In this document: piece by piece, positions 1-64,000 of the stretch
How positions within the stretch are numbered: the stretch's first letter is position 1
Layout of the letters: each line of letters begins with the position of its first letter
NCBI GenBank assembly: GCA_965262775.1
Contig: CBDHFT010000006.1
Span: forward strand, 323,437-387,436
Direction: 5' to 3'
Source: Alphaproteobacteria bacterium
GTDB taxonomy: Bacteria; Pseudomonadota; Alphaproteobacteria; JASGCL01
Length of the DNA: 64,000 bases
Made by a program: the position numbers and the translations under genes
Notes under the pieces: model-generated
What the model saw: only the letters and a program-made list of their open reading frames with translations
What the model was told of the DNA's origin: nothing
Databases searched by the model: none

Positions 1-652
1 TAGCCCAGGTTATGATGGCCGCTATGACGATGGTGATAATAGCAGGCAGAATAAGTTTGCCAAAATTGGTAGAGATAGAATTATTTACCAATTTTTTGCC
101 AGTTATCATCGCGGGCAACAAATTTTGTTTTTTTCCCAGCAAATACCAGAAAACAGCCAACACATGGACCGATATCAAAGTTATGATAATCACAGGCATG
201 ACTTCGGTGTGGATAAAGTTGAACAAGCCTTTCAAATCGGCATTTTGAAATAATGGCGATAATTCATGGGCATAGGTAACGCCCTCGTAAGTTTTTTGCA
301 TCGACATGCCCAGCAAGGATTGCAACCCCAAAGCCAATAAAAGCGCAAAGGTCATGGCCCAACCCAATGGCGTATGGCCATCGGTATATTCGGGTTTGCG
401 GTTAAAAAGAGTGGGGATGTAGCGAGGAATACGGAACAAGGCGCAAATTCCAGGGATAATACGCGACTGCTTACTGCCGACAAAGCCCCATAAAATACGG
501 AAAATGACCAGCATCAACACAACTTTGCCCAAGATAATATGGACGGAAAATATTTTTTCCTCGGCGGTAATAAAAAGAGCCAATATTGACAGGGCCAAGG
601 CCCAATGATTAATGCGAATAACGCCTTCCCAAACTTTTGTTTTTTGTGTCAT
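1..652 (-). CDS. cytochrome b561 (CybB-like) family membrane protein, 3' end truncated by window start; ATG at 652
   Basis: Manual translation of the minus strand from the ATG at 650-652 gives MTQKTKVWEGVIRINHWALALSILALF...HVLAVFWYLLGKKQNLLPAMITGKK with no stop down to position 1. The RINHW and HxxAxxxY..K...LL..M motifs resemble E. coli CybB. Not in the ORF track because it runs off the window. Confidence 0.55.
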   Translation of the reverse strand, partial: MTQKTKVWEGVIRINHWALALSILALFITAEEKIFSVHIILGKVVLMLVIFRILWGFVGSKQSRIIPGICALFRIPRYIPTLFNRKPEYTDGHTPLGWAMTFALLLALGLQSLLGMSMQKTYEGVTYAHELSPLFQNADLKGLFNFIHTEVMPVIIITLISVHVLAVFWYLLGKKQNLLPAMITGKKLVNNSISTNFGKLILPAIITIVIAAIITWA

Positions 653-784
653 GTTCTTATAAATAGATAGATTATGTTATTTTGATGATTGTTTTTGATG
701 CGTTGAGTGTAAATGATTCCCAACAATCGGTCAAGTATCAAAACCACCCCCTTTTAGGCAAGCTTTTTACTACAAGCGGCGTTT

Positions 785-1867
785 TTAGTCTTTCAAAGCA
801 ATAAAACTCTCGGGTTTGGCGCATATATAAAGGGTAGTGCCAATGGCATGGGCATAATCGTCGCCCTTTAAACGAGTTGGGTTTTGTTCGCTGGTGCGGA
901 TAATAAAACCACTTTTGCATTTTACATGATAAAAGGTGAAGTTGCCTTGATAAGAAAATCCAATTACTTTGCCTTCGCAGACTGTATTGGCATCTTTCTT
1001 TTCGCTGATAAAGAGTTTCTCGGGCCTTATCGCCAAACTGACGGTTTGCCCAACGGTTAGCCAGGCGGGGGCGGCAATGTCAACATCCTGCCCCAATTGT
1101 TTGCAGGATAGGGTGGCAAGGCTGGCGGATTTTTTGATAACCTTGGCATCGTCAAACAAATTAACCGAACCAATAAAATCGGCGGTAAAGCGAGTCTCAG
1201 GATATTCATAAATTTGCCCTGGCGTGCCGATTTGCATTATTTTTCCATTGTTCATGATAGCCATGCGCTCGGCAAGGCCCAAAGCCTCCGACTGGTCATG
1301 GGTGACAACAATGAATGTTACGCCCGTTTCACGCTGCAACCTGGTTAATTCCACCTGCATCGCGTGGCGTAATTTTGCATCCAGCGCCGACAATGGCTCA
1401 TCCAGCAACAACACCTTGGGTTGCTTAACCAAGGCACGGGCCAAGGCAACGCGCTGCCTCTGACCACCCGATAATTGTTCGGGCATGCGGTCTTGATATT
1501 GAGTCATATGAACCTGCTCCAGCGCTTGCTTGACGCGCTGTTGAACATCGGCCTTGCTACGTTTTTCTATTTTTAGCCCGTAAGCAATATTGTCAGAAAC
1601 CGACATATGGGGAAAAACGGCGTAGGATTGAAACACCATGTTGACAGGGCGTTTTTCGGGGGGAAAACCCGCGGCATCTTCGCCATTGATAAGCACGCGC
1701 CCCGACGTGGGAACTTCGAACCCTGCTATCATCCGCAACAGCGTGGTCTTGCCACAGCCCGACGGGCCGAGCAAAGCAAAGAATTCATTTTCTTTTATGT
1801 CAATGCTGACATTGTCAACCGCGGTTGATTTGCCAAATATTTTGGTTACATGTTCGATGGTTATCAT
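785..1867 (-). CDS. potA: spermidine/putrescine ABC transporter ATP-binding protein
   Basis: Walker A GPSGCGKTT, ABC signature LSGGQRQRVALARAL, Walker B LLLDEPLSALD, and a C-terminal TOBE domain. Last gene of a binding-protein/permease/permease/ATPase operon. Confidence 0.9.
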   Translation of the reverse strand: MITIEHVTKIFGKSTAVDNVSIDIKENEFFALLGPSGCGKTTLLRMIAGFEVPTSGRVLINGEDAAGFPPEKRPVNMVFQSYAVFPHMSVSDNIAYGLKIEKRSKADVQQRVKQALEQVHMTQYQDRMPEQLSGGQRQRVALARALVKQPKVLLLDEPLSALDAKLRHAMQVELTRLQRETGVTFIVVTHDQSEALGLAERMAIMNNGKIMQIGTPGQIYEYPETRFTADFIGSVNLFDDAKVIKKSASLATLSCKQLGQDVDIAAPAWLTVGQTVSLAIRPEKLFISEKKDANTVCEGKVIGFSYQGNFTFYHVKCKSGFIIRTSEQNPTRLKGDDYAHAIGTTLYICAKPESFIALKD

Positions 1868-1876
1868 TTTTTTCTC

Positions 1877-2725
1877 CTATTTTTTGATGTTGTTGGTTTG
1901 TTGTAATTTTAAACCGATGTAAACGGCTACCAGGGTAATAAGTATCAGCAAGGTAAAGGTCGCGTTATAATCAGGCGTTATACCGCGCCGCGCCGCCGAA
2001 AATATTTTAACGGGCAGGGTGACACTGTCGGGCCCACCCGTGAAGAAGGTAATGATAAAATCATCGAGCGATAGGGTGAAGGCCATCAAAGCGCCAGCAA
2101 TGATGGCGGGCTTAAGGAAAGGAAGGAGGATATCGCGCAATGCGGCGGCTTCGCTCGCCCCCAAATCGCGTGCCGCCAATTCTAACTCGGGGTTAAAACC
2201 TGACAGGCGAGAGCGGATAATCATGGTGACAAAGGGGAAAGAAAAAGAAACATGGGCCAAAGTAATGGAAGAAAGGCTTAATGGCCAAGGTAGGTCATTG
2301 GGCCAGCCAACCCGCGAGAAAAAAACAAGGAAGGCCACACCCATACAAATTTCGGGAATAACCAGGGGCAAGCCCAGCATGCCATCGGTGATGGGTTTGA
2401 ATCGAAAATTATAACGCCACATGGCGATGCCCGACATCACCCCCAAGACGGTTGATATCAAGGTGTTGAAAAAAGCTATGGTCAGCGAATTGACAAACGC
2501 GCTCAACAATTCATCGTTGGCAAAGGCAAGCGGATAATTGGTGAGGGTGAAACCTTCCCATTTAATATTATAACGGGCCGCATCGTTAAAGCTGAAAATA
2601 ATAATCCAGACGATGGGGGCGTAAAGAAAAAACACCACCGCCGCCAAGAAAACCCGCATCCAAGTTCTTTTGGTGTAATCCAGCGGGCCTATAAATTTTT
2701 TACTGCTTAAGTTTTTATGGCGCAT
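1877..2725 (-). CDS. potC: polyamine ABC transporter permease (PotC/PotI-like)
   Basis: 282 aa with 6 TM segments and an ABC permease EAA-like loop. Sits between the potB-like and potA genes. Confidence 0.8.
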   Translation of the reverse strand: MRHKNLSSKKFIGPLDYTKRTWMRVFLAAVVFFLYAPIVWIIIFSFNDAARYNIKWEGFTLTNYPLAFANDELLSAFVNSLTIAFFNTLISTVLGVMSGIAMWRYNFRFKPITDGMLGLPLVIPEICMGVAFLVFFSRVGWPNDLPWPLSLSSITLAHVSFSFPFVTMIIRSRLSGFNPELELAARDLGASEAAALRDILLPFLKPAIIAGALMAFTLSLDDFIITFFTGGPDSVTLPVKIFSAARRGITPDYNATFTLLILITLVAVYIGLKLQQTNNIKK

Positions 2726-2728
2726 GAT

Positions 2729-3658
2729 TTAACTTCCCCTTATTTTTTGCTCGCTACGATTTTCAAGATAACTACGTATAGCCAGGGCACCAAATGTTAT
2801 ATACATCAATAAAAAAGATAAGGCCGCGCCAAACGGCAAATCGTTGGCGCTATGAAATTGTTGTTCGATGATATTGCCGATTAAAAACCAATTGGGATTA
2901 CCCAACAAAGTGGGAATATAAAAAGCACCCAGGGCAGGGATAAAAACAAGAATAATGCCTGAGGTTAATCCACTCGAGGTCATGGGCAGGATGATAGAAA
3001 AAAAGGTGCGCAATTGACTGGCACCAAGGTCCAGCGAAGCCTCGATATAACTTTTATCCAAACGTTCAAGCGAGCTATAGATGGGCAATATCATGAAGGG
3101 GATGAAGGAATAAACCACGCCAAGATAAACCGAAAAGCCAGTGTTCATCATTTGGATGGGAACATAATCATCCTGTAGCCAGGCAACACCCAACAACGCA
3201 AATATTTTTTGTCCCAACAGCCACAGCCAAGACAAAAGGCTGTTGATGGTTCCTTGGTCGCGGATAATAGCAATAAGGCCGTAGGTGCGAATGAGAACAT
3301 TGATCCAAAAAGGTAAAATAACCACCAATAACAACCAGGGTTGCCATTTTTTATCAACGAAGCACATGGCAATAGCCACGGGGTAGGCAATGACAACGCA
3401 TATCAAGGTAGCGATGGCAATAACCAGGAATGATTTGGCAAATATGAGGAGGTAGACAGGTTCAAAAATACGGGCGTAGTTTGATAATGTCCAAGAAATA
3501 TCGATGGTGGTGAGGCCCGTTTTTTGCCCAAAGGAATAAACCCATACCATGGCAATGGGCACAATAAACAAAGCCACCAACCATACCCAAGGGGGCAGGT
3601 TGAGCAACAACATCAACCATTTATTTTTTTCGGTGGGGTTTTTTGTAGCCAGGCTCAT
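2729..3658 (-). CDS. potB: polyamine ABC transporter permease (PotB/PotH-like)
   Basis: 309-aa multi-TM permease immediately upstream of the potC-like gene, with a 3-nt gap between them. Confidence 0.8.
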   Translation of the reverse strand: MSLATKNPTEKNKWLMLLLNLPPWVWLVALFIVPIAMVWVYSFGQKTGLTTIDISWTLSNYARIFEPVYLLIFAKSFLVIAIATLICVVIAYPVAIAMCFVDKKWQPWLLLVVILPFWINVLIRTYGLIAIIRDQGTINSLLSWLWLLGQKIFALLGVAWLQDDYVPIQMMNTGFSVYLGVVYSFIPFMILPIYSSLERLDKSYIEASLDLGASQLRTFFSIILPMTSSGLTSGIILVFIPALGAFYIPTLLGNPNWFLIGNIIEQQFHSANDLPFGAALSFLLMYITFGALAIRSYLENRSEQKIRGS

Positions 3659-3800
3659 AATGGATGTTAGGCGAACAATAGAATAAGATGATTAATAGGA
3701 ATGGATACAATATTAAAGAAACGGTCGGGTAAAAAATTTTACCCGACCATCTCTTTTATGTTGTTAGCTAGAATCTAGCTTAAAAAAATTTGCTATTTCT

Positions 3801-4884
3801 TTAAGCGGCTTGAACGCGTGTCCAAGCTTCATCCATGGCTCGGGCGTTTTCTTCGCCCAAATACAAGGTTGATTCATATTTTTTCCGCACATCGGCCGTG
3901 GGCCATAAGATGGTATCTTTTTTATAAGAATCAGGCATCAAATTATAGGCCGCTTCATTCGGTGTGGAATAACCGATGGTTTCGGTGATGGCTTTGGCAA
4001 CCTGGGCATCCATTATATAATTAATGAAGGCATGGGCGTTTTCGGGGTGCGGTGCGCCTTTGGGTATGGCGATGCAGTCTTGAAACCACAAACCACCTTC
4101 TTTGGCGAAGGCAAAAGCAACATCCTTGTCGCTTTGGTTAACTTGCCAAATATCACCCGACCATTCCAAACATACATCGACGTCTTTGGCCACCAACATG
4201 TCTTGCCCTGTGTCAGGGGCGAAGGCGCGGATATTTTTCTTCTGAGCGATGATAAGGTCAGCCGCTTTGTTGATTTGTTTTTTGTCGGTCATGTTATATT
4301 TGTAGCCCAAATATTTGCCAGCATGGCGCAAGGCGGTGGTTGATTCCGATTGCAAAGCAACACGTTTGGCAAATTTGTCTGAATCAAAAAGCCATTTTAA
4401 GGTTGCCATGTTGGTATCCTTGGTAACCGATTTGCGATAACCAATACCCATCGACCCCGTTTGATAGGGCAGGCTGTATTTGCGCTTAGGATCAAACTCC
4501 GCATCCAAAAATATTTTGAACAGGTTTTTCATGTTGGGCAACTTACCATGGTCAAGCGGCATAAGCATGTTGGCTTGAATCATACGTTGCACATAATCGC
4601 TGGTGGGAACAATGACATCATAGCCTTGGTTGCCTTCGCGCAATTTTCCAAACAATTCGTCGTTGTCGCTAAACAAACTCATTTTAACTTTTATACCCGT
4701 CGTTTTGTTAAAATCGGCCAAGGTGGTCTTGCCGATGTAGGTATCCCAGTTGAAGAAATTAAGTTTTTTTTTCTTCGGCGGCGAAAGACTTTTGGAAGCC
4801 CTCCAGCTTGAAAGCAATACCCGCCACAGCACCCGAGCCTAAAACCCCAAGTGCTGAACGGCGATTTAATTTTTTTTGCATCAT
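3801..4884 (-). pseudogene. potD: periplasmic spermidine/putrescine-binding protein (PotD/PotF-like) with its reading frame interrupted at a T9 run (plus 4764-4772); sequencing error or pseudogene
   Basis: From the ATG at 4884 the frame encodes a signal peptide MMQKKLNRRSALGVLGSGAVAGIAFKLEGFQKSFAAEEKKT* that stops in the homopolymer. The 343-aa mature binding-protein domain (GTG start at 4832 in the ORF track) is in the other frame. With 8 instead of 9 T the two parts fuse into one protein. Confidence 0.6.
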
Positions 4885-5078
4885 TTTTTCTTTCTTTGTT
4901 GATAATGTTATTTTTTTATGCCTTTTACGGCGCCTTCATTCTACTCTCTTTTTATTATCTGTAAAGCGACTTTTTGTCTTTCTGCTATTTTATATTACTT
5001 TTATAATATTAATTCAACTTTAAATATAATTTATACCAGGTCGCGCTTGACGGTATTCATGCTTTTTTATGGTTTTTA

Positions 5079-6203
5079 TCATTCCAATGGCAATTGGTCT
5101 TCGATAATAATTTGCTTTTTGGGTTTAATTTTTAAGTAATCATAACCTTCCTTACCCAAAACGCGGCCACGGCTGGTGCGAATCACGAAGCCTTTTTGAA
5201 TCAAAAATGGTTCCACCACCTCTTCCAATATATCTTTTTCATTGCCCAAGGCCGCCGATAGGTTATCAATCCCCGTTGGCCCACCATCGTAAAGTTCGGC
5301 TAGGCATTTTAAATATTTGCGGTCAAGGTCATCGAGCCCCAAACCATCGATGGATAGGTTATCCATGGCCTTGATAACCATGTCTTGATTAATAACAGCC
5401 AGGTTGTTGATGACACCATGGTCGCGCACACGGCGGGTTAACCGCCCCGCGACGCGTGGGGTGCCGCGACTTCGTTTGGCAATTTCTTGCGCCCCCTGAT
5501 CGCCCAACTTGATATTAAAAATATTGGTTTGCCGGGTGACGATGGCCGCCAATTCATTTTCATTATAAAAATCAAGGTGAAGGGATAAACCGAATCGGTC
5601 GCGCAGCGGTTTGGCAATCAACCCCGCGCGCGTGGTGGCGGCGATAAGGGTGAAGGGTTTAAGGTTGATGCGCACCGATTTTGCCGATGGCCCTTCGCCA
5701 ATTAAAATATCAATTTGAAAATCCTCCATCGCCGAATATAAAATTTCTTCGACCGAGGGGTTAAGACGGTGAATTTCGTCAATGAACAAAACATCATTTT
5801 CTTGCAACGCGGTTAAGATAGCGGCGATGTCACCCGCGCGGGTGAGGACGGGCCCCGCGGTGGCGCGGAAATTGACGCCAAGTTCATAAGCAACTATCTG
5901 TGCCAGGGTTGTTTTGCCAAGCCCGGGCGGACCAAAGAATAATAAATGATCCATGGCGGCACCGCGTTGTTTGGCCGACAGGATAGCCATGGACAGGTTT
6001 TTTTTTAATTGCTCTTGCCCCACAAAATTTTCTAGGCTTTTTGGCCTGATGCTTGGCGCGTCATCGCTGGTGCTAGGGTGGGGGTGGGGCATGTTATTTT
6101 TCACGTTATTTTTTTCGGCGGCACGCCCTGGCTGGTCGTTGTCATCGTCGGCAATTTTTTGCGCGGCGTCGATGATGCGGTGGATGTTGCGGGGATTGTC
6201 CAT
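5079..6203 (-). CDS. ruvB: Holliday junction branch migration DNA helicase RuvB, with an ~40-aa N-terminal extension
   Basis: AAA+ motifs LLFFGPPGLGKTTLA, DEIHRL and the sensor region are present. No ruvA is adjacent. Confidence 0.9.
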   Translation of the reverse strand: MDNPRNIHRIIDAAQKIADDDNDQPGRAAEKNNVKNNMPHPHPSTSDDAPSIRPKSLENFVGQEQLKKNLSMAILSAKQRGAAMDHLLFFGPPGLGKTTLAQIVAYELGVNFRATAGPVLTRAGDIAAILTALQENDVLFIDEIHRLNPSVEEILYSAMEDFQIDILIGEGPSAKSVRINLKPFTLIAATTRAGLIAKPLRDRFGLSLHLDFYNENELAAIVTRQTNIFNIKLGDQGAQEIAKRSRGTPRVAGRLTRRVRDHGVINNLAVINQDMVIKAMDNLSIDGLGLDDLDRKYLKCLAELYDGGPTGIDNLSAALGNEKDILEEVVEPFLIQKGFVIRTSRGRVLGKEGYDYLKIKPKKQIIIEDQLPLE

Positions 6204-6350
6204 GACAATATTTATGACAGGATTCTAACAGGGTATTGTCATGCCAGCCACGGCATGACGGGTGATTAACGGTGGATTATATTTATGGGATAGGACATTT
6301 GTTGCTTTACTTCTAGCTTGATTCTGTCTATTTTTTCAACCAAGTAAAAA

Positions 6351-7049
6351 ATGGCAAACGGATTATTTATTGTTTTTGAGGGAATAGATGGCTCGGGTAA
6401 AACCAGTCAAGCCAAAAAATTACAGCAATTCATGGCGGCGGCGGGGCGTGAAGTTATCATGACCGAGGAGCCGCGCAAAAAATCTTTGGGACAATGGGTA
6501 AGGCAGAAATTACTGCATACCCGCCATTCATCGGAAGATAACCAGGAAGCGGGCGGCGATAAGGCTTATCCGTCATCCCCCAGCGGCGAATGGCAAAAAG
6601 AAATAGATGATTTAACCATGGTTTATATGTTGTTGGCGGCGCGCGCCGAACATGTGGCCGATGTTATTTTGCCCGCCCTGGCCGCGGGCAAGGTGGTGAT
6701 TTGCGACCGATTTTCCCATTCAACCTTGGCTTACCAAGGTTATGGCGCGGGGGTTGATATTGAATTGATAGAAAAATTAAGCCAGCCGATTAGCGCGATG
6801 GTAAAACCCGACAGGGTTTTTTTGATTGATATCGCGCCGCAAGCCGCGCGATTACGGCTTGAAATGGGGCGCGAAGGCAAAGACACCATGGAAGAAAAAC
6901 CCATCGAGTTTTTTGAAAAAGTAAGGTTGGGTTTTTTAACTATTGCCAGGGACAACCCATCTTTGGTAAAAATTATCGATGGCCTTGATAAGGAAGAAGT
7001 GGTGGCAGCAGCCATAGAAAAAAATATTCAACCATTATTAAAAAACTAA
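6351..7049 (+). CDS. tmk: thymidylate kinase
   Basis: P-loop FIVFEGIDGSGKTSQ and a DRF/DRY-type motif (CDRFSHS). First gene of the tmk-holB-metG-tatD cluster. Confidence 0.9.
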   Translation: MANGLFIVFEGIDGSGKTSQAKKLQQFMAAAGREVIMTEEPRKKSLGQWVRQKLLHTRHSSEDNQEAGGDKAYPSSPSGEWQKEIDDLTMVYMLLAARAEHVADVILPALAAGKVVICDRFSHSTLAYQGYGAGVDIELIEKLSQPISAMVKPDRVFLIDIAPQAARLRLEMGREGKDTMEEKPIEFFEKVRLGFLTIARDNPSLVKIIDGLDKEEVVAAAIEKNIQPLLKN

Positions 7050-7051
7050 TC

Positions 7052-8404
7052 ATGAAAGAACGTTATTCTTCCCCAACCCAGCCGCTACCTCATCCTTTGT
7101 TGGTAAAAAAAATTATTGGTCATGATGCAGCCTTAAAAATATTGACCGATGGATTATTGGCGGGCCAGCCCAAACATCACGCCTGGTTATTAACGGGGCC
7201 ACAGGGGGTGGGGAAGGCAACATTGGCTTATCACATCATCGTTAAACTTTTGTCGCGTGGCGCGCGGCAGGATGGGGTGATGATGATGGCGCCCAAAGAA
7301 AATATTACGGAGTCAGCGAGCGATGGTAAAAAAGCGATCGGCTTATTTGCCGAGGAAGATTTGTTTGCTGGCGGATTAGATTTGGGAGAAATGCCCGCTA
7401 AGCCCGCCGCTAATATTCCCGCTGGGGCAGCAAGTCAAAATGCAGGGGCAATACCAGCGGATAATTCGACAGGTATGGCGGCTGGGGGTGCAGGTAATAT
7501 TAACCGAACAAATGAAGAAGAGGTTATCAAGCAATTGCGCGATGTATCGCACCCGCATTTTTTGCTGTTGGATAAAAATATCGATACAGCCGAAGAAAAA
7601 GGCGAAGGGGATGAGGCGGACAATAAAGCAAGCCCCCGCACAAAAAAAAATCAAATCACCGTTGCCATGGCGCGTAAAATTTCTGCCTTTTTTTCTTTTC
7701 ATGGGTTTGATAAAAATTTACCGCGCGTGGTGTTGATAGACGGCGCGGAAGACATGACGCCCGCCGCCGCCAACGCGTTGCTCAAAAATTTGGAAGAGCC
7801 GCCCCCCAATAGTATTTTTTTTCTTATCAGCCATCGCCCAGGGTTGTTGCCCGCGACCATCCGTTCGCGTTGTTTTATGTTGCCGATAAGTCGCATGGCC
7901 GACGATAAATTATCGCATTTATTAGCGCAATTGGTGCCGACGATTCAGCCAGTTGAAAACGACGCCCTGACCGCGCTGGCGGGTGGGCGATTGGGGCGGG
8001 CGATAGAGCTTTACCAGGAAGCGGGGCTTAATATTTATCGTGATTGGTTGGATTTTTTTCTTAACCCGCAAAAAGAATGGGCCGATAGAAAGAAAAAAAT
8101 CATAACAACTTTGCTAGCCCAAGAACGTCCCGCACGCGCCCAATTGTTTTTGTCTTTGGTCGAGGATTTTTTCTTGCGGATGGCGCATTACATTCATAAA
8201 ACCACCAAAAATTATTCATTTAGCGACGAAGAAAAAGTTTTTCAGCTATTTTTATCGCGCCAAGATATCGCCAAATGGTTGGATTTTTGGCAAACACAAA
8301 AAGAATTTTTTCAACTTGGTTTTGCACCAAAAAATCTTAACCGCGATTATTTGGTAACGCAATTATTAGACGAAACAAGCGAACTTCTATTGCTACGGCG
8401 ATAA
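7052..8404 (+). CDS. holB: DNA polymerase III subunit delta-prime carrying a ~100-aa low-complexity insertion
   Basis: AAA+ clamp-loader motifs HAWLLTGPQGVGKATLA and the SRC-type motif SRCFML are present. At 450 aa it is far longer than typical, because of an Ala/Gly/Asn-rich insert at roughly 7274-7697 that contains an in-frame A9 run. Confidence 0.85.
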   Translation: MKERYSSPTQPLPHPLLVKKIIGHDAALKILTDGLLAGQPKHHAWLLTGPQGVGKATLAYHIIVKLLSRGARQDGVMMMAPKENITESASDGKKAIGLFAEEDLFAGGLDLGEMPAKPAANIPAGAASQNAGAIPADNSTGMAAGGAGNINRTNEEEVIKQLRDVSHPHFLLLDKNIDTAEEKGEGDEADNKASPRTKKNQITVAMARKISAFFSFHGFDKNLPRVVLIDGAEDMTPAAANALLKNLEEPPPNSIFFLISHRPGLLPATIRSRCFMLPISRMADDKLSHLLAQLVPTIQPVENDALTALAGGRLGRAIELYQEAGLNIYRDWLDFFLNPQKEWADRKKKIITTLLAQERPARAQLFLSLVEDFFLRMAHYIHKTTKNYSFSDEEKVFQLFLSRQDIAKWLDFWQTQKEFFQLGFAPKNLNRDYLVTQLLDETSELLLLRR

Positions 8405-8427
8405 TTTTTGTTTAAGGTTGAGGACAC

Positions 8428-9942
8428 ATGACAAAATTTTATCTTACCACGCCTATCTATTACGTGAATGACAAACCGCATATTGGTCATGCCTACACCA
8501 GTTTGGCGGCCGATGTTGTGGCGCGGTATCATCGATTAAAGGGCGATGATGTTTTTTTCCTAACGGGCACCGATGAGCATGGGCAAAAGGTTGAACGGGC
8601 GGCGGCGGCGAAGGGGATAGAGCCCCAGGTTTTTACCGACCAGGTTTCTCAAAATTTTAGGGATTTGCTGGTGGCAATGAATTACAGCCCCAACAATTTT
8701 ATTCGCACCACCGAAGACCGCCATAAAAAATGTTGCCAGTTATTATGGCGACAATTGGAAAAGGCAGGATTTATTTACAAAGGTTATTACGAAGGATACT
8801 ACGCCATAAGGGACGAAGCCTATTACCAAGAATCCGAATTAACCAAAACCCAGGATGGCAAATATATTGCGGCGAGCGGCGCCGAGGCGGTGTGGGTGAA
8901 GGAAGAAAGTTATTTTTTTAAATTGTCGGCATTCCAAGAAAAATTGTTGGATCATTACGAACGGCACCCCGAATTCATTGCGCCAAAAATTCGCGCCAAC
9001 GAAGTGATTAGTTTTGTGCGCGGCGGGTTGAAGGATTTATCGATATCGCGCAAAAATTTTTCGTGGGGCGTGGCGGTGCCCGATGACGCGGCGCATGTTA
9101 TGTATGTGTGGATTGACGCCCTGACCAATTATTTAACCGCCATTGGTTATGGCACGGACGATGCACAATGTAATAAATTTTGGCCATGCGATTTGCATTT
9201 GGTGGGTAAAGATATTTTGCGTTTTCATGCGGTTTATTGGCCCGCCATGTTGATGGCCGCGGGGTTGGCCATGCCCAAAAAAATATTCGCCCATGGTTGG
9301 TGGATGAACGATGGACAAAAAATGTCAAAATCGCTTGGCAATGTTATCGACCCCAATGATTTAATAAAAAAATTTGGTTGTGACCAAACGCGATATTTTT
9401 TATTGCGCCAGGTGCCGTTTGGCGACGATGGCGATTTTTCAGAAACAATGATGAAGGATCGTTGCAACCATGATTTGGCAAATGATTTGGGTAATTTGGC
9501 GCAACGCACCCTGTCGTTGGTGCAAAAACATTTGGGCGGAAATTTTCCCCAAAAAAATAATCCGCCAAGCGATGAAGCAAAGAAATTATTGGATTTAACA
9601 AAAAATCTATTGCCCACCGTGGAAAAACATTTGGACAATTTGGCTTTTCATCGGGCGTTGGAATCGATTTGGGCGGTGATTGGCGAAGCCAATCGCTTCA
9701 TTGATAAGGCGGCACCATGGAGCCTGGCCAAGACCGACAAGGCCGCGATGGAAGATGTTTTGTGGTTGTTGTTGACGATATTAAAGGACGTGGCAATTAT
9801 TTTGCAATGTTTTATGCCCGATACGATGAAAAAATTATTGCAACAACTTGGGGTTGATGATACAACCATAAAATCATGGGGTAAGGAATATGTTTCCCAA
9901 AAAACATTGCCCGCCCCGACGGCTATTTTCCCTAGATTGTAG
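8428..9942 (+). CDS. metG: methionine--tRNA ligase (short form)
   Basis: HIGH motif (PHIGHAYT) and KMSKS motif present; 504 aa. Confidence 0.92.
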   Translation: MTKFYLTTPIYYVNDKPHIGHAYTSLAADVVARYHRLKGDDVFFLTGTDEHGQKVERAAAAKGIEPQVFTDQVSQNFRDLLVAMNYSPNNFIRTTEDRHKKCCQLLWRQLEKAGFIYKGYYEGYYAIRDEAYYQESELTKTQDGKYIAASGAEAVWVKEESYFFKLSAFQEKLLDHYERHPEFIAPKIRANEVISFVRGGLKDLSISRKNFSWGVAVPDDAAHVMYVWIDALTNYLTAIGYGTDDAQCNKFWPCDLHLVGKDILRFHAVYWPAMLMAAGLAMPKKIFAHGWWMNDGQKMSKSLGNVIDPNDLIKKFGCDQTRYFLLRQVPFGDDGDFSETMMKDRCNHDLANDLGNLAQRTLSLVQKHLGGNFPQKNNPPSDEAKKLLDLTKNLLPTVEKHLDNLAFHRALESIWAVIGEANRFIDKAAPWSLAKTDKAAMEDVLWLLLTILKDVAIILQCFMPDTMKKLLQQLGVDDTTIKSWGKEYVSQKTLPAPTAIFPRL

Positions 9943-9975
9943 CCAAGCTATTTAATAAATGAAAGAAGTTACATA

Positions 9976-10827
9976 ATGGAACAACCTCAGCAACAATATA
10001 CACTTGATGGTCAATCGGTGCATTTGATTTATAAATTAATGACGCAGGTCATGCCAACCTTTACCATTGCGGCGGAGGGGCAAAATATCCTTGATTTGAT
10101 AATCAACAGTATGTCGCACACCCAAAACCATGTGGGGGTGCTGTTGGATATTATGAAGATGACGGGTAAAAAAATTGTTGAGATTGTTCCTGATGACGAT
10201 GTTATCAAAAAGCATGATTTGACCAATGAAATTGAAAATCTAAAAAATTTGTTTAACCATTATAAAAGCGATAAACATTTTCTTAACGAATATGAAAAAG
10301 TCTATAGTTATGTATTTAATGTTTTGCAGAAAAAAAACGATATAAAAAAAGTTTTAGAAATTGGCTTGGGCACAAGAAACAAACAAGTGCCAGGCAACAT
10401 GACATGGAATAATTTTAGCGAGTGTGGCGGTTCTATCAGGTCATGGCGCGATTATTTACCCACCACACAAATATATGGTTGTGATGTTGATAGAACGGCT
10501 TTGTTCCAAGAAGAAAGAATAAAAACATATTTCGTCGACCAGCTATCGCCAAAAACTTTTGATGACCTGTTGGTTGAAACGGGTGGAGAATTTGATGTCA
10601 TTATTGATGATGGGTTGCATTATGTGCATGCCAATTTGAACAGCTTTGCTTTTGCCTTGCGGGCATTAAAAGCAGGGGGCGTTTTTGTGTTGGAGGATGT
10701 TGATATTATGTATAGCAAAGAAAATCATCTTTTTTGGCAAATGGTTGGCGGGTTGTTGCCCAGCCATTACCATTATGAAATTATCAAATGCAAAATGGCA
10801 CATGTTGTTATTTTTCAAAAGAAATAA
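9976..10827 (+). CDS. class I SAM-dependent methyltransferase, TylF/MycF/CmcI-like, with an unrelated ~115-aa N-terminal region
   Basis: Methyltransferase motifs VLEIGLG (motif I), IYGCDVD, and FDVIIDDGLH...LKAGGVFVLEDV (the TylF/CmcI-type D-x-DH core). Visibly more AT-rich than metG and tatD, which flank it at 34 nt and 3 nt. Confidence 0.6.
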   Translation: MEQPQQQYTLDGQSVHLIYKLMTQVMPTFTIAAEGQNILDLIINSMSHTQNHVGVLLDIMKMTGKKIVEIVPDDDVIKKHDLTNEIENLKNLFNHYKSDKHFLNEYEKVYSYVFNVLQKKNDIKKVLEIGLGTRNKQVPGNMTWNNFSECGGSIRSWRDYLPTTQIYGCDVDRTALFQEERIKTYFVDQLSPKTFDDLLVETGGEFDVIIDDGLHYVHANLNSFAFALRALKAGGVFVLEDVDIMYSKENHLFWQMVGGLLPSHYHYEIIKCKMAHVVIFQKK

Positions 10828-10830
10828 TTC

Positions 10831-11631
10831 ATGACAGAAAGAAATTATTTCGTTGATAGCCATTGCCATTTGGATTTTTTGGCGCGCGATGGGTTGGATG
10901 TTGGCGAGGTTATAAAACGCGCCCAAGCCAACGGCGTAGAAAAATTTTTGACAATCTCTACCAAGTTGGAAACATTTCCCGCGGTGTTAAAAATTGCGGA
11001 AGAATTCGATGATGTTTATGCGTCGGTCGGGGTGCACCCGCACGATAGCGAGGCAACCGTTGAAACCCACCCCGAGGTTGGTGATTTTTTATTACAAGCC
11101 ACCAACCATGATAAGGTAATTGGCATTGGCGAATCTGGTTTGGATTTTTTTTACAACCATTCTAATAAAAAACATCAAACAGAATCATTTCGCACCCATT
11201 TGGCGGTGGCACGAGAGGTTGACATACCCATTATTGTCCACAGTCGCGCCGCCGACAAAGAAACGGTCGATATGTTGCGTGCCGAATCCCACGGTGGAAA
11301 ATTGAAAGGCCTTATCCATTGTTTTTCCAGCACGCGTGATTTGGCAATGGGCGCGTTGGATTTGGGATTTTATATTTCTTTGTCGGGTATTATAACTTTT
11401 CCGAAAGCGCAAGATATTCGCGATGTCTTGCGTGATGTTCCGCTGGATAGGTTGTTGCTGGAAACTGATTCGCCTTACCTTGCCCCCATTCCCCATCGTG
11501 GTAAAAAAAACGAACCATCGTTTTTGCCCGAAACCGCCAAAATATTAGCGGCGGCAAAAAATATATCGGTTGATGAAATAAAAAAAATAACCACCGACAA
11601 TTTTTTTCGGTTGTTCAGCAGTATAAAATAA
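10831..11631 (+). CDS. tatD: TatD family metal-dependent DNase/hydrolase
   Basis: Starts with FVDSHCHLDF and carries the conserved His/Asp/Glu metal ligands across 266 aa. Confidence 0.88.
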   Translation: MTERNYFVDSHCHLDFLARDGLDVGEVIKRAQANGVEKFLTISTKLETFPAVLKIAEEFDDVYASVGVHPHDSEATVETHPEVGDFLLQATNHDKVIGIGESGLDFFYNHSNKKHQTESFRTHLAVAREVDIPIIVHSRAADKETVDMLRAESHGGKLKGLIHCFSSTRDLAMGALDLGFYISLSGIITFPKAQDIRDVLRDVPLDRLLLETDSPYLAPIPHRGKKNEPSFLPETAKILAAAKNISVDEIKKITTDNFFRLFSSIK

Positions 11632-11870
11632 TTTGGCTTAATATTGGGTAGCAATCAAAATTTGAAAACTTAATGATAAAGCCCATTCATAATGGGGAAT
11701 AGGTTTTCACCCTTGGCGCGTTTGTTGACCGCCGTGTTGACCAAAATTTAGTTTTTGCTTTCGCTTAATTGTTTCATCGCGTCGTTCATAAATTTATCGG
11801 TTTGCATAACGGGCACGGCGTTAGATTCATAATAGGTGATAACGAATGATAAAAAGCGTAATAAAAAAAA

Positions 11871-11907
11871 CCCTTTAAGAATTTTTTCTTAAAGGGTCTT
11901 TTTTAAA
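11871..11907. terminator. bidirectional rho-independent terminator between the convergent tatD and pnp genes
   Basis: Stem CCCTTTAAGAA (11871-11881), loop TTTT, stem TTCTTAAAGGG (11886-11896), flanked by a T-run downstream and an A-run upstream. Confidence 0.75.
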
Positions 11908-11927
11908 TTTGTTTGATTGACGATTGT

Positions 11928-14354
11928 CTAAAAATCGCGGCGTCTTTTACCGCCGCCGCCACGACCGCCGCCGCCAAAACCACCGCCGCGGTCACCGCCA
12001 CGATCGTTGAAACGATTGCCAAAATCATCGCCTTCTTTAAATTCGCGCACGCGACCGCCGCCGAAACCGCCACGGTCACCGCCGCCACGATCTCTATCGC
12101 CGCCGCCGCCGCCGCGGCCGCCAAAGCCACCGCCGCCACGACCGCCGCCAAAACCACCGCGACCACCGCCGCCGCCGCGACCACCACGGTCGCCGCCGCC
12201 GCGTTCGCCACGGTCGCCTTTATTTTTTGGTTCTAAATTAAGGTCAGCACCCGTTTGTTGGTCAACCATGCGCATCGACAGGCTTACTTTGCCACGTTCG
12301 GTGCCCAGGCATTTTACCCAAACCATGTCGCCTTCTTTTACCATGTCGCTGGGGTGTTCAACGCGATGTTCGGCCATTTCGGACACATGCACCAAACCAT
12401 CTTTCGCACCCATGTAGGTTACGAACACGCCAAAATCAACGACTGACGCGACCTTGCCATGATATATTTTGCCCGCTTCGGCTTCGGCAACAATGCTTTG
12501 AATCCAATCATAAGCGGCTTTGCCTTTTGTTTCGTCGTTGGCCGCAATGGTGATAAGACCTTCGTCGTCAATATCAACCTTCGCGCCTGTTACTTCAACG
12601 ATTTCGCGGATAACCTTGCCGCCCGTGCCAATAACTTCGCGGATCTTTTCTTTGGGAACCGTGAAGGTTGTGAGGCGAGGGGCATTTTTCGATACTTCTT
12701 GGCGACCATGGTCAATGACCTTGGCCATTTCGCCCAATATATGCAAACGCCCTTGTTTGGCTTGAGCCAAGGCAATTTTCATAATATCGGCGGTGATAGA
12801 AGTGATTTTCAAATCCATTTGTAAGGAGGTGACGCCGTCTTTGGTGCCAGCCACTTTAAAATCCATATCGCCAAGGTGATCTTCATCACCCAAAATATCA
12901 GAAAGCACAGCATAATCGCCGCCTTCTTTTATCAAGCCCATGGCAATACCAGCGCAGGGTGCACTTAATGGCACACCAGCATCCATCATCGCCATCGAAC
13001 CACCGCAAACGGAGGCCATGGATGACGAACCGTTGGATTCGGTAATTTCAGAAACCAAACGGAGCATGTAGGGGAAATCATCTTTTTTGGGCAACAAGGG
13101 GCGCAGGGCACGCCATGCCAATTTGCCATGACCAATTTCACGACGGCCAGGTGAACCAATACGGCCAGCCTCGCCCACTGAAAATGGTGGGAAGTTATAA
13201 TGCAGCAAAAATTCTTCTTTGAATTCGCCGTCGATAGCATCGATAATTTGTTTATCTTGGGTGGTGCCCAGCGTGGCTATAACCAATGCTTGGGTTTCGC
13301 CACGGGTAAAGATAGCCGAGCCATGGGTTTTGCGTAACACACCCACTTTGCAATCGATTTGGCGGATGTCTTCTAACCCGCGACCATCAATACGTTTTTT
13401 GCTGGATAAAATATTGTGACGCACAATAGTTGCTTTTAAATCTTCTAACAACCTGGCAACCAATTGTTTGGCACCTGGTTGTTCCATATCGGCTTTGGCT
13501 TCGTTGGCCACGGCTTCCGCCACCAATTTTTTAACCGCATCCAAGGCCGCATAACGTTCTTGTTTTTTGGTTTGTTGGTAGGCCGATTTTAAAGCATCGG
13601 TTGCCACCTTCTCAATAATTTTTTTCAAATTGCTGGCGTAGGCGGGTTGTGCAGCAACCGCGCGCGTTGATTTGCCAACTTTTGCTTTTAATTCGTTAAT
13701 CATGTCGATAACTTCTTGCAAAGCCTTATGGCCAAAGGTAACGGCATCCAACATGGTTTCTTCGCTCAATTGGCTGGCTTCTGATTCGACCATCAAAACA
13801 CCTTCCTTGGTGCCCGCAACCACAAGGTCCAACATGGTGTCAACCAATTCGGATTTGGTGGGGTTCAATATGAATTGATCGTTTTTATAGGCAACACGGC
13901 AAGCACCAATGGGACCCAAAAAAGGAATATCAGAAATAGCCAAGGCCGCCGAGGAGCCAATCATGGCCGCAATATCAGGATCGTTTTCCAAATCATGAGA
14001 GAGCAGGGTGGCGATAATTTGAGTTTCGTTCTGAAAATTTTCAGCAAACAATGGGCGGATGGGCCTATCGATAAGGCGTGAGGTCAAAACTTCCTTTTCA
14101 GTTGGGCGACCTTCGCGTTTGAAAAAACCGCCAGGCACGCGCCCCGCGGCATAAAATTTTTCTTGGTAATGAACCGACAAGGGGAAAAAATCTTGTTCAG
14201 GTTTTGCTTCTTTCAACGCGACCACGGTGCATAATACCTGGGTATCGCCATAGGTTACGAGCATGGCACCGTCGGCTTGTCTTGCCAAATGCCCCGTTTC
14301 TAATTTTAGTGTTTTGCCGCCCCAGTTTTTTTCAACAACATGATGATTGAACAT
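11928..14354 (-). CDS. pnp: polyribonucleotide nucleotidyltransferase (PNPase) with a ~100-aa C-terminal RGG/Gly-Arg-rich tail
   Basis: Two RNase PH domains followed by KH and S1 domains, then a low-complexity tail ([27 protein letters not shown]...KRRRDF). At 808 aa it is about 100 aa longer than typical PNPase. Confidence 0.92.
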
Positions 14355-14414
14355 ATCGATTCTTTCTTTTATATTTTTTTTATATTATATTATTTTCCAT
14401 ATTTCGCGACGGCA

Positions 14415-14684
14415 CTATTTTCTTAGATCAAGCTTTTCGATAGTCGTTGTGTACAGTTTTTCGTCTTTTCGCTTCAAATAATTTAGCAAACGACGACGCT
14501 TACCGACCAGCAACAATAGCCCGCGCCGCGAATGAATATCCTTGGGGTGGGTTTCTAGATGGCTGGTGATATCTTTGATACGCGCGGTCATGATGGCTAC
14601 CTGCACTTCGGGCGAGCCAGTATCTTTTTGATTTCTAACAAAGTCTTTGATGGCCGTCTTTTTTGCGGCAGTGGAAAGAGTCAT
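14415..14684 (-). CDS. rpsO: 30S ribosomal protein S15
   Basis: 89-aa typical S15 sequence, immediately upstream of pnp in the classic rpsO-pnp arrangement. Confidence 0.92.
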
Positions 14685-14730
14685 GATGATATGCGGACAA
14701 TAATTTTTCTAAGAATTTTTTATAAATGAA

Positions 14731-15819
14731 TTACAGAACAAAAATTCTTTTTGGTATAAGGAGGGATTCAAGAGATGATGTGTTGATACACGGTTGACAT
14801 TGATTTTCTATTTCATTTTTTGCTTCATAAGACACAAAACCAATAGGTTGTTTGTTATTATCAAGCGCCAATAAAATATTCAAATTGTTTTTTTCGTTTT
14901 CAGCTTTATTTTTCGTTCTATCTTTTGAATAATGGACAATAATTTTTTTTCCTAAACGCAGTGCGATTGAATCAGCTTCATTTAGGGAAATGGTTTCTAG
15001 TCCCATCAGGGTTGCCAAGTTTTTATCAACAGGATTATCTGAAAAGAATTTCTTGTTGTAAAAATCTATCAGCGCAGATTCCACCCTGTGGCTATAATCT
15101 ATTTTTTCTAGCTTAGCAAGGGAAAAAGCATCGTTTAATGAAAAATTTCCGACTGATAATCTTTTTAAAGCGGCGAGGTGCCCATGGCTTCCTAACTTTT
15201 TTGCGATGTCATGGCCAAGGGTGCGGACATATAATCCCGCCGCGCCGCGCACGCGCAGCACGAAATCGGTCGCGTTCGATTGTTCTACCAATGATAAATT
15301 ATATATATCAATGGGGCGCGATGCTAGGGACGGTGGCGGGGGTGTCGCCAACCCCGTTGCGGCGTTGTTGGCGCTGTCCTTCGCCCATTTACGCGCTACT
15401 TCATAACTGCGCACGCCCTGCACCTTGATAGCCGAAAAGAGGGGCGGGATTTGGCTACCTTTCCCCAGGAATGAGGGCAAAATATTTTCGATGGCGGCAG
15501 GACTTGGGATGATATCGCTTGTCGCCACCACGTTACCCGTGATGTCTTGGCTGTCGGTGGCGGCGCCAAAGCGCAACACAAATTCATATTCTTTGCTGTT
15601 GGCTAGGATATAGGGCAGGGCTTTGGTGGCTTCGCCCAAGCCTATCAACAATAATCCCGTGGCGAAGGGGTCCAGGGTGCCGCCATGACCAATTTTTTTA
15701 CCACCAAACAACCTGCGTGTTTTTGCCATGGCCTGGGTTGATGTTAAACCAACAGGCTTATCCAACAAAACAAAACCGCTAAGGTTGCGGCGCGGATTTT
15801 CGGGTGCGGTTGTCATGAT
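14731..15819 (-). CDS. truB: tRNA pseudouridine(55) synthase
   Basis: GFVLLDKPVGLTSTQ and GHGGTLDPFATGLLLI motifs present. Start placed at an internal Met (MTTAPENPRR) so it does not overlap ribD. Has a long C-terminal PUA-like extension. Confidence 0.85.
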   Translation of the reverse strand: MMTTAPENPRRNLSGFVLLDKPVGLTSTQAMAKTRRLFGGKKIGHGGTLDPFATGLLLIGLGEATKALPYILANSKEYEFVLRFGAATDSQDITGNVVATSDIIPSPAAIENILPSFLGKGSQIPPLFSAIKVQGVRSYEVARKWAKDSANNAATGLATPPPPSLASRPIDIYNLSLVEQSNATDFVLRVRGAAGLYVRTLGHDIAKKLGSHGHLAALKRLSVGNFSLNDAFSLAKLEKIDYSHRVESALIDFYNKKFFSDNPVDKNLATLMGLETISLNEADSIALRLGKKIIVHYSKDRTKNKAENEKNNLNILLALDNNKQPIGFVSYEAKNEIENQCQPCINTSSLESLLIPKRIFVL

Positions 15820-15829
15820 AAATATTTGC

Positions 15830-17044
15830 CTATATAGTTGGTGGATAATTATATTTGCTCGCCTTACCCTGACGCTGGTCAAAATACATTTCTACATCGG
15901 GGGTTAGGCCGTTGGTTATAGATTTAATATCAAGGGGGCAGGCACCCGCCGCGCCCAATGTTATATCGCTTTGTTCGCACAACCATAATTCATCGACCAA
16001 CGATTCCGCGCGAAGGCTGGATAATAATTGCCCGCCTGTTTCTATCAACAATCGGCTGACTCCCATCTCCGCAATTTTTTCTAATATCGCGGCCCATGAA
16101 AAATATCCTGCTTTGCTTTGCTTATCGGCACCCAAGATAATTTGAGTTACATGATGCGCGGCGGAAAGGGCGGGATTAGACTGGGCGCAAAAAATAATCA
16201 GGGGTTGCGATGCCGCCGTTTGAAATATTCTTTCCTTCCCCGTTAGGCGGTTTTGAGAATCAAGGATAAAACGTGGTTTTTGCAATATGGGCAAACCGCG
16301 TTCGCGAATGGTCAACAGCGGGTTGTCGGCCAAAACGGTGTTGGCCGAAACCAACAACCCATCATAAAGGCAACGAATATATTGCGCAAAAAATTGTAAT
16401 TGACCACGCGTGATTTGATGATGGGGCGATGCCGCCATTGATAAGGTTTGATGAGCAGGTTGATGTTTGACAATTGTTTTGCCGTCAGCCGACAGTGCCA
16501 TTTTTATCGCCACCAGCGGGCGATGGCTTTGTAAGCGCAAGGTAAAACCATGGTAGGATTCTTTTGCCAACCCTTGCCATTTTTTTTGTTCGCGATTAAG
16601 TTGGGCATGGGGGGCGATGGGGCAGGCGAGCAAAACCTTCACCGTGCCATTTGTTCTTTTTTTTATTAATTCTATTCCCAGTCCGTTGGTGCGCGGGTCA
16701 GGGTCAAGGCAGCCCACCACCACGCGTTTTATGCCCGCCGCGATAATATTCTCGGCGCAAGATAAAGAGCGATGCGCCGAATGATGGGCGCAAGGTTCCA
16801 GCGATAGATACAAACTGGCGTTGTTAGGAATTTTTGGTTGGCGCGCCAATAATATTTCTTCGGCATGGGGGCGACCACCCACCGCGGTGATGGCGACATC
16901 AATAACCTGGTCGGGGGTGGCAAGCACCGCGGCCACCGCGGGGTTTGCACCACTTAATCCCCATTGCCGACGGCATAAAGATAAACAAAGCGAGAGGTAT
17001 TCTTCATCCTTGGCCGAAAATTCGGTGGGTGTATCATCCATCAT
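15830..17044 (-). CDS. ribD: bifunctional riboflavin biosynthesis deaminase/reductase
   Basis: N-terminal CMP/dCMP-type deaminase motifs (HAE...PCAHH) and a C-terminal RibD reductase domain; 404 aa. Confidence 0.88.
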   Translation of the reverse strand: MMDDTPTEFSAKDEEYLSLCLSLCRRQWGLSGANPAVAAVLATPDQVIDVAITAVGGRPHAEEILLARQPKIPNNASLYLSLEPCAHHSAHRSLSCAENIIAAGIKRVVVGCLDPDPRTNGLGIELIKKRTNGTVKVLLACPIAPHAQLNREQKKWQGLAKESYHGFTLRLQSHRPLVAIKMALSADGKTIVKHQPAHQTLSMAASPHHQITRGQLQFFAQYIRCLYDGLLVSANTVLADNPLLTIRERGLPILQKPRFILDSQNRLTGKERIFQTAASQPLIIFCAQSNPALSAAHHVTQIILGADKQSKAGYFSWAAILEKIAEMGVSRLLIETGGQLLSSLRAESLVDELWLCEQSDITLGAAGACPLDIKSITNGLTPDVEMYFDQRQGKASKYNYPPTI

Positions 17045-17501
17045 TATTTTTTTCGCCGATTTCTTTTTCTATAAAATTTTCAAAGTCTTTGACCTTATCA
17101 AAATCTTTATAGACCGAGGCATAGCGAATAAAGGCAACCTTATCAAGGCTGGCAAGGCGTTTCATAACCCATTCGCCGATACGGTTGGTGGGGATTTCGC
17201 TGTCGCCCGCGGTTTCCAATTCCCGCACCAGGCTGGAAATAATGGCTTCTAACTTGTCATTGTTGATGCCGCGTTTTCGACAAGCCAAGGCTATCGAGCG
17301 TGCCAATTTTTCGCGTTGAAAAATTTCGACGCTGCCCGTGCGCTTCACCACCATCAATTCGCGCAATTCGATACGTTCGAAGGTGCTAAACCTTGCGCCG
17401 CATTTTTTACATTGCCTGCGCCGTTTGATAATTTTGCTATCGTCGCTTAGCCGTGAGTCTTTGACGTCCGATTCTTCGTGGGCACAAAATGGGCAACGCA
17501 T
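17034..17501 (-). CDS. nrdR: transcriptional repressor NrdR
   Basis: MRCPFC...C..C zinc ribbon plus an ATP-cone domain. Its stop overlaps the ribD start by 11 nt. Confidence 0.9.
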   Translation of the reverse strand: MRCPFCAHEESDVKDSRLSDDSKIIKRRRQCKKCGARFSTFERIELRELMVVKRTGSVEIFQREKLARSIALACRKRGINNDKLEAIISSLVRELETAGDSEIPTNRIGEWVMKRLASLDKVAFIRYASVYKDFDKVKDFENFIEKEIGEKNNDG

Positions 17502-17512
17502 CGCCGCCTTTT

Positions 17513-18802
17513 CTATAACTTGCTATAGATAGGAAAATCGTGGCAGAGTTTTAACACCTTGGCTTTGACGGCTGATTCAACCGCTGGATTTTCGGTTTTG
17601 CCACCTTGCAATCCATCCAATACTTCCAAAATATATTGCGCCACCAATTTTATTTCTTTGGTGCCAAACCCGCGCGATGTCACCGCAGGGGTGCCAAGGC
17701 GAATGCCCGACGTCACCGTTGGTTTTTCGGGGTCGTTGGGAATACCATTTTTGTTGCAAGTGATGCCCGCGCGATCCAATGCCTTTTCAGCCACATCGCC
17801 CGTGATTTTTTTGGGGCGCAGGTCAACCAACATCAAATGAGTGTCGGTGCCGCCCGAAACAATTTGCAACCCGCCCTTCATCAATTCTTCGGCAAGCACG
17901 GCGGCATTTTCCACAACCTGCTTGATGTAGGTTTTGAATTCTGGTTTTAATGCTTCGCCAAAACCGACGGCTTTACCCACCATCGATGCCAACAGCGGAC
18001 CACCCTGTAGCCCAGGGAAAATAGCCGAATTAACTTTTTTGGCAATGTCTTCATTGTTGGTTAATATCAAACCACCGCGCGAACAGCGCAATGTTTTGTG
18101 GGTGGTTGATGTAACCACATCGGCCAGGGGCAACGGATTGGGGTGCACCCCCGCGGCAACCAGCCCCGCAAAATGCGCCATATCGACAAACAAAAACGCG
18201 CCAACCTTATCGGCGATAGCACGGAATTTTTTAAAATCGATGATGCGGGCGTAGGCCGAGCCACCCGTGATGATAATCTTTGGTTTATGTTCCATTGCCA
18301 TTTCTTCGGCTTGGTCGTAATCTATCACGCCATCTTGGCGCACACCATAATTGATAGGCTTAAACCATTTACCGCTGATATTGGGCGCGGCACCGTGGGT
18401 TAAATGCCCACCCGCCGACAGGGCCAAACCCATGAAGGTATCGCCTGGCTTCATCAACGACATAAAAACTGCTTGGTTGGCTTGCGAACCCGAATGGGGT
18501 TGCACATTGGCAAATTTGGCACCAAATAATTTGCAAACCCGCGCAATGGCAAGGTCTTCCATTTCGTCGGCATGTTCGCAACCGCCGTAATAACGTTTGT
18601 GGGGATAACCTTCGGCATATTTGTTGGTGAAGATAGAACCGATGGATTCCATCACCGCGCGCGACACAAGGTTTTCCGAGGCTATCAATTCCAACCCTTC
18701 CGATTGGCGTTTCAATTCGCGATGTTGAATGGCGTCGATTTCAGGGTCGCTGCCTTTTAATGGCGCGTTAAAAAATTCTTTTTGGTTTGCTAGGTTATTC
18801 AT
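17513..18802 (-). CDS. glyA: serine hydroxymethyltransferase
   Basis: 429-aa SHMT with a PLP-lysine region (HKTL) upstream of the (G)GPLLAS segment. Part of the conserved glyA-nrdR-ribD cluster. Confidence 0.92.
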
Positions 18803-18914
18803 GATAAAAAAGTCCTTAAAAAAAGCAGCATGTTGATATTTTTTGTTAGTCTTGCACTGACTGGAACTTTACTAAACAAATTTATCGTGTTATTCAAGTA
18901 TAAAAATATAGACA

Positions 18915-19976
18915 ATGTTAAGAGAGAAAATTCCCGCCACCGTTATCACTGGCTTTTTAGGCAGTGGCAAAACAACCTTGCTTGCCCATTTGCTTAAGAA
19001 CAGCGGCGGGCAACGCATCGCCGTGTTGATAAACGAATTTGGTTCATTGGGGATGGATGAAGCCATCGTTCAGAATCAGTGCGATGATGCTTGCAAACCG
19101 CAAGAAATTATCGAATTGGCCAATGGCTGTATTTGTTGCACCGTGGCGGATGATTTTTTACCCGCGATGCAAAAAATTTTAGACAAGGCTGATAATGACG
19201 CCAAACCCATAGACCATATTATTATCGAAACTTCGGGCCTTGCCCTGCCCAAACCATTGTTGAAAGCCTTTCAGTGGCATGACATTGCACCGCGGGTTAC
19301 AGTCAATGGTGTGGTGGCGGTGGTTGATGGCCCCGCGATATTAAGCGGCCGATTCCAGGATGCGCCAGCGGCGAATAGGGAAAAGCCTGTCCCCGCCCCC
19401 GAACATGATAATGAATTGGCGGAGTTGTTTGAAGACCAATTGTTATGCGCCGATATTGTTTTGTTAAACAAATGCGATATCATGTCGGCGGCCGAGCGAA
19501 AAAAAATTATCGAGGATATGCGTTCGGGAAAGATAGAAGGCTTACGCCCCGCCGCCAAAATTATAGAAACCACCCACGGCGTGGTGGACCCCCGCGTGGT
19601 GTTGGGAATGGGGCAAGCGGTTGAAATGGATTTGGATAATCGCAAAAGCCATCATGACGATGAAGAAGAACATGGCCATGACGAATTTGCTACCTTCATT
19701 GTAACATTGGGGGAGGTTGAAGATGAAAAAAAATTAGAACAGATTATCCAACAATTATTACAAGACCATGATATTTTGCGCATGAAGGGGTTGATAACGC
19801 GCCGCGGCAAACCCCGCCAAGAAATTTGGCAAGTGGCTGGCCCGCGCATAGAACATTATTTTCAGCAGGAGATAAAAAACAACGATGGCCAGCGCAAGCA
19901 ATCGCAATTGGTGGTGATAGGATTAAAGGGGTTGGATGAAAAAACCATAACCCAAGCCCTGCAATCCGCCGCGTAA
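18915..19976 (+). CDS. CobW/COG0523 family G3E GTPase, a putative zinc metallochaperone, with a His/Glu-rich segment
   Basis: P-loop GFLGSGKTTLL, CxCC metal motif GCICCTV, and HHDDEEEHGHDEF before a CobW_C domain. Confidence 0.8.
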   Translation: MLREKIPATVITGFLGSGKTTLLAHLLKNSGGQRIAVLINEFGSLGMDEAIVQNQCDDACKPQEIIELANGCICCTVADDFLPAMQKILDKADNDAKPIDHIIIETSGLALPKPLLKAFQWHDIAPRVTVNGVVAVVDGPAILSGRFQDAPAANREKPVPAPEHDNELAELFEDQLLCADIVLLNKCDIMSAAERKKIIEDMRSGKIEGLRPAAKIIETTHGVVDPRVVLGMGQAVEMDLDNRKSHHDDEEEHGHDEFATFIVTLGEVEDEKKLEQIIQQLLQDHDILRMKGLITRRGKPRQEIWQVAGPRIEHYFQQEIKNNDGQRKQSQLVVIGLKGLDEKTITQALQSAA

Positions 19977-20084
19977 TTTTTTTATTGATGGGGGATGGGG
20001 CAAAGCCTGGCGCAGTGGTGGCGGTAATGGTTTAGCCGTGCCTTGTCATAAAATATCAGGCAATGTACATGAATGAATGCAAAA

Positions 20085-21074
20085 TTATTTTTTGCTTGCT
20101 GGCTTTTTTGCGGTTTTATTTTTGTTAGGATTTTTTTTGGCCGTCGATTTTTTGCGCGGCACCGAAACAATACTACTGCTTGGTTTTTTGGATATGCCTT
20201 TGACCAGCAAACTTTTGATAATACGGTTGGTGGAATCCTTAATGACAAAGGTTATTTTTTTATCCCTGGTTTTAATTTTTTCGCCCTTTTGCGGTACGTA
20301 GCCCGCTAGGGCGAGGACCACACCGCCCACCGTATCAATATCGATATCATCAACGGGGGAGGTTAAATGGATGCCGAAATGTTTTTCAAAATCCTCGGTC
20401 CGCATCAAGGGATTAACGAGGAAACCTTCGCGCGTTTCTATCAGGCTAGATTTGCTGGCGGCAAAAATATCGCGGTCCATCTCGCCGATAATTTCTTCCG
20501 CCAGGTCGGTGACGGTAACCAAACCATCGGTGCCGCCATATTCGTCAACCACGATGGCCAAGTGGCGTTTTTCTTCGCGCATTTTTGCCAACAGTTCAAA
20601 AACGGGCATGGCGTTCGAAACAAAAATAACGGGGCGTGCCAAATGTTTCAATGAAAAAACATTTTTATCATTTTCTTTGCCGCCGTTTTTTTGCGGGCTT
20701 GGCTTGGGGTCGCCGCCATTTTTATAGGCAGCATCCAACCCATAATGATGCAACGCCCATAGGATAGATTTCGAATGAACAAAACCGATGACATGGTCAG
20801 GGTCATCGCCATAGATAGGGTAACGGGTTTGCGGCGATTTGACAACTTGCGCCACCACTTCGGGCAGGGTCATTTGGCTGGATAGAAATTTTATATCGGC
20901 GCGCGGCACCATAACATCTTCGGCCTTCATGCGTGAAGCCGTCATGATGTTGTTCAGCATATCCATTTCTTCTTCGCTCAAAGAATCCAAATGCTGTTCG
21001 TGGGCCAAGCGCAATTGGTCCAATTGCTGGCGCATGTTTTGTTTGCGGAATGAAAGAATTCTTTTTAATATCAT
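20085..21074 (-). CDS. corC: CorC/HlyC (YbeX) family protein with CBS pair and transporter-associated domain, plus an internal insert and a Lys-rich C-terminal tail
   Basis: CBS domains and a CorC_HlyC C-terminal domain. Last gene of the miaB-phoH-ybeY-corC block. The tail reads ...[22 protein letters not shown]. Confidence 0.8.
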
Positions 21075-21098
21075 GGTGTTTCCTTTTATGGTTATTTT

Positions 21099-21677
21099 TT
21101 ATTGATAGGGGTTTTTGATACCAAGGTTGGACAGCAATAGAATTTCTAAACGCTCCATCTTCTCAGCGGCTGATTTTTTATCATGATTAAAATCGAGGAG
21201 GTGTAGCAAACCATGTATCCCAAGATGCACCAGGTGGTGGCGAAAATCTTTGTTGGCTTCCCGTGCTTCTTCCTTGATAATACCATAACCCAGGGCGATG
21301 GAGCCCAAAAAAGCGCGGTGGGTGGGTTTGGGCAAGCCATGATTGCCCGCGCCAAGATTTGCCCCGTAGTTAGCCCCATGCTTCGCGCCAAGATTTGCCC
21401 CAGCGCGCGAGTCATGATGGGGAAAGGATAAAACATTGGTTGCCATGTCTTGTTGTAAAAAATCTTTTTTTAATTGTCGCATATGGTTGTCATGGGTGAA
21501 GAGAATTTCAAGCGAAGCGGTGCGGGGTGCGCCAGGAATAGTTTTGTAAATTTTTTTACATTGCTTGATTAAAAAATTCATGTCGGCCCTATCCCAATCC
21601 GCCGTGTCCTGCAGGGCGGTTATGCGCAAGGGGGTGAAGTTAAAAAACATTGTATGGATCCTATTGTCCTTTTCCAT
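21099..21677 (-). CDS. ybeY: rRNA maturation endoribonuclease YbeY, with an internal ~37-aa repeat-derived insertion
   Basis: H..HG.LHLLG(Y/F)DH zinc motif present as HLVHLGIHGLLHLLDFNHD. At 192 aa versus roughly 155 typical, because of a GANLGAKHGANYGANLGAG insert encoded by a 36-bp tandem repeat. Confidence 0.85.
   Translation of the reverse strand: MEKDNRIHTMFFNFTPLRITALQDTADWDRADMNFLIKQCKKIYKTIPGAPRTASLEILFTHDNHMRQLKKDFLQQDMATNVLSFPHHDSRAGANLGAKHGANYGANLGAGNHGLPKPTHRAFLGSIALGYGIIKEEAREANKDFRHHLVHLGIHGLLHLLDFNHDKKSAAEKMERLEILLLSNLGIKNPYQ
21349..21420. repeat. imperfect 36-bp tandem duplication inside ybeY (CGCGCCAAGATTTGCCCC core at 21348-21365 and again at 21384-21401)
   Basis: Direct repeat read from the sequence; it encodes the Gly/Ala/Asn-rich insertion in YbeY. 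Confidence 0.7.
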
Positions 21678-21681
21678 TATC

Positions 21682-22695
21682 CTATGTGGGGTTAGAATCG
21701 TTTGCTTTTTTTGTCAAAAATTCTTTACGCGGTTTTGGGCCTTTTGTTTCTGAATCCACATTATAGGCGGCGATAATTTTTTTTACCAGGCCATGGCGTT
21801 GAACGTCGCTGGTGTCGAATTCTACCATGCCAACTTCTGGAAAGGTTGCTAGTTTTTTTATGGCATCTTGTAGGCCTGATTGATCTTTATGGCTTAGGTC
21901 GGTTTGCGACCCATCGCCCGTTATTACCATTTTGCTACGCTCGCCCAAACGGGTTAAAAACATTTTCATTTGCATTGTTTTGGTGTTTTGAGCCTCATCA
22001 AGTAAAATAAAGGCGCGTTTTAATGTTCGCCCGCGCATGTAGGCCAGGGGCGCAATTTCTATCTGCCCCGATTCTTTTAATTTTTTCACTTGGTCGGTTC
22101 CCAATATTTCACCTACCGCATCGTCAATTGGTCGCAGGTAAGGATCAATTTTTTCTGTCAAATCGCCAGGCAAAAAGCCAAGGCTTTCCCCAGCCTCGAC
22201 CACGGGACGGGTGATAATCATTTTCTCCACCGCGCCCGATAAAACCAACGACAAACCATAGGCCACCGCGAGATAGGTTTTACCGCTACCCGCCGCGCCA
22301 ATGCCAAATGTTAAATCTTTTGCCTGCATGGTGGCGATGAATTTTTGTTGGTTAGCGGTGCGCAGTTGGATGCGTTTATGTTTTACCACCAGGGTCGCCA
22401 ACGGGTCGCCCGAATCGTCGGGCGGGGTATCCATCATGGCATATTGCTGGTTGTTGATAATCCGCTCCATGGTTGAATCGATATCCTCGGCCAATATACG
22501 TTGTTCGTAAATGGTGCGCAAAATTTTTTCCGCCAGGACGATATTTTTTTTATCGCCTGACAATTTTAATATATTGCCACGGTCGCTAATATCAATCGCC
22601 AGCAACCTTTCTAACGCTGAGAGGTTTTTTCTTCCCACGCCATAAAGTTCTGGCAGGCGACGGTTGTCGTTAAATTCTAAAAGTCTTTGCTCCAT
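21682..22695 (-). CDS. phoH: PhoH-like ATPase (YbeZ)
   Basis: P-loop GIGAAGSGKTYLAVA and a PhoH family core; sits in the ybeZ-ybeY-ybeX arrangement. Confidence 0.88.
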   Translation of the reverse strand: MEQRLLEFNDNRRLPELYGVGRKNLSALERLLAIDISDRGNILKLSGDKKNIVLAEKILRTIYEQRILAEDIDSTMERIINNQQYAMMDTPPDDSGDPLATLVVKHKRIQLRTANQQKFIATMQAKDLTFGIGAAGSGKTYLAVAYGLSLVLSGAVEKMIITRPVVEAGESLGFLPGDLTEKIDPYLRPIDDAVGEILGTDQVKKLKESGQIEIAPLAYMRGRTLKRAFILLDEAQNTKTMQMKMFLTRLGERSKMVITGDGSQTDLSHKDQSGLQDAIKKLATFPEVGMVEFDTSDVQRHGLVKKIIAAYNVDSETKGPKPRKEFLTKKANDSNPT

Positions 22696-22709
22696 TTTTT
22701 ATTATTTTA

Positions 22710-24200
22710 TTAACCTATTATATTCTGTTCGTCGGGTTGTTGATAGGATGTATATGGCTGCGGCGCGCTACCCATGACACTTGGCGCGGCGTGATGAGCC
22801 AGCCGCCCAAACAGGCTATGTTTTTCGGTGTGGGTGATGGTTATTTTTTCTAACTTACCGATGAGGCTGGTTGAGGCTTCGCCCGCCAAATGACCATCTA
22901 TGTTGCCAGATTCATTGCTGGGTGCCATAAAATGAACAGGCTGGAGCCAGGGGGAACGCCCCATCAATTGCCCAGCTTTGTGGGTGGTTTTTTCCACCAA
23001 CACATCGATGGTTTTGCCAACCGTGGCGCGGTTAAATTTTTCTTCTTGCTGATTAAGCAGGGCCTGCAGACGTTGCAAACGGCTTGATTTGATATCGTCA
23101 GGCACCTGGGCCATGGTGGCGGCGGGCGTGCCGAGGCGTGGTGAATAGCAAAAAGAATAACAGGCGCTGTAGCCAATTTTTTCCACCGCCGACAAGGTCA
23201 TAGCAAAATCTTCTTCTTCCTCGCCAGGGAAGCCAACGATAAAATCCGAAGACAGGGCAATATCGGGGCAGGCGGATTTTATTTTATCAATGACTGTCAT
23301 ATAATCTTGAAGACTATGGCCACGGTTCATCGCCTTTAATATTTTATCGCTACCACTTTGTAGGGGGAGATGCAGGAAGGGCTGTAATTTCTTATTGCGA
23401 ACATGTTCCATTATCAATTCATCGTGCATGTCTAATAGATGCGATGTCACATAACGAATCCTTAATAATCCATCGATGTTTGATAATTCGGCTAGCAATT
23501 GCGCCAAGTTCCACGTTTTGCCCTGTGGCCCCAAACCATGCCAGCCATTGACATTTTGACCGAGCAGGGTAATTTCGCGCGCGCCCGCCGCCACCAATTT
23601 TTTTGCTTCGCGTTCAATATCGACATAGGGGCGCGAGAATTCGGCACCACGGGTGTAGGGCACAACGCAAAAACTACAAAACTTATCGCAACCTTCCTGG
23701 ATGGCTAAAAATTGCGAGACAGCCATGTTGGTTGGATTGGTTATCAATTCTTCTTGCAAATAATCAAATTTGCTTTCCACGGGGAATTCAATGTCGGCGA
23801 TGCGTTTTTTTAATGTTTGGCGGCGCGTCAACAATTCGGGAAGGCGGTGATAATTTTGCGTGCCAACCACAATATCTATCCTGGGTTTTTGTTTTTGCAT
23901 TTCTATCCCCATGCTCTGCGCGGTGCAACCCGCCAGGGTTAAGACGCAATCTTTTTTCATCAAACGTTCCAACCGCCCAATGTCAGATAAAACCTTGCTG
24001 TCGGCTTTTTCACGAATATGACAAGTATTAAGAATAACCATGTCGGCTTCTTCCACTTGGTTGGTTTCAGAAAAACCCATGGGTGCCAACTGCATTTTCA
24101 TGCGGTCGGCGTCGTAGACATTCATCTGACAGCCGTAGCTTTTGATAAATAATTTTTTATCGGTTGTGGGGGGATTGATGTTATCCAAAGGGTTGGACAT
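22710..24200 (-). CDS. miaB: tRNA-i6A37 methylthiotransferase MiaB
   Basis: UPF0004 N-terminal domain with its three cysteines, radical-SAM CxxxCxxC (CDKFCSFCVVP), and a TRAM domain. A C-terminal ~30-aa extension is present. Confidence 0.88.
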   Translation of the reverse strand: MSNPLDNINPPTTDKKLFIKSYGCQMNVYDADRMKMQLAPMGFSETNQVEEADMVILNTCHIREKADSKVLSDIGRLERLMKKDCVLTLAGCTAQSMGIEMQKQKPRIDIVVGTQNYHRLPELLTRRQTLKKRIADIEFPVESKFDYLQEELITNPTNMAVSQFLAIQEGCDKFCSFCVVPYTRGAEFSRPYVDIEREAKKLVAAGAREITLLGQNVNGWHGLGPQGKTWNLAQLLAELSNIDGLLRIRYVTSHLLDMHDELIMEHVRNKKLQPFLHLPLQSGSDKILKAMNRGHSLQDYMTVIDKIKSACPDIALSSDFIVGFPGEEEEDFAMTLSAVEKIGYSACYSFCYSPRLGTPAATMAQVPDDIKSSRLQRLQALLNQQEEKFNRATVGKTIDVLVEKTTHKAGQLMGRSPWLQPVHFMAPSNESGNIDGHLAGEASTSLIGKLEKITITHTEKHSLFGRLAHHAAPSVMGSAPQPYTSYQQPDEQNIIG

Positions 24201-24395
24201 GATTAGACAGAACGAAGGGCAGTGGCCATAAAATAAAAATAACTTTACAATATAATATTGGAATCATACTATAATGACAAAATGGTTAAAATGCAATCAG
24301 ATTGCAACTGCCCCGATGTTGTGATAGGGTTATGTGGTATAAAAATATATTATATTTTGATACCCTATTTTTGATTCCACATTTTTGATTTTCTC

Positions 24396-25304
24396 ATGGC
24401 AAGCGATATAAAGAAAAATCATTGGCTATTTGCGGCCACCCCCACACCCTGGCACGATTATATTTTGCTGTTACGGCTCGACAGGCCTATCGGCACTTGG
24501 TTGCTGTTGTTGCCTTGCTTTTGGGGCTTGGCGATATACCATGACAAAATGTCGGCAGAAGATTTTTTATATTACCTCATTATTTTTACCGTGGGTGCCT
24601 TCGCGCTGCGCTCGGCGGGTTGCGTTTGGAACGATATATTGGACCGTGAATTTGATAAAAAGGTCGCCCGCACCCGCCAACGCCCCCTTGCCAGTGGTCG
24701 TATAAGTTTGGACAGGGCCTTGTGGGTGTTGGCTATATTGTTGTCCATCGGATTTTTTATTCTGGTGGCGCTTAATAACCACCCCGCCCAGGTTGTGGCT
24801 TTGCTGTCGCTTGCTTTGGTGGTGCCCTATCCTTTGATGAAGCGTTTGTTTCCGTTGCCGCAATTGTGGTTGGGCTTTACTTTTAACATTGGGGTTTTGG
24901 TGGCGGGAGTCATAGCCGCCGATGATTATTTTGACATAGGCCTGTGGTGGCTTTATGCCATAGGTATTTTATGGACCATGGCCTACGACACTATCTATGC
25001 TCTGCAAGATAAAGATGATGATGAGCTGTTGGGGTTAAAATCTTCGGCCTTGTTTTTTGGTAAGGAAGTTAAAAAAATAGTCGGTGTGTTTTACCTGTTG
25101 ATGGCTTTGGCCTTGGTGGGTTTGGTATATTATTTGGACGGCACCAACCCGCTGGTTGGTTATGGTCTTTGCGCGGTGACCATGTTGGTGATGTGGAATA
25201 ATTATCAAAAAATTAACCCAAAAAAATCCGCTGTTAATTTGCAAGTTTTTCGCCGTCAGTGGATAGTGGGATTCTTAATATTGCTGGTGCTTTATTATGC
25301 TTAA
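24396..25304 (+). CDS. ubiA: 4-hydroxybenzoate polyprenyltransferase
   Basis: UbiA prenyltransferase motif NDILDREFD plus a second Asp-rich motif; multi-TM, 302 aa. Confidence 0.88.
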   Translation: MASDIKKNHWLFAATPTPWHDYILLLRLDRPIGTWLLLLPCFWGLAIYHDKMSAEDFLYYLIIFTVGAFALRSAGCVWNDILDREFDKKVARTRQRPLASGRISLDRALWVLAILLSIGFFILVALNNHPAQVVALLSLALVVPYPLMKRLFPLPQLWLGFTFNIGVLVAGVIAADDYFDIGLWWLYAIGILWTMAYDTIYALQDKDDDELLGLKSSALFFGKEVKKIVGVFYLLMALALVGLVYYLDGTNPLVGYGLCAVTMLVMWNNYQKINPKKSAVNLQVFRRQWIVGFLILLVLYYA

Positions 25305-25333
25305 AAAATGATTGATGATATTGTTTAGCAAGC

Positions 25334-26185
25334 ATGCCGCGTCAAGAATTTTCTGATAAATTTTACCAAGGGGATTATTGGTTGGCCCCATCCATCGCCC
25401 AGCGCGATGATTTAACAACCCCGGTGCAGGTGATGGATGAAAACGGCGGCAAATTAATGCACCCCGCGATTCGCGAAAAACCCCTGACGATATTTTTAAA
25501 TAGCCAAGAAATTGTTACCGCCATGACGATAGGCGACCACCCCAATTATTTGGCGATAGGATTCCTGGTTAATCAAAAAATGCTAACCAAGGATGACGAA
25601 ATAACCAGCGTGGATGTTGACGAGGATTTGGGTGTGGTGGTGGTGCGCACCAAACAGCCCACGCATTTTGAAGTGAAAAGCAAAAAGAAAATAGTAACGT
25701 CGGGTTGCGGGCAGGGCACGGTGTTTGGCGATATCATGGATGAGGTTGATAGAAAAAAAATTGATAGCACGACCACCATCACCACCACGGCGTTGCAAAC
25801 CTTGCTCAAGCGTATTTCCCTAACCCCCAGTTTGTATTTGATAGCAGGGGCGATTCATGGCTGTGCCCTTGCCATAGGGGACGAACCAAAAATATATATC
25901 GAAGATGTGGGTCGCCATAATGCGGTTGATAAAATTGCAGGCTACATGTGGCAACATGATATTCCAGGCCATGACAAAATTTTTTATACGACAGGGCGTT
26001 TGACATCGGAAATGGTTATCAAATGTTTGCTGATGGAAATTCCGATATTGGTATCGCGCAATGGGTTTACATTGTATGGTGCGCAATTGGCGCAAAAAGC
26101 CAACATGACAATGGTGGCGCGTGCGCGCGGCGGGCGATTCATGGTGGTGGCGGGCGGCGAGCGAATATTGTTTGATAAAAAGTAA
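25334..26185 (+). CDS. fdhD: FdhD/NarQ family sulfurtransferase (formate dehydrogenase accessory protein)
   Basis: Signature EDVGRHNAVDKIAG and a conserved SGCGQG cysteine loop. Confidence 0.85.
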   Translation: MPRQEFSDKFYQGDYWLAPSIAQRDDLTTPVQVMDENGGKLMHPAIREKPLTIFLNSQEIVTAMTIGDHPNYLAIGFLVNQKMLTKDDEITSVDVDEDLGVVVVRTKQPTHFEVKSKKKIVTSGCGQGTVFGDIMDEVDRKKIDSTTTITTTALQTLLKRISLTPSLYLIAGAIHGCALAIGDEPKIYIEDVGRHNAVDKIAGYMWQHDIPGHDKIFYTTGRLTSEMVIKCLLMEIPILVSRNGFTLYGAQLAQKANMTMVARARGGRFMVVAGGERILFDKK

Positions 26186-26226
26186 AAAATTTGCGATGAT
26201 GAAAAACAGATTGAGGAGAAATAAAA

Positions 26227-26967
26227 ATGGTTAACGAAGAAGAAAAAGTGGATTTTGGTTTTGAAAAAATTGGGCAGAGCGAGAAAACGGGTCGGGTACG
26301 TGGTTTGTTTGGCAATGTTGCAAAAAAATACGACTTGATGAATGATGTGATGAGTTTAGGACTTCACCGTTTATGGAAAGAATCATTGGTATCGCAAATC
26401 CCCAAAGAGGGGCATTTGCTTGATGTGGCTGGCGGCACGGGTGATATTGCTATTCGTTATTTAAAACATGGCGGCGAACGGGCCACGGTGATTGACCTGA
26501 CCGAGGAAATGGTAAAACGCGGCAGGGAAAATGCCGATAGGCGCGGCCTGATGCGCAATCTTGATTTTATGGTGGGCAATGTTGAAAACCTGCCCTTTGC
26601 CGATGAAACCTTTGACGTCGTCACCATTTCATTTGGCTTGCGCAATGTTACCAACAAGGAAAAAGCATTAAAAGAAATGCGCCGCGTGTTGCGCCCTGGC
26701 GGAAAATTCCTGTGTTTAGAATTTTCGAAGGTTGTGGTGCCAGGGGTTGACAAGATTTATGAACAATATAACTTTCGTATATTGCCCTTGCTTGGCAAGT
26801 ATATTGCAAACAGCGAGTCTTCCTATCGCTACTTAGCGGAAAGCATAAAAATGTTTTATACCCAAGAAGAATTGGCAGAAAAAATGAGGCTTTGCGGTTT
26901 TGAAAAAGTAGGCTATGAAAATTTAACGGGCGGCGTGGTTGCAATTCATCGTGGCTATGCTCTATAA
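26227..26967 (+). CDS. ubiE: ubiquinone/menaquinone biosynthesis C-methyltransferase
   Basis: SAM motifs LDVAGGTGD and FDVVTISFGLRNV...LRPGGKFLCLEFS; 246 aa. Confidence 0.9.
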   Translation: MVNEEEKVDFGFEKIGQSEKTGRVRGLFGNVAKKYDLMNDVMSLGLHRLWKESLVSQIPKEGHLLDVAGGTGDIAIRYLKHGGERATVIDLTEEMVKRGRENADRRGLMRNLDFMVGNVENLPFADETFDVVTISFGLRNVTNKEKALKEMRRVLRPGGKFLCLEFSKVVVPGVDKIYEQYNFRILPLLGKYIANSESSYRYLAESIKMFYTQEELAEKMRLCGFEKVGYENLTGGVVAIHRGYAL

Positions 26968-26996
26968 AAAATAATACATGTAAGGAGATAAAAACC

Positions 26997-27542
26997 ATGG
27001 CAAAAGATTACACACAATTGATGAATGCACCCTATGCTATTTTAACCCAATTCCAAAAAGATTTTTCTTTTGAGAATCCTGGAATCATGAGTTTTTTGGT
27101 GGGCGGCGTTAAGGAAGAACCCCAACATAATATGGATTGGACGTTAAGTTTTAACAAATTGCAAGAGAGCGATTACGAAGTGGTGATGAAAATGACATTA
27201 ACCGCGCGCGCCAAGGAAGAAACTTTGTATGTTGTGGAAGCCGAATATGGCGCGATTGTTCGCGTTAACCCCAAAAATGAAAACATGACCAACCCGATAT
27301 TATCGGCGGAGGTTCCCTCGCACCTCTACCCATTTGTGCGTGCGATTATTGCCAAGGCGGTTTCTGATGGTGGTTATCCGCCCTTGTTGTTGCCCGCGAT
27401 AGATTTCCACGGACATTTTGTGCAAAAAATGCAGGAATTAGAAAAAGAACAGGCAACGGGCGAGCAAGGTAATGCCAAGGCTGGCGATGCCAATGATAAT
27501 AAAAATACGTCCGCCAAGAAAAAAGACAAAAAGTTAAATTAA
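26997..27542 (+). CDS. secB: protein-export chaperone SecB with an acidic/Lys-rich C-terminal tail
   Basis: Matches the SecB core pattern (FSFENP..., LYPFVRAIIAKAVSDGGYPPLLLPAIDF); 181 aa. Confidence 0.8.
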   Translation: MAKDYTQLMNAPYAILTQFQKDFSFENPGIMSFLVGGVKEEPQHNMDWTLSFNKLQESDYEVVMKMTLTARAKEETLYVVEAEYGAIVRVNPKNENMTNPILSAEVPSHLYPFVRAIIAKAVSDGGYPPLLLPAIDFHGHFVQKMQELEKEQATGEQGNAKAGDANDNKNTSAKKKDKKLN

Positions 27543-27554
27543 TACTTACATCGA

Positions 27555-27598
27555 CAAGAAAAACGGCGGGCAAAAATGATTTTTCTTGCCATTTTTTC
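27555..27598 (+). terminator. putative rho-independent terminator after secB
   Basis: Inverted repeat CAAGAAAAA (27555-27563) / TTTTTCTTG (27580-27588), followed by CCATTTTTTC. Confidence 0.4.
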
Positions 27599-27652
27599 AA
27601 AATAGTTTTAGGGGAATGGGTGTCTCGCTCCATCTTGGAAAAGATTTATCTT

Positions 27653-27727
27653 GTGCGCGTAGCTCAGCGGTAGAGCACCTGACTTTTAATCAGGGGGTCG
27701 AGGGTTCGAACCCCTCCGCGCATACCA
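27653..27727 (+). tRNA. tRNA-Lys(UUU)
   Basis: Cloverleaf: acceptor GTGCGCG/CGCGCAT, D arm GCTC..GAGC, anticodon loop CTTTTAA, T loop TTCGAAC, and CCA encoded. Confidence 0.9.
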
Positions 27728-27785
27728 TACCTTATGTATGGTGATTGGAATATTAACTGCTTTAGCCAAGCAAGTAATATAAAAT

Positions 27786-28436
27786 TTAGTGATGGATGAG
27801 GACAGGCACCAAGGACGAGACCAAGAGAATCGCCATAGCCCAATTAAAATATTTTTGCCGCTGACCATGGCGGAGGAAGCGCGATAGCGATGCGCCCATC
27901 ACCACCCATAAACTGCAATGAAGCACGGTAACCAGGGCGTCAATAAAAATAACGAATATCACCACTTGCCAAATATAATGAGGGGGGAGGTAAGTAGCAA
28001 AGAAGCCAATCGCCATCATCACGCCCTTGGGGTTAATGAATTGAAAAGCGGCTGCTTGAAAAAATCGTAATGGGCGCGCCCCCGATTTGGATGTTTTTAT
28101 ATTTTTCTTGGTTTGTTGGGGTGATGTTTTTTCAAGGTTGGTGGTGGTGGTGGCGATTTTATAGGCCAAATAAAGCAAATAAACTATCCCCGTATATTTT
28201 AAGATGTCATATAACAAAGGATAGGCATCAAATATTTTAAGCAAACCAAATCCTACGCTTAGCAACAAAATGGCAAAACCAAACATGATACCCAAGATAT
28301 GGGGCAGGGTGCGACGAAAGCCAAAATTGGCACCCGACGCCATCAGCATCATGTTGTTGGGGCCAGGCGACAGGGATGACGCCATCATATAAAGAAATAA
28401 CGACAGCCATGCGCTGTAATCAATGTTCCATAACAT
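27786..28436 (-). CDS. LysE/RhtB family amino-acid exporter
   Basis: 216-aa protein with 6 TM segments and an N-terminal LSPGPNN motif typical of RhtB/LysE. Confidence 0.75.
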   Translation of the reverse strand: MLWNIDYSAWLSLFLYMMASSLSPGPNNMMLMASGANFGFRRTLPHILGIMFGFAILLLSVGFGLLKIFDAYPLLYDILKYTGIVYLLYLAYKIATTTTNLEKTSPQQTKKNIKTSKSGARPLRFFQAAAFQFINPKGVMMAIGFFATYLPPHYIWQVVIFVIFIDALVTVLHCSLWVVMGASLSRFLRHGQRQKYFNWAMAILLVSSLVPVLIHH

Positions 28437-28510
28437 GTATGTTGTTTAAGATAATTTGATATGATTGTTCAATAAAAAAAGAACAAAAAAAAAGAACAAA
28501 TATCTTGCGC

Positions 28511-29245
28511 TTAATCGCGCATTTCAGACCCGCCATTGATATGCAATGTCGCGCCCGTTACGTAACCTGCTTCGCGGCTGGCTAAAAACACCACGCCCGC
28601 TGCTACATCGTTGGGTTGGCCAATTTCGCCGCTGGGCACGCGTTCCAACAATTCGGCGCGTTGTTCCTCGGTCAATTTATCGGTCATTTCGGTTTTGACC
28701 AAACCTGGCGCAACGCAATTAACGGTGATGCCGCGCTTACCATATTCTTCGGCTAGGGTGCGGGTTAGGCCCGTCATCGCGGCTTTGGTGGCAACATAAT
28801 TGGCTTGCCCCGCATTGCCAGCGTGCCCCACGACCGATGTAATGGAAATAATACGACCAAATTTGCGCTTCATCATCGAACGGATCAAGCCGCGCATTAA
28901 GAAAAATCCCGCGGTTAAGTTAACTTGCAAAACATCGTCCCATTCTTCGTCCTTCATCAACACCGACAGGTTATCACGGTTAAGCCCCGCGTTGTTGACC
29001 AAAATATCGACGCCAATTTTATCGGATTCCTTAATCAATTTTTGCACATCGGCGCGATCTTTTAAATTGGCAACGATGATATGTGATTTGTTGGGTAATT
29101 TTTTTTGTAAGGCTTCTAATTTATCAACCCTTGTTCCGCTTAAAATAACTTCCGCGCCTTGCGTGCTCAATGCCGTGGCGATGGCGGTGCCGATGGAGCC
29201 TGACGCCCCTGTGACCAATGCTTTTAATCCCTTAAGTTCAAACAT
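28511..29245 (-). CDS. fabG: 3-oxoacyl-[acyl-carrier-protein] reductase
   Basis: SDR fold with TGASGSIG Rossmann motif, NAG, and YxxxK catalytic residues; 244 aa, downstream of fabD. Confidence 0.9.
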   Translation of the reverse strand: MFELKGLKALVTGASGSIGTAIATALSTQGAEVILSGTRVDKLEALQKKLPNKSHIIVANLKDRADVQKLIKESDKIGVDILVNNAGLNRDNLSVLMKDEEWDDVLQVNLTAGFFLMRGLIRSMMKRKFGRIISITSVVGHAGNAGQANYVATKAAMTGLTRTLAEEYGKRGITVNCVAPGLVKTEMTDKLTEEQRAELLERVPSGEIGQPNDVAAGVVFLASREAGYVTGATLHINGGSEMRD

Positions 29246-29302
29246 GTTTTTAAATCTTATATTCTTTATTGATAGTTTTTACATCAAATTTCTATATGCG
29301 CT

Positions 29303-30259
29303 TTATACTGGCTTTTGAAAAAATGCAAGTTGTTCTTTGATGTCGTTGACGTTGCCAATATTGATGGTTTGCGCGGTGGGGGCAATGCGTTTTACCAAAC
29401 CGCTCAGCACGCGGCCCGCGCCAACCTCCACAAAATGGGTGAAGCCATCCTGCGCCATGTTAAGAATAGTTTCGCGAAAGCGAACGGCACCACAAATTTG
29501 CGCCACCAGGTCGGATTTCATTTTTACATTATCGGTTTGCGCCATGGCGGTAACATTGTTGTAAACTGGCAGGCTCGGTTTGGCGAGCGTAACCTCGGCC
29601 AGGGCCTCCTTCATTTTTTCTTCGGCTGGCTTCATCAGTGGCGAATGGAACGGGGCCGATACGGGCAAGGGCACCGCACGTTTCAGTCCCTGGGCCTTGG
29701 CTAATTCGATTGCTTTTTCAACGCCTTCTTTTTTGCCAGAAATAACAACTTGCCCATCGGCATTATCATTGGCGCAGGCAACCACCGCGCCCTGCGCCAC
29801 GGCTTCGGCAATAATTTTTTCAACATCTTGCCAATTCATTCCCAACAACGCGGCCATGGCACCAACCCCTGGCGCGACCGCCGATTGCATGGCGGCGCCG
29901 CGAATTTTTAACAATTTGGCGGTGGTGGCAAGGGGCAGGGAATCCACCGCGGTAAGGGCGGAATATTCGCCAAGGCTGTGGCCCGCCACCGCGCTTGCCA
30001 TGGCGGATATTTTTTTGCCCGTTTCCTGTTCCAACACGCGTAATAATGCGATGGAGGTTACCATCAAGGCTGGTTGGGTAAATTCGGTCATGGTTAATTT
30101 TTCGGCGGGACCATTGAAGATGATGTCGCTCAAACCCATGTTGAGGGCGGAGTCAACCTCCATAAATATATCGCGAGCCAGGGGAAATTGGTCATGAAGG
30201 TCTTTGCCCATGCCCACGGTTTGCGAGCCCTGCCCAGGAAACAAAAAAGCAATTTTCAT
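29303..30259 (-). CDS. fabD: malonyl CoA-acyl carrier protein transacylase
   Basis: FPGQGSQ, GHSLGEYSAL active-site serine motif; 318 aa. Confidence 0.9.
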   Translation of the reverse strand: MKIAFLFPGQGSQTVGMGKDLHDQFPLARDIFMEVDSALNMGLSDIIFNGPAEKLTMTEFTQPALMVTSIALLRVLEQETGKKISAMASAVAGHSLGEYSALTAVDSLPLATTAKLLKIRGAAMQSAVAPGVGAMAALLGMNWQDVEKIIAEAVAQGAVVACANDNADGQVVISGKKEGVEKAIELAKAQGLKRAVPLPVSAPFHSPLMKPAEEKMKEALAEVTLAKPSLPVYNNVTAMAQTDNVKMKSDLVAQICGAVRFRETILNMAQDGFTHFVEVGAGRVLSGLVKRIAPTAQTINIGNVNDIKEQLAFFQKPV

Positions 30260-30333
30260 TATTTTGCTATAGCAATTTGTTGTTTTTTGGCAAGGGTTAT
30301 GATAACTATTTTTTCAAAGGGAAAAAAACCAAA

Positions 30334-31407
30334 ATGCACAAAAAAGTAAAATTAGGTCTGTCTGACCTTACGGTATCGCCCATATGTTTGGGCACCATGG
30401 TGTTCGGCGACCAGGTTGATGAACAAACATCCTATAAAATAATGGACCACGCGCTTGAACGCGGCATCGATTTTATGGACACGGCCGAGGCCTACGCCGT
30501 GCCCCTCAATGCAAAAAACTATGGCAAGACCGAAGAAATTATCGGTCGTTATTTTGCCAACAACAAAGATAAAAGAAAAAAATGGATCGTCGCAACCAAG
30601 GTGGTGGGCATGACCAGCGCGCCATGGGTGCGCGGCGGCAAGAATAACACCACGGCGGATGACATTATCACCGCTTGCGATGCCAGCCTGCGTCGCTTGC
30701 AGAGCGATGTTATAGACCTTTATCAACTTCATTGGCCCAACCGCATGGTGCCAGTGTTTGGCACCATGTATTATGACCCCACCAAAGAACCGAAGGGTAA
30801 TGCCACCATCCATGAACAATTGGTGGCGTTGGATAAATTGGTGAAGGCAGGCAAGGTGAGGGCGATAGGTTTGTCGAACGAAAGTTCCTATGGCGTTTGC
30901 GAATTTGTGCGCTTGGCCGAACAACATGGTTTGGCGCGGGTTGCCACGGTGCAGAATCCTTATTGTTTAACCAACCGCAGTTTGGAAAACGGGCTGGATG
31001 AAACCATGCACCGCCTTAATGTTTCGCTTATCCCTTATTCGCCCTTGGCCTTTGGCGTGTTGAGCGGGAAATATGACGATGTGGGTATAGAACCCGTGGC
31101 GGGCAAAAATGATAGTTTGGGGCGCATGAGCATGTATTCCGAATTTCGTGTCATGCGTTATGCCCGCGCCGAATCCTTGCGGGTTGCCAAAATATACAGC
31201 CAGTTGGCGCGCGACAATGGTTTAACCCCGACGCAAATGGCCTTGTCCTTTTGTTATCACAAATGGCAAGTGGCTTCGACCATTATTGGCGTTAGCAGCG
31301 TGCCACAACTTGATGAATGCGTTGATGCTTATAAAACAATATTGGACGATAAAATATTGAAAGCAATTGACGAGGTTCGCTTGCAATATCGCGACCCCGC
31401 GGCGTAA
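30334..31407 (+). CDS. aldo/keto reductase (Tas/YajO-like NADP-dependent oxidoreductase)
   Basis: AKR motifs (LGTMVFG, GIDFMDTAEAY, QLHWP); start chosen at MHKKVKLGLSD. Confidence 0.8.
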   Translation: MHKKVKLGLSDLTVSPICLGTMVFGDQVDEQTSYKIMDHALERGIDFMDTAEAYAVPLNAKNYGKTEEIIGRYFANNKDKRKKWIVATKVVGMTSAPWVRGGKNNTTADDIITACDASLRRLQSDVIDLYQLHWPNRMVPVFGTMYYDPTKEPKGNATIHEQLVALDKLVKAGKVRAIGLSNESSYGVCEFVRLAEQHGLARVATVQNPYCLTNRSLENGLDETMHRLNVSLIPYSPLAFGVLSGKYDDVGIEPVAGKNDSLGRMSMYSEFRVMRYARAESLRVAKIYSQLARDNGLTPTQMALSFCYHKWQVASTIIGVSSVPQLDECVDAYKTILDDKILKAIDEVRLQYRDPAA

Positions 31408-31506
31408 TATATTTGCCAATTTATTTACGGGTAAAAAAGTTTTACTTTTGTTCTTTTTTGTGTTAGGGTTCTATTACACCGAACAACAACATACGAAAGG
31501 AAACGA

Positions 31507-31920
31507 ATGGTAAAAACAAATGAAACGCCACAACATGGCGTGATAGCAATATCATCAATAATTTATGCAACTTTAAAAACAATAACTTATGGTATCGGCC
31601 GCGGTAGTAAGTTTATTTACAAATTTTGCGCTAAGATTATTCATAACAAATACCTTGCCAATATCATTTATCACCTGTGGCTGGGTTTAGAAAATATATT
31701 ATTCAAACCGCTGGAAAAAATATTGGGGCTTGCATTGCACGCCCTGTTAAAGCAAATCATTGCTTATGGACTTTTATTTTTTGTCCTTTGGCTGTTGCTT
31801 CATAACACTTGGCCATTTACCTGGTTATTTGCATGGTTGTTAAATGCTGGGTGGCATGGCATCATTGCGGTGATTGGTCATGGGGCTACCGCCCTATGGT
31901 CATTGTTGTGGCCATATTAA
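31507..31920 (+). CDS. hypothetical small membrane protein (AT-rich gene)
   Basis: 137-aa ORF with 3-4 hydrophobic segments and no recognisable motif; visibly lower GC than its neighbours. Confidence 0.35.
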   Translation: MVKTNETPQHGVIAISSIIYATLKTITYGIGRGSKFIYKFCAKIIHNKYLANIIYHLWLGLENILFKPLEKILGLALHALLKQIIAYGLLFFVLWLLLHNTWPFTWLFAWLLNAGWHGIIAVIGHGATALWSLLWPY

Positions 31921-31988
31921 AGAACTTTATAGGAAGCAATAAATAAGATAATGTTTGTTCCAAGCTGGCAAAACAAAATAATAAAATA

Positions 31989-32234
31989 ATGAAAATTTTT
32001 TTTACAAAACTTCTGACAGGATTTTTGTTGCTATTGATAAGCATGTATCGCTACGGCCTTGCCTATTTCTTGGGTGGGCATTGCCGCTTCACCCCCAGCT
32101 GCTCGCTCTATGCTCAGATGGCTATTAAAAAACATGGCCCATGGCGCGGCGGCTGGCTAAGTATAAAAAGATTAAGTCATTGCCACCCGATAAAAATATT
32201 GGGCAGTCGGTCGGGTTATGACCCCGTGCCATAA
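31989..32234 (+). CDS. yidD: membrane protein insertion efficiency factor YidD
   Basis: Full YidD signature [36 protein letters not shown]...[10 protein letters not shown]. Confidence 0.85.
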
Positions 32235-32256
32235 ATGATGAAGGGGGACAAAAGGG

Positions 32257-32802
32257 ATGCAAGAAGTTTTTGTTAAAAACAAAGATGAAATGTGGCAATG
32301 GTTGTTGAACAACCATCAGCAACGCGAATCGATATGGTTGGTTTATTATAAATTAACATCGGGCAAAACCGATATGTCCTATTCTGACATTGTGGATTAT
32401 TGTTTATGCTTTGGTTGGATTGATTCGACGAAGGGCACGGTGGACCAGGAGCGCACCAAAATGCGCCTTTCGCCGCGCAACCCAAAAAGCGCGTGGAGCA
32501 AAATCAACAAAGAAAAAATTGCTCATCTGACCAAGGCGGGGTTGATGCAACCCGCGGGAATCGCGATGGTGGAGCAGGCTAAAAAAAATGGCGCATGGAC
32601 AAAACTCGACAGCGTTTTTCGTGGCGAGTTGCCCGATGATTTGAAAAAAGCAATCCACGATAACAAATTATTGGCATCATGGGAAAAATTATCGGCCACC
32701 AACCGCCGCATGGCTTTGGAACGCCTTATCAATATGAGGGGCGAAGAAACGCGCAACAAGGCAATAAAAAAAATTATCGATGATATGACGAAGCCATCAT
32801 GA
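32257..32802 (+). CDS. YdeI/OmpD-associated family protein (DUF1801-like)
   Basis: 181-aa soluble protein with W..WL..N.......WLVYY and a CFGWIDS motif resembling this family. Confidence 0.45.
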   Translation: MQEVFVKNKDEMWQWLLNNHQQRESIWLVYYKLTSGKTDMSYSDIVDYCLCFGWIDSTKGTVDQERTKMRLSPRNPKSAWSKINKEKIAHLTKAGLMQPAGIAMVEQAKKNGAWTKLDSVFRGELPDDLKKAIHDNKLLASWEKLSATNRRMALERLINMRGEETRNKAIKKIIDDMTKPS

Positions 32803-32827
32803 CGGCTATTTATTTTCAGGGTATTAT

Positions 32828-33853
32828 TTAATCAGACCCGCGACGTGGGTCAAGCGCGTCGCGCAAACCCGCCCCGATGAAGGTCAACAGCGACAATTGC
32901 AACATGATAACAACAAAACTAGTCAGCCCCAACCAGGGGGCATTAAGATTATTTTTGCCTTGGTTTAATAAATCACCAAGCGAAGGACTTCCTGGCGGCA
33001 AGCCAAAGCCCAAAAAATCCAAAGCGGTTAAGGTGGTGACCGAACCCGCCAACATAAATGGCATAAATGTTACGACGCTGGTGAGGGAATTGGGCAAAAC
33101 ATGGCGGGTAAAAATACGAAACGGCGGCAGGCCCATGGTGCGCGCCGCTTTGATATAATCTTGCTGGCGGATTTTTAAAACCTCGGCCCGCACCAAACCC
33201 GTCAGGGGCATCCAGCCAAATAATAACAAAAGCCCCAGCAACCACCAAAAATTGGGCACGATAAAGGATGACAAAATAATTAATAAAAATAAAACCGGCA
33301 TCGATCCCCAAATTTCTATAAACCGCTGTCCCAGCAGGTCAATTTTCCCGCCGAAATACCCCATCAGCCCGCCCGCAAAAATCCCCACCAGGCTGCTAAC
33401 AATTGTTAGGATAAAACCAAACAGCACCGACAGGCGAAAACCATAAACCAATTTTGCCAACACATCGCCCGCCGATGTGTCGGTGCCAAGCAGGTGATTT
33501 TTATCGGGCGGGGTTGGCGCGGGTTGTTTCAAATCGCTGATAACCGAATCATAACTATAGCGAACGGGCGGCATAACCATAAAACCATGGGCGGCAATTT
33601 CAGCCCGAATTTCAGGCAGGCTGTAATCGGCTTCGCCCTTTAAATACCCGTTGAAGGTGGTTTCGGGCAATGATTGCACCACGGGAAAATACCAATGGTC
33701 TTTATAATGGATTATCAAAGGTCGGTCGTTCATAATAAAATTGGCAAATAGCGATAGAGTGAACAATGCCAAAAACAGAATAGCCGAAAAAAAGCTGAGG
33801 CGATTAGCACGAAACCTTGCGAAGGCGCGGGAAAAGAAAAATAACTTGAACAT
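32828..33853 (-). CDS. yejE: ABC transporter permease, YejE/OppC-like
   Basis: 341 aa with a long N-terminal periplasmic segment then a BPD_transp_1 permease core, as in YejE. Confidence 0.75.
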   Translation of the reverse strand: MFKLFFFSRAFARFRANRLSFFSAILFLALFTLSLFANFIMNDRPLIIHYKDHWYFPVVQSLPETTFNGYLKGEADYSLPEIRAEIAAHGFMVMPPVRYSYDSVISDLKQPAPTPPDKNHLLGTDTSAGDVLAKLVYGFRLSVLFGFILTIVSSLVGIFAGGLMGYFGGKIDLLGQRFIEIWGSMPVLFLLIILSSFIVPNFWWLLGLLLLFGWMPLTGLVRAEVLKIRQQDYIKAARTMGLPPFRIFTRHVLPNSLTSVVTFMPFMLAGSVTTLTALDFLGFGLPPGSPSLGDLLNQGKNNLNAPWLGLTSFVVIMLQLSLLTFIGAGLRDALDPRRGSD

Positions 33854-33875
33854 GACTTATAATTGGGTGGTTTTT

Positions 33876-34965
33876 CTACCCCTCCATCTTTTCAAAATTG
33901 ATGCGCGGGTCAACCAGGCTGTAACAAATATCGCCCACCAGCCCCAACACCAGCGAGAGCAAGGTAAAAATATAGAGGGTAGCAAAGACCACGGGGTAAT
34001 CGCGGGTGATGGCAGCCTCATATCCCATCAAGCCTAAGCCATTGAGAGAGAAAATAATCTCTATCATCAGGCTGCTGGTGAAGAGCATCGAAATAATCAA
34101 CGATGGCAAACCCGCCAGCACAATAAGCATGGCATTTCTGAATATCACACCATATAGAATTTTTTGTTCGCCCATACCGATGGCGCGCGCCAACATGACG
34201 TAGGGTTTTGCCAATTCTTCTAGGAAACTATTTTTGGTTAGAATTGTCAAACTGGTAAAACCGCCGACCGTGATGGTGATGATGGGCAATACCAAATGCC
34301 AAAAATAATCGATTATTTTGCTGAATAGGGATAATTCAGAAAAATTATCAGACACCAACCCCGATAAAGGAAACCAGGAAAAATAACGCCCGCCAGCAAA
34401 AAAAAATAATCAAAAACACCGCCAGCAAAAAGGCAGGCAAGGATGACAACATAATCAACGTCACGGTGCTGGCCTTGTCGAAATAGGAATCTTTGCGCGT
34501 GGCTTGCTTGATGCCAAGCGGGATACTAACGGCGTAGATTAACAACGCCGACCATAACCCCAAGGATAAAGAAACTGGTATTTTTTGCGCTATCATTTGC
34601 ATGATGGGTTGCCCGGTGGAGAAGCTGACACCGAAATTAAATTGCAAATAGTTTTTTATCATGATGAAAAACCTTTGCACCACGGGTTTATCAAACCCAT
34701 AGAATTTTTCTAATTCGGCGACCACCCTGTCATCAACGCCCACGTAGCGACCTTGATAATTGTTGGATGGGGTAGCGCTGCTAACCTTTACCCCGTCGCC
34801 CGTTTCATTTTTTAACAGCGTGTTGGAATTGCCCTGGGTCATGGCGGCGATGGCGCGTTCAACGGGGCCGCCAGGCGCAACCTGGACCACCGCAAAATTT
34901 ATCAGCATAAGACCAAACAACGTAGGCACCATAAAAAACAAACGGCGTAAAATATAATTTTTCAT
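33876..34965 (-). pseudogene. yejB: ABC transporter permease YejB/DppB-like, split into two ORFs by a +1 frameshift at an A9 run (plus 34398-34406); sequencing error or pseudogene
   Basis: ORF 34348..34965 encodes the N-terminal half (ILRRLFFMVPTLFGL...) and ends in out-of-frame residues right after the homopolymer. ORF 33876..34358 encodes the C-terminal half. With one fewer base they join as ...[32 protein letters not shown].... Confidence 0.6.
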
Positions 34966-35026
34966 GGTTAAGCGTGATGTGTTATGGATAATTTTTGTTG
35001 GTGATAATCTAACATTTTTTTTGAAT

Positions 35027-36487
35027 TTATTTAATTAGTTTTTCGACAATTTCCTGCGCCAATTTATCGGCGGTGAATTCCCCCGCCGCCAACCACGACG
35101 ACAATGATAACCTGTCTTGGGCCATGGGGTATAGATACTGGCTTTTCATTATTTGGCGGGTTTCAACCTCGGCAAAAAAATGACTGCCTTTTCCCAGCAC
35201 GCGTTCGATAACCTGTGCTTGAATATTGGCATCGTTTATCATCGGCGGCATGATGGCGCGTTTAACCATGGCGAGCATATCGTGGTCGGTTATCAAATTA
35301 TTTTTGCTGATAATTTGACCGTCGGCCAATAACCCCGCGCTTTGCCCCACCACCAAACCGCAATGTTGGTTAAGGGCGGTTTGCACCAAACCCATTAAGC
35401 CCAGCGATTTTTCTATACCCGATTGGTTGTCGGGCAATTTGGCCGATGTTTGCGTGGTCGCAACCATGGCGGGGATTTGGTAAAAACGCGCCACCCGCAC
35501 CGCCAATTGTTGCGCCACCATGGTTTCCGCGCTGCCCGTGGTGGTGGTGCCCTGCTTAAGGTCGGATGTGTAGGGAACAAAACCAAAGACAAATGGTGCG
35601 CCAGGGGCAATAATTTGAGTCAAGACCAACCCTGCCAAATTCATGGCGAGGGCCAAGGTGATGGAACCCGCCACGGTGGCGGGGGCGGTGGCGGCGGCAA
35701 TTGTCACCGCGCGGTTTTCTATCACCATGCCGTGGGCAATGGCGTCAAACAGGCTGGCCGCCAGGTCGCTATCGAGCGATAGGTTGGGCAAGAAAGCCGA
35801 TAACCCGAGCGCGGCGCGTTGCGGTAAATCGGGGAATTTTTTTAACAGCGCGGGCATAACATGATGATTATGCAATTCGACGACAAATGGCTTTGCGTTA
35901 TGGTCATAAAGTTGTTGCACCATGGTGTCGTAGGCTTGCTCGATGGAGCCTAGCTCGCTCGCCAAGATGTCGGGTTTGGCGAAGAAGCCTAACATGTCAT
36001 AAAGCGGCATGGCATGGGCAATCTTAACCATGGCCAGGCTGTCGGCACTGGTGATGGGGCGGTAGGTGGCTTGTTTGATGGTGGTGGGTTCGTAAAGATG
36101 GCTGGCACTGCCCCCGACGGCAAAAAATATTGTTGCTTGATTTTGCTCGAACGCCAAATTTTTATCTTGGGCGGGGCGATGAATGGTGCGCGGCGCGGTG
36201 GATAAAGCCTGCAATATTATTTTTTCGCTTAGGGCAAGCCGCCCATTGGGCAGGGCTTGGCAACCCGCGGCCATGATTTCTTTGCGCCATTTTTCATCGC
36301 GCACCATAATGCCAACGTTTGATAAAATTTTTATCGCCGCTTGATGCAAGAGGTGGATGGGGTCGCCACCCGCGTCCTGTAAATAATCTTGTAAATAGGT
36401 TGCAACGCCAGCGGGCGGCGGGGTTACCGCTATGCCGCCTTGCAACTGAAGCGTTTCGTCTATTTTTATATTGCCGCGTCTAACCAT
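35027..36487 (-). CDS. MttB-family (trimethylamine / glycine betaine type) methyltransferase homolog
   Basis: 486 aa with no signal peptide. The N-terminal region (IHLLHQAAIKILSNVGIMVRDE...AGCQALPNGRLAL...STAPRT) and the C-terminal region follow the MttB superfamily pattern. Confidence 0.5.
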   Translation of the reverse strand: MVRRGNIKIDETLQLQGGIAVTPPPAGVATYLQDYLQDAGGDPIHLLHQAAIKILSNVGIMVRDEKWRKEIMAAGCQALPNGRLALSEKIILQALSTAPRTIHRPAQDKNLAFEQNQATIFFAVGGSASHLYEPTTIKQATYRPITSADSLAMVKIAHAMPLYDMLGFFAKPDILASELGSIEQAYDTMVQQLYDHNAKPFVVELHNHHVMPALLKKFPDLPQRAALGLSAFLPNLSLDSDLAASLFDAIAHGMVIENRAVTIAAATAPATVAGSITLALAMNLAGLVLTQIIAPGAPFVFGFVPYTSDLKQGTTTTGSAETMVAQQLAVRVARFYQIPAMVATTQTSAKLPDNQSGIEKSLGLMGLVQTALNQHCGLVVGQSAGLLADGQIISKNNLITDHDMLAMVKRAIMPPMINDANIQAQVIERVLGKGSHFFAEVETRQIMKSQYLYPMAQDRLSLSSWLAAGEFTADKLAQEIVEKLIK

Positions 36488-36523
36488 GGTGATAAGTAAA
36501 TGAAGTCATGTAAAGCCAAGGGA

Positions 36524-37108
36524 TTATTTTTGATTTGGTGAAGTTTTTGCGGAATATTTATCCAGCGTATTTTTTGAAGATTTTTTTAGCAATTTACCGA
36601 TGGGTTTGGCGAGGGGCTTGGCATAGATTTCTAAACGGTGGTCAATAATTTCATAGCCCAGGCGGTTGATTATTTTTTCTTGCAGTTTTTCCAATTCCTT
36701 GTCGTAAAATTCTATAACGGTTCCCGATTTTACATCTATCAAATGGTCGTGATGCGATTTTAAATTTATTTCATAAAGTGGTTTTTGGTTATGAAAATCG
36801 TGTCTTAGCACCAATTTTTCCGTTTCGAATGTTTTCAGGGTGCGGTAAATGGTTGCCAGGCCGATGGGCGATTGTTGCTTGGCAATTTTTTGATGGATAG
36901 CCTCGGGCGTAAGGTTATGGTCATCGCGCTGGTTGGCCAACAACAATTGATTCAAAATCGCCAAACGGGGTGTGGTTAATTTTAAACCCGCCGCACGCAA
37001 TGCACCAATAACCACCGCGGGAATTTCCTTTGAAATATCGCCAGCCATGGCGTTGGCGAGATGTTTTGTGATATTTTTTTTTGTGGCTGATAAATTTTTG
37101 GCGGACAT
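36524..37108 (-). CDS. Fur family transcriptional regulator (Irr/Mur-like, lacks CxxC pairs) with an ~30-aa N-terminal extension
   Basis: Winged-helix segment LKLTTPRLAILNQLL...GLATIYRTLKTFETEKLV and HHDHL metal-site motif; no C-terminal cysteines. Confidence 0.65.
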   Translation of the reverse strand: MSAKNLSATKKNITKHLANAMAGDISKEIPAVVIGALRAAGLKLTTPRLAILNQLLLANQRDDHNLTPEAIHQKIAKQQSPIGLATIYRTLKTFETEKLVLRHDFHNQKPLYEINLKSHHDHLIDVKSGTVIEFYDKELEKLQEKIINRLGYEIIDHRLEIYAKPLAKPIGKLLKKSSKNTLDKYSAKTSPNQK

Positions 37109-37300
37109 GGTTTACAATAATAGGTTGGTAGATGATTCCCTGCGGGCGTTTGCTCCAACGCCCCATAATATCAGGCAATATTAATCACCCATAACTATCA
37201 CAAAACAGGCCGTGAGAGAAATCAAAAAAACAACGCAAAAAAGAGCGAGAAGCAAGACGGGGGCACCAAAAAAAGCCTAGAGAAAGGATGGTAAAAAAAA

Positions 37301-37375
37301 TGGTGCCGCAGAGAGGAATCGGACCTCCGGCCTTACCCTTACCAAGGGTATGCTCTACCACTGAGCTACTGCGGC
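37301..37375 (-). tRNA. tRNA-Thr(GGU), with a non-canonical C at T-loop position 55
   Basis: Reverse complement folds as acceptor GCCGCAG/CTGCGGC, anticodon loop TTGGTAA, T arm GGAGG-TCCGATT-CCTCT, with CCA encoded. Confidence 0.75.
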
Positions 37376-37637
37376 ACAAAAACCTAAAGGCGATATGGCA
37401 TAGGGCAGGGGGGTTGTCAATTATGCTTTGTTATAAACCATGTTGATTTTATGCCATGGTTATTTTGTTCAATATATTTTCATCTATATTTTTGCGCCGA
37501 TAGTTGCGTGGTGCGTTGCGTGAATCGGCTTCATTATTACAACTTAGATTTTATCAAAGATATTTCGCTTCTTTTGTTGATTATCTTCTTTAAATTATCC
37601 TTGTCAAATGACAAAACTTATGCAAAAAGGCAAATAA

Positions 37638-37712
37638 GCGGATGTAGCTCAGCGGTAGAGCGCCACCTTGCCAAGGTGGATGCCGTGGGTTCGATCCCCA
37701 TCATCCGCTCCA
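37638..37712 (+). tRNA. tRNA-Gly(GCC)
   Basis: Acceptor GCGGATG/CATCCGC, anticodon loop TTGCCAA, T loop TTCGATC, and CCA encoded. Confidence 0.88.
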
Positions 37713-37856
37713 ATCTCTTTACCCTTGCGCTGTTATTTTTTATGGCTTGGTCCACTTGCAGGCTTGGTCTAATATCTGGCGTGCAGGGTAATGAGTATTA
37801 TAAAAAAACTTGATTGTTATATTGTTTTATGGCAACAATTTTTGTGAAATAACATC

Positions 37857-38744
37857 ATGCCTACAAATTCTATCCCCACCATGGCCAACCGCGATGGTTT
37901 CATTTGGCAAAATGGCAAAATGATTCCATGGCGCGATGCCGAAACCCATGTTTTGACCCACGGGCTTCATTATGCTTCGGTCGCTTTTGAGGGGGAGCGA
38001 GCCTACAACGGAAAAATATTTAAATTAAAAGAACATACCCAACGGTTGATAGATTCGGCCAAGATATTGCGGATGGAGGTTCCCTTCACCCTTGATGAGT
38101 TGATGGCCGCCAGCAACGAAGTGGTGAAGGCAAACAACCTGCCCAATTGTTATTTGCGCCCCATTGTTTTTCGCGGGCCCGAGGTTATGGGATTATTGCC
38201 CAGCGCCGCCGCCAGCCACGTGGCGATAGCCGCATGGGAATGGCCAAGTTATTTTGACATGGCAACAAAAATGAAGGGCATAAAATTGCAGTGGGCCGAA
38301 TGGCAACGCCCTGCCCCCAACACCGCCCCCGTTCACAGCAAATGTGCGGGGCTTTATATGATATGCACCCTGGCGAAGATGAAGGCCGAGGAGGAAGGCT
38401 ATAACGATGCGATGTTTAAAGATTACCGTGGCCTGGTAGCGGAGGCAACGGGGGCCAACGTGTTTTTTAAAATGAAGGACGGGAAAATACATACCCCCAC
38501 GCCAGATTGCTTTTTAGACGGTATAACCAGGCGCGCCGTGATGGGTATTATCAAAACCATGGGTGTGGAAGTGGTGGAGCGCGCCATCAAACCCGAGGAA
38601 TTGAGCGAGGCAACCGAATGTTTTTTAACGGGCACCGCCGCCGAGGTGACGCCCGTTAAATCGATTGGCGATTATCAATTTACGCCAAGCGATTTTAGCC
38701 AAACCGTGGTCAAAAAATTTAACGACATGGTGGGCCAGGGTTAA
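37857..38744 (+). CDS. ilvE: branched-chain amino acid aminotransferase (class IV)
   Basis: 295 aa with fold-type IV PLP motifs (FEGERAY, ...ENGY/DAMF..., E.T.ANVFF, LTGTAAEVTP). Confidence 0.88.
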   Translation: MPTNSIPTMANRDGFIWQNGKMIPWRDAETHVLTHGLHYASVAFEGERAYNGKIFKLKEHTQRLIDSAKILRMEVPFTLDELMAASNEVVKANNLPNCYLRPIVFRGPEVMGLLPSAAASHVAIAAWEWPSYFDMATKMKGIKLQWAEWQRPAPNTAPVHSKCAGLYMICTLAKMKAEEEGYNDAMFKDYRGLVAEATGANVFFKMKDGKIHTPTPDCFLDGITRRAVMGIIKTMGVEVVERAIKPEELSEATECFLTGTAAEVTPVKSIGDYQFTPSDFSQTVVKKFNDMVGQG

Positions 38745-38961
38745 GTAGATAGGATTTTTTGCTTAAGGCTTTTTTTAAGGATTAGAAAAAATATTCTATT
38801 AGCATAGGGCTATTAATCTTATTTTATTCCTGATGGTTTTACAGAAATGGCTGTAGGCGATTTTGCAACTTTGTATAAATACTGCTAATATCAGAAAGAT
38901 AAAAACTGGCGGGGGAAATATTAAATCAAGAATAAGAGAAGGCGAGATGGCAGGTTGTATA

Positions 38962-39504
38962 ATGGTTAAGAAAATTTTTTTATATGTGGCGTTAGGATTA
39001 ATGATAGGCTTTGCCCAACCCGCTGATGCTGGCGATGAAGTTGCTGGCAGTCAATATTTCAGCTGGAATGGCGGGGTTAAAAGCAAACCAGTCAAGAACG
39101 ACCTGCCCAAAATGGTATCGTTGCGGTGGGGCGAAACCAATATAAGAAAAGGCCCAGGCAAAGAATTCCCCGTGGCCTTTACCCTGCATGCCAAGGGCAT
39201 ACCATTAAAATTGACAAGGCGTCATGGCGATTGGCGCGAAATAATCGACTGGCAAGGCAGCAAGGGTTGGGTGATGCGCGATTCATTGAGCGAGCAACAA
39301 GCCATGATAGTCAGCGTGGATGAAACCGACATGCTTAGCAAGCCAGCACCATCCAGCACCAACACAGGAAGGCTGGTTGCCAAGTTAAAAAAGGGTGTGA
39401 CCGCAAGGATTATAAAATGTGAAGGCCAGTGGTGCGAGGTTGAAACTTTTATCGGCAGTCATCAGGGTTGGGTAAGAAAATTGGATACCAAATTCAATTT
39501 TTAA
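38962..39504 (+). CDS. secreted SH3b-domain protein (two DUF1058-type SH3-like repeats)
   Basis: Signal peptide MVKKIFLYVALGLMIGFAQPADA, then two repeats of the ..N.R.GPG..FPV..L...G.P......GDW..I....G..GWV pattern. Confidence 0.65.
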   Translation: MVKKIFLYVALGLMIGFAQPADAGDEVAGSQYFSWNGGVKSKPVKNDLPKMVSLRWGETNIRKGPGKEFPVAFTLHAKGIPLKLTRRHGDWREIIDWQGSKGWVMRDSLSEQQAMIVSVDETDMLSKPAPSSTNTGRLVAKLKKGVTARIIKCEGQWCEVETFIGSHQGWVRKLDTKFNF

Positions 39505-39564
39505 CCTAAGTTGGTTTGTAAAATAAAAAAATATTTCAGCCTGGTGGCGGTTATACTACTGCCC

Positions 39565-40017
39565 TCAAATAAATTGATGCAACAAAGGAATAATGGGCTT
39601 ATCAGCAGGCAGGAGCATATCGAGCTTCGCAATGTCGGGCAGGGGTAACCATTTTACCTCGGCCACCGATTCTTGTTTTGGGGTTATCATGCCGCGCCAT
39701 TGCCGCAATATAAACACGGGCATCAGCAAATGAAAATCGGGATAATCGTGGCTGGCAAATGCCGCGGCGGCCAGGCAGGATAGATTGGTGTCGATGGATA
39801 ATTCCTCCTTCAATTCGCGGATGAGGCACATCTCGGGGGTCTCATTTTTTTCAACTTTTCCGCCAGGGAATTCCCAATAACCAGCAAAAGATTTTGTTGC
39901 GGGGCGTTTTTGTATCAACACCCGACCGTCGGGGTCAACCAAAACCCCCGCCACCACCAATTGCAATGGTTTTGGTTTGTTTTTAACGGGTGCGGCGGAA
40001 GTATCAAGGCAAGACAT
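39565..40017 (-). CDS. mutT: NUDIX hydrolase (MutT-like 8-oxo-dGTP diphosphatase)
   Basis: Nudix box GYWEFPGGKVEKNETPEMCLIRELKEELSI; positioned downstream of argJ. Confidence 0.8.
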   Translation of the reverse strand: MSCLDTSAAPVKNKPKPLQLVVAGVLVDPDGRVLIQKRPATKSFAGYWEFPGGKVEKNETPEMCLIRELKEELSIDTNLSCLAAAAFASHDYPDFHLLMPVFILRQWRGMITPKQESVAEVKWLPLPDIAKLDMLLPADKPIIPLLHQFI

Positions 40018-40044
40018 AAGGATAAGAAGCGGTAAGCAAAAAAT

Positions 40045-41259
40045 TTAGGAGCGATAGTCGGCATTAATATCGATATAGCCATGGGTTAAATCGCAAGTGA
40101 AGACCCGCGCCGCGGCCTTGCCATCATTCATCACCACTTTAATATTGATGTCGCGGGTTTTTAAATATTGCGACACCGCGGCTTCGTCATAATTTTTAAC
40201 CGCGGCGCCATGGCTGGCCACCAAATAATCGCCAAAATAAATTTCAAATTTGTTGGGGTTGAGAGCAACCCCTGCCTTACCAATGGCCATGACAACGCGC
40301 CCCCAATTGGCGTCGGCCCCCGCTACCGCGGTTTTTACCAACGGCGAATTGGCAATGCTGAAGGCAATTTGCTTGGCGGCCTTGGCGGTTTTGCTTTTGC
40401 AAACCTCAACCGTGATTAATTTTTCCGCCCCCTCGCCATCGCGAACAATTTGCAAAGCCAGGTCATGGCATAGGCTGGTCAGGGCAGCGGTTATTGTTTT
40501 TGCCTGCGCTGGGGTCAATGTTTTTTTAGCCTCGGGCGCAAATATTAATAAAGTGTCGGATGTCGATGTGTCGCTGTCGACCGTGATAGCGTTGAAGGTT
40601 TGGTCAACGATAATCCGCAAGGTGCTTTGCAACCATTTTTTGGGTAAGGGGTAATCGGTTGCCATAAAACACAACATGGTTGCCATGTTGGGGGCTATCA
40701 TGCCGCTGCCCTTTGCCATACCATTCAGGTGATATTTTTTACCATCCAGCATGATTTCGCGCGTTGCCATTTTGGGGAAAGTATCGGTGGTGCATATGGC
40801 GCGTGCCCCCGCCAACCAATCGCTGGGGCGCAATTTTGGCAATTGTTCGGACACCGCGTTTTCTGGCAATATAGTGCCGATGATACCGGTCGAGGCAACA
40901 AAAATTTCTTTGCTGGTCGCCGTTATTTTTTTTGCCACGGCTTTGGCGGTTGTTTCCACCAACGCCGTGCCTGCTTTACCCGTGAAGGCATTGGCATGGC
41001 CAGCATTGCATATCACGCCGCGCGCATGACGATCTTGAAGGTTTTTTTGACACCATATAACGGGGGGTGCCTTCGTGGTTGATTGGGTAAAAACCCCCGC
41101 GGCAATAAATTTTTTTTCCGCGGATAACTTCATCAACATCACATCGTCGCGTTCTTTGTAACGCAGTCCGCTATGGCAAGTGAATATCTCCACGCCATCG
41201 ATGCTGGGCATGGTGGGTAAGGCTTGCGGGGCGAGGGGTGATATTTTATTGCTCATCAT
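40045..41259 (-). CDS. argJ: bifunctional glutamate N-acetyltransferase / amino-acid acetyltransferase
   Basis: ArgJ family with the ATML self-cleavage site region (ATMLCFMATD). Start chosen at the Met just before ...SPLAPQALPTMPSIDGV. Confidence 0.85.
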   Translation of the reverse strand: MMSNKISPLAPQALPTMPSIDGVEIFTCHSGLRYKERDDVMLMKLSAEKKFIAAGVFTQSTTKAPPVIWCQKNLQDRHARGVICNAGHANAFTGKAGTALVETTAKAVAKKITATSKEIFVASTGIIGTILPENAVSEQLPKLRPSDWLAGARAICTTDTFPKMATREIMLDGKKYHLNGMAKGSGMIAPNMATMLCFMATDYPLPKKWLQSTLRIIVDQTFNAITVDSDTSTSDTLLIFAPEAKKTLTPAQAKTITAALTSLCHDLALQIVRDGEGAEKLITVEVCKSKTAKAAKQIAFSIANSPLVKTAVAGADANWGRVVMAIGKAGVALNPNKFEIYFGDYLVASHGAAVKNYDEAAVSQYLKTRDINIKVVMNDGKAAARVFTCDLTHGYIDINADYRS

Positions 41260-42163
41260 TTTTTTCTGGTTCATTTTGGGGGCGTTGAAAGGTAACGGGC
41301 GTTTCTTTGTTGTTTTTATCAATAAGCACGATATTGGATTGATTGGCGCGTTGTAATATTTTTTCGCGCGCAATTTTTTCACGCTCCAGCAATATCAAAC
41401 CCTCTTTGCTTTTATCAAAACTGGGGGCATTGCCTGTTTTTTTATCCAACAATTTTATAACATGCACCAAGCCTTGGCTTTTAACGGGGGCATTGGTAAA
41501 TTCATTTTTGTTCAACGATGCCACCACCAGGGCCAAGCTGGGTGGCAATTGTTCGGCACTAACAAAACCCATGTCGCCGCCTTGCGCCGATTTGTTAAGG
41601 CTATATTTTTTGGCAAGGCTGGCAAAGGACGCGCCCGATTTTAGCTGTTTGATGATATTCACCGCTTCGGCCTCGCTCGAAACCACAATGATTGCGGGGC
41701 GGTAAAGCACGGGTTGGGCGCGGGCATTAAGAAAGCTTTGATAGGTCGCCCGCCATTCCTTATCGCTTTTATTGGGAACGATTAATTGGCTACGCCACGC
41801 CGCTATCATCATTTCTTTTTTATAATTGGCCAGGTCAACCGCCGATTGTTTGGCCAGGTTATTTATTTGCTGGTTAATATTTTCATCGCGGTCCAATTTT
41901 TTTTCAACAGCCCATTCAAAACTTAATTGTTGCGCAATGATGTCGTTGACGGCTTGGTTATATAATTTTTCTTGATTTTTTTCGCCGTCGCGTGCGGCAA
42001 GAATTTTCATGGCCTGCACGATAGCCGATTGCCGAATTTCTTGTTGGTTGATTCTCAACACCACGGGGTCGGCGGCATTATCACTGGCGCCGCTGGCCAC
42101 GCCACCGCCCGCCGCCAGCCCAAGCAATAATATAAAGGCAAATATACAAAATTTTTTCTTCAT
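41246..42163 (-). CDS. periplasmic parvulin-type peptidyl-prolyl cis-trans isomerase (SurA/PpiC-like)
   Basis: Signal peptide, then a rotamase motif ASFASLAKKYSLNKSAQGGDMGFV. Confidence 0.7.
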   Translation of the reverse strand: MKKKFCIFAFILLLGLAAGGGVASGASDNAADPVVLRINQQEIRQSAIVQAMKILAARDGEKNQEKLYNQAVNDIIAQQLSFEWAVEKKLDRDENINQQINNLAKQSAVDLANYKKEMMIAAWRSQLIVPNKSDKEWRATYQSFLNARAQPVLYRPAIIVVSSEAEAVNIIKQLKSGASFASLAKKYSLNKSAQGGDMGFVSAEQLPPSLALVVASLNKNEFTNAPVKSQGLVHVIKLLDKKTGNAPSFDKSKEGLILLEREKIAREKILQRANQSNIVLIDKNNKETPVTFQRPQNEPEKNDEQ

Positions 42164-43230
42164 GCCCTGTTCATACCAATTTTTGTTGGCAACAATCTAG
42201 CAAAATCGCCAGGCAAATCGCCAGCGGAATCCTTGGTAAAATAAGACAAGGGGAAGTGGGCAGGCGGCGGCGCATGGTAGGTTTTGATGGTGGTTTTTTT
42301 GTCGCCCTGCCTGTCGTCTTGCTTTACAGCCAGTTCCAAATGTAATTCCAAAGCATGCAGCAGAAGATTATTGCCTACGATTTTGCCAAGCTCGGCGGGC
42401 AGGGGAGCCTTATCGCCATATTTCCTATCACCCACAATGGGAAACCCGACATGGGAAAGATGGGCGCGTAATTGATGTTTACGCCCGCTGAAAGGGTTGC
42501 ATTGCAGCAGGTATATTTTCTTACCATCGGCATGTCTTTCGGCCAGGATTTTTACATGGGTTACAGCCGACAAACCATCGGGGTCATCGATGGAGGTCGC
42601 CGTCATTTTTTCCATGTTTTTGTGGGTGTCTTGTTTAAGCGGCGCATCGATGATGTTTGGCAATGTTGTTTCGGCGTTCGCCATGACAACCGCCAAATAA
42701 GTTTTTTTTATGTCATGGCCATGGAATTGCGCGGTTAGGATTTGCGCCATCTCTCGCCCGCGCGCTAATATCATAACGCCCGATGTATCCTTATCAAGGC
42801 GGTGCACCAATTTGTATGTTTGGTTGGCTTGGCCGCGCAATATATCGCGATTAATCGCCATAAGCCAATCATCAAGCGAGGTGCGAATCCCGCTGCCCCC
42901 CTGCACGGCGAGGCCAGCAGGCTTATTAATAATTTGATAATCGCGCCGCTCAGCAATGGTAATACGCTGCAATTTTTTTAATGCTTCTTCGCCATTCATG
43001 GTTGTGGCGGTGGGTGGTGGAGCATCCATAAAATGCGGCGGGGGCAATTTTAATTTGTCATCAATTTGTAATATGTCGGTTGGCAAGATTTTTTTGCCGT
43101 TCAATTTTACCTCCCCCTTGCGCAGCCAGGTTTGCACCAGTGGGTAGGGCAGGTGAGGGTAATGGTTTTTAAAAAACTGCTTGATGTTCAAGCCCGCCAA
43201 TTTTTTATCAACCTGAATAATATGCGCCAT
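42160..43230 (-). CDS. rluC: RluA-family 23S rRNA pseudouridine synthase (RluC/RluD-like)
   Basis: S4-like N-terminal domain, then HRLDKDTSG and GRKHQLRAH motifs. Confidence 0.75.
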   Translation of the reverse strand: MAHIIQVDKKLAGLNIKQFFKNHYPHLPYPLVQTWLRKGEVKLNGKKILPTDILQIDDKLKLPPPHFMDAPPPTATTMNGEEALKKLQRITIAERRDYQIINKPAGLAVQGGSGIRTSLDDWLMAINRDILRGQANQTYKLVHRLDKDTSGVMILARGREMAQILTAQFHGHDIKKTYLAVVMANAETTLPNIIDAPLKQDTHKNMEKMTATSIDDPDGLSAVTHVKILAERHADGKKIYLLQCNPFSGRKHQLRAHLSHVGFPIVGDRKYGDKAPLPAELGKIVGNNLLLHALELHLELAVKQDDRQGDKKTTIKTYHAPPPAHFPLSYFTKDSAGDLPGDFARLLPTKIGMNRA

Positions 43231-43235
43231 GATAT

Positions 43236-44213
43236 TTATATTGCTTGGAAAGATGATTGCGATGGGGTTTGTTTTTCAAACAATGGCTGCAGTTGCCCAC
43301 GATACCATGTTGCCTGCCGCTTGGCATATTGACGGGTTTCGATAATAATATGGTCTTGTAATTTTTCCATGGTAATATTACCTGCAAGGTAATTTTCGAT
43401 GGCGTGGGCGCCGATGGTTTTTTTGATGGGTAAATCTTGATGGTTGGCTGGGGATTGGTTTAAAAAATCTTGATATTCTGCAATGGCACCCCGCGCCAAT
43501 ATTTGCATGGTGCGTTGCGCGATGTTGTTTAATAACTGTTCGCGTGGCGGCGCAAGATAATAATAATCTATCTTAGCATGGGGGAAGGAATCCAAAAAAC
43601 CGCCGCGTGGTTTAACCGCTTGCCAGGCCGACAATGGCTGCCCCGTCGCCATCAATATCGACAGGGCGCGGATAATTCTTGTCTTATCATTCTTTGCCAA
43701 TTTTTGCGCGGTTGCGGGGTCGTGGGCAAGCAATTGTTGATAATAGTCTTGTAATTTTTCTGGGTTGGTTGCCAAGGCTTCCATCAAATTATTTTTTATT
43801 TCTGGGGGCACATGGGGCATGGGGCTTAGGCCCGTAAGAAAAGTTTTTATATAAAGGCCACTGCCCCCCACCAGGATAGGCAAGTGGTTTTGCGTAAAAC
43901 AATTTTGCACCTCGGCCAGGGCAAGGGTTAGCCAATTGACGACATTGCTTTCTTCCTGTGCCGATAAAAAACCATAGAGCCTATGGGGGCAAATTTTTTT
44001 ATCATCGGCATTGGGTTGCGCCGATAGCAGCGGCAGGTCATGATACTGCTGCAACGCGTCGGCATTGATAATAACGGGCAGGGTTGCGGCACTATTTTTT
44101 TTATCATTTTTTTGCGACAATATTTTTTTCGCCATGTCTATCGCAAATTGCGTTTTGCCCGACGCCGTGGGGCCATAGATAACGACAATGTTATGGGTAT
44201 GGGCGTGCTTCAT
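43236..44213 (-). CDS. miaA: tRNA dimethylallyltransferase
   Basis: P-loop GPTASGKT and a MiaA core; 325 aa. Confidence 0.88.
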   Translation of the reverse strand: MKHAHTHNIVVIYGPTASGKTQFAIDMAKKILSQKNDKKNSAATLPVIINADALQQYHDLPLLSAQPNADDKKICPHRLYGFLSAQEESNVVNWLTLALAEVQNCFTQNHLPILVGGSGLYIKTFLTGLSPMPHVPPEIKNNLMEALATNPEKLQDYYQQLLAHDPATAQKLAKNDKTRIIRALSILMATGQPLSAWQAVKPRGGFLDSFPHAKIDYYYLAPPREQLLNNIAQRTMQILARGAIAEYQDFLNQSPANHQDLPIKKTIGAHAIENYLAGNITMEKLQDHIIIETRQYAKRQATWYRGQLQPLFEKQTPSQSSFQAI

Positions 44214-44251
44214 TTTTTTGTAATTTTATCCGCCATTTTTTTGCGATGATA

Positions 44252-45172
44252 TTATTGCGCAAACAGGCTTTTTGCAAATTGCGCGGCATCGAATTGATCA
44301 ATGTCCTCGGGGCATTCCCCCACCCCCAGGGCATAAAGTGGCAAGCCATGTTTTTGCAGGATGGATAGCACCATCCCGCCCTTCGCCAATCCATCCATTT
44401 TGGTTATCACCATACCCGTCAGGGGGGCGACCTTCTGAAACATTTCAACCTGGGTGCTGGCATTTTGCCCCGTGGTAGCATCCAGCGTGATAAGGCAGGC
44501 ATGGGGCAGGTTGGGGTCAATTTTTTTTAATACCCTGACTATTTTTTCTAACTCCGCCATCAAATTGCTGTTGGTATGCAACCGCCCCGCGGTGTCAATC
44601 AAAACAACTTCATGCCCCTGCGCCAGGGCATGGTTGTAACCGCCGTGGGCAATGGCGGCGGGGTCGGTGCTGTTTTGTTTTTCACCATCCCAATAATCGA
44701 CTTGTAATTTTTTGGCCCAGGATATTAATTGGCTGCTGCCCGCGGCGCGAAAACTATCGCCCGCCACCAACAATGTTTTTAAACCCGCGACTTGGGCAAG
44801 GGCGGTTAATTTAGCCAGGGTGGTGGTCTTCCCCGTGCCATTGACCCCCACCATCAACAAGACCGTGGGCTTGGCGTCCGACTCCAGAGAAAACAGGTCG
44901 TCAATTTTTTTTTCAAACGGCGATATCATGGCGGTGATGATGTTGATAATTTTTGCGGTGGCATCCTCGCTCGATTCAATATTGCTGGGCAATTTATCAA
45001 CAATGGTTTGCGCCAATTTTGGCGGAATATCAGCCATGATTAAGGCATCGACCAAATGGCGGGCGATATCTTGCCAATTTTTATTTCCTTTTTTGAATCC
45101 TGCCTTCAGGGCGGATGCCAATTGGTTGCCGCTGGGTTGCAGTGCCTGTTGTAATTTTTTTAAAAAACTCAT
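44252..45172 (-). CDS. ftsY: signal recognition particle receptor FtsY (short form, NG domain only)
   Basis: SRP54-type GTPase motifs GVNGTGKTTT, DTAGR, and TKMDG (motif IV). Confidence 0.88.
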   Translation of the reverse strand: MSFLKKLQQALQPSGNQLASALKAGFKKGNKNWQDIARHLVDALIMADIPPKLAQTIVDKLPSNIESSEDATAKIINIITAMISPFEKKIDDLFSLESDAKPTVLLMVGVNGTGKTTTLAKLTALAQVAGLKTLLVAGDSFRAAGSSQLISWAKKLQVDYWDGEKQNSTDPAAIAHGGYNHALAQGHEVVLIDTAGRLHTNSNLMAELEKIVRVLKKIDPNLPHACLITLDATTGQNASTQVEMFQKVAPLTGMVITKMDGLAKGGMVLSILQKHGLPLYALGVGECPEDIDQFDAAQFAKSLFAQ

Positions 45173-45222
45173 GGATTATTTTTTGCTGATGTTACATAAT
45201 ATCGGGTGATGCCTAAAACGAA

Positions 45223-46605
45223 TTATAACACGATGTTGGCCATCAAGCCATCTTGATTGACGCCGACAATTTTGACCGATAAAATTTGATTGGGTGAGAA
45301 GGGGGCAGAGAGATGGGGTGCAGAATCTTGAGAAAACCCATTTGCTTCATCAAGCGTCACGGTAATAAAACCAAATTGTTCATTATGCCCCGCCAATTTA
45401 TCGGGGGTCACGGTTTCAACCAGCAATTGCTGCCTGTTACCAACCTGGCTTTTTTGCCATTGCAACAAATTGTTGGCGCAAACATGGCGCAATATTTGGG
45501 CGCGCTGTTTGCGGGTGGCAAGGCTAACCTTGTTTTTTATATTGGCGGCGGGGGTAAATGGCCGTTCGGAATAGGGAAAGACATGGCCAAAGACGATAGG
45601 AATTTTTTGGATAAGGTCCACCGTATCTTGGAACATCGCCTCGCTTTCGGTGGGGAAGCCAGCGATGATGTCGGCGCCGAAAACTATCGCCCCATTGGCC
45701 GCCCGTAATTTATCAACCACGGTGATGATGTCTTGGCGCAGGTGGCGGCGTTTCATCCTTTTTAAAATCAGGTCGCTGCCCGATTGCAAAGACAAATGAA
45801 TATGCGGTAATAAACGCGGCTCGCTGGCAAATAATTCTATCAATTCATCGTCAATCTCGGCGGGGTCAAGCGACGACAGGCGCAAGCGCGGCAGGTTGGG
45901 CAAGGCGTCCAACAAATGGCGGATGAGGTAGGATAATTTTTTTACGCTGGATGATTCTGAATTATCCTCGCTACGCCAGCTGGCAATATCGACCCCCGTT
46001 AAAACAATTTCTTTGAAGCCATTAGCCAACATATTTTGCGCGCTGTGAATAACATGGTCGAGGCGATGCGAACGGCTGTTGCCGCGACCAAAGGGAATGA
46101 CGCAGAAGGTGCAACGGTGATTGCAACCATTTTGGATTTCTAAAAAACCCCGACTATGGTGGGTGTCATGCGACAAAAGGTGCGGCGAGAGTTCACGCAA
46201 AGTCATGATGTCGCCAACTTGCAATTTGTCATTCGATAAACGGTTGAGATTTTTCTTGGCTTGAATTTTTTCGCCATTGCCCCACACGGCGGATACGCCC
46301 GTTATTTTTTCATAACTGGCACCGTCAATCTGCGCGGCGCAACCCGTAACAATAATTTTTTTGTCGGGGTGGGCTTTGTGTTTTTTGCGAATGGTTTGTT
46401 TCACTTGCCTTTCGGCTTCGGCGGTAACGGCGCAAGAATTGATAACAATAATATCTTTTTCGCCGCGCAATTCTTGGCGTAAGATTGCCGATTCGTGATG
46501 ATTAAGGCGGCAACCGAACGATATAACCTCGGCTTCATGGCCTGCTTGGTTGCTTGGCGATTGGGGCAATTGGGGGATTTGCGGCGGAGATATTTTTTCT
46601 GTCAT
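45223..46605 (-). CDS. mtaB: MiaB-like tRNA methylthiotransferase (MtaB-type)
   Basis: UPF0004 domain, radical-SAM motif LEIQNGCNHRCTFCVIP, and a TRAM domain. Sits next to ftsY as in many alphaproteobacteria. Pro/Gln-rich N-terminus. Confidence 0.8.
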   Translation of the reverse strand: MTEKISPPQIPQLPQSPSNQAGHEAEVISFGCRLNHHESAILRQELRGEKDIIVINSCAVTAEAERQVKQTIRKKHKAHPDKKIIVTGCAAQIDGASYEKITGVSAVWGNGEKIQAKKNLNRLSNDKLQVGDIMTLRELSPHLLSHDTHHSRGFLEIQNGCNHRCTFCVIPFGRGNSRSHRLDHVIHSAQNMLANGFKEIVLTGVDIASWRSEDNSESSSVKKLSYLIRHLLDALPNLPRLRLSSLDPAEIDDELIELFASEPRLLPHIHLSLQSGSDLILKRMKRRHLRQDIITVVDKLRAANGAIVFGADIIAGFPTESEAMFQDTVDLIQKIPIVFGHVFPYSERPFTPAANIKNKVSLATRKQRAQILRHVCANNLLQWQKSQVGNRQQLLVETVTPDKLAGHNEQFGFITVTLDEANGFSQDSAPHLSAPFSPNQILSVKIVGVNQDGLMANIVL

Positions 46606-46616
46606 GGCTTTGAATA

Positions 46617-47603
46617 TTAATTAGTATAAAATTTTTTTCGTTGTTCGGCATCATCTATCTCTTGGCTGATGGATGGCAAGGCTTGGCGGATGGTTTTTGT
46701 CTGCCTAAACCAATTTTCTAATGTCTTGCCATCGCCCTGTTCCACGGCGGTGGTTAGGGCGGCTAGGTCATCCTTAAAACTTTCAAGTTGTTTAAGCACC
46801 GCAACCTTGTTGTTTAAAAAAATATCGCGCCACATAGTCGGGTCGGAAGCGGCGATGCGGGTGAAATCGCGCCAGCCCCCTGCGGAATATTTTATTACCT
46901 CCTGGCTTTGAACATTTTTTGTCGCGTTTTTTATTTGGTCTTCAAATGCCCGCGCCGTGCCCGTGATGGTGTAGGCTATAAGGTGCGGGATGTGCGAAGT
47001 AATAGCCAACACTTCATCGTGATGTTGCGGAGTCATGGCTTCAACCTTCGCCCCCACGGCTTCCCACATTTTTTTTATTTTGTCATAGGCATCCTTATCA
47101 TGGTTATCGGGTGGGGTAATAATACAAAACATATCTTGAAACAAATGCGCCATGCCACTTTCGGGGCCTGAAAATTCGGTGCCCGCGATGGGGTGGGCGG
47201 GCATAAGCCTTACCCTGTCGCTGCCATATTTTTTTGTGGCTTGTTCTATGATGGCAAGGGCCGAGCCCTTGACCGAACCAACATCTGATAATATCACTGT
47301 TTTGTTTGAGCGGGCGAGCAAACCACCAATCTGTTCCATGACGGCACTATATTGCCCCATGGGAACACACAGGATGACGGCGTCGGTATTTTCTATCGCC
47401 GCCATGGCATCGGTGGTGGCATGGGTGACGCATTGGACGGCTAGGCAACGTTTTGCCGTTTCTTCGCTCCTTACCAAACCGACCACTTCCTTCGCCAATT
47501 TTTTATGTAATATTGCACGCCCCAGCGAAGACCCGATGAGCCCCACCCCAACCAGGGTTATTTTTTCAAACAAATATTCTATGGTTTTACCGTCGCTTGT
47601 CAT
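46617..47603 (-). CDS. tyrC: prephenate / cyclohexadienyl dehydrogenase
   Basis: Rossmann motif VGVGLIGSS and a TyrA-family core; 328 aa. Confidence 0.8.
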   Translation of the reverse strand: MTSDGKTIEYLFEKITLVGVGLIGSSLGRAILHKKLAKEVVGLVRSEETAKRCLAVQCVTHATTDAMAAIENTDAVILCVPMGQYSAVMEQIGGLLARSNKTVILSDVGSVKGSALAIIEQATKKYGSDRVRLMPAHPIAGTEFSGPESGMAHLFQDMFCIITPPDNHDKDAYDKIKKMWEAVGAKVEAMTPQHHDEVLAITSHIPHLIAYTITGTARAFEDQIKNATKNVQSQEVIKYSAGGWRDFTRIAASDPTMWRDIFLNNKVAVLKQLESFKDDLAALTTAVEQGDGKTLENWFRQTKTIRQALPSISQEIDDAEQRKKFYTN

Positions 47604-47674
47604 GACAGCCTTCTAACCAAATTTGGCGATAAAAACAATCAAGGCTTTTGCGCCCTAGAAAAAAAAACCTAGGC

Positions 47675-48586
47675 TTACGCCCCTCGTGCGGGCATTTTTG
47701 GTTGCTGCATTTTGCGCAATGTCCAAATACTCACCACCAGCAAGACGATGATACCGCCCAGGATAGTTTGTGGTAAGGGCGATTGACCAAGCACCCACCA
47801 AACCAAAAGTGGCCCTATCAAGGTTTCTAACATAAATATAAGCAAGGTTTCTTCTGACGAGACAAAACGCGCAGCGTAGGATGTTAAAGAAAATGATAGG
47901 GCGGTGGTCAACAAAGCGTTGATGAACATTAAACCCATTTGCGCGCTGGTGGTGGTGCCCCAACTGACGAATGGCAGAGAAAAGAAACTGTTGCTACCCG
48001 CCAGAAGCAACACCACCAACAAAGGATGGGGGTGGTTTTTAACGGTTTGGAAAAAACTGTAATACATGGCGAGGAAGAAGGCCGCACCAAACGAACATAA
48101 TGCCCCGAACAATTTTGCTTCGCGCAAATTGTCGGCCATCACCAGGGCGATGCCCAAAAAAATGCCGATGGTCGCCAGCCAATTATCAATTGGTACTTTT
48201 TTCTTAAGGTAAAGGGCGGTGATGAGCGCGCCAATCAAGGGCGCCGATGATAGGATAATCAGATTGCTCGCCACCGTGCCATATTGCGTTCCCAAAATAA
48301 AAAAGAAGGAGGTAGCAGGGTAAATGAGGGTGATAGGATAGAATTCTTTTATTTTGGCCCAAAGCATGGCGGGGGTTTTTGCTAAGGAAGTTTTTTTGCC
48401 AAATACTTGGTGGCGATAAATAAACACCAATGGTAAAAATAATAAAACCATCATGCCGTTGCGAAAGAACATCAAATTGGCGGATGATTGCCCCGACATT
48501 AAGATAAGCAAGGAATCGGGGGTAATAAACAACACCCCCAATATTGTTAATAATAAACCGCGACGATAGGGGGTAAGAAACTTCAT
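47675..48586 (-). CDS. EamA/DMT family transporter
   Basis: 303 aa with about 10 TM segments and two EamA repeats. Confidence 0.7.
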   Translation of the reverse strand: MKFLTPYRRGLLLTILGVLFITPDSLLILMSGQSSANLMFFRNGMMVLLFLPLVFIYRHQVFGKKTSLAKTPAMLWAKIKEFYPITLIYPATSFFFILGTQYGTVASNLIILSSAPLIGALITALYLKKKVPIDNWLATIGIFLGIALVMADNLREAKLFGALCSFGAAFFLAMYYSFFQTVKNHPHPLLVVLLLAGSNSFFSLPFVSWGTTTSAQMGLMFINALLTTALSFSLTSYAARFVSSEETLLIFMLETLIGPLLVWWVLGQSPLPQTILGGIIVLLVVSIWTLRKMQQPKMPARGA

Positions 48587-48657
48587 GAAGGTAGCAGGTA
48601 ATAATTTTGGTTTATTTTTATTTGCTCTATCCCAAAACGGTGAAACAAGTCAAATGC

Positions 48658-49491
48658 TTAGCTACCCAATTGGGTGCGAGCGATGGAGACGCCAATGACT
48701 TCCTTAACCCCATTTTTTTTTAACAATTCGGCCAGATGGTGCATGGTGGCGCAGGTTGTTACCACATCATCGACCAAAATAATTTTTTTATGGCGTATTT
48801 CTTCCCAGCCTGCATGGGGTTTGCTTTGCGAATTTTTCTGCTTGGTTATTTTACTATTTAAAGCAAAGGCGTTTTTTAATTGCCGCCAGCGGGCATCGCG
48901 CCCAATATTTTTTTGACTGATAGGCAGGGTGCGAATCAACAGCGACGTCAGCAATGATATGTTTATTAATTTTGATAAGGGCCTGGCCAAAACCTCGGCT
49001 TGGTTATATTTTCGTTTGAGGGTTCTTTTGATATGGCTCGGCACGGGCAAAATAAGATAATCATCGGGCTGGGTAATATATGGTTTTAACGCGGCTGATA
49101 AATGATAAGAAAAAAATCGGCTTAGGGCTAAATCGTCAGCGTATTTTAATTTTAATATTAAGGATATCAGCGGTTCACGATAAAGGAAGGGCGCGACTAT
49201 TTTATCCACCGCCAGCGGGCGTTGTTGGCAAGTGAAGCAGAGGTTAGCCAGATTATTATTTATTCGGTCGTCAGCAACGGGAACAGGCAAGGGATAGGCG
49301 CAAGCAACACAATGATGGGCGGGCAAAAACGGTAGATGAGGCCAACAATCAACGCACACCCCATGGGGTGTTTCGATATGCAGGGTTTGTTGGCACAGCG
49401 GGCATAGCGGCGTGTAAACAATACCCGCCAAACGCCGCGCCGCGCGCCGTGTTAACAACCAGCAAGACCAAAGGAAACCAAAACGGGGCAT
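48658..49491 (-). CDS. comF: ComF family phosphoribosyltransferase-domain protein
   Basis: N-terminal Cys-rich zinc-finger-like region and a C-terminal PRTase motif ILVDDVVTTCATM. Confidence 0.75.
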   Translation of the reverse strand: MPRFGFLWSCWLLTRRAARRLAGIVYTPLCPLCQQTLHIETPHGVCVDCWPHLPFLPAHHCVACAYPLPVPVADDRINNNLANLCFTCQQRPLAVDKIVAPFLYREPLISLILKLKYADDLALSRFFSYHLSAALKPYITQPDDYLILPVPSHIKRTLKRKYNQAEVLARPLSKLINISLLTSLLIRTLPISQKNIGRDARWRQLKNAFALNSKITKQKNSQSKPHAGWEEIRHKKIILVDDVVTTCATMHHLAELLKKNGVKEVIGVSIARTQLGS

Positions 49492-49564
49492 GATTTTTGA
49501 AAGAATGAAAGAAAAGATTGTTATTTAAGCGATAAAAGATTAAATAGATTAAAGAAAGAAATCA

Positions 49565-51058
49565 ATGGTTGCTTCTAGTTTTTTGACCAAGCTACAAACC
49601 ATCATGGCGCGCGCGCGGGTGTTGGTGGTGGGCGATGTCATGTTGGATAGTTATATTTATGGTTTGGTGGAGCGTATTTCGCAAGAAGCCCCGATACCCG
49701 TGCTTAGCCAAACGGGCGCAACCGAATATCGCCCAGGCGGTGCCGCCAATGTTGCCTGTAACATCATGGCCATGGGGGCGGGGGTTTCGCTGGTTGGGTT
49801 GATGGGCGATGACGCGCCAGGCCAGCAATTGGAAGCATGTTTAAAAAAATTGGCGAAAGAATTATCAAACAAATTATCGCTGGATAATCAACTCTATGAT
49901 GGTTTTTTTATAAAACAATCCGACCGCCCGACTACCGAAAAAACCCGCTATATTGCCAACAAACAACAGATGTTGCGTCTAGACCGCGAAAATATTCGCC
50001 CGATTGATAAAAAAACAGCCGAGCAATTGTTAGAAGTAATTGAAAAAAAATTGCCCGATGTCGGGGCGGTGATATTATCCGATTATGGCAAGGGATTGTT
50101 GACCGATAGTTTTTTGCAGGATGTCATCAAGATGGTGAAGGGAAAAAACTTGCCCGTGGTGGTCGACCCCAAGGGGAACGATTTTAAAAAATATCAGGGG
50201 GCGGATTACATAACCCCCAATCGCCAAGAATTACACCAAGCCACCAAATTGGCAACCAAAACCACCGACCAGGTGATTGCTGCCAGTTATGAATTAATCG
50301 CCAGTGTGGGATTACAGGGCGTCCTCGCCACAAGGTCGGAGGAGGGATTGTCATTGATAAGAACATCGCCCGATAAAAAAAATATCATTGCCCATTTTAA
50401 AACCGACGCGCGCGAAGTATTTGATGTGGCTGGCGCGGGCGACACGGTGGTGGCGATTTTTGCCGCGGGTTTGGCGGCGGGTTTGCCGTCAATTTTTGCG
50501 GCGCGTTTGGCCAATGCGGGCGGCGGCGTGGTGGTTGGAAAACGCGGCACGGCCGAGGCCAACCTTACCGAGATTATCGCCATGATATATTCATCGATAG
50601 AGCATGGCGAATATAACCCGAACGAGGGCGAGGCCTTGGCAAAAATTTCGCAATGGAAAAAAATGGGCAAAAAAATTGTGGTCGCCAATGGATGCTTCGA
50701 TATGTTGCACGATGGCCATGTTAGCCTGCTGCAACAGGCGCGGGAGCAAGGCGATGAATTGGTGGTGTTGATAAACAGCGATGATTCGGTGGCGCGGTTA
50801 AAAGGGGCGAGCCGACCATTTCAACCGTGCCAGGTTCGCGCCGATGCGCTGTTAGGCCTGGCGGAGGTTTCGCAAGTTATTCCATTTGAAGAAGACACGC
50901 CCGCCGATATTATAAAAAAAATCAAACCCGATGTGTTGGTGAAGGGCGATGATTACGCGGGCAAAGATATTGTCGGCGCGAAAGATTCGGGGCGGGTTTA
51001 TTTGGCCAAGTTAAAAAATGGTTTTTCAACCAGCAATATTTTAAAAGATTTGATTTGA
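49565..51058 (+). CDS. hldE: bifunctional D-glycero-beta-D-manno-heptose-7-phosphate kinase / heptose-1-phosphate adenylyltransferase
   Basis: PfkB-type kinase N-domain (VLVVGDVMLDSY, DVAGAGDT) and a cytidylyltransferase C-domain (GCFDMLHDGH). Confidence 0.88.
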   Translation: MVASSFLTKLQTIMARARVLVVGDVMLDSYIYGLVERISQEAPIPVLSQTGATEYRPGGAANVACNIMAMGAGVSLVGLMGDDAPGQQLEACLKKLAKELSNKLSLDNQLYDGFFIKQSDRPTTEKTRYIANKQQMLRLDRENIRPIDKKTAEQLLEVIEKKLPDVGAVILSDYGKGLLTDSFLQDVIKMVKGKNLPVVVDPKGNDFKKYQGADYITPNRQELHQATKLATKTTDQVIAASYELIASVGLQGVLATRSEEGLSLIRTSPDKKNIIAHFKTDAREVFDVAGAGDTVVAIFAAGLAAGLPSIFAARLANAGGGVVVGKRGTAEANLTEIIAMIYSSIEHGEYNPNEGEALAKISQWKKMGKKIVVANGCFDMLHDGHVSLLQQAREQGDELVVLINSDDSVARLKGASRPFQPCQVRADALLGLAEVSQVIPFEEDTPADIIKKIKPDVLVKGDDYAGKDIVGAKDSGRVYLAKLKNGFSTSNILKDLI

Positions 51059-51079
51059 AGCCACAAGGCGGTTGGCAAA

Positions 51080-51907
51080 TTAATCGAACAGGTTGAGCCA
51101 ATATATTAGACCATGAAATAACAAATTGGGTTCGTAATCTTTGGGGTTGTTAAATCCGCCGCCCGTAAAAACCATGGCGCGTTTTTCTGCTTCTGCTTTT
51201 TCTGCTAATTCGGTCATCAGGCCACGAAAAATTAAACGACAACCCTTGCTGATGGCGTCATGGGTGTTCCTGCCAATCATGTTATCTTCGATTTTCTGAT
51301 TAATTTCGTTGATAATATTTTGGTCAATTTCAATTTGTGATAAATCTTGCATCTGCTTGCTGGCGGAATCTTGTTTGGTTTCTGGTGCCATTTTTTCTGA
51401 TAATTTGTAATTTTTGGCGGCGGTTTTTGCCCAGGGTGGTTTTATTCCTGTGTTTTCATAAAGTGCCTGTTCCATGATAAATGCGCCAGGCATTATCACC
51501 CCGCCTTCAAAGCCAAAACCTGCATCGGCAAAATTAACCGTCATGGCGGTGCCAGCATCGACTATCATCAACGGCGCGCCGTAGCCCAATTTTTTGGCAC
51601 CCAGGATAGCCAACAACCTATCGGGGCCCACGGCCTCGGGCTCGTCGGTATAATTGCGGAATGGGTAATCTTTGCTGGTGAAGAATCGCAAATCTATGGC
51701 ATGTTGGCTAGCAAATTTTTTTAGCAGGAGTGTGACAGATGGCACCACCGACACCGCAAAAATTTGCCGCGCCGCGGACAACAATTTGAAATGGCTAGAG
51801 GTTTTTATGCTGGCAGTGTTGATAATATTGATATCACCTAAGTTTTTTCCATCCCAATCAGTATATCGTACATGGCTGTTGCCAATAATCATAAGAATAA
51901 CGTTCAT
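51080..51907 (-). CDS. coaX: type III pantothenate kinase, with a ~65-aa insertion
   Basis: N-terminal MNVILMIIGNSHVRY, then GPDRL and IVDAGTAMT motifs of CoaX. Start chosen at the internal Met at 51907. Confidence 0.75.
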   Translation of the reverse strand: MNVILMIIGNSHVRYTDWDGKNLGDINIINTASIKTSSHFKLLSAARQIFAVSVVPSVTLLLKKFASQHAIDLRFFTSKDYPFRNYTDEPEAVGPDRLLAILGAKKLGYGAPLMIVDAGTAMTVNFADAGFGFEGGVIMPGAFIMEQALYENTGIKPPWAKTAAKNYKLSEKMAPETKQDSASKQMQDLSQIEIDQNIINEINQKIEDNMIGRNTHDAISKGCRLIFRGLMTELAEKAEAEKRAMVFTGGGFNNPKDYEPNLLFHGLIYWLNLFD

Positions 51908-51979
51908 GGCGTGAGTATAGAAAAAAAATACAATGGTTGCAATCAACTTGCGGGGTTTGTATAGGAAGTATCACATTGC

Positions 51980-52140
<161 letters not shown>

Positions 52141-52267
52141 AATAAAAAAAAACTACGGTTTCCATCCGCCACCAATAGCAATTATATTTTGTTCGTTGTT
52201 CTTAAAAATAGGGTGTGAATTAGAATAATAAATTGACATAAAAATAAAAATAATTTAGCCACCATTC

Positions 52268-52687
52268 ATGGCAAGCGTTGCAACCTATCTTAATTTTTCG
52301 AGCCAGACCGAGGTCGTCTTTGATTTTTATAAATCGGTGTTCGGTGGAGAATTTACATCCTTCACGCGGATTGGCGATGTGCCGCCCGCGCCAGGCATGA
52401 CATTTAGCGATGAAGAAAAAAAATTGGTTATGAATGTGCAATACCCTATTTTGGGTGGTCATGTGCTGATGGGCAGCGACGTGCCAGCAAAACATGGCAA
52501 GGTGGAGATGGGCAATAATATTTCCATCGCCCTGATGGTTGATAGCGTGGATCAAGGAAAAAAATTATTCACCGCCCTGGCCGCGGGGGGCAAGGTTGGC
52601 ATCGAATTTCAAGAAATGTTTTGGGGCCATTGGGGCTCGCTCACCGATAAATTTGGCGTGCGCTGGATGGTTAATTGTAACAAGTAA
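52268..52687 (+). CDS. VOC/glyoxalase superfamily protein, PhnB-like
   Basis: 139-aa protein with a PhnB/3-demethylubiquinone methyltransferase-like fold pattern (FGGEF..., GGHVLMGSD, FWGHWGSLTDKFGVRWMV). Confidence 0.65.
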   Translation: MASVATYLNFSSQTEVVFDFYKSVFGGEFTSFTRIGDVPPAPGMTFSDEEKKLVMNVQYPILGGHVLMGSDVPAKHGKVEMGNNISIALMVDSVDQGKKLFTALAAGGKVGIEFQEMFWGHWGSLTDKFGVRWMVNCNK

Positions 52688-52703
52688 AGTTTCTTATAAA
52701 TAA

Positions 52704-53255
52704 TTATCGCCTATTGTTGTAGGCGGCCTTCGCCGAGCGCGGAATAAAATAAAATATCGGCGGAATAAGCATGGCAAAATAAGCCAAGTAGGGGCTGATG
52801 AAGCTGAGTAAAAAAGCCCCACCATAACAACCAACGCCAACATACCTTTGCCAACCAAATTTTTTCAGGTTGCCATGAACACTGCGCGTGAGGAAATAAA
52901 ACACCAACCCCGCTAAAAACATATTTAAATTATAAAAAGCAATGCTAATAGGTTCGTCAAAATTTTCCCCCAACAGGCTGGTAGAAAAGGGAATAAGGGT
53001 AATAAAAAGCAGGGTGAGAATATTAAGCCATAATATCCTATGGGTGACGGTTTTGATGCTCAAACATAGCTGATGATGGTTAACCCACCAAATGGCGATG
53101 GTGATGAAGCTTAAAATAAATAATAAAAAAGTAGGAAGAAACGGCAAAAAATCAACCCAATGGGTTATATCAAAAGGATGCAGTTCGATAGCCAACAGAG
53201 TCATGACGATGGAAAACACCCCGTCAGAAAATGCTTCTAGTCTTGTTTTATTCAT
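52704..53255 (-). CDS. TMEM175/DUF1211 family potassium channel-like membrane protein
   Basis: Hallmark N-terminus RLEAFSDGVFSIVMTLLAIEL; 183 aa with 6 TM segments. Confidence 0.75.
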   Translation of the reverse strand: MNKTRLEAFSDGVFSIVMTLLAIELHPFDITHWVDFLPFLPTFLLFILSFITIAIWWVNHHQLCLSIKTVTHRILWLNILTLLFITLIPFSTSLLGENFDEPISIAFYNLNMFLAGLVFYFLTRSVHGNLKKFGWQRYVGVGCYGGAFLLSFISPYLAYFAMLIPPIFYFIPRSAKAAYNNRR

Positions 53256-53320
53256 TTTATTTTTCTTCCTTTGGTAATATTTTATTTGCCAAAAGAAGTC
53301 AAATTGATTAAAGTCAAAAA

Positions 53321-53776
53321 ATGAAAAAAATTAGCACCTTTCTTTGGTTCGATAATACAGCGGAACAGGCCGTTGCATTTTATAGTGAGATTTTTTCAGA
53401 TTTAAAAATTCTGGGGAAAATGGCCGCTGGCGGGAACGTGATTGGTGTCACTTTCGACCTAGCGGGGCAACAATTCATCGCCTTTAATGGTGGGCAACAT
53501 TACAAATTAACCCCCGCTGTATCAATATTTGTGCAATGCGATACCCAAGAAGAAATTGATAATTATTGGGATAAATTTTTGGCTGGGGGCGGTAAAGAAA
53601 TGGCATGCGGTTGGTTGACCGACAGGTTTGGCGTCAGCTGGCAAATTATTCCGCGGATGTTAGTCGATGTTTTGGGCAGTAAAGACAGCGTGAAGGCCGA
53701 GCGCGCCAGGCAAGCCATGATGCAAATGATCAAGCTAGATATACAAAAATTGCAAGACGCCTTTGATGGCAAATAA
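53321..53776 (+). CDS. VOC superfamily protein, PhnB-like (a paralog of the 52268 gene)
   Basis: FLWFDNTAEQAVAFYSEIF...CGWLTDRFGVSWQIIP matches the PhnB-like pattern. Confidence 0.7.
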   Translation: MKKISTFLWFDNTAEQAVAFYSEIFSDLKILGKMAAGGNVIGVTFDLAGQQFIAFNGGQHYKLTPAVSIFVQCDTQEEIDNYWDKFLAGGGKEMACGWLTDRFGVSWQIIPRMLVDVLGSKDSVKAERARQAMMQMIKLDIQKLQDAFDGK

Positions 53777-53856
53777 TTTTTTAAGCCGTGGCTTTGGTCA
53801 TGCTGCAAGTAATTGCTCTCGTCAGATATTAAAAATAACAAAGCAAAGCAATAAAT

Positions 53857-53875
53857 GGTAAGCAGTAAGCTTACC
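53857..53875. terminator. hairpin GGTAAGC-AGTAA-GCTTACC at the convergent junction; T-rich tail on the minus strand
   Basis: 7-bp perfect stem overlapping the stop of the 53871..54275 gene. The minus strand continues with TTTATTGCTTTGCTTTGTTATTTTT. Confidence 0.5.
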
Positions 53876-54275
53876 ACCGCACGCCGCGTTTTTGCCAATG
53901 TTTCACCCTTGCTTCAAAGGAAGTATGTTGGTCGGGGGCAAGGGCGTCCTTCATATCTGACAATAGGATTTTTCTATTTTTTTCTTTGTTGTTAAAATAT
54001 CTTAACCAAGCATTGCGAACGGTGGTTTTTTGCACTTCGTTTAAATCTAAACTTTTGGTCATTTGCGCTGCTTTGACTTCTGCCATGGCTTCTGGGCTGT
54101 CATCGGTGGTGCGATAGGACCACATTTGAATACCGCCAGCAACCCAAAGAATAATCGCCACCACGCCAACCGCGGCCAGGGCGCACAGCATCACTTTTTT
54201 TAAACAACGCAACCACAGACTGGAACCCGCGCCATGTTGGTTGTTAAGATTTTCTTTTGTAGATTTTTTTGCCAT
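53871..54275 (-). CDS. hypothetical membrane-anchored periplasmic protein, possibly of the LTXXQ (Spy/CpxP-like) family
   Basis: One N-terminal TM segment then a helical domain with LNEVQ and LAPDQ motifs; weak assignment. Confidence 0.3.
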   Translation of the reverse strand: MAKKSTKENLNNQHGAGSSLWLRCLKKVMLCALAAVGVVAIILWVAGGIQMWSYRTTDDSPEAMAEVKAAQMTKSLDLNEVQKTTVRNAWLRYFNNKEKNRKILLSDMKDALAPDQHTSFEARVKHWQKRGVRW

Positions 54276-54346
54276 GAGGGTAATTTTTCAAACAACAACA
54301 CGCCCCACACGGTCATTATAAAAAACTCTCAAGGCAGAATCAAGAA

Positions 54347-54517
54347 TTACTTCATCCACATGACGAGTAATTTGATAGGTAAGGATAACAAGGTGACGAC
54401 AACCAAACCAAACAACCATAGCATGACAAACCAACTAACCTGGCGCAACCGCGGTTTGTTTTTGAAGAATCGGCGCAACCAATTATCAATTTTTTGGGTG
54501 ATGGGTTGGATTATCAT
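54347..54517 (-). CDS. candidate small membrane protein downstream of cydB (CydX/YbgT-like?), 56 aa, not in the ORF track
   Basis: Manual minus-strand translation: MIIQPITQKIDNWLRRFFKNKPRLRQVSWFVMLWLFGLVVVTLLSLPIKLLVMWMK. It has a single hydrophobic helix and lies 48 nt after the cydB stop. Confidence 0.25.
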   Translation of the reverse strand: MIIQPITQKIDNWLRRFFKNKPRLRQVSWFVMLWLFGLVVVTLLSLPIKLLVMWMK

Positions 54518-54564
54518 TATTGTTTGCTTGTTAAGATTATCAAATTCTGCCGTTATTTTTTTTA

Positions 54565-55602
54565 TTAGTAGGTAGCCTTGTCATGGGCCTTGCCGCGAAA
54601 AACAAAGTAGCAATAACCCGTGTAGCCTAAAATAATCGGCAACATCGGCACAACCCCGACCAACAATAATGATAACCCAGGCCCCGATGCGGCCGCTTGG
54701 CCAAAAGTATATTGATAAGGAATGATGTAAGGAAAGATAGATACCGTTAGCCCAAGGTAGCCTATTACAAATATTAATTGCGTGGTAAAAAATGGGCGCA
54801 CTTCATGAAGCACACGCTTGCCAACTTCACGCTTAAGGTCAAACCAAGCGACAATAAAAAGCAACGCCGTTACAAGTGGAATAGGCGCGAGGTAAAGCAT
54901 ATGCGGGAAAGAGAACCAGCGGGCAGCAATGGTATCGTTGATAAGGGCGACGCTAACACTAACCAACAACATAGCAATCCCGACAAAGCCGAGGAGGTAC
55001 ATGGCGGCACGCCGCGCCCAAACGTGGGTTTCCTTATCGGTCTTCATCACCAGCCAGGTCGCGCCCAGCAACCCATAGCCAAACACCAAGGATAATCCTG
55101 TTAACATGCTAAAGCCCGAAGCCCAATCAAGCGGGCCACCAGCAAAATTGCGGCCATCAACCTTGACTCCCGAAATAAATGCACCCAAAATAAGTCCCTG
55201 GCAAAATGCCGCCATCAGCGAACCCATGTGAAATACATAATCCCACATTTTTTTGCCCTTAACCGATGCTTTGAAGCGAAATTCGAAGGCAATGCCGCGT
55301 AGAATAAGCCCCAACAACATCAAAATAATCGGCATGTAGAAAGCGGGTAAAAGGATAGAATAGGCCAAGGGAAAGGCGACAAACAAACCACCCGCACCCA
55401 ATACCAACCATGTTTCATTGCTATCCCAAAATGGCGCAATAGAATTAATCATTTTGTTGCGGCATGTATCGGACGGGGCGAAGGGAAATAAAATACCAAC
55501 CCCCAAATCAAAACCGTCCAGCGCGACATACATCAACACCGCAACGGCGATGATAACACCCCAAATAATGGGAAGGTTAAGGACAGAGGAAAAATCAAAC
55601 AT
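54565..55602 (-). CDS. cydB: cytochrome bd ubiquinol oxidase subunit II
   Basis: 345-aa polytopic protein of the CydB family (MFDFSSVLNLPIIWGVI...), downstream of cydA. Confidence 0.88.
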   Translation of the reverse strand: MFDFSSVLNLPIIWGVIIAVAVLMYVALDGFDLGVGILFPFAPSDTCRNKMINSIAPFWDSNETWLVLGAGGLFVAFPLAYSILLPAFYMPIILMLLGLILRGIAFEFRFKASVKGKKMWDYVFHMGSLMAAFCQGLILGAFISGVKVDGRNFAGGPLDWASGFSMLTGLSLVFGYGLLGATWLVMKTDKETHVWARRAAMYLLGFVGIAMLLVSVSVALINDTIAARWFSFPHMLYLAPIPLVTALLFIVAWFDLKREVGKRVLHEVRPFFTTQLIFVIGYLGLTVSIFPYIIPYQYTFGQAAASGPGLSLLLVGVVPMLPIILGYTGYCYFVFRGKAHDKATY

Positions 55603-55638
55603 GCTGTATCGTTGGGTATATCGTTGGGCTTATCATTA

Positions 55639-57058
55639 TTATTTTTTCTTTTTTGATTTGGCGGGTTTGGCAAGCCCTTCCATCATCGAGGCCTCCAACC
55701 CATGTTTATAAAATTGTTCTTGGCTGCTTGTCGCGGGGATTCCCAAACCAATCAGCTTAAGGATATAATAACTGCCTGCACCAAATACAAAACTATACAT
55801 AACAACAAACGCCACCAGCGACCATAAAACTTGCGGCCCCGTGATGGCGGGCGACACCGATTCAACTGTGCGCATCACCTCATAAACGGTGAAGGGTTGC
55901 CGACCAATCTCGGTCACGAACCAGCCCGCCAACAGGGCGATAAAGCCGCTTGGCATCATCGCCATCCACCAATATTGCAGGGCGCGGTTGGTAAAAATCT
56001 TTTTGCGATAATAGGCCCAAGCGCTGGTAAGCCCCAAACCTATCATCAACAACCCCAAGCCAATCATAATACGGAATGACCAGAAAACCCATGCGACATA
56101 GGGCCTGTCGGCGGCGGGCACCGATTTTAACCCCTTTGACCTCGCCATTCCAGCTGTGGGTCAGGATAAGGCTTGAAGCATAAGGTATAGATAGCTCGTA
56201 ATGATTCTTTTCATTTTTTTGGTCGGGGATAGCAAACAGACGGAAGGCAGCGGGTTGTTCCGTTTTTTCCCAAATACCTTCCATCGCGGCAACCTTCATG
56301 GGTTGGTGCTTGAGGGTATTGAGGCCATGCAAATCACCAACCAATAATTGTAAGGGCGCGGCCAAGGCCAGCATAAGCGTCGCCATGGCAAGCATGGTTT
56401 TTGCTTCGTTGATATGACGTTTGGTAAAAAGATAGAATGCCGCGACACCACCCACCACCAACGCCACCGAAAGATAAGCCGCCAACACCATATGCACAAG
56501 CCGATAAGGAAAGGACGGGTTGAAAACAATAGCAAGCCAATCCAGCGGATATAACCTGCCGTCGGGGCCGACTTCAAAACCCTGGGGGGTTTGCATCCAA
56601 CTGTTGGCGGCAAGAATCCAAAATGCCGATAACAGCGTGCCCAGGGCAACAATCACCGTTGCCGCAAAATGCATTTTGGGCGACACACGATTAAAACCAA
56701 ACAACATGATACCCAAAAATGATGCCTCCAAGAAAAAGGCGGTTAAAACTTCAAACCCGAGCAAAGGACCTATGACATTCGAAATGCGGTCGGCAAATAT
56801 CGACCAATTGGTGCCAAATTGATAGGACATCACGACGCCCGATACGACCCCCAAACCAAAGGAGACGGCAAAAATTTTTATCCAAAATTTGTAAAGGTTA
56901 AGATAGACGATTTTTCCTGTTTTAAGCCAGAGACCTTCCAGCACTGCTAAATAACTAGCAAGGCCGATGCTCATGGCGGGGAAAACAATATGAAAGCTAA
57001 TCGTGAAGGCAAATTGAATGCGAGCCAGGAGGAGGGGATCGAGAAGGTTATCTAACAT
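55639..57058 (-). pseudogene. cydA: cytochrome bd ubiquinol oxidase subunit I with a +1 frameshift at a C4 run (plus 56131-56134); sequencing error or pseudogene
   Basis: ORF 55880..57058 carries the CydA N-terminus through the Q-loop ...LILTHSWNGEVKG, then reads out of frame. ORF 55639..56148 continues as GLKSVPAADRPYVAWVFWSFRIM.... Removing one G/C restores the conserved EVKGLK..P..RP junction. Confidence 0.65.
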
Positions 57059-57317
57059 CTTTTATCCTGTCCACTTGCTATTCTTTCTTAACTGGCCATG
57101 GTGGCTTAGTTTTTTTTCATTCTATACACAGAAATAACTCTTGTCAAATTGTTCTTAGTTATTGTTGGAAGATTAAGTCTATGACAGAACAATACCAAAC
57201 CCCCAAATGATTTAATAAAAAAATTGCAAGGACATTGTAAAGATGGTAGCTAGAGTCATCAATCATGCCGTTACAAATGCTTGATATATTACATATAAAA
57301 AAATTGGTGAGGTTATT

Positions 57318-58292
57318 ATGACAATTACAACGCGCTTGATGGGTGGACTGGGCAACCAATTGTTTCAATATGCGGCGGGGCGCGTCTTGGCAAAAAAACA
57401 TAAAACGACACTGAGGTTGGATACAAGTTTTCTGGCGCAACAAAATAAAAATATTACCAACCGCCCTTATGAACTGGCACCCTTTACCCTTAAAATTGAT
57501 AGGTTGGAAAATTGCGAGCCTGGCGAACAGGATAAAGTCATTGAAGAAGATAATCTGACCGCCCCCGAAGCATTCATGGCAAGCCCGCCCGATAGTTTTT
57601 TGATAGGTTATTGGCAGGGGCGATTTTATATAGAAAAAATAAAAGATGAATTGTTGGAAACCATCAAACCGACAAAACCATTGTCAAAACAATCGCAACA
57701 AATATTAAGCCAAATAAAAAAAACCAATGCGGTGTTGGTGCATATTCGCCGTGGTGATTACGCAACCTTATCGTCCGCCAATCGGTTTCATGGTTTGTTG
57801 CCGATGGATTATTATCAAAGGGCAATTAATGAAATGCTGCGCCATGTAAAAGACCCAAGTTTTTTTATTTTTTCTGACGACCCGCAGTGGGTAAAAGAAA
57901 ATTTAGCAATAGCAAATCATAAAACGGTATATGTAACCCACAACCAAGGAAAAAATTCATGGCAAGATTTAATATTAATGAGCCATTGCCAACATGCCAT
58001 TATCGCCAACAGCAGTTTTTCTTTTTTGGCGGCTTATTTGTTACAATTGCGCCATGCCAAGGATGCTAAGGGGGAGGGCAAGGAGGGTGGCAAGGCGAAT
58101 ATCATAGCACCACGCGAATGGTTTCGCGCGCGCGCCGTTGACCAAGAAAAATGGTTTCCAGCTGGTTGGCAATTGTTATCGGCCCAGCCCCGTTCGCCAT
58201 TTCGTACTTTCTATAGGTTATTGACAAGCAAGATAAAAACCCGCATTAAATTAACGATAAAGCGACATAAAACCAAAGGCATAACAACATGA
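57318..58292 (+). CDS. glycosyltransferase family 11 (alpha-1,2-fucosyltransferase-like) with a Lys/Gly-rich C-terminal extension
   Basis: GT11 N-terminal signature LMGGLGNQLFQYAAGR; 324 aa. Its stop overlaps the next start as ATGA. Confidence 0.75.
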   Translation: MTITTRLMGGLGNQLFQYAAGRVLAKKHKTTLRLDTSFLAQQNKNITNRPYELAPFTLKIDRLENCEPGEQDKVIEEDNLTAPEAFMASPPDSFLIGYWQGRFYIEKIKDELLETIKPTKPLSKQSQQILSQIKKTNAVLVHIRRGDYATLSSANRFHGLLPMDYYQRAINEMLRHVKDPSFFIFSDDPQWVKENLAIANHKTVYVTHNQGKNSWQDLILMSHCQHAIIANSSFSFLAAYLLQLRHAKDAKGEGKEGGKANIIAPREWFRARAVDQEKWFPAGWQLLSAQPRSPFRTFYRLLTSKIKTRIKLTIKRHKTKGITT

Positions 58293-58978
58293 CAGAAATG
58301 ATTTGGGCGATTGACGGCATGCACTGCGCCGCATGTATTGAAAAAATTACCGCGGCGATGACGGGCGAGGAGGGGGTTAAGGTTACCCTCACCCCGCCGC
58401 GTTTGCATGTGGGGCAAGCCAGCAATTTAGCAACCTTGCAAAAAAAAATAAAAAAAGCTGGCGACCGTTATTCCTTGCGCCCCCGCACCGCAGCGGAAGT
58501 GATGGCCGATAACACCCCTCACCACACTATGGCTGACCATAGCCAGCATGGCACGCAAGCGGTCATGTTGGACAATGGCGAGGATAACCGTTCTTTCCTA
58601 CAGATTTATTATCCATTGTTTTTAATCGTGGGTGCGGTGGCGGTGTCGGCCTTAAAAGGCGTCACCAATATTTACGATTGGATGTTAAATTTCGAAGCAG
58701 GATTCTTTCTGGTATTTGGCTTTTTTAAATTGCTTAATTTACCTGGCTTTCGCGACGCCTACGCCACCTATGACCTGTTGGCAAAAAAAATCCCTGCCTA
58801 TGGTTTGCTTTACCCATTTTTGGAATTGGCATTGGGTTTTATGTTTTTGTTTCGGTTTGAATTGGCGATTGCTTTTTATAGTGCCATTATATTGATGGGT
58901 TTCAGTTCGCTGGGGGTGTTGCAAGCCCTGGCAAAAAAACAGAAAATCCGCTGGTGCCTGCCTGGGCACGACGCTTAA
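58289..58978 (+). CDS. heavy-metal-associated (HMA) domain fused to a DoxX/MauE-like 4-TM membrane domain
   Basis: N-terminal GMHCAACIEKI (MxCxxC), a His-rich linker, then FFLVFGFFKLLNLPGFRDAYATYDLL...PFLELALGFMFLF, a DoxX/MauE-type pattern. Confidence 0.55.
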   Translation: MTEMIWAIDGMHCAACIEKITAAMTGEEGVKVTLTPPRLHVGQASNLATLQKKIKKAGDRYSLRPRTAAEVMADNTPHHTMADHSQHGTQAVMLDNGEDNRSFLQIYYPLFLIVGAVAVSALKGVTNIYDWMLNFEAGFFLVFGFFKLLNLPGFRDAYATYDLLAKKIPAYGLLYPFLELALGFMFLFRFELAIAFYSAIILMGFSSLGVLQALAKKQKIRWCLPGHDA

Positions 58979-59070
58979 CCTGCCCATGACCAGCATTACA
59001 TTGGTCGAGGATTTGAGCATGGTCGTGATGTCGGTTGTTATGTTGTGGCATGGTGTGATATAAGCGCGAG

Positions 59071-59727
59071 GTGTTTCGCTTATGTTTGGTAACATCTATC
59101 GGTGATAGGCCGATGGAAGATTATTTAGATTTTTTACGCGCCGCCGTGCTTGGCGGGGTTGACATGGTCCAGTGGCGAGAAAAAAAGCGAGCCTTACAAA
59201 AAAAATATATCAAGCCGAAGCGATTAAAAAATTGCTCGATGAATGGAATCTGCCCTTGATGATTAATGATTACCCCGATATTTGCAAGCAAGTTGGCGCA
59301 GGCGGTGTGCATTTGGGCAATAGCGATATGGCGGTGGCAATGGCTCGCCCCATCATCGGGGCCGATAAAATAATTGGCGTTTCGAAAGAATCAGAAGGCG
59401 ACCTTAAGCAAGCCAACCAAGATGCGGCTATCGATTACATGACGGCCAGCGCTATCTACCCCAGTGCTCATAAATTGGATACTCAAAAAATTTGGGGGAA
59501 TCGAAGAATTAAAAAAATTAGTGAAGATGGCGCAAAAACCCCTCACCGCCATTGGCGGGATTACCCTGGATAACCTTGCCGATGTTATGGCGACAGGGGT
59601 TGCGGGGGTGGCGGTGGTCGGCGCAATTCACAATAGCCAAGCCCCTTACAACACAGCCAAAAAGATGCGTGAAATAATTGACCATGCCACGAGTAAAAAT
59701 ACAGCGCAAACCCCTAACGCTTGGTAG
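59071..59727 (+). pseudogene. thiE: thiamine-phosphate synthase in three frames (two homopolymer frameshifts); sequencing error or pseudogene
   Basis: ORF1 encodes LCLVTSIGDRPMEDYLDFLRAAVLGGVDMVQWREKK. ORF2 encodes ...LLDEWNLPLMINDY...GAGGVHLGNSD...IIGVSKES...AIDYMTASAIYPSAHKLDTQK. ORF3 encodes ...GGIEELKKLVKMAQKPLTAIGGITLDNLADVMATGVAGVAVV.... The joins fall at the A7/A8 runs (59180-59205) and at the A6T3G5 run (59485-59498). Confidence 0.65.
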
Positions 59728-59782
59728 ACTTTTATTAATTTTTTTTTTATATCATTATATATATTTTTTAATCGGGCCTATT

Positions 59783-60712
59783 ATGCAATCCACCGCGCAA
59801 GAAAAAAAATCGACCCTCGCCTTTTCGGATATAAGGGAGAACCTGCCACCCATGCTGGCGGCGTTGCGCGAAAAAAAACCATTGATATTGAATCTGACCA
59901 ACCTGGTCACGATGGATTTTATGGCCAATGCTTTGCTTGCCCTGGGTGCGGCACCCTTGATGTCGAACGCCGATGAAGAAATAGCAGAATTGGTGGGCAT
60001 TTCTTCCGCCGTGAATATTAATATTGGAACATTGGATAGGGTATTTATGCAACGCGCCCTGTTGGCGGCAAAAACCGCGCAAGCATTAAAAAAAATAATG
60101 GTGCTGGATCCCGTGGGGGCAGGGGCCAGTCAATTGCGCAGTATCGCCAGTGCCGACCTCTTGCTATGGGCAACTATTGTGCGCGGCAATGGTTCGGAGA
60201 TCCTTTCGCTTGAAAAACAAAGTAGGGCAGGACAAGACGGGCATGGAAATCAAAAATCCTTGGCGCATAGCGGCCCTGTGGAACATGTGGGGCCGCTCGG
60301 CGTTGAATCAACCGTTGGTTCGCTTGATGCCGTCATGGTTGCGGAACAATTGGCAAATCAAGGCAAAATAATTATTGTCAGCGGGCGCGAAGATTATATC
60401 ACCGATGGTCAACAGAATTTTAGTTGCCCCTATGGCTCGAGCCTTATGCCATCGGTGACGGGCATGGGTTGTGTTTTGACGGCGGTGGTGGCGGCTTTCG
60501 CCGCGCTCGGCGGCAATGGTTTGGTGGCGGCCAACATGGCGGTGCATTTTTTTGCCCTGACGGGGCAGGTGGCGGCGCAGTCGCATAACGAACCCGCCAG
60601 CTTCAAAACAAAATTTATCGATTTGCTATTTGCGCCCGATTGGCAAGCGATAGAAGAGATTATGGATTACGGCGGCCAGCAAGATAGGAAAACCATCATC
60701 AATGAAATATAA
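59783..60712 (+). CDS. thiM: hydroxyethylthiazole kinase, with a ~40-aa insertion
   Basis: ThiM core (PLILNLTNLVTMDFMANALLALGAAPLMS, VLDPVGAG, IRGNGSEI). Start chosen at MQSTAQEKK so it does not overlap thiE. Confidence 0.8.
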   Translation: MQSTAQEKKSTLAFSDIRENLPPMLAALREKKPLILNLTNLVTMDFMANALLALGAAPLMSNADEEIAELVGISSAVNINIGTLDRVFMQRALLAAKTAQALKKIMVLDPVGAGASQLRSIASADLLLWATIVRGNGSEILSLEKQSRAGQDGHGNQKSLAHSGPVEHVGPLGVESTVGSLDAVMVAEQLANQGKIIIVSGREDYITDGQQNFSCPYGSSLMPSVTGMGCVLTAVVAAFAALGGNGLVAANMAVHFFALTGQVAAQSHNEPASFKTKFIDLLFAPDWQAIEEIMDYGGQQDRKTIINEI

Positions 60713-61520
60713 AGTTTTATCTATTGCGGGGCTTGACCCGTCGGGCGGGGCGGGGGTGTTGGCGGATGTGAAAACATTCTCCGCCCTTGGTTGTTATGGC
60801 ATGGCGGTGGTAACCGCCATCACCGCGCAAAACACCCGTGGGGTAAGCGCGGTATTCGATGTATCGGCAACCGCGGTGCGTCAACAGTTAGAAAAAATTT
60901 TAGAAGATATCATGCCCGATGCTATCAAAATTGGCATGTTGTTTAATGAAGATATTATTTTCACCGTCGCCGATGTTTTGCAAAAAATGGTTTTGCCCAA
61001 AAAAATTCCTATCGTGCTGGATCCCGTCATGATGGCAAAAAGTGGCGATGCGTTGTTGCAACCTGCCGCCATGGCGGCCTTGAAAAAAAAATTGGTGCCC
61101 TTGACCGATATTATCACCCCCAATTTACGCGAAGCCGAAGCCTTGCTGGGTTGCGACACCATTACCGCAGAAACCATGGCAAGCCGCGCCAAGGAATTAT
61201 TAACATTGGGCAGTCAGTCGGTATTATTAAAGGGCGGGCATTTGGAACAAAATATGTCCGACGATTATTATGTGGGCGCAGATATGCCAAACGGTTTGTG
61301 GTTGACCGAGGCGCGGATAAAAACCAAAAACACCCATGGCACGGGTTGCACATTATCATCGGCCATCGCCAGTTATTTGGCAAAGGATTCGGGCAACCCC
61401 AAAAAAATGGCGGAGGCATGCCAAGAGGCTAAGCGGTATTTAACGGGGGCATTGCGCGCGGTGGAGCAAGGTTCGGTGGGCGGCGGCGCGGGGCCATTGC
61501 ATCATTTTTACCAACGATAA
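60702..61520 (+). CDS. thiD: hydroxymethylpyrimidine / phosphomethylpyrimidine kinase
   Basis: VLSIAGLDPSGGAGVLADVKTF, the GC-TLSSAIA motif region and the rest of the ThiD core; overlaps thiM by 11 nt. Confidence 0.88.
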   Translation: MKYKVLSIAGLDPSGGAGVLADVKTFSALGCYGMAVVTAITAQNTRGVSAVFDVSATAVRQQLEKILEDIMPDAIKIGMLFNEDIIFTVADVLQKMVLPKKIPIVLDPVMMAKSGDALLQPAAMAALKKKLVPLTDIITPNLREAEALLGCDTITAETMASRAKELLTLGSQSVLLKGGHLEQNMSDDYYVGADMPNGLWLTEARIKTKNTHGTGCTLSSAIASYLAKDSGNPKKMAEACQEAKRYLTGALRAVEQGSVGGGAGPLHHFYQR

Positions 61521-61837
61521 CAGCATGGTAAAATAACATATAAGAATATTATTTTTTAACTCAATATTGTAAAAAATATACAACCATCGCCATTTTTTTC
61601 AAAATATGGTTTGCGATTCGCTAATCTTATAGTATAATTTTTTTATATTTAAGGAAATGATGCTGTTTTGCTGATTAATGTTGCCTGGATAAAATTTTTG
61701 CTTGACAGATTTAAAGAAATAGTGGAAAGCAAGAATAGTAAAATAATAATCAAAAAAAAACATATAGAGAACATAAAATAGCGTATATTAATAAAAATAT
61801 AAAAGGGAACAAGCGTTACAATGTAAGCAATTTATCC

Positions 61838-61868
61838 TTTGTATCCAATAATTAATTGCAAGTAATAT
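61838..61868 (+). promoter_or_regulatory. putative sigma70-like promoter (TTGTAT-N18-TAATAT) for the FabH-like gene, followed by a 5' UTR palindrome
   Basis: Hexamers read at about 61838 and 61862. The palindrome ACTTAC-TTGAAT-GTAAGT lies at 61891-61908, and the RBS AAGGAAGG at 61926-61933. Confidence 0.3.
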
Positions 61869-61940
61869 AAATATCACATCAGCTAATCTAACTTACTTGA
61901 ATGTAAGTAAAAATTTTTTTAAGAAGGAAGGAATACAGAG

Positions 61941-62945
61941 ATGGCAAAACAAGAACACGGTTTTAAAATAGCAGGCATGGGGCGTTATTTGCCCAAACGT
62001 TGCGTTACATCAAAAGATATTGATAAAATGACGGGCATGTCGGAGGGTTATACCGAAGAACGCACCCACATCCATCAACGTTATTGGGTTTCGGAAGGGG
62101 AAACAACCCTGTCCATGGCCAAGGCAGCCTCGGAGGAGGCATTGAAAAAAGCGGGCATTACGATAGACGATGTTGGTTGCGTTATTAACGCGGGCGTTTT
62201 GGTGCCACAAATTATTCCTTCGACTTCTTCTTTGTTGTTGTATGAATTTGGTACATCGAAACAAGATTGTTTTGATGTCGATTGCACCTGCTTAAGTTTT
62301 GTTAAGGCCCTGGATATTGCCGATTCCTTGGCGCAAACCAAAGATTACAAACATATTCTTATATTCACCAGCGAAATTGCATCCTACGGGATTCAAGATG
62401 GCCATCATGATGTAAAAAGCCTGTTTGGCGACGGCGCGGTGGCGATGGTTTTGAGTAAAGAAAAAGGCGCGAAGTCGCATGTTATGGGTTCGGTATTCCA
62501 AGCCTTCCCCGATGGCGGCGCATTTAGCCAAGTACGTGGCGGCGGCACCCGCACGCACCCCAAGGCCAACAAAGGAACATTGCCCGAGCTAACAAGCTAT
62601 GACTTTGAAATGCAAGGTCCCAAGGTGTTTAAAGTGGCGAGCAAGAATTTCCCTGCCTTCATGAAGTCGGTGTTAGAAAAAGCCAATGTTAAAATGGAAG
62701 ATATTGATTATATCATCCCGCACCAAGCCAGTTATCAAAGTATTATTCAAATTCAAAGACGTTTGGGCGTCAACGATAACAAGGTTCTGCGCACCATTGA
62801 AAATTATGGCAACCAGGTTTCTGTTTCCATCCCCAATGCTTTTTACGAATTGTTTGATTCGGGGCAATTAAAATCGGGCGATAAGGTTATGTTCCTTGGC
62901 GCCGCCGCGGGTTTGGTATTGGGTGCGGTGGTATTGCAATACTAA
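61941..62945 (+). CDS. 3-oxoacyl-ACP synthase III (FabH-like / KAS III family) condensing enzyme, orphan and divergent
   Basis: Thiolase-fold protein with a Cys/His/Asn triad in FabH-like contexts (FDVDCTCLSF, IIPHQASYQSI, YGNQVSVSIP); 334 aa. Preceded by a 420-bp AT-rich non-coding region. Confidence 0.7.
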   Translation: MAKQEHGFKIAGMGRYLPKRCVTSKDIDKMTGMSEGYTEERTHIHQRYWVSEGETTLSMAKAASEEALKKAGITIDDVGCVINAGVLVPQIIPSTSSLLLYEFGTSKQDCFDVDCTCLSFVKALDIADSLAQTKDYKHILIFTSEIASYGIQDGHHDVKSLFGDGAVAMVLSKEKGAKSHVMGSVFQAFPDGGAFSQVRGGGTRTHPKANKGTLPELTSYDFEMQGPKVFKVASKNFPAFMKSVLEKANVKMEDIDYIIPHQASYQSIIQIQRRLGVNDNKVLRTIENYGNQVSVSIPNAFYELFDSGQLKSGDKVMFLGAAAGLVLGAVVLQY

Positions 62946-62975
62946 TAATTAATTATCATTTTTTTTAGATAATTC

Positions 62976-63344
62976 ATGAAAAAAAATAAGGGCTTGGTAT
63001 TTGGCGGTGCGGTGTTAGCATGGTTGCTGCCTATCGCGGTTAGTTTTTTCATGGTTGATGGTTCGACCACGCCCCATAGTTATAAACCCAATATTTATGT
63101 ATTTAAATTGGTGATGTTTATTTTGGCATCGGCCATTGCCTATTATTTTTATAAAAAATTGAGGGATAAAAAAGATTTGACCATTACGGTGGCGCATGTA
63201 TTTCTTGCGACTTCGGTCTTGCTTGACATGATATTGCTTGTGTCGGTTTTTAAAATGCCCTTTATGATATGGGTTGCAATGATATTGCCATTTTATCTGG
63301 TTGCCTTTTATGGGATTTACTTTTTGCTAAACTATAAGAAATAG
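62976..63344 (+). CDS. hypothetical small membrane protein (3-4 TM)
   Basis: 122-aa hydrophobic ORF between the FabH-like and MBL genes. Confidence 0.4.
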   Translation: MKKNKGLVFGGAVLAWLLPIAVSFFMVDGSTTPHSYKPNIYVFKLVMFILASAIAYYFYKKLRDKKDLTITVAHVFLATSVLLDMILLVSVFKMPFMIWVAMILPFYLVAFYGIYFLLNYKK

Positions 63345-63359
63345 TTTATCATCACCGCT

Positions 63360-64000
63360 GTGTTATCAGTAAAATTTTACCAGGCTGGTTTTTGTAAACA
63401 CCCTGAATGCGTGATGAGCGGGCGCATAACTTTAAGTGGTTTAAAAAATGTTTCTATCCCCATGGTGTGTACCCTTATCAAACACCCCAAACATGGGTTG
63501 ATGTTGTTTGATGTTGGGTATAGCGATAATTTTTTAAAAGCATCCGATAAAATGCCATATCGTTTGTATCGTATGGTAACCCCCGTTTCTATCGGTGAAA
63601 CCCTGGTCGAGATGTTGGAACGCGACGGTATTGATAAAAATGATATCAAATATATTTTTATTTCACATTTTCATGCTGACCATATATCGGCGGTCGATGA
63701 TTTCCCCCAAGCAAAAATTATTACCGCCCAGGCGGGTTATGATTATGCAAAAAAAAATAACGGGGTTTGCGGCGGTAAAAAAAGGATTATTACCCGATCT
63801 GATGACGTTGTTTAAGAAACGAAAATTTGAATTTATCGAAGATAAAAAACCTATCAAGGGGCATAAAAAACTTTATAATTTTATAACCCACGATATTTTT
63901 GGTGATGGTGCAATGGTGGCGGTTGATTTGCCCGGTCATGCACGTGGCCAGCATGGATTATATTTGCAAGATACCAACCGCGGAAAAGTATTTTTGGTGG
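63360..64000 (+). pseudogene. MBL-fold metallo-hydrolase (lactonase/thioesterase-like); the ORF-track frame stops at 63815 but homology continues in the +1 frame to the window end, with the frameshift at the A6/A7 run near 63777-63783
   Basis: HFHADH (HxHxDH) lies in the ORF-track frame. ...GLLPDLMTLFKK...HDIFGDGAMVAVDLPGHARGQHGLYLQD... (the PGH motif) lies in the other frame. The text as printed has A6 and gives one continuous frame, whereas the ORF track implies A7. Confidence 0.55.

Follow-up and report, generated by a model that had tools for sequence, protein, structure and literature searches.

Frame breaks in the window and their sites

The question raised by this locus, a stretch of 64,000 nucleotides of alphaproteobacterial DNA (here referred to as the window), is whether the frame breaks that split several of its genes exist in the organism or only in the assembled sequence. 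The break sites were fixed by base-level alignment to a relative, a circular contig of 1,632,298 bp labelled '67x_c', which is colinear with the window and shares ~91-96% nucleotide identity with it over the 64 kb. In total, the window contains 8 mid-gene frameshifts in 6 genes (Table 1), whereas the relative contains 0, and all of the ~66 genes in the 64 kb are intact in the latter. Each of the 8 breaks corresponds to exactly one additional base in the window, and a two-sided sign test for this one-directional pattern (8/8 insertions) gave 0.008. Differences in the length of non-coding homopolymers between the window and the relative run in both directions (+7/-4 overall and 3:3 for long runs). 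Alignment to the relative and inspection of NCBIfam coverage revealed no further mid-gene frameshift in the whole window, and the remaining coding indels are either multiples of 3 or located within the last codons. Candidate breaks in ribD, phoH, and a nudix gene were rejected, since their indels affect the final codons or precede the true start. The window protein fragments P0122, P0129, and P0279 were located on a 412,224-bp NCBI/ENA contig. No second assembly of the window lineage was found among cluster members or in two JGI metagenome scans, in which patterns allowing for variable run lengths at the potD and cydA sites gave no match, and a literature search turned up no paper citing the accessions.

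Table 1. Broken genes, break sites, and an in-frame control in the window
Feature	Position	Strand	Remarks
potD/potF-family periplasmic binding protein	3801..4884	-	Pfam SBP_bac_8
Break 1 (potD)	4764..4772	-	T9 on + strand (A9 sense); window +1
Control, holB (DNA polymerase III delta')	7642..7650	+	In-frame A9; A9 also in relative
yejB, ABC-transporter permease	33876..34965	-	Split into 205-aa and 160-aa ORFs
Break 2 (yejB)	34398..34406	-	A9 on + strand (T9 sense); window +1
cydA, cytochrome bd oxidase subunit I	55639..57058	-	Two overlapping ORFs (392 aa and 169 aa)
Break 3 (cydA)	56131..56134	-	C4 on + strand (G4 sense); window +1
Heavy-metal-associated/MauE-like membrane protein	58289..59063	+	Final 36 codons out of frame
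Break 4 (MauE-like)	58953..58956 (~58955)	+	+1 insertion with neighboring substitution; no homopolymer
thiE, thiamine-phosphate synthase	59071..59727	+	GTG start; N terminus MFRLCLVT as in homologues; three +1 breaks
Break 5 (thiE)	59180..59186	+	A7 in window, A6 in relative
Break 6 (thiE)	59198..59205	+	A8 in window, A7 in relative
Break 7 (thiE)	59494..59498	+	G5 in window, G4 in relative
Metallo-beta-lactamase-fold (MBL) protein	63411..64000	+	Pfam Lactamase_B; continues past window end
Break 8 (MBL)	63749..63757	+	A9 in window, A8 in relative

The individual genes can be described as follows. (i) The break in potD parts the signal peptide (ATG at 4884) from the mature domain. The run comprises 8 bases in the relative (GAAG-AAAAAAAACTTA) versus 9 in the window, and with one base removed, the gene encodes a protein of 360 aa that shares 99% identity with P0001 of the relative, which is intact and has 359 aa. 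(ii) The two pieces of yejB match consecutive parts of Pfam BPD_transp_1 (2-44 and 43-182), and the repaired protein covers positions 1-363/364 of the YejB model NF011712 (452 bits); the gene is intact, with 362 aa, in the relative and in the Logan relatives. At the break, an interrupted run, TTTTCTTT, is found in the relative as well as in two Logan assemblies (ATTATTTTCTTTGCT versus ATTATTTTTTTTTGCT in the window). Because the window also carries a C-to-T change inside this run with respect to its relatives, the difference at this site is at least partly genuine. (iii) The pieces of cydA match Pfam Cyt_bd_oxida_I at 1-299 and 295-415. The relative encodes an intact CydA of 472 aa and reads AACCC-TTTGA, i.e., C3, at the site; after repair, the window reads EVKGLKSVPAADRP. 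(iv) The MauE-like protein of the relative comprises 254 aa and has the C-terminal end ...KIRCACLGTTLNLPMTSITLVEDLSMVVMSVVMLWHGMI, and the same tail is encoded in the next frame of the window. The stretch CGCTGGTGCC of the window aligns with CGCTGC-GCC of the relative or, taken over a longer segment, CGCTGGTGCCTGCC with CGCTGC-GCCTGCC. (v) thiE, the only broken gene with several lesions, all of them +1, matches Pfam TMP-TENI in three pieces (1-41, 34-148, and 136-180), and its homologue in the relative, P0123, is intact. The motif SEPYKK of the relative's ThiE is encoded in the third frame of the window between breaks 5 and 6, and around break 7 the relative's protein reads DTQKIWGIEELKK. The repaired ThiE matches TIGR00693 over 15-196/197 with 156 bits, which is above the cut-off. 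(vi) The MBL-fold protein of the relative is intact and has 261 aa; its peptide YDYAKKITGFAAVKKGLLPDL is reproduced only by a repair at the A9 tract.

A preliminary description of this DNA, made from the sequence alone, had placed breaks in potD, yejB, cydA, thiE, and the MBL gene and had assigned every one of them to a homopolymer. All five genes are indeed split, with adjacent ORF pieces matching consecutive parts of one Pfam model, and the sites named for potD, yejB, and cydA agree with the alignment, although the cydA run has merely 4 nt. Both regions named in thiE were correct, but they contain three breaks and not two, since the A7 and A8 runs are each one base too long and the third break is in G5. 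For the MBL gene, the split was recognized, whereas the proposed site at 63777-63783 is contradicted by the above peptide of the relative. The break in the MauE-like gene had been missed, and its position outside any run contradicts the claim that all breaks are in homopolymers. Homopolymer-length error, the cause preferred there, nevertheless remains the best supported one, and the comparison of run lengths with a related genome that had been proposed shows the window to be one base longer at every break.

Distribution of the breaks and the case for consensus errors

Seven of the 8 breaks are inside mononucleotide runs, and 5 of the 8 are in runs of at least 7 A or T; such runs make up ~2% of the window, so that the probability of this coincidence by chance is ~2e-7. 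Runs of 7 or more are overrepresented (169 seen versus ~75 expected). Long runs in frame were also observed. The A9 in holB, stated to be in frame in the preliminary description, is shared with the relative, and the protein has 450 aa in both; a second in-frame A9, at 5998-6006, is also A9 in the relative. The breaks are, furthermore, clustered. Six of the eight are found within 7.6 kb (p ~0.003), and four are found within 545 bp that span two unrelated genes, the MauE-like gene and thiE (p ~2e-4). Such clustering across a gene boundary would be expected if the consensus were of poorer quality in this region.

From these comparisons we consider it probable (about 0.7) that the eight breaks are consensus indel errors in a draft contig derived from a metagenome. 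One surplus base would have been called per site, chiefly in mononucleotide runs, and the actual potD, yejB, cydA, MauE-like, thiE, and MBL-fold genes of the organism would be intact. The extra bases would then stem from sequencing or consensus building and not from the cell, for example, from a low-depth stretch of a long-read assembly. Long-read assemblies and metagenome-assembled genomes (MAGs) are documented to retain homopolymer indels that break up gene calls, above all when coverage is low (PMC9262707, PMC13087279). The window resembles such cases, which are known by their low IDEEL scores, in that one-base indels are concentrated in runs, full-length genes are split, ~9% of the genes are truncated, the errors cluster, and the higher-coverage sister assembly is clean. 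It differs from them in that all events are insertions and one is outside a homopolymer.

Several observations speak against consensus errors. (i) One break is outside a homopolymer, and another affects a run as short as 4 nt. (ii) The C-to-T change within the yejB run is genuine. (iii) A general +1 excess was looked for in the long non-coding runs of the window, but none was found. (iv) Replication slippage gives the same type of lesion, and dN/dS would not register events that happened recently. If the breaks are errors, ~9% of the contig genes, including those for cytochrome bd oxidase, thiamine synthesis, and two transporters, are miscalled as truncated genes or pseudogenes, which would distort metabolic reconstructions and the inference of 'genome reduction' for this uncultured lineage.

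Selection and lesion spectrum of the broken genes

The pooled dN/dS of five broken genes (all but yejB) was 0.12, versus 0.14 and 0.128 in intact genes. The individual values were 0.045 for potD, 0.045 for the MBL gene, 0.065 for cydA, 0.071 for yejB (computed after the five-gene pool), 0.136 for the MauE-like gene, and 0.205 for thiE, compared to 0.24 for the neighboring thiM. With the dN/dS of intact genes as the baseline, the data reject a neutral phase that exceeds ~2-5% of the pairwise divergence. In other respects the broken genes show undiminished purifying selection, which, like their intactness in the relative, supports the reading as consensus errors. The repaired frames of the broken genes contained 0 stops, and all of the lesions were 1-base insertions, with neither nonsense substitutions nor larger deletions nor insertion sequences among them.

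These data bear on the alternative that the frameshifts are real and very recent products of replication slippage, perhaps in a population that is deficient in mismatch repair or has newly become restricted to a host, and that the six genes are fresh pseudogenes. We regard this as unlikely, even though homopolymer indels are the typical first inactivation step in host-restricted bacteria (PMC3017870, PMC3622351) and A7-A8 runs are common in the lineage. With dN/dS values equal to those of intact neighbors and no stops, all events would have to postdate all but a few percent of the divergence, although 9% of the genes are hit. The small genome of the relative (1.63 Mb) and the affiliation of the nearest CydA homologues (see below) speak for this alternative, and the genuine C-to-T change in the yejB tract has made that run longer; on the other hand, the sister genome has no frameshifts across the same 64 kb, and all of the events in the window are insertions, to the exclusion of nonsense mutations and deletions. 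The several hits in thiE look like decay after an initial inactivation. However, a rough neutral-decay estimate based on the frequency of run changes in non-coding DNA gave p ~0.02-0.03 for 3 breaks in 320 bp, so that the three thiE breaks appear hard to obtain by neutral decay in the time that dN/dS permits, and the cluster of four events in 545 bp extends over a gene boundary. The density also far exceeds that of a documented endosymbiont, for which 8 frameshifted genes were reported in a whole genome with 153 tracts (PMC3017870).

Early pseudogenization in reductive genomes (PMC3017870, PMC3622351) is comparable in that single-base indels in runs inactivate genes. In the window, however, selection is unrelaxed, there are neither further lesions nor a deletional bias, and no loss is common to relatives, which disfavors the reductive-genome pseudogenes that the preliminary description had offered as an alternative. 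Real frameshifts would imply that genes were inactivated in a burst very recently or that their expression tolerates slippage, and the evidence does not favor this.

Transcriptional slippage and phase variation at 9-nt tracts

A further alternative is that the extra bases are real and the genes work, RNA polymerase slippage or, as in contingency loci, phase variation in tract length within the population restoring the frame in some transcripts or cells. As an account of the breaks we consider it very unlikely. It is conceivable solely for the three 9-nt tracts in potD, yejB, and the MBL gene (3/8 breaks with a tract of ~9 nt or more). These genes show no degradation, their breaks are in A or T tracts of the length class with reported slippage (PMC3017870), and the potD tract is located immediately downstream of the signal peptide, where on/off switches are typically placed. 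The other 5/8 breaks, in A7, A8, G5, C4, or no run, are at sites where slippage is inefficient, and thiE would require three corrections at once; the slippage alternative raised in the preliminary description therefore applies to three tracts at most and leaves the breaks in cydA, thiE, and the MauE-like gene unexplained. Nor does the out-of-frame state persist across strains or species, as the relative and the Logan assemblies are in frame at every site: the potD and MBL tracts have 8 bases in the relative and 9 in the window, and the yejB run is interrupted in the relative and both Logan assemblies. There were no conserved recoding signals, and Rfam found only 4 tRNAs in the window. Programmed ribosomal frameshifting was rejected for similar reasons, as the shift sites are not conserved, the orthologues are in frame, and Rfam reports only tRNAs.

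A narrower possibility, which we consider very unlikely, is that the three 9-nt tracts are truly out of frame and that this moderately GC-rich, Rickettsiales/Holosporales-like alphaproteobacterium uses transcriptional slippage or phase variation in tract length to express or switch its transport and hydrolase genes. The poly(A) phenomenon of insect endosymbionts would thereby be extended to a clade and a base composition that are both new for it. In Buchnera and Blochmannia, frameshifts in poly(A) tracts are described as being rescued by transcriptional slippage (Tamas et al. 2008, cited in PMC3622351; PMC3017870). The similarity with these genes consists in A/T-tract frameshifts in otherwise intact genes that show no acceleration in rate. 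There are, however, a number of differences. (i) The endosymbiont frameshifts occupy tracts of at least 9, some of them being shared among strains or species, whereas the breaks in the window are mostly in shorter or G/C runs, and none is common to the relative. (ii) The density per tract is several-fold higher in the window. (iii) The GC content is 45% and not ~27-30%. As for the affiliation of the lineage, a CydA search of genome contigs identified, as the best among the matches listed, a protein with 72% identity, the window and the relative not being among these matches; the nearest CydA homologues belong to Rickettsiales-like MAGs.

Comparison genomes

The window has a GC content of 45%, is approximately 90% coding, and contains approximately 66 protein genes and 4 tRNAs. 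Its CydA shares 67 to 72% identity with the closest homologues among the matches listed from species-representative genomes, the hosts of which are alphaproteobacterial or Rickettsiales-like MAGs, Ca. Megaera, and a Rickettsia MAG. The window's own protein fragments P0122 (PotD, 293 aa), P0129 (ThiE, 113 aa), and P0279 (YejB, 205 aa) are found on a 412,224-bp NCBI/ENA contig. The close, colinear relative used for comparison is ENA ERZ25068833 ctg58208_67x_c (1,632,298 bp), which appears, judging from the contig name, to be circular with 67x depth; its loci L001, L085, L083, L084, and L082 cover the whole window at 90.4 to 95.8% nucleotide identity. Logan assemblies of SRR13639655 and SRR13639653 represent a third lineage, which shares 98% identity with the relative and 96% with the window. 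No independent assembly of exactly the window's lineage was found among protein-cluster members or in JGI metagenome scans with the potD and cydA site patterns.

Mid-gene frameshifts

Over the full 64 kb, the window differs from the relative by eight mid-gene frameshifts in six of the approximately 66 genes, whereas the relative has none. Break sites were placed by three-frame views and base-level alignment to the relative. Neighboring ORF pieces of yejB, cydA, and thiE match successive parts of one Pfam domain each, and Pfam shows truncation of the MBL and PotD ORFs, which together with the site placement confirms the breaks in the five genes named in the preliminary description. That observation is real but imprecise: it missed the HMA/MauE-like gene, whose final 36 codons run on in the next frame; it counted two breaks in thiE instead of three; and its placement of the MBL break at an A7 run (63777-63783) is wrong, the true site being the A9 run at 63749-63757. 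Every break had been assigned to a homopolymer, which holds for seven of the eight. The relative is one base shorter in the potD, cydA, thiE, and MBL runs.

Frame breaks and other features of the window compared with the relative
Feature	Position	Window	Relative	dN/dS (repaired)
potD break	4764-4772	run of 9	run of 8	0.045
tatD-pnp gap	11615-11648	segment absent	~1.1 kb (L001 2175-3260)	
yejB break	34398-34406	T9 (sense)	TTTTCTTT (also both Logan assemblies)	0.071
MttB homologue	35027-36487 (-)			
mtaB	45301-45311 (-)	-1 and +1 differences, 10 nt apart		
tRNA-Ser	51980-52069			
tRNA-Ser 3' end and downstream	52066-52139		alignment blocks overlap ~74 bp	
Glyoxalase-family gene, poly-G	52585-52590	G6	G9	
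cydA break	56131-56134	C4	C3	0.065
GT11 glycosyltransferase gene	58063-58095	33-nt G/A-rich insertion		
HMA/MauE-like break	~58955	CGCTGGTGCC (no run)	CGCTGC-GCC	0.136
thiE, probable start region	59071-59112	GTG at 59071	call begins at ATG, 14 codons downstream	
thiE break	59180-59186	A7	A6	0.205 (thiE)
thiE break	59198-59205	A8	A7	
thiE break	59494-59498	G5	G4	
MBL break	63749-63757	A9	A8	0.045

The potD break falls between a twin-arginine-like signal peptide and the mature domain, the yejB site differs from the relatives by a synonymous C-to-T change plus one additional T, and the relative's ThiE peptide WREKSEPYKKIYQAEA is encoded across three successive frames in the window. The probable GTG start of thiE gives the N-terminus MFRLCLVTSIGDRP, conserved in the homologues P0124 to P0127. 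As had been claimed, one-base changes restore full-length proteins: YejB (NF011712 match over 1-363 of 364, 452 bits), ThiE (TIGR00693 match above the cut-off), and PotD (99% identity to the relative's 359-aa protein).

The remaining coding indels over the 64 kb fall into three classes only: (i) multiples of three, (ii) a net-zero pair in mtaB, and (iii) indels confined to the final two or three codons (ribD and phoH) or preceding the true start (nudix, SH3, and AKR). The mtaB pair represents either a frame change that is compensated after three codons or a product of aligning a divergent, C-rich stretch. NCBIfam coverage revealed no further truncated ORFs between 14 and 49 kb.

Origin of the extra bases

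A number of observations bear on the cause. (i) At each of the eight breaks the window carries a single additional base (two-sided sign test, 0.008), whereas length differences of non-coding pure homopolymers go both ways (A/T runs, +7/-4; long runs, 3:3). (ii) All lesions are +1 insertions; nonsense substitutions, larger deletions, and insertion elements are absent. (iii) Six breaks lie within 56.1 to 63.8 kb (p ~0.003), and four fall inside 545 bp across two unrelated genes (p ~2e-4). (iv) The 67x closed sister genome is clean, whereas 9% of genes are broken in the fragmentary contig. (v) Repaired genes contain no in-frame stops, and their dN/dS against the relative, pooled for five genes without yejB, is 0.12, compared with 0.14 and 0.128 for pooled intact genes (range of 60 intact genes, 0 to 0.63); against this baseline, the pooled broken genes reject a neutral phase exceeding ~2 to 5% of the pairwise divergence.

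Real, recent frameshifts in the window's lineage are unlikely, although replication slippage yields the same lesions, a recent mutator episode would produce many homopolymer frameshifts in a short time, and dN/dS does not register very recent events. Natural decay would account for several hits in a dead gene but not for those in its neighbor. For thiE, the time allowed by dN/dS is too short for two more neutral run changes (p ~0.02 to 0.03, our rough estimate from the non-coding run-change frequency).

Taken together, direction, selection, spectrum, clustering, and asymmetry fit the behavior of residual consensus indels, which occur mainly in homopolymers and at low depth and fragment gene calls in long-read assemblies and MAGs (PMC9262707; PMC13087279); the homopolymer indels, split genes, and clean 67x sister seen here resemble those cases. 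The extra bases would then be such indels of a long-read or MAG assembly. A technical cause, proposed earlier as homopolymer-length error, is still most likely, with the reservation that one break lies in no run. Given that break and the slippage and mutator alternatives, we put the probability of a consensus or sequencing artefact at roughly 70%. The finding is ordinary, and its chief value is to caution those who annotate this contig.

For the three 9-nt tracts, phase variation or rescue by slippage is very improbable. Of the ten coding 9-nt tracts, three are hit. They account for only three of the eight breaks, none is common to the window and its relatives, and cydA, thiE (which needs three simultaneous corrections), and the MauE-like gene are not rescuable in this way. 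In the Blochmannia/Buchnera precedent, by contrast, tracts are at least 9 nt, some are conserved between strains or species, and a whole genome has 8 frameshifted genes among its 153 long coding tracts (PMC3017870). Programmed frameshifting was ruled out since the break sites are not conserved.

Other observations

Sense-strand coding A/T runs of 7 to 8 nt are ~1.5 to 2 times commoner than expected across the window. Runs of at least 7 number 169, where a first-order Markov null predicts ~75, and, in intact genes, 123 against 84 under synonymous codon shuffling, with a strong sense-strand bias to poly(A) (115 A runs versus 21 T runs). Runs of at least 9 are not enriched (15 versus 12; 6 versus 8.8), and the longest coding run is 9, which looks like a coding tract-length ceiling.

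The relative's tatD-pnp segment contains two small ORFs, of 145 and 97 aa, neither of which matches Pfam. Overlapping alignment blocks indicate that the relative has the stretch beside tRNA-Ser twice, ~90 bp apart, which may be an integration-site scar. Immediately upstream of yejB/yejE, to which neither yejA nor yejF is adjacent, lies a gene for a 486-aa MttB-superfamily methyltransferase homologue; its TIGR02369 match (9-445 of 469) scores far below the cut-off, indicating a non-pyrrolysine member. The glyoxalase-family and GT11 differences are both in frame.

Follow-up and report, generated by a model that had tools for sequence, protein, structure and literature searches.

A long-resident gene between metG and tatD in an alphaproteobacterial housekeeping operon encodes a predicted MycE/SpnK-type sugar O-methyltransferase

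We propose, with moderate confidence, that the gene MT1, located between metG and tatD in the tmk-holB-metG-tatD operon of an alphaproteobacterium, encodes an O-methyltransferase that would act on a sugar of a surface glycan by the mechanism of MycE and SpnK, using SAM and a divalent metal, and that the gene was inserted long ago and is probably co-transcribed with the operon. What we propose about its activity, its need for metal and its acceptor is carried over from relatives that are 24-32% identical in the core, since we know of no characterised member of the ~280-aa family to which MT1 belongs. The family is common although unstudied, and MT1, as an intact and long-resident gene, should be regarded as a modest curiosity and not as a discovery.

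The organization of the locus in the 64-kb window (the whole stretch of DNA that was analysed) is given below, in window coordinates.

6351..9942, + strand: tmk (6351-7049), holB (7052-8404) and metG (8428-9942), identified with Pfam and NCBIfam
9943..9975, + strand: metG-MT1 spacer of 33 nt, with the purine-rich stretch GAAAGAAG ending 7 nt upstream of the ATG
9976..10827, + strand: methyltransferase gene MT1, 283 aa, ATG to TAA, an open reading frame that is also intact in strains L001 and L248
10828..10830, + strand: MT1-tatD spacer of 3 nt (TTC)
10831..11631, + strand: tatD, downstream gene of the operon (TatD_DNase 7e-82, TIGR00010 3.7e-85)
11615..11672, no strand: strain-polymorphism breakpoint from blastn blocks, where the sister genome L248 carries ~1.1 kb with the paralogue MT2
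11870..11897, + strand: hairpin with a 12-bp stem followed by a T run, between the convergent tatD and pnp genes, terminator-like by inference only

The TAG stop codon of metG ends at 9942, the TAA of MT1 ends at 10827, and the ATG of tatD is found at 10831. The 283-aa gene that a sequence-only reading had placed between metG and tatD is thus real and intact, and the 3-nt distance to tatD was given correctly, while the reported 34 nt after the metG stop counts up to the A of the ATG and the true spacer is 33 nt. There is no space for a promoter or terminator belonging to MT1 alone, and a scan around the gene detected no terminator-like signal and no promoter-like signal above background; the first good terminator-like site past the operon in the terminator scan is the hairpin at 11870..11897. 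Because the spacers are only 33 nt and 3 nt, MT1 is probably transcribed, presumably constitutively, with tmk-holB-metG-tatD. A search of the window against Rfam gave four tRNAs and nothing else.

Judged from sequence comparison and a structural model, MT1 is a class I SAM methyltransferase of the MycE/SpnK (TylE/MycE) type rather than of the TylF/MycF type. The only significant phmmer matches in the PDB were MycE (3.3e-13) and SpnK (9.9e-10), and with the family profile SpnK (1.1e-18) and MycE (5.7e-18) were again the only significant chains. The AF2 model of the protein (pLDDT 90.7, pTM 0.88) gave MycE and SpnK as top matches in Foldseek, followed by Mg-dependent catechol and CCoA O-methyltransferases, the probability to MycE/SpnK being 1.00 with an rmsd of 2.2-3.0 A over ~155 core columns. 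Some of the Foldseek alignments reach ~225 columns at an rmsd of 4.5 A, and a partial structural correspondence of the N-terminal part is therefore possible. The sequence-only reading had called MT1 a TylF/CmcI-like enzyme, and of this call the SAM- and metal-dependent kind of O-methyltransferase still stands as a prediction, but not the family. Neither TylF (PF05711) nor CmcI (PF04989) produced a Pfam match at E <=1 for MT1 or at E <=0.01 in 55 family members, and in the PDB they were unmatched at E <=10 with the single sequence and at E <=0.01 with the family profile, and lay outside the top 50 structural matches. Methyltransf_24 (PF13578), the other profile suggested for MT1, is the nearest Pfam model although a weak one, since it covers only aa 162-242 with 23.1 bits (E 1.4e-4), which is under the gathering threshold of 26.3 bits; it matches 43 of the 55 family members at E <=0.01 (best 5.5e-7). 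The NCBIfam search of MT1 returned nothing.

The elements of the protein that carry the comparison with MycE and SpnK are the following.

9976..10242, + strand: aa 1-89, family-specific helical N-terminal region of weak conservation, with helices at 12-25, 38-47, 49-62 and 73-80
10243..10335, + strand: aa 90-120, N-terminal extension of the catalytic domain, HYKSDK...Y..Y (consensus YGSDK..HxYH..YG), aligning with SpnK 158-190 and with MycE
10354..10371, + strand: aa 127-132, LEIGLG, SAM-binding motif I, aligning with LEIGVG of MycE/SpnK
10606..10620, + strand: aa 211-215, DDGLH, invariant and aligned to MycE DDGSH, with D212 corresponding to MycE Asp275 and H215 to MycE His278
10693..10698, + strand: E240-D241, invariant and aligned to IED of MycE/SpnK, with D241 as predicted second metal ligand (MycE Asp304)

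In MycE, Asp275 and Asp304 are metal ligands (PMC9275233) and His278 is the general base (PMC9539859, PMC9275233). The MT1 residues D212, H215, E240 and D241 align with D275, H278, E303 and D304 of MycE and do not vary among 55 family members, nor do E128, I129, G130 and G132 of motif I; K100 is invariant in the family as well, and conservation is at least 90% at D99, Y106 and Y110. MT1 retains every one of the 23 family-invariant residues (alignment A2), which include K100, E128, G130, G132, M142, G151, S153, G168, D170, Q189, D207, D211-H215, N220, G235, E240 and D241. The two core motifs pointed out earlier are both present, aa 211-215 reading DDGLH and aa 234-243 reading GGVFVLEDVD. [quoted passage not shown] By analogy with MycE, SAM would be bound in the Rossmann core at the LEIGLG motif, the vicinal diol of the sugar would chelate a metal ion whose protein ligands are D212, D241 and probably also E240, and H215 would take the proton from the target hydroxyl, to which the methyl group would then be transferred. 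The acceptor would most likely be a sugar, plausibly a 6-deoxyhexose (rhamnose or fucose), and the target a glycan of the cell surface, for instance the O-antigen or core of LPS, a capsule or a glycoprotein.

Residues 1-89 are modelled as packed helices with a pLDDT of about 80-90, and on average they are 15% identical to those of family members, compared to 42% for the core. This part is common, weakly, to the whole ~280-aa family, and it has no sequence-detectable counterpart in MycE or SpnK, the PDB alignments beginning at aa 90-120. An unrelated N-terminal region of ~115 aa had been proposed; such a region exists, but it comprises about 89 aa, since residues 90-120 align to SpnK/MycE. The suggestion that it serves targeting or regulation finds no backing in signal or membrane features, the maximal 19-residue hydropathy of MT1 being 1.35 (residues 221-239) and under the level of a membrane segment, and by analogy with MycE a role in assembly or acceptor binding appears more likely.

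MT1 is a full-length member of its family (coverage up to 98%). Its cluster is represented by P0001, to which it is 96% identical and which reaches 297 bits (E 1e-83) with the family profile. The family consists of 1,574 clusters (50% identity) at E <=1e-30, from bacteria, phages and giant viruses, and its members are annotated as “hypothetical protein” or “SAM-dependent methyltransferase”. Homologues of 33-41% identity from bacterial or unclassified sources were examined at five loci, and four of these are surface-glycan clusters, in which the neighbours are GT2, GT4 (WecA-like), GT9, GT25, Wzy_C, sugar epimerases/dehydratases and O-acyltransferases. The fifth lies on a contig resembling a jumbo phage, where the surrounding 8 kb hold no glycan genes except that a polysaccharide lyase is encoded where the locus ends. 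Among the annotated genes near viral members, those that recur are more methyltransferases along with glycosyltransferases. A viral protein of 638 aa, the length of A064R, is matched to MT1 by Foldseek at 1.5e-9 with 24% identity (M1IF74), and from this length and its accession block it may be an A064R orthologue. Domain 3 of A064R and A061L from chlorovirus PBCV-1 have been shown experimentally to be the rhamnose 2-O- and 3-O-methyltransferases of the capsid N-glycan, and they need divalent cations (PMC9614988). We consider the likeness of M1IF74 to MT1 a lead and not a test.

No glycan genes adjoin MT1 in this genome, and the link to glycans consequently rests on other organisms. Among the genes of the 64-kb window are HldE and one resembling GT11 fucosyltransferases, and from this we conclude that complex LPS-type glycans are made by the organism. 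In the sister strain L248 a second methyltransferase, the paralogue MT2 (58% identity), is found after tatD and is broken at a G13 tract; it is absent from the window. Interruption at a G tract is typical of phase-variable surface-modification genes, and together with the GT11 and HldE genes we note the G13 interruption of MT2 as a supporting hint for a surface-glycan role. Further points against the proposed enzyme are that MycE Tyr208 is not kept, that the N-terminal region is unlike the auxiliary domain of MycE, and that no Pfam or NCBIfam match is above threshold.

The lack of adjacent glycan genes and of a Tyr208 equivalent would also suit an enzyme that uses the same metal chemistry on another hydroxyl- or catechol-type small molecule or on a lipid (a metabolite, a quinone precursor or a lipid head group), and catechol, CCoA and SafC-type O-methyltransferases are indeed the next structural neighbours after MycE/SpnK. 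We nevertheless regard this as unlikely, as by sequence MT1 resembles the two sugar O-methyltransferases specifically, with no COMT-like chain at E <=0.01, and as the contexts of the homologues are so largely glycan clusters.

The GC content of MT1 is 0.364, compared to a mean of 0.463 (sd 0.032) in the other 61 open reading frames (z = -3.1), and is the lowest of the 62 genes in the window; GC3 is 0.384 against 0.510 in the other frames (z = -2.5). The low GC content has two sources, amino-acid composition and synonymous codon choice. FYMINK residues make up 34.6% of MT1 against 28.3%, and alanine 3.2% against 9.2%, while in the codon-usage test the observed GC3 is 0.356 and the one predicted for its amino-acid content is 0.443, third lowest of the 62. 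This expected GC3 given the amino acids was used as the test of codon usage, and a per-codon synonymous log-likelihood was dropped as misleading, since amino-acid composition confounds it. The AT-richness relative to the neighbours that had been read from the sequence is therefore real and extends to an atypical synonymous choice.

The comparison of loci indicates that MT1 is an insertion into an ancestral operon, but an old one. The gap between the tblastn matches to metG and tatD is at most 100 nt in 117 of the 133 alphaproteobacterial loci with both genes, as expected from the earlier statement that tatD directly follows metG, and none of the 133 carries an MT1-type gene, for which reason we take MT1 to be the inserted element. 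Gene-sized inserts at this junction were seen in only 2 of the 133 loci and are different genes than MT1, and the order tmk-holB-metG is the same in 80 genome loci. Scans of genomes and metagenomes with MetG covered 160 loci, none of them with a methyltransferase, and gave no relative above ~60-66% identity; relatives at 76-77% MetG identity came only from a large protein search. The strains L001 and L248 (95-98% nucleotide identity) have MT1 intact at the same site with the same GC of 0.364, an outcome that the sequence-only reading had itself named as speaking for ancient residency, and in L001 the metG-MT1 spacer is kept with 3 substitutions. An apparent MT1 orthologue is present at the same junction in the relative L251 (76% MetG identity), as an open reading frame at the end of a contig of GCA_051010635.1, while the junction is empty in the sister lineage L249 and occupied by an unrelated PAD_porph gene, flanked by a clean 22-nt duplication, in the sister lineage L252. 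Around MT1 a search for an insertion scar returned only an 11-nt likeness between the spacer and the tatD start, which is not significant (p = 0.08). The acquisition proposed in the sequence-only reading is thus upheld relative to the ancestral operon, but not as a recent event.

Two more specific origins were considered and rejected: recent horizontal transfer, on account of the conservation in L001, L248 and L251, and a mobile element, as there is no integrase, transposase or repeat and the spacers are so short.

The dN/dS of MT1, which is intact in all three strains, is 0.13-0.23 between them, similar to tmk and tatD and indicative of purifying selection, and no change is found at any invariant residue. 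On a longer time scale the N-terminus of MT1 has 31% identity against 53-77% in the flanking genes. Fast evolution, offered earlier as the other explanation of the AT-richness, hence is not seen between strains, but in the long term the N-terminus has diverged far beyond the flanking genes.

Such tight placement in an essential operon, retained in lineages down to 76% MetG identity under selection as strong as that on tmk and tatD, could be taken as the mark of an operon-coupled housekeeping enzyme that methylates a ribose hydroxyl in a nucleotide or in RNA, perhaps at the 3'-terminal cis-diol of tRNA or of some other RNA, which would connect it with MetRS or with TatD as an exonuclease. Recognition of a terminal ribose by Hen1 likewise goes through a metal-bound vicinal diol, and Pfam and Foldseek do give weak FtsJ-like matches to MT1. 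These are far weaker than the matches to MycE/SpnK, and the family contexts elsewhere are glycan clusters and not RNA-processing genes. MT1 is moreover dispensable for the function of the operon, because none of the 133 other alphaproteobacterial metG-tatD loci contains it, L249 lacks it, and in L252 an unrelated gene takes its place. We find this explanation very unlikely. Slightly less probable still is the version in which MT1 has come to act on a housekeeping substrate that chelates metal through a cis-diol (a nucleotide, or the ribose at the 3' end of tRNA or of another RNA) and has become coupled to MetRS or to the 3'-5' exonuclease TatD; if true, this would be a case of a MycE-type “sugar” O-methyltransferase taken over for nucleic-acid end modification.

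The closest characterised proteins are O-methyltransferases of macrolide and spinosyn deoxysugars, and one might for this reason consider MT1 a tailoring enzyme for a glycosylated secondary metabolite, like MycE and SpnK themselves. There is however no biosynthetic cluster within the window, the sister genome is a contig of 1.63 Mb (ERZ25068833 ctg58208) whose name ending “_c” suggests that it is circular, MT1 is without the ~150-aa auxiliary domain and only 24-32% identical in the core, and family members are found in LPS-type clusters, so that we give this possibility little credence. That MT1 is a decaying or functionless passenger, with a low GC content from relaxed selection, is the least credible explanation, as the lowest GC of the window, the atypical codon choice and a paralogue that is interrupted in L248 and absent here are outweighed by an open reading frame intact in three strains, a low dN/dS, the full set of invariant residues and a confident AF2 model.

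The family of which MT1 is part comprises at least 1,500 clusters without a Pfam or NCBIfam model, and an assay on one member would allow thousands of genes to be annotated and would probably explain many O-methyl sugars of LPS and viral glycans. In this alphaproteobacterial clade, which is poorly sampled, the metG-tatD junction also offers a small natural experiment in operon invasion, with four states (empty; MT1; the PAD_porph gene with its 22-nt duplication; MT1 plus the paralogue with the G13 tract), which show that accessory genes can persist for a long time as passengers of an essential operon.

Among known systems the best match by both sequence and structure is MycE, the mycinamicin VI 2''-O-methyltransferase of Micromonospora griseorubida (3SSM/3SSN/3SSO), which shares with MT1 the class I SAM fold, the LEIGxG motif, and the DDGxH and ED motifs with Mg ligands and His base, and presumably also the methylation of a sugar hydroxyl with an adjacent metal-binding diol. 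MycE is about 400 aa long with an N-terminal auxiliary domain of ~150 aa, which reportedly builds the tetramer and contributes to the acceptor site, compared to only ~89 unrelated N-terminal residues in MT1. MT1 further differs by a 10-residue insertion after motif I, carrying the invariant Met, and by the replaced Tyr208, and the substrate of MycE is a macrolide-bound 6-deoxyallose with the gene located in a biosynthetic cluster. SpnK, the spinosyn rhamnose 3'-O-methyltransferase (8IA9/8IAA), is the best profile match (1e-18) over aa 90-242, including the YxxDK...H..Y extension, and has the same metal and base residues as MT1. SpnK, TylE, OleY, ElmMI and ThnM1 are actinomycete natural-product sugar tailoring enzymes of ~380-400 aa that are 51-55% similar among themselves (PMC9275233), and MT1 is far outside this group, in the separate ~280-aa family. 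Within that family the best identity to MT1 outside its own species is 40-41%, and MT1 is distinguished by a 4-residue insertion after the ED motif and by its housekeeping operon, unlike the members in glycan clusters. TylF/MycF/NovP (PF05711) and CmcI (PF04989) share with MT1 only the broad class of metal-dependent class I O-methyltransferases, and “MycE/TylE-like sugar O-methyltransferase” would be a better annotation for MT1 than “TylF/CmcI”.

The open reading frame between metG and tatD proved to be a real gene, and Pfam and NCBIfam agree on the operon neighbours that a sequence-only reading had named. The features of the region are:

6351-7049: tmk (Pfam Thymidylate_kin, 1.7e-41)
7052-8404, plus strand: holB (DNA_pol3_delta2)
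8428-9942: metG (NF008900, 1.6e-203)
9943-9975: 33-nt spacer between metG and the methyltransferase gene
9976-10827, plus strand: methyltransferase gene, ATG to TAA, 283 aa
3-nt spacer before tatD: TTC
10831-11631: tatD (TIGR00010, 3.7e-85)
11870-11897: strong hairpin with a trailing T run, the first such site, downstream of tatD

The 3 nt to tatD had been read correctly, while the distance from metG, put at 34 nt, measured 33 nt. A simple scan found no terminator-like sites adjoining the gene and promoter-like sites near it only at the background rate. At 450 aa the holB product is unusually long and includes a low-complexity insert (about aa 90-200); holB is also the most strain-divergent gene of the operon. 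Compared position by position without gaps, the proteins share 83% amino acid identity, and blastn gives 94.6% nucleotide identity and 6 gaps. Beyond the hairpin, PNPase carries a Gly/Arg-rich C-terminal tail of about 100 aa (RGG/GGF repeats; 11928-12240, minus strand), which produces a local GC peak of 0.57-0.61 and is also found, with a differing length, in the close strain L248.

The protein had been described as TylF/CmcI-like, an assignment that has to be given up. Its sole Pfam match is to Methyltransf_24 over aa 162-242 and, at 23.1 bits, falls short of the cut-off (26.3); neither TylF nor CmcI was matched in Pfam, and NCBIfam gave no match at all. Likewise, none of the 55 family members in our alignment matches TylF or CmcI, while 43 of them touch Methyltransf_24 with an E-value of 0.01 or better. 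When compared with all PDB sequences, the protein gave only two significant matches, MycE (3SSM, E 3.3e-13) and chain 8IA9 (E 9.9e-10), which according to its structure title is SpnK of the spinosyn pathway, and the family profile retrieved the same two and nothing else (SpnK 1.1e-18, MycE 5.7e-18). An AlphaFold2 model built with the family alignment as input (pLDDT 90.7, pTM 0.88) also finds MycE and SpnK as its best PDB matches (E about 1e-10, core rmsd 2.2-3.0 Å), followed by Mg-dependent catechol and CCoA O-methyltransferases at about 1e-6. A search of 5.8 billion proteins returned 335 homologues, mostly of 250-300 aa, covering up to 98% of the query and named “hypothetical” or “SAM-dependent methyltransferase”; outside its own species the identity reaches 40-41% at most. 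All 23 invariant positions of the alignment are kept in the window protein, and from 1.84 billion representatives the profile recovers 1,574 clusters (50% identity) with an E-value no higher than 1e-30. The family is large, MycE/SpnK-like and uncharacterised. We are nearly certain that the product is a SAM methyltransferase, and a metal-dependent sugar O-methyltransferase is the probable specific function.

The AT-richness noted earlier is real. The gene has a GC content of 0.364, the lowest of the 62 in the window (z = -3.1; the remaining 61 ORFs average 0.463 ± 0.032), and a GC3 of 0.384 versus 0.510. Part of this lies in the amino acids (Ala 3.2% vs 9.2%, FYMINK 34.6% vs 28.3%) and part is synonymous: the amino acids of the protein predict a GC3 of 0.443, and the observed value is 0.356, which ranks third lowest of the 62 genes. 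The next most deviant gene by this test encodes a GT11 glycosyltransferase (57318-58292; GC3 0.401, expected 0.480). Three further plus-strand ORFs have a GC of 0.37-0.39 (31507-31920, 62976-63344 and 63360-63815), two of them without a Pfam match; the last is an MBL-fold fragment running toward the window end, and like 31507-31920 it has the low-GC3 signature of the methyltransferase gene.

It is clear from a survey of other alphaproteobacteria that tatD directly after metG is the ancestral state. Among 80 genome loci, each from a different species and with MetG at most 59% identical, 77 had both genes, and in 69 the matches were at most 100 nt apart; for 80 metagenome loci the figures were 56 and 48. 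A homologue of the methyltransferase was found neither within 6 kb in the genome loci nor in the metagenome loci. The lineage is thinly sampled, with a best MetG identity of 59% among 185,579 species-representative genomes and about 60-66% in JGI metagenomes, and only four contigs in 5.8 billion proteins have MetG at 72-77% identity. Gene-sized inserts at the junction occurred in only two of the genome loci and hold other genes:

L043, 7573-8851: small EamA-like membrane protein and an unannotated 276-aa protein
L051, 3771-5599: small EamA-like membrane protein and two SGNH-like (hydrolase-like) proteins

The junction seems repeatedly open to insertion, and the location of the methyltransferase gene is unusual yet explicable, since other genes have entered it in related and unrelated lineages.

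Searching the large protein set with MetG, together with cluster look-ups, yielded closer relatives. Strains L001 (98% nucleotide identity) and L248 (about 95%; a 1.63-Mb contig of about 45% GC whose name ending “_c” suggests circularity, which would mean a small-genome alphaproteobacterium) have the same arrangement, and in L248 the gene has the same GC of 0.364 and is better kept (97.8% nucleotide identity) than tmk (93%). Recent acquisition is thereby contradicted, while an insertion relative to the ancestral operon is upheld. The gene is under purifying selection, with dN/dS of 0.23 against L001 (metG 0.057) and 0.134 against L248 (metG 0.059, tmk 0.144, tatD 0.108), and both strains keep every invariant residue; judged by these substitutions it is functional, and the fast evolution proposed earlier does not hold on the strain timescale. 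The dS against L248 is uneven over 6351-11631 (tmk 0.23, metG 0.11, methyltransferase 0.077, tatD 0.34), which suggests that strains have recombined inside the operon.

Three lineages with 76-77% MetG identity share the gene order of the window where their contigs reach (ruvB, then tmk-holB-metG, then tatD, then pnp-rpsO-truB-ribD). L249 and L250 have tatD 18 nt after metG and no methyltransferase. L252 (76% MetG identity) has a 371-aa gene of the PAD_porph (agmatine/peptidylarginine deiminase) family between metG and tatD (1764-2936). On either side of this gene lies a perfect direct repeat of 22 nt, ACCGATAAAAATTATTTTATTG, equal to the 5' end of tatD, and the original tatD start codon is orphaned directly after metG, a clean insertion footprint. 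In L251 an ORF begins 12 nt after metG, and its 73 codons before the contig ends are 31% identical to the N-terminus of the window protein (E about 1e-8), the only match among about 390 family members. The GC of this fragment (0.368) does not contrast with that of its neighbours (0.38), so the contrast in the window need not mean recent transfer. The MetG tree places the window and L248 as sister to ((L252, L249), L251). In the simplest history the gene entered once, long ago, at the base of the clade and was later lost on the L249/L252 branch; a history in which closely related genes entered this junction twice independently takes equally many events but is less plausible. No insertion scar remains around the window gene (p = 0.08). 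All told, the gene is a genuine, functional and long-resident accessory gene, a passenger in an essential operon.

In L248, tatD and pnp are separated by a segment of about 1.1 kb (11640-12744) that the window lacks, with the window breakpoint at 11615-11672; the C-terminus of tatD differs between the two. The segment holds a second methyltransferase, MT2, which shares 58% identity with aa 82-283 of the window protein, a much closer match than the 42% that other family members reach at most:

L248 11694-11987: N-terminal ORF of MT2
L248 11955-11967: run of 13 G that breaks the frame
L248 11960-12634: open catalytic frame of MT2

This paralogue shows that methyltransferases of this lineage have diversified in the neighbourhood of tatD, and at the ED metal motif MT2 reads EE. 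The break may be a homopolymer assembly error, MT2 may be a pseudogene, or the G run may be a slipped-strand phase-variation switch of a contingency gene. Such switches occur in surface-glycan modification genes, and MT2 weakly fits a role in surface variation.

Four of the five inspected contexts of homologues with 33-41% identity are glycan clusters:

L082: GtrA, GT-D-like gene, epimerase, asparagine-synthase-like gene (probably a marine cyanobacterium, given 30% GC and psbZ nearby)
L083: Wzy_C, GT2, WecA-like GT4, GT17, GT1, epimerases
L085: GT9 heptosyltransferase, two GT25 genes, epimerase
L086: GT2, DUF5672, two acyltransferase-SGNH genes, GT11, epimerase

The remaining context is L253, a phage-like contig of 328 kb (GCA_013572995.1) with no glycan neighbours within 8 kb except a polysaccharide lyase gene at the locus end; it is jumbo-phage-like, with ClpP, SmpB and many ORFs without known relatives. 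In IMG/VR there are 112 relatives, many of them from giant-virus MAGs, and the Pfam families that recur most among 109 of their neighbours include further Methyltransf_24 (7), GT47 (4), RXYLT1_C (3), HtrL (2), FkbM (2), GT6 and GT10, beside ordinary viral genes. In the viral loci (L181, L182, L185, L189, L192, L194, L198, L203, L224) members often adjoin further methyltransferases or GT47, GT6, GT10 or RXYLT1-like glycosyltransferases. The best structural matches in BFVD are pithovirus and phage methyltransferases, and a further match is a 638-aa protein equal in length to, and putatively akin to, chlorovirus A064R, whose domain 3 was experimentally shown to be a rhamnose 2-O-methyltransferase (PMC9614988). 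Contexts and structural matches together point to sugar O-methylation of surface glycans, and for the window protein a surface glycan is a somewhat favoured target. No glycan gene adjoins it in the window, and two lie elsewhere there:

49565-51058: hldE
57318-58292, plus strand: GT11 fucosyltransferase-like gene (alpha-1,2-fucosyltransferase family, Pfam 4.9e-30)

These show that the organism makes LPS-type glycans. The GT11 gene, standing alone between cytochrome bd genes and a MauE/HMA-like gene, is another isolated glycan gene of atypical composition and possibly the source of the acceptor sugar. A frameshift near 56100-56150 interrupts cydA (cytochrome bd subunit I; 55639-57058, minus strand): of the 418 profile positions, ORF 55880-57058 matches just 1-299, its end is nonsense sequence, and the true C-terminus lies in a different frame (ORF 55639-56148), reflecting either a pseudogene or a sequencing error.

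In the HMMER alignment D212, H215, E240 and D241 of the window protein stand opposite D275, H278, E303 and D304 of MycE (chain numbering minus the 20-residue tag offset). The conserved active site of the MycE group consists of Tyr208, Asp275, His278 and Asp304, with Mg2+ bound by both aspartates and the 2'- and 3'-hydroxyls of the sugar (PMC9275233), and the active-site histidine is the general base (PMC9539859). Since the four metal and base residues are all invariant in the family, the chemistry is very probably that of MycE: the Rossmann core would hold SAM, a vicinal diol would bind the metal, and the histidine would deprotonate the acceptor hydroxyl. Tyr208, in contrast, is not kept, being opposite R134 in the window protein and Asn in the family consensus.

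The unmatched N-terminal part, put earlier at about 115 aa, is shorter, as the alignments to MycE and SpnK start at aa 90-120 and only aa 1-89 have no counterpart. Residues 90-120 carry the family motif YxSDK...Y..Y, with K100 invariant and D99, Y106 and Y110 at least 90% conserved. Residues 1-89 are family-wide but weakly conserved (mean identity 15% vs 42% in the core), are modelled as packed helices (pLDDT about 80-90) and contain no membrane-like segment, the top 19-residue hydropathy of the whole protein being 1.35. Akey et al. in 2011 reportedly assigned the N-terminal region of MycE to oligomerisation or acceptor binding, and such a role is more likely for aa 1-89 than the targeting or regulation suggested before, in a region much shorter than the roughly 150 residues that precede the catalytic domain in MycE and SpnK.

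Follow-up and report, generated by a model that had tools for sequence, protein, structure and literature searches.

Polynucleotide phosphorylase (PNPase) is usually seen as a folded client, which RNase E recruits into degradosomes and BR-bodies. The pnp gene in the window (that is, the whole 64-kb stretch of DNA analysed here, from an uncultured alphaproteobacterium) codes for a PNPase that continues past its last domain with a long glycine- and arginine-rich tail. This raises the question of whether such a tail is a genuine part of the protein, whether other PNPases have anything similar, and what it may do for an RNA-degrading enzyme.

A canonical PNPase followed by an RG-rich tail

Up to about residue 695 the protein is, judging by its sequence, a canonical PNPase, and catalysis is predicted. 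The preliminary description had recognised two PH domains, a KH and an S1 domain, and this is borne out by the Pfam matches, which follow each other in the canonical order (RNase_PH twice, RNase_PH_C, PNPase, KH_1 at residues 563-615 and S1 at residues 625-694), with no domain match beyond residue 694. The family models agree: TIGR03591 (PNPase equivalog; PRK11824) covers residues 11-696 with 1035.5 bits against a cutoff of 525, and NF008805 scores 1003.5 bits against a cutoff of 471. In an alignment of 48 PNPases including the query, the D486-K500 segment of the second PH domain and other conserved core columns are invariant, as are Q699 and G702 in the linker that follows S1. The best solved relative of the core is the PNPase of Caulobacter crescentus (4AM3/4AID; 908 bits over query residues 10-707), which has the same domain order (4AM3, 4AID, 4AIM); its deposited chains of 717-726 residues align only through query residue 707, and nothing resembling residues 713-808 is present in a solved structure.

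The gene stands directly downstream of rpsO, in the canonical rpsO-pnp operon (this order is also found in the relatives L007, L010 and L014), and the 808-aa protein is identical to a database protein, P0237, that comes from a 412-kb contig and constitutes an independent record. The terminator that follows pnp is usable in both directions, since runs of A and T flank its stem, and the relative L001 has the same hairpin downstream of its own pnp. The coordinates of these features are collected in Table 1.

Table 1. Features of the pnp locus, with coordinates given in the window
Feature	Coordinates	Strand	Remarks
rpsO (ribosomal protein S15, 89 aa)	14414..14684	-	Pfam Ribosomal_S15, E=8e-35
pnp, complete ORF, 808 aa + stop	11928..14354	-	ORF scan, Pfam, NCBIfam
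Canonical PNPase core, residues 1-695	12270..14354	-	two RNase PH domains, helical domain, KH, S1
Post-S1 linker, 17 aa, residues 696-712	12219..12269	-	VDQxTG part also in other alphaproteobacterial PNPases
RG-rich tail, 96 aa, residues 713-808	11931..12218	-	lineage-specific; Gly/Arg/Asp/Phe
RGG block 1, residues 713-767	12054..12218	-	8 RGG; DRGG and FGG units
Non-RGG island, residues 768-784	12003..12053	-	contains GGGRVREF
RGG block 2, residues 785-802	11949..12002	-	3 RGG; Gly-run length differs among strains
C-terminal KRRRDF, residues 803-808	11931..11948	-	candidate short linear motif
Intrinsic terminator	11862..11897	-	31 nt past pnp stop; 12-bp stem
Spurious ORF, Ala/Thr-rich	11913..12236	+	low complexity, opposite tail
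Spurious ORF, Pro-rich	12007..12417	+	low complexity, opposite tail
Spurious ORF	11903..12211	-	low complexity; other frame of pnp strand

The preliminary description had placed past S1 a tail of about 100 residues of RGG type, at 11928-12260 (the stop codon and the last 110 codons), and the sequence it quoted is indeed found exactly. The 113 residues past S1 (after LSMR) include 52 G, 19 R, 12 D and 8 F, with 11 RGG. The tail falls within the operational definition of a tri-RGG (at least three RGG, 0-4 residues apart), which is reportedly due to Thandapani et al. 2013, with RGG at 718, 723, 726, 732 and 739. Aromatic-Gly units are also present (8 Phe, 4 FGG), and within residues 713-808 an Asp precedes Arg in 7 of 10 cases (shuffle p = 3.5e-4). 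The tail has a pI of 11, versus an acidic core, and a charge of about +6.5, versus about -9 for the core; the presence of 12 Asp and 4 Glu keeps this positive net charge moderate. In the AF2 model, the pLDDT of the core is mostly 75-95, whereas residues 711-808 stay below 50 (about 27-38 in block 1) and have no secondary structure, and neither the tail (pLDDT about 27-30 throughout) nor the C-terminus docks onto its own protomer. The tail is thus predicted to be intrinsically disordered.

At the DNA level, the tail has 66-70% GC, versus 45.7% for the window, and RGG block 1 consists of tandem repeats with periods of 3, 27 and 24. It was proposed earlier that such repeat DNA generates spurious ORFs, and this is the case: two of them lie on the opposite strand and one in another frame of the pnp strand, and where they overlap the tail, conservation and dN/dS track the PNPase frame. 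The tail is the sole RG-rich 30-aa stretch in the six frames of the 64-kb window, in which we found no second RG-rich protein, RNase E, helicase or Hfq (housekeeping genes only).

Conservation of the tail among relatives

The tail is seen, with a shared C-terminus, in at least six independent assemblies (OZ241918.1, a sea-cave MAG, GCA_030054115.1, two Logan runs, SRR32617085 and GCA_026461545.1), and all indels within it are multiples of three. Combined with a low dN/dS, this removes the two doubts raised in the preliminary description, that the tail might be an assembly artefact and that the orthologous region might be non-coding.

Between the window and L001, the tail shows 16 synonymous changes and 1 non-synonymous change (dN/dS 0.019, core 0.012), between the window and L007 46 and 12 respectively (dN/dS 0.065, core 0.059), and between the window and the more distant L002 its dN/dS is 0.27 versus 0.06 in the core; such values are biased downward in low-complexity sequences, because the aligner pairs identical residues. 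Many synonymous changes are found at Gly and Arg codons of the tail. For L007 and L002 the dS of the core amounts to 1.1-1.5 (past synonymous saturation), and the tail is still retained. We conclude from these comparisons of sequences that the tail is a genuine coding extension under purifying selection.

Two short pieces of the tail are conserved as such. GGGRVREF is kept in four of the five aligned lineages (window, L001, L002 and L007), and KRRRDF is identical in the window, L001, L002, L007 and L010 (the latter with 71% core identity). P0003/L014 has KKRR in place of KRRRDF, and P0003 lacks both the DF and the RVREF island. The length is another matter: strain-level variants give proteins of 808, 810 and 811 aa, and the tails of relatives span 58-115 aa (58 aa in P0003, 64 aa in P0004). 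Given this variation, and with tails as short as these in close relatives, the exact length is not essential.

Long tails on other PNPases and likeness to known systems

A search with the tail alone gave 8000 candidates sharing words with it, none of them at E <= 0.001, a null result due to the composition correction of HMMER, which removes the signal; S1 plus tail was used as the query instead. At least 89 clusters with three or more RGG past S1, either PNPase C-termini or S1 proteins, came out of a targeted search; repeated DRGG occurs in 69 of 112 matches, and three RGG-tailed cases were confirmed in an rpsO-pnp context. (These three pnp genes, from long-read metagenome assemblies of other species, are frameshift-split.) Tails of at least 50 aa are present in 37% of 141 representative PNPases, including that of Ehrlichia chaffeensis, and the median tail is 28 aa among the closest 119 homologues. 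The preliminary description implied that a tail of this kind is rare; this does not hold, since glycine-arginine tails past S1 exist on PNPases of many unrelated lineages, and we are therefore dealing with a recurring feature rather than a one-off. The literature that we searched contained no description or functional study of such PNPase tails. (One match to "glycine-arginine rich" concerned the WGR motif of DNA ligase.)

The other long-tailed PNPases, for example that of E. chaffeensis (ABD45222.1, 796 aa), resemble the query in having a basic tail of 50-150 aa straight after S1 (113 aa in the query versus 103 aa in P0241). The metagenomic ones are RGG, RD/RE-rich or N/S/K-rich, and many are RGG/DRGG-rich like the query. 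They differ by a lineage-specific spacer composition and by their ends, often a basic run plus an aromatic residue, such as KRRFF or PRFF versus KRRRDF here: the basic run and terminal Phe are present in KRRRDF, with an Asp at the position where the [FY]F ends have an aromatic residue. Among 50%-identity representatives, an aromatic terminus after a basic run (KRRFF, KPRFF, RKYF) is found on 23 of 54 long tails versus 10 of 81 short ones (Fisher p = 9e-5), and the E. chaffeensis PNPase belongs to this long-tail group. The sphingomonad-type tails close with a different conserved motif, PEFAPAFLTRDDD. The core of the query is 47-51% identical to RFF-type PNPases, which does not exceed its identity to tail-less ones; convergence or chance may therefore account for the shared terminus. 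Core identity shows no specific affinity that would make the KRRRDF clade the sister of the KRRFF-type PNPases, and the tails themselves are unalignable.

Outside PNPases, the closest likeness in composition is with the RGG/GAR boxes of eukaryotic proteins (fibrillarin, nucleolin, FUS, hnRNP U, LAF-1). The tail shares with them the clustered RGG, the interspersed Phe-Gly and Asp-Arg, the predicted disorder and an adjoining folded RNA-binding domain; unlike them, it sits on a bacterial phosphorolytic exoribonuclease. Common descent is not implied, since the composition is convergent. We know of no arginine methyltransferase system in the bacterial host, and PRMT methylation is not expected.

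The layout also recalls that of SSB, where the OB fold leads into a disordered, Gly-rich linker and an acidic tip (DDDIPF) that binds partners in DNA metabolism. Here, too, an OB-type fold (S1) precedes a disordered Gly-rich linker and a short conserved tip ending in Phe, except that this linker is rich in Arg and that KRRRDF is a basic tip; the likeness does not go beyond the layout.

A third comparison is with the C-terminal scaffold of RNase E, which takes the form of AR-rich segments in E. coli and of a charge-block domain forming BR-bodies in Caulobacter. Both this scaffold and the tail are disordered, contain Arg and belong to the RNA-decay machinery, and the short motifs embedded in the scaffold have candidate counterparts in the two islands of the tail. 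In Caulobacter, PNPase is recruited by a peptide at the C-terminus of the RNase E domain, which is basic and aromatic (EKPRRGWWRR). The differences are that the disorder is here on the client, PNPase, and that it extends over about 100 aa versus 400-500 aa. Pfam and NCBIfam find no RNase E/G catalytic domain in the PNPase, and AF2 predicts no membrane-targeting helix in the tail; the resemblance is functional only. The preliminary description had suggested that the tail might anchor PNPase in a degradosome-like assembly or take over from an RNase E scaffold.

The best functional analogy is probably offered by the DEAD-box helicases RhlE1 and RhlE2 of P. aeruginosa, where a disordered C-terminal region is likewise attached to an enzyme of RNA metabolism. 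Such disordered basic regions of bacterial RhlE promote RNA binding, phase separation and, in the case of RhlE2, interaction with RNase E (PMC11260450). The enzyme core is of course another one, and neither region is RGG (that of RhlE1 is Lys-rich, that of RhlE2 basic with poly-Gln).

Proposed role and its alternatives

In PNPase trimers, the KH and S1 domains encircle the RNA entry pore (as seen in the Caulobacter and E. coli structures); three tails per enzyme would therefore surround this pore. We favour, by a rather slight balance of probability, the hypothesis that the tail is an electrostatic, multivalent module for RNA capture and assembly at the S1/KH portal, and that the short motifs at its end serve a partner. 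If the tails behave like RGG/GAR boxes and like the helicase and RNase E extensions, they would act as multivalent RNA-binding arms of low specificity, which would raise the rate of substrate capture and the residence of RNA at the portal (structured or G-rich RNAs included), and their multivalency would promote the formation of ribonucleoprotein assemblies of higher order, or entry into them. There is a precedent for PNPase in condensates, as those formed by the C-terminal domain of Caulobacter RNase E recruit and stimulate it (PMC10412687). GGGRVREF and KRRRDF are candidate short linear motifs that may dock a partner or a second PNPase trimer, and the RG-rich stretches between these islands would evolve fast by in-frame repeat slippage, with preservation of composition.

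A different emphasis is possible, although we find it doubtful: the tail could be mainly a protein-docking tether, in which the RG stretches are a flexible spacer and the two islands bind a partner such as RNase E, a helicase, Hfq, the ribosome or another PNPase trimer. This would reverse the usual polarity, in which a C-terminal peptide of RNase E binds PNPase. It is in agreement with the invariance, in lineages at dS >1, of the islands and of nothing else in the tail, with the enrichment of basic-aromatic ends on long tails, and with the conserved end motif that sphingomonad-type tails have of their own. Moreover, the known PNPase-RNase E contacts are made through short basic/aromatic C-terminal peptides, that of Caulobacter being one example; in cyanobacteria, the contact is an Arg-rich nonapeptide (PMC3964918). 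However, a mere spacer needs neither an RGG composition maintained against the GC bias nor the DR patterning, P0003 does without the DF and the RVREF island, AF2 shows no confident contact, and the core of the query has no specific closeness to RFF-type PNPases.

We consider it unlikely, and clearly more so, that the tail is an expansion of low complexity with no specific function and nearly neutral to selection, which arose when GGC/GGT/CGY repeats slipped in the 3'-terminal part of pnp and which is tolerated there, the C-terminus of S1 being exposed to solvent. The tandem-repeat DNA and the variation in length, both among strains and among relatives, are what such a process would give, and the short median tail of the closest homologues implies that PNPase works without a long one. 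Nevertheless, in the two nearest comparisons dN/dS is the same in tail and core, and the Gly and Arg codons have undergone many synonymous changes; the tail persists beyond synonymous saturation with a composition that opposes mutational bias; it contains conserved islands and a non-random DR patterning; and like tails arose repeatedly on PNPases of unrelated lineages.

It is very improbable that selection acts on the RNA instead, the peptide being a by-product; the G-rich repeat would then give the pnp mRNA a very stable 3'-terminal structure, which would serve in protection from 3' exonucleases or in PNPase autoregulation. The 411-nt 3' end (tail codons plus terminator) does fold at -206 kcal/mol (z = -8.3 versus dinucleotide shuffles), but the terminator hairpin (20 pairs in this fold, 12 bp by the consensus scan) and the self-similar repeats account for much of this excess. 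The many synonymous substitutions with amino acids kept are the opposite of what selection on the RNA predicts, and relatives hold the peptide composition despite different repeat arrangements. Finally, the tail might be an artefact of assembly or annotation, if a GC-rich repeat had been collapsed or made chimeric, or if a frameshift had fused non-coding DNA to the gene. GC-rich repeats are error-prone, and the three RGG-tailed genes mentioned above are split, but this reading is effectively refuted by the identity with the independent P0237, by the same architecture in seven or more assemblies of different technologies, and by the in-frame indels and the conserved stop after KRRRDF, followed by the terminator.

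Taken by itself, this locus is an ordinary housekeeping gene plus a low-complexity extension. One may go further and propose, as a speculation that is unlikely to hold, that disordered basic PNPase tails, with the present RGG tail as a clear example, are a widespread, unrecognised class of self-contained modules for RNA capture and condensate formation, with a docking motif at their end. If this were true, a tail-bearing PNPase would organise degradosome-like bodies of its own, or tether itself to a partner. Should PNPase tails bind RNA and drive assembly, many bacteria that are uncultured or host-associated, including Rickettsiales such as Ehrlichia, would organise RNA decay otherwise than in the models drawn from E. 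coli and Caulobacter.

The pnp product and its C-terminal tail

The product of the pnp gene is a canonical PNPase up to the end of its S1 domain. Pfam recognises two RNase_PH domains, RNase_PH_C, the PNPase helical domain, KH_1 (residues 563-615) and S1 (625-694), with no domain past residue 694; the PNPase equivalog model TIGR03591 matches residues 11-696 (1035 bits, the cutoff being 525), and the alignment with the best solved relative, the enzyme of Caulobacter crescentus, spans residues 10-707. The RGG tail quoted in the preliminary description matches this product exactly, and the interval 11928-12260 assigned to it comprises the last 110 codons and the stop codon.

Features of the pnp locus, the tail and other parts of the window
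Feature	Position	Strand	Remark
pnp ORF, 808 codons	11928..14354	minus	ORF reading of the window
rpsO (S15)	14414-14684		canonical rpsO-pnp arrangement
Hairpin, 12 bp	31 nt past pnp stop codon		A and T runs on either side
Linker, 17 residues	directly post-S1		VDQxTG part general to alphaproteobacterial PNPases
RGG block 1	residues 713-767
Non-RGG island, 17 residues	residues 768-784
RGG block 2	residues 785-802
KRRRDF terminus	residues 803-808
283-aa ORF	9976-10827	plus	between metG and tatD
miaB-phoH-ybeY-corC	21099-24200	minus	ordinary cluster
tRNA genes (four)	27653-27724, 37304-37375, 37638-37709, 51980-52066		only Rfam matches in the window at gathering threshold

Five tail segments follow the last S1 strand, which ends in KVSLSMR at residue 695; in the linker, Q699 and G702 are invariant in a 48-sequence alignment. 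The 113 post-S1 residues include 52 Gly, 19 Arg, 12 Asp and 8 Phe, with 11 RGG motifs, five of them at spacings of at most 4 residues, which makes this a tri-RGG region by the usual criterion. Asp directly precedes Arg in 7 of 10 cases within residues 713-808 (shuffle p = 3.5e-4), which makes DRGG a unit of the tail. The tail is basic (pI 11.1, net charge about +6.5) on an acidic core (residues 1-695; pI 6.0, about -9). AlphaFold2, run on the 48-sequence alignment, models the core well; over residues 711-808 the pLDDT stays under 50 (about 27-38), and no secondary structure is predicted. At the DNA level the tail is a degenerate tandem repeat with periods 3, 24 and 27 and 66-70% GC, as against 45.7% for the window, and encodes the sole RG-rich stretch across all frames of the 64 kb; the spurious overlapping ORFs described earlier do exist, and in them this repeat is read as Ala/Thr-, Pro- or Ala/Val-rich protein.

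The block truB-rpsO-pnp / tatD-metG-holB-tmk-ruvB is common to the window and relatives. The 64-kb window holds no gene for RNase E, a helicase or Hfq; YbeY is its sole other RNase, and Rfam at gathering threshold finds no rRNA, known riboswitch or leader near pnp. The 283-aa ORF, where local GC falls to 26-32%, has no Pfam match at E <= 1e-5 and carries a VLEIGLG motif, SAM-methyltransferase-like by eye. The metG-tatD gap is gene-free in L007 (the locus of GCA_030054115.1), where a DUF3800 gene instead separates pnp from tatD; locus L010 has neither, so that the site looks like a small variable insertion within an otherwise syntenic block.

Conservation of the tail among relatives

A protein identical to the query, P0237, is recorded from a 412-kb contig, and the reading frame is open through the end of the tail in all the relatives tabulated below.

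Relatives carrying the tail
Protein or locus	Source	Core identity	Length (aa)
L001 / P0001	complete 1.63-Mb MAG chromosome OZ241918.1	99%	810
P0236	Logan contig; same 90% cluster as P0001		811
P0002	GCA_030054115.1 and two Logan runs	90%	807
L002	sea-cave MAG	86%	805
P0003	GCA_026461545.1	83%	753
P0004	SRR32617085	71%	763

P0002 comes from a source named as 'Hydrotalea sp.' (Bacteroidota), yet both its sequence and its synteny place it in the Alphaproteobacteria; the MAG contig has probably been mis-binned or mislabelled.

Codon comparison of the window with four loci; tail dN/dS is biased low because alignment of low-complexity sequence sets identical residues opposite each other
Locus	Tail syn/non-syn	Tail dN/dS	Core dN/dS
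L001	16 / 1	0.019	0.012
L007	46 / 12	0.065	0.059
L002	25 / 24	0.27	0.06
L010	22 / 24	0.10	0.08

The only indels between the tails of the window and L001 are in-frame (3 and 9 nt), and codon changes in the tail are mostly synonymous; so many synonymous differences at retained Gly/Arg codons, judged from these alignments, would not be expected of DNA that is neutral or non-coding. Four lineages (window, L001, L002, L007) share GGGRVREF, and five, the 71% relative among them, share KRRRDF; P0003 has neither and ends in KKRR. Open frames in independent relatives, in-frame indels, the synonymous excess and the conserved islands exclude both an assembly artefact and non-coding orthologues, the two findings that the preliminary description had named as fatal to its claim.

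Tails on other PNPases and RNA-binding proteins

Among the 119 closest full-length homologues (core identity at least 62%, mostly Alphaproteobacteria), the post-S1 tail has a median length of 28 aa, and only six have tails of at least 60 aa: three from this clade and three with 150-aa RD/RE-rich tails. A long tail is thus unusual among near relatives, but not among PNPases at large. When the best 150 of the 50%-identity PNPase representatives were taken as a list free of composition bias, tails among 141 of them reached at least 50 aa in 52 and at least 80 aa in 23, with at least three RGG in eight, other long tails being N/S/K-rich or RD/RE-rich; among these representatives is the Ehrlichia chaffeensis enzyme (796 aa), with a 103-aa tail. 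What had been described as a real RGG tail on a canonical PNPase stands, but the rarity implied for it is not supported.

With S1 plus tail as the query, a search biased at its candidate step towards shared RG-rich words yielded 112 proteins; almost all are C-terminal pieces of PNPase (KH+S1) whose S1 domains diverge widely (29-66% identity). At least three RGG occur in 89 of the 97 anchorable matches (tails 50-146 aa), and DRGG is repeated in 69 of the 112. Three matches, on contigs of 92-736 kb from long-read metagenome assemblies of unrelated bacteria, belong to rpsO-pnp operons (L011 1889-4079, L012 1671-3980, L013 1927-4337); there the RGG-tailed pnp is broken into two or three called genes, apparently through frameshift errors of the sort typical of such assemblies. 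Many RGG-tailed entries are fragments or sit on 1-3 kb contigs, and database length statistics therefore undercount such tails.

Some PNPases carry tails of 330-530 aa with RD/RE-rich repeats such as ERDERPxAKxRDF (P0258, 1219 aa; P0296, 1091 aa; P0274, 1042 aa), comparable in size and charge pattern to RNase E scaffold domains, and the extension of P0240 (983 aa) has, by eye, an apparent extra S1-like segment. An aromatic end after a basic run (KRRFF, KPRFF, RKYF) occurs in 23 of 54 long tails and 10 of 81 others (p = 9e-5). The KRRRDF of the query resembles this pattern but fails a strict match, and core identity gives no sign of specific kinship with the lineages concerned. Sphingomonad-type tails (P0124-P0135, P0139-P0141, P0144, P0175, P0196; Allosphingosinicella and Tsuneonella named) combine GDRGPRRDGGG repeats with a strongly conserved acidic-hydrophobic end, PEFAPAFLT(R/G)DDD, a candidate terminal motif distinct from KRRRDF.

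Small S1-domain RNA-binding proteins of Paenibacillus (about 170 aa; P0195, P0200, P0206, P0220 and relatives) have an internal 12-residue RG-rich segment that leads into a conserved helix-like end, FEDK(M/V)SRFLKDSEERISSLKKNTEGKRGGRGARRD; by sequence, the RG-rich module seen on PNPase here stands behind the S1 domain of a different protein. A metagenomic ribosomal protein S6 (P0231, PF01250) ends in GDRGGFGG repeats, which points to a repeated occurrence of DRGG/FGG tails across several RNA-binding proteins of bacteria.

Possible role of the tail

PNPase is a trimer whose RNA entry portal is built by the KH and S1 domains (PMC3376730). The tail, which lies C-terminal to S1, is protein-coding; its composition and two islands within it are conserved, its charge is positive and it is predicted to be disordered. 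Each trimer would have three RGG arms that bind RNA multivalently and with low specificity at the portal; these arms may promote higher-order RNP assemblies or partition into them, the islands being candidate docking motifs. We lean towards this reading, if not strongly. In bacterial RhlE helicases, basic disordered C-terminal regions enhance the binding of RNA, phase separation and the interaction with RNase E (PMC11260450), and the C-terminal domain of Caulobacter RNase E condenses with RNA and recruits PNPase through EKPRRGWWRR, stimulating it (PMC10412687); BR-body scaffolds carry a negative net charge (PMC13616956).

The same islands might instead do the main work, the tail serving to dock and its RGG blocks only as spacer, which we hold possible but rather unlikely. 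Neutral expansion is weakened by the synonymous differences at kept Gly/Arg codons, but is still alive because tail length clearly varies within the clade (58 to 115 aa); we think it improbable. Little weight goes to an artefact or to a role of the tail-coding DNA at the RNA level: the pnp mRNA 3' end (11860-12270, minus strand; tail codons and terminator) has a predicted fold of -206 kcal/mol (z = -8.3 against dinucleotide shuffles), but this stability probably comes largely from the terminator hairpin and the self-similarity and self-complementarity of the repeat, and free synonymous change in the tail contradicts such a role.

We found no paper describing RGG tails on PNPase in the literature searched, which is not proof that none exists. 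With its basic disordered character and its place on a bacterial enzyme of RNA metabolism, the tail is of a known kind; it belongs to a recurrent class of PNPase tails, apparently unstudied so far. The pnp locus itself is ordinary, and its value lies in the general pattern that it indicates and in the ease with which that pattern can be tested.

Follow-up and report, generated by a model that had tools for sequence, protein, structure and literature searches.

A three-gene cassette linking a KAS III-like condensing enzyme to a lactonase-type MBL hydrolase in an uncultured alphaproteobacterium

A KAS III-like condensing enzyme (KAS), a small membrane protein (TM) and a lactonase-type MBL-fold hydrolase (MBL) form a real three-gene cassette at the end of the window, the 64-kb stretch of DNA analysed here, which is ~93% identical to the MAG chromosome OZ241918.1 and derives from an uncultured alphaproteobacterium. 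The reading that we favor, with moderate confidence, is that the cassette has been reduced by gene loss from an uncharacterised biosynthetic cluster and makes an untailored core product, its condensing enzyme being something other than a canonical FabH. The KAS, the MBL and their linkage point to a dedicated small-molecule pathway, since the KAS is not a canonical FabH, the MBL is neither a tRNA-processing enzyme nor a glyoxalase, and the two genes stay together in divergent genomes. A number of bacterial signals and antibiotics come from stand-alone KAS III-like enzymes, among them PQS precursors, photopyrones, dialkylresorcinols, olefins, β-lactones and the myxopyronin pyrone, and the locus points to another stand-alone clade, one that is always paired with a lactonase-type metallo-hydrolase.

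All three genes lie where a preliminary description of the sequence had placed them (Table 1). The intergenic gaps are short (KAS-TM 30 bp, TM-MBL 15 bp) and neither holds a terminator-like site; the three genes probably form an operon. Upstream, thiD stops at 61520 and the KAS ATG follows at 61941. Because no terminator-like site was seen between thiD and KAS, transcriptional read-through from the thi genes into KAS is possible. The KAS gene was correctly described as standing away from any fab operon, since fabD and fabG, which come without a fabH, lie 31 kb off on the opposite strand. Neither plsX nor fab genes adjoin KAS, and no second KAS III is encoded within the 64-kb window.

Table 1. 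Features of the cassette and of its upstream spacer (window coordinates)
Feature	Position	Strand	Basis or remark
AT-rich spacer thiD-KAS, 420 bp, 24.3% GC	61521-61940	+	longest of the window's internal spacers; no intergenic spacer there is richer in AT
Best sigma-70 consensus match, TTGCGA-16-TATAAT, 10/12	61611-61638	+	consensus scan
Tiny leader ORF MMLFC*	61657-61674	–	present; MTLFY in L001-L003
CTTGACA(G/A)AT...AAAT..T.GAA with perfect -35-like TTGACA	61701-61727	+	sole spacer element conserved in all lineages compared
Promoter-like TTGTAT-N18-TAATAT (TTGTAT at 61839, TAATAT at 61863)	61839-61868	+	present; not listed by the consensus scan
Palindrome ACTTAC-N6-GTAAGT (arms 61891-96 and 61903-08)	61891-61908	+	present
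Shine-Dalgarno-like GAAGGAAGGA, 8 nt ahead of the KAS ATG	61923-61932	+	read from the sequence; conserved in L001-L003
KAS III-fold condensing enzyme, 334 aa	61941-62945	+	intact triad, family profile scores, tree
Four-helix membrane protein (TM), 122 aa	62976-63344	+	structure model, conservation
5′ two-thirds of AHL-lactonase-clade MBL hydrolase	63360-64000	+	GTG start at 63360, HFHADH; runs past the window end
A9 homopolymer, +1 frameshift in the MBL gene	63748-63756	+	A8 in OZ241918.1

The KAS carries Pfam ACP_syn_III domains, as FabH does, and shares with E. coli FabH its fold, length and catalytic triad, with Cys117, His261 and Asn291 aligning with FabH C112, H244 and N274 (reference sequence verified against PDB 1HN9); the intact Cys-His-Asn triad noted in the preliminary description is thus confirmed. 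However, the positions corresponding to FabH Arg151, Asn247 and Arg249 are occupied by His, Ser and Gln, Phe87 is replaced by Ile92, the Phe304-Gly-Gly stretch by Ala-Ala-Ala (GFGGG to GAAAG) and the HQANxRI motif by HQASYQS. According to published work on E. coli FabH, Arg151 stacks on CoA and Arg249 docks ACP, and Asn247 and the GFGGG loop also count among the residues that bind CoA and ACP. The replacements of FabH-diagnostic residues are identical in homologues from three-gene loci and from the larger clusters described below, and the homologues of the window KAS sit in accessory clusters. Scores against curated families fall short of their cutoffs (PRK07204, 309 against 402; PRK09352, 230.1 against 249; TIGR00747, 206.4 against 292.1), and profiles of the DarB/StlD type are not reached (NF005293, 54 against 450; NF053539, 35 against 550). 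These residues and profiles separate the KAS from the canonical FabH that serves fatty-acid synthesis, a placement that the preliminary description had left to a profile or structure search.

Among solved structures the KAS scores best with MxnB (179 bits) and CorB (176 bits), followed by Aquifex FabH (156 bits), E. coli FabH (122 bits), PqsD (85 bits) and OleA (71 bits), in agreement with an earlier guess at a pyrone-type ketosynthase; even MxnB and CorB are only 34% identical to it. With these enzymes of myxopyronin and corallopyronin synthesis (PDB 4V2P, 4YUC) the KAS has in common the fold, the CHN triad, Ser at the position of FabH Asn247, an insertion (FSxVRGGGxR or, more loosely, FSxVxGGGxR) and a hydrophobic residue where Ile92 aligns with MxnB Val94, OleA Glu117 and E. 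coli FabH Phe87. MxnB and CorB, however, work in trans-AT PKS lines on carrier-protein-bound β-ketoacyl chains, whereas the window KAS has no such neighbors, and no PKS or carrier-protein (ACP) genes were found in any locus examined. In a neighbor-joining tree the cluster-associated KAS enzymes, including that of the window, form a clade sister to the Bacillales PRK07204 type, with MxnB and CorB branching outside the two together.

The MBL, ~279 aa long in relatives, shares with the AiiA/AttM/GcL lactonases the HxHxDH...H...D...H binuclear site and an overall alignment, and finds its best family and PDB matches among them. The zinc ligands (H103, H105, D107, H108, H193, D215 and H266) are invariant in 8 orthologues. 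A PDB search at E ≤ 1e-3 brought up only AHL lactonases, 4-pyridoxolactonase and two chains that bear generic names, so that the tRNA-processing or glyoxalase identities which the preliminary description had considered are ruled out. However, the catalytic lactonase Tyr (AiiA Tyr194, three residues past the bridging Asp) is an invariant Trp218, scores lie far under the lactonase cutoffs (AttM, 83.9 against 390; AiiA, 52.9 against 375), and the gene invariably has that of a condensing enzyme for a neighbor. Given the Trp and the low AttM score, the MBL may be something other than a lactonase. The ORF is present as originally described, but a break in its frame at the A9 run had been overlooked: as it stands the window ORF ends at 63815 and the frame resumes in +1. 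This frameshift is probably an assembly error, because six single-base insertions, all in homopolymers, break otherwise intact genes within 12 kb, including MBL, cydA and thiE (three times).

In the window, L001, L005, L014 and L023, KAS and MBL flank a gene whose product is predicted to form four transmembrane helices (structure model, pLDDT 93). This protein represents a small uncharacterised family in which Trp16, Asp84 and Tyr107 are invariant, and is tandemly duplicated in L023.

KAS and MBL occur together in at least 12 loci across many divergent genomes, either in the KAS-TM-MBL form (the window, L001, L005, L014, whose contig is partial, and L023) or, as in the majority of loci, within a large cluster (L008-L012, L021 and L013) that encodes the KAS, an OleD-like SDR reductase, the MBL, an F390-synthetase-like adenylase, an ATP-grasp protein, a GNAT/BioF2-like protein and a Rieske oxygenase. 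The best NCBIfam match of the reductase is OleD (2-alkyl-3-oxoalkanoate reductase), full length at 193 bits against a cutoff of 580, while the PaaK/F390-like adenylase exceeds the TIGR02304 cutoff and the ATP-grasp protein is PRK06849-like. Carriers are the Wolbachia of Tyrophagus putrescentiae and several MAGs, and Cytobacillus gottheilii has a rearranged six-gene variant without the Rieske gene. The neighboring genes in the cluster-bearing MAGs suggest a host-associated lifestyle. Homologues of U380, the most conserved tailoring gene, are named from Parachlamydiaceae, Ca. Jidaibacter, Legionella drancourtii, Shewanella and Paenibacillus, and no copy from the 1,632,298-bp chromosome stands among the best 120. 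We found no published work on the seven-gene cluster, which probably makes a small lipid-like molecule.

Between the window and the large clusters, KAS and MBL are orthologous and keep their order and orientation, with 44-57% identity for the KAS and 42-45% for the MBL. Genes for the reductase, the adenylase, the ATP-grasp and GNAT-like proteins and the Rieske oxygenase are absent at the loci of the window, L001, L005, L014 and L023. In the neighbor-joining tree the three-gene clade nests within the large-cluster clade, the joint clade having 100% bootstrap support and monophyly of the large-cluster enzymes by themselves 38%. On this topology and gene content, the three genes derive by secondary reduction from a larger conserved cluster and are not an isolated invention: relative to the seven-gene cluster, the window's clade has lost the tailoring genes and gained TM between KAS and MBL, and its KAS evolves much more slowly.

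Substitution patterns indicate that all three cassette genes are under purifying selection, with ω of 0-0.04 for KAS, 0.05-0.16 for MBL and 0.2-0.4 for TM at saturated dS. Between the window and L001/OZ241918.1 the KAS gene shows 0 nonsynonymous and ~46 synonymous changes, leaving the protein identical. Its product is 93% identical to that of L005, against 34-81% for 14 neighboring genes, and its dN of 0.049 compares with 0.13-0.68 for the neighbors, a 3-7 times slower evolution. If the MAG lineages have been paired correctly from their source names, the KAS also looks better conserved than PNPase (identities of 95% and 93% against 90% and 83%). Such strong constraint suggests that the product matters greatly to the cell. 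Evolution this slow is unusual for an enzyme of accessory metabolism. KAS has a GC3 near that of housekeeping genes, and MBL and TM are more AT-rich.

In the reaction sequence that we propose, an acyl thioester (CoA or ACP) would acylate Cys117, and His261 and Asn291 would activate a second thioester for Claisen condensation, yielding a β-keto-acyl compound or its cyclised pyrone or lactone form. The lactonase-type MBL may then cleave an ester, thioester or lactone, freeing the product or opening the ring, while the membrane protein might tether the KAS-MBL pair or pass a lipophilic product into or across the membrane. Lacking the reductase, adenylase and ligases, the clade of the window would release the core product untailored. 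This scheme draws on distant relatives, MxnB and CorB being 34% identical to the KAS. A like logic is seen in PqsD/PqsE, in which an MBL-fold hydrolase acts after a KAS III-type condensing enzyme and frees a β-keto acid. The analogy with this pair, drawn in the preliminary description, stands as a functional likeness but not as specific homology of either partner: PqsD is distant (85 bits), PqsE is not among the PDB matches of the MBL at E ≤ 1e-3, and genes for an anthranilate-CoA ligase and PqsBC are missing here. The ancestral cluster likewise parallels OleABCD, the head-to-head olefin and β-lactone pathway, in combining a thiolase-fold condensing enzyme with a reductase of the OleD family, an AMP-forming enzyme and a hydrolase, but OleA scores only 71 bits and has a Glu117 that is absent from the KAS, the adenylase is PaaK/F390-like and not OleC-like, the hydrolase is an MBL and not of the α/β fold, and the window has no counterparts of the reductase and adenylase. 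The three-gene form is the smallest natural version of the pathway and hence offers the easiest entry to its core product.

A bolder version of this proposal, which we put forward only tentatively, takes KAS and MBL to be the catalytic core of a pathway, widespread but uncharacterised, of intracellular bacteria (Wolbachia and several MAGs, with marker homologues in Parachlamydiaceae, Ca. Jidaibacter and Legionella and a rearranged variant in at least one Bacillales genome). Its products would be a new class of compounds derived from lipids, lactones or pyrones. In the pared-down form of the window's small-genome alphaproteobacterial clade the KAS, evolving more slowly than PNPase, might have become effectively indispensable, either because the membrane or envelope needs its product or because it initiates fatty-acid synthesis with non-FabH chemistry.

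The cassette could instead encode a signal synthase and its quencher, the KAS making a pyrone or lactone autoinducer, as PpyS makes photopyrones, and the MBL degrading it under tight control by the leader. We regard this as unlikely. Its appeal lies in the nearest solved relatives of the KAS, which form α-pyrones (PMC5724707), in the existence of stand-alone KAS III-like enzymes that make pyrone signals (PMC4578411), in the position of the MBL within the quorum-quenching lactonase clade and in a leader that varies less between close strains than most other spacers do. However, head-to-head enzymes of the PpyS/OleA kind use a Glu base from the partner subunit (OleA E117, PpyS E105), and the KAS has Ile92 in place of this PpyS-type base (PMC4578411). 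The MBL has Trp in place of the lactonase Tyr, receptor genes, LuxR-type or other, are absent from the conserved neighborhood, the leader motifs do not exceed chance and are not conserved, and the ancestral adenylase, ATP-grasp, GNAT-like and Rieske genes look like the multi-step synthesis of a more elaborate molecule.

An acquired KAS might have displaced FabH as the initiating enzyme of FAS II, with MBL and TM as passengers or unrelated genes, which would account for the KAS being the slowest-evolving gene of the neighborhood and seemingly more conserved than PNPase (on the assumed lineage pairing), for its housekeeping-like GC3 beside AT-richer MBL and TM, and for the presence of fabD and fabG with no fabH in the 64-kb window. 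We think this quite improbable, as the KAS fails all curated FabH thresholds, lacks Arg151 (His), Arg249 (Gln) and the HQANxRI and GFGGG motifs, and keeps the same residues as its clearly accessory large-cluster homologues, with nothing to suggest re-adaptation to FabH chemistry; MBL and TM, moreover, have stayed linked to KAS under purifying selection in four lineages. Least credible of all is a functionless leftover of the seven-gene cluster in which the MBL frameshift is the next step of decay. Four or five ancestral cluster genes are indeed missing, the reading frame of the window's MBL is interrupted, and a Wolbachia genome shows the cluster in visible decay (KAS split in two, adenylase fragmented). 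Decay is nevertheless largely refuted by the low ω of all three genes, which are intact in OZ241918.1 and L005; in L023 the KAS ORF is full-length, although called short by the gene caller, and TM and MBL are intact, with extra TM-like ORFs between. The frameshift itself fits the pattern of six homopolymer insertions in 12 kb.

Finally, the long AT-rich leader singled out in the preliminary description is real, but the motifs within it occur at chance level. The spacer is 94.9% identical to that of L001 (other spacers 69-93%, one small spacer 95.7%), while in sister lineages it measures 102 bp (L005) or 182 bp (L022/L023); by this comparison the long leader is lineage-specific. An Rfam search of the spacer gave no match, and its fold shows no excess of RNA structure (z = -0.27). 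Perfect 6-bp inverted repeats number 4 against 5.0 ± 3.0 in dinucleotide shuffles, and repeated 8-mers 15 against 10.5 ± 4.0. L001-L003 retain both arms of the palindrome, which in L001 stand 5 nt apart, whereas L005, L022 and L023 lack it. The AATGTAAG repeat exists, at 61820-27 and 61900-07, although it had been placed one base too low, and its second copy reads AACGTAAG in L001-L003. In the same three loci the proposed -10 TAATAT is CAATAT and the -35 of the best consensus match is TTATGA; other lineages, whose spacers are shorter, lack that match altogether. Because these motifs are at chance level and not conserved, the argument for tight regulation built on them is not supported. The locus is in this respect a cautionary case, with eye-catching leader motifs expected by chance and an MBL truncation that is probably an assembly error. 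The conserved CTTGACA box, ~240 nt upstream of the KAS start, is a candidate promoter or operator; no good -10 hexamer lies 16-18 nt 3′ of it. The cassette would be expressed from its own upstream region, with this box as the only conserved element and the rest of the leader serving as lineage-specific filler or a lineage-specific 5′ UTR. The distance from CTTGACA to the KAS ATG is 240 nt in the window, 237 in L001, 238 in L002, 117 in L022 and L023 and 83 in L005, and further invariant columns follow in register downstream of the box.

The three genes at the end of the window, encoding a KAS III-type ketosynthase (KAS), a small membrane protein (TM) and an MBL-fold hydrolase (MBL), are separated by gaps of 30 and 15 bp in which no terminator-like site was found. 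A close relative is an uncultured alphaproteobacterium with a 1,632,298-bp circular chromosome (OZ241918.1, loci L001 and L004). Its KAS protein is residue-identical to that of the window, and the two DNAs are about 91-95% identical. The window PNPase has at most 65% identity to those of named Rhodospirillales-type genera.

Features at and around the ketosynthase locus (window coordinates)
Feature	Position	Remarks
thiE-thiM-thiD	thiD stop 61520	upstream of spacer
Spacer thiD-KAS (leader)		420 bp; GC 24.3%; longest internal and most AT-rich of the window's intergenic spacers
CTTGACA(G/A)AT...AAAT..T.GAA	61701-61727	sole element common to all lineages; perfect -35-like hexamer
KAS III-like ORF	61941-62945	334 aa; same strand as TM and MBL
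TM ORF, hydrophobic	62976-63344	122 aa; same strand as KAS and MBL
MBL-fold ORF	63360 to past window end	GTG start; same strand as KAS and TM
Homopolymer insertions	56131, 58953, 59180, 59198, 59494, 63749	relative to OZ241918.1

The ketosynthase adopts the KAS III fold with Cys117, His261 and Asn291 intact, and scores below every curated cutoff (PRK07204, 309 vs 402; PRK09352, 230 vs 249; TIGR00747, 206 vs 292). In a residue alignment to E. coli FabH, the reference sequence having been checked against PDB 1HN9, FabH residues Arg151, Asn247, Arg249, Phe87 and the GFGGG loop are replaced by His, Ser, Gln, Ile and GAAAG. The missed cutoffs and replaced diagnostic residues led us to reject a canonical FabH and, together with the retained triad, bear out the preliminary description of a divergent enzyme with an intact active site. 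The highest-scoring solved structures are the α-pyrone-forming MxnB (179 bits) and CorB (176 bits), which share with KAS the insertion FSQVRGGGTR, followed by Aquifex FabH (156 bits), E. coli FabH (122 bits), PqsD (85 bits) and OleA (71 bits). OleA and PpyS use a Glu base (PMC4578411); KAS has Ile92 at this position, where MxnB has Val94. Scores against the DarB/StlD models are 35-54 (cutoffs 450-550). Based on these scores, structure matches and residues, OleA/PpyS-, DarB- and PqsD-type assignments were likewise rejected. Of the solved enzymes, KAS is most like MxnB and CorB, though at a distance (34% identity to each). The locus is akin to stand-alone KAS III pathways; PqsD/PqsE and OleABCD are analogous to it in function and are not systems to which it belongs.

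KAS homologues at 44-58% identity all lie within one conserved cluster (loci L008-L012), in the order KAS, NAD-dependent reductase, MBL, adenylate-forming enzyme, ATP-grasp protein, a 380-aa protein and a Rieske/VanA-like oxygenase. The best NCBIfam match of the reductase is OleD (193 bits over the full length, below cutoff), the adenylate-forming enzyme passes TIGR02304 'F390 synthetase-related' (357 vs 252), the ATP-grasp protein is PRK06849-like, and the 380-aa protein, which matched no Pfam family, is called GNAT or BioF2-like in some sources. Homologues of the latter are named from Parachlamydiaceae, Ca. Jidaibacter, Legionella drancourtii, Shewanella and Paenibacillus, and the neighbours of large-cluster loci include UCH and Fic proteins. 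In Cytobacillus gottheilii (L013) the cluster is rearranged and has six genes, the Rieske gene being absent. The seven-gene cluster is also present, in a decaying state, in Wolbachia of Tyrophagus putrescentiae (L021, 3822-11130); there the KAS gene is broken into two ORFs, the adenylase is fragmented and ankyrin-repeat genes lie alongside. A literature search on the large cluster, including TIGR02304, PRK07204, PRK06849, BioF2-like and OleD, found nothing relevant.

The three-gene arrangement, KAS-TM-MBL, is found in the window as well as in OZ241918.1, L005, L014 and L023 (the last with extra TM-like copies), and L022 has the same upstream synteny on a contig that stops just past KAS. In a neighbour-joining tree the three-gene clade is nested in the large-cluster clade (bootstrap 100% for the joint clade, 38% for large-cluster-only monophyly), with the Bacillales type as sister to the joint clade and MxnB and CorB outside. 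This nesting argues that the three-gene form is a secondary reduction, and at the level of sequence comparison its descent from the larger cluster is demonstrated: judged by gene content, the reductase and four downstream genes have been lost and the membrane protein gained. The best 120 matches to the 380-aa protein include no homologue from the 1.63-Mb chromosome, which weakly suggests that this chromosome does lack the tailoring genes. The large-cluster loci examined have 31-43% GC. GC3 in the window is 0.49 for KAS, 0.48 for PNPase, 0.39 for the 5' part of MBL and 0.53-0.58 for thiD, thiM, fabD and fabG, and the TM gene, with a total GC of 0.37 and a GC3 of 0.46, is AT-rich. This composition is consistent with genes taken up long ago from a donor of low GC content and since ameliorated in part towards the base composition of the host.

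Neither Pfam nor NCBIfam gave an above-cutoff match for the membrane protein, and an exhaustive search of 1.8 billion proteins placed its family at 44 cluster representatives. Trp16, Asp84 and Tyr107 are invariant in the family. Its AlphaFold model is a four-helix bundle (pLDDT 93) that found no match among PDB folds (all E > 3). The omega of 0.2-0.4 indicates that it is a real gene. It lies between KAS and MBL throughout this alphaproteobacterial group; a locus scan built on a 10-sequence alignment found relatives in five metagenome loci beside unrelated genes, neither KAS nor MBL, so context gives no clue to its function. The idea that the TM ORF is what remains of the lost reductase was rejected, as no similarity was found at E < 1e-5. 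L023 (5389-6295) has two tandem copies of the TM gene between KAS and MBL: one encodes 183 aa and ends in a Gly/Asp-rich C-terminal tail, and the other is an 80-aa fragment similar to the C-terminal half.

The hydrolase was analysed through its intact 279-aa orthologue in L001. Its best models are AHL lactonases (AttM, 84 bits; AiiA, 53 bits), with AhlS, AidB and 4-pyridoxolactonase also among them, all far under their cutoffs. PDB relatives at E <= 1e-3 comprise AHL lactonases, 4-pyridoxolactonase and two generically titled chains ('Beta-lactamase', 'Zn-dependent hydrolases'), with PqsE, glyoxalase II and RNase Z absent from this set. The binuclear-site ligands H103, H105, D107, H108, H193, D215 and H266 are invariant in all eight orthologues, as is Trp218, which replaces the lactonase Tyr. 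In the three lineages for which the sequence extends that far (L001 12325-13032, L005 10261-10917, L023 7210-7869), the gene directly downstream of MBL encodes a SOUL/HEBP-family protein whose N-terminus has a hydrophobic segment. It may belong to the MBL transcription unit; the gap to MBL is 8 bp in L005, and in L001 a promoter-like site lies between the two genes.

The KAS gene is under unexpectedly strong constraint. Between the window and OZ241918.1 the KAS gene has about 46 synonymous and no nonsynonymous differences. Against L005 the KAS has an omega of 0.03-0.04 with 93% amino acid identity, compared with 70% for thiD, 69% for MBL, 56% for TM and 34-81% for 14 neighbouring genes, and its dN of 0.049 compares with 0.13-0.68 for neighbouring genes; identities to L014 are 81% for KAS, 56% for MBL and 41% for TM. 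Recent horizontal transfer was rejected as the cause, because KAS (pS 0.65) has diverged at synonymous sites to the same extent as thiD (0.62) and MBL (0.62). In large-cluster lineages KAS (46-62%) and MBL (46-55%) diverge at similar rates, so only the reduced clade shows the slowdown of KAS. This unusual constraint is the chief argument for a rival reading, in which KAS has become a housekeeping enzyme in the reduced clade; against it, the residues at FabH-diagnostic positions are the same as in the accessory homologues. No second fabH was found within the 64-kb window. The presence of fabD and fabG implies a FAS II system whose initiating KAS was not located in the window, fabH being absent from it. 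The two genes are adjacent (28511-30259, minus strand), with acpP, fabF and fabH not beside them and a LysE-type exporter gene after fabG.

The reading as a dedicated small-molecule locus, put forward in the preliminary description, is backed by synteny and family placement, and the underlying observation is largely real; its 'signal' component is not supported. Both active sites, that of the condensing enzyme and the binuclear one of MBL, are intact, and the three genes have stayed adjacent and are under purifying selection. In the proposed scheme Cys117 of KAS would be acylated and condensation with a second thioester would yield a β-keto-acyl, pyrone or lactone-type product; MBL would cut an ester, thioester or lactone bond, leading to product release or ring opening, and the membrane protein would localise or export the product. 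For the ancestral cluster the scheme would add further processing of this product by the OleD-like enzyme (reduction), the adenylate-forming enzyme (adenylation), the ATP-grasp and GNAT-like proteins (ligation) and the Rieske oxygenase (oxidation). A role in anti-phage defence was rejected, PADLOC having returned no match for KAS, TM, MBL or three large-cluster proteins.

The leader motifs described earlier all exist, although the coordinates for the two copies of AATGTAAG were one base too low. The 'tight regulation' deduced from them finds no support: palindromes and repeated 8-mers show no excess over 1000 dinucleotide shuffles of the leader, and the close strains L001-L003 differ from the window at the proposed -10 hexamer, the second AATGTAAG copy and the MMLFC mini-ORF. 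The spacer is 94.9% identical among these strains (most other spacers, 69-93%; one small spacer, 95.7%), and in sister lineages it measures 102 bp (L005) or 182 bp (L022, L023). An RNA element was rejected, since Rfam searches of the leader at E <= 1 and of the whole window at the gathering threshold returned just a chance IRES match and four tRNAs, and the fold z-score of -0.27 indicates no excess structure. The chance of three diverged spacers sharing a 7-mer such as CTTGACA is roughly estimated at ~3%, further in-register matches being uncounted. No good -10 hexamer was found 16-18 nt downstream, and the element is a candidate promoter or operator. If it is a promoter, the window mRNA would have a lineage-specific 5' UTR of ~200 nt, which is compatible with regulation and is not evidence for it.

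The MBL ORF is present as first described, but a frame break was overlooked: an A9 run (63748-63756) introduces a +1 shift, so that the ORF as read ends at 63815 and the protein goes on in the next frame. Relative to OZ241918.1, the last 12 kb of the window contain six single-base insertions, all in homopolymers, which break cydA, a MauE-like gene, thiE (three insertions, the frame being regained after the third) and MBL (A9 vs A8), each of them intact in OZ241918.1. This distribution points to errors left over from assembly, not to pseudogenes. Because the insertions are confined to homopolymers and the MBL dN/dS between the two genomes is 0.05, the MBL frameshift is probably an assembly error and not a sign of a pseudogene.

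Elsewhere, a 33-bp tandem repeat starts at the 3' end of tRNA-Ser(cga) (51980-52069), with 2.2 copies in the window (52066-52139) and 6.2 in the related chromosome (L001, 86-288, where gene prediction put an 87-aa ORF across the repeat); copy number is thus variable. A 33-bp in-frame insertion relative to OZ241918.1 (58058-58090), which encodes residues rich in Gly, Lys and Glu, lies near the C-terminus of a family-11 glycosyltransferase. Finally, an MTTB-family (trimethylamine methyltransferase-like) gene (35027-36487, minus strand) adjoins ABC-transporter permease genes and a Fur-family regulator, and together they may form a quaternary-amine demethylation module.
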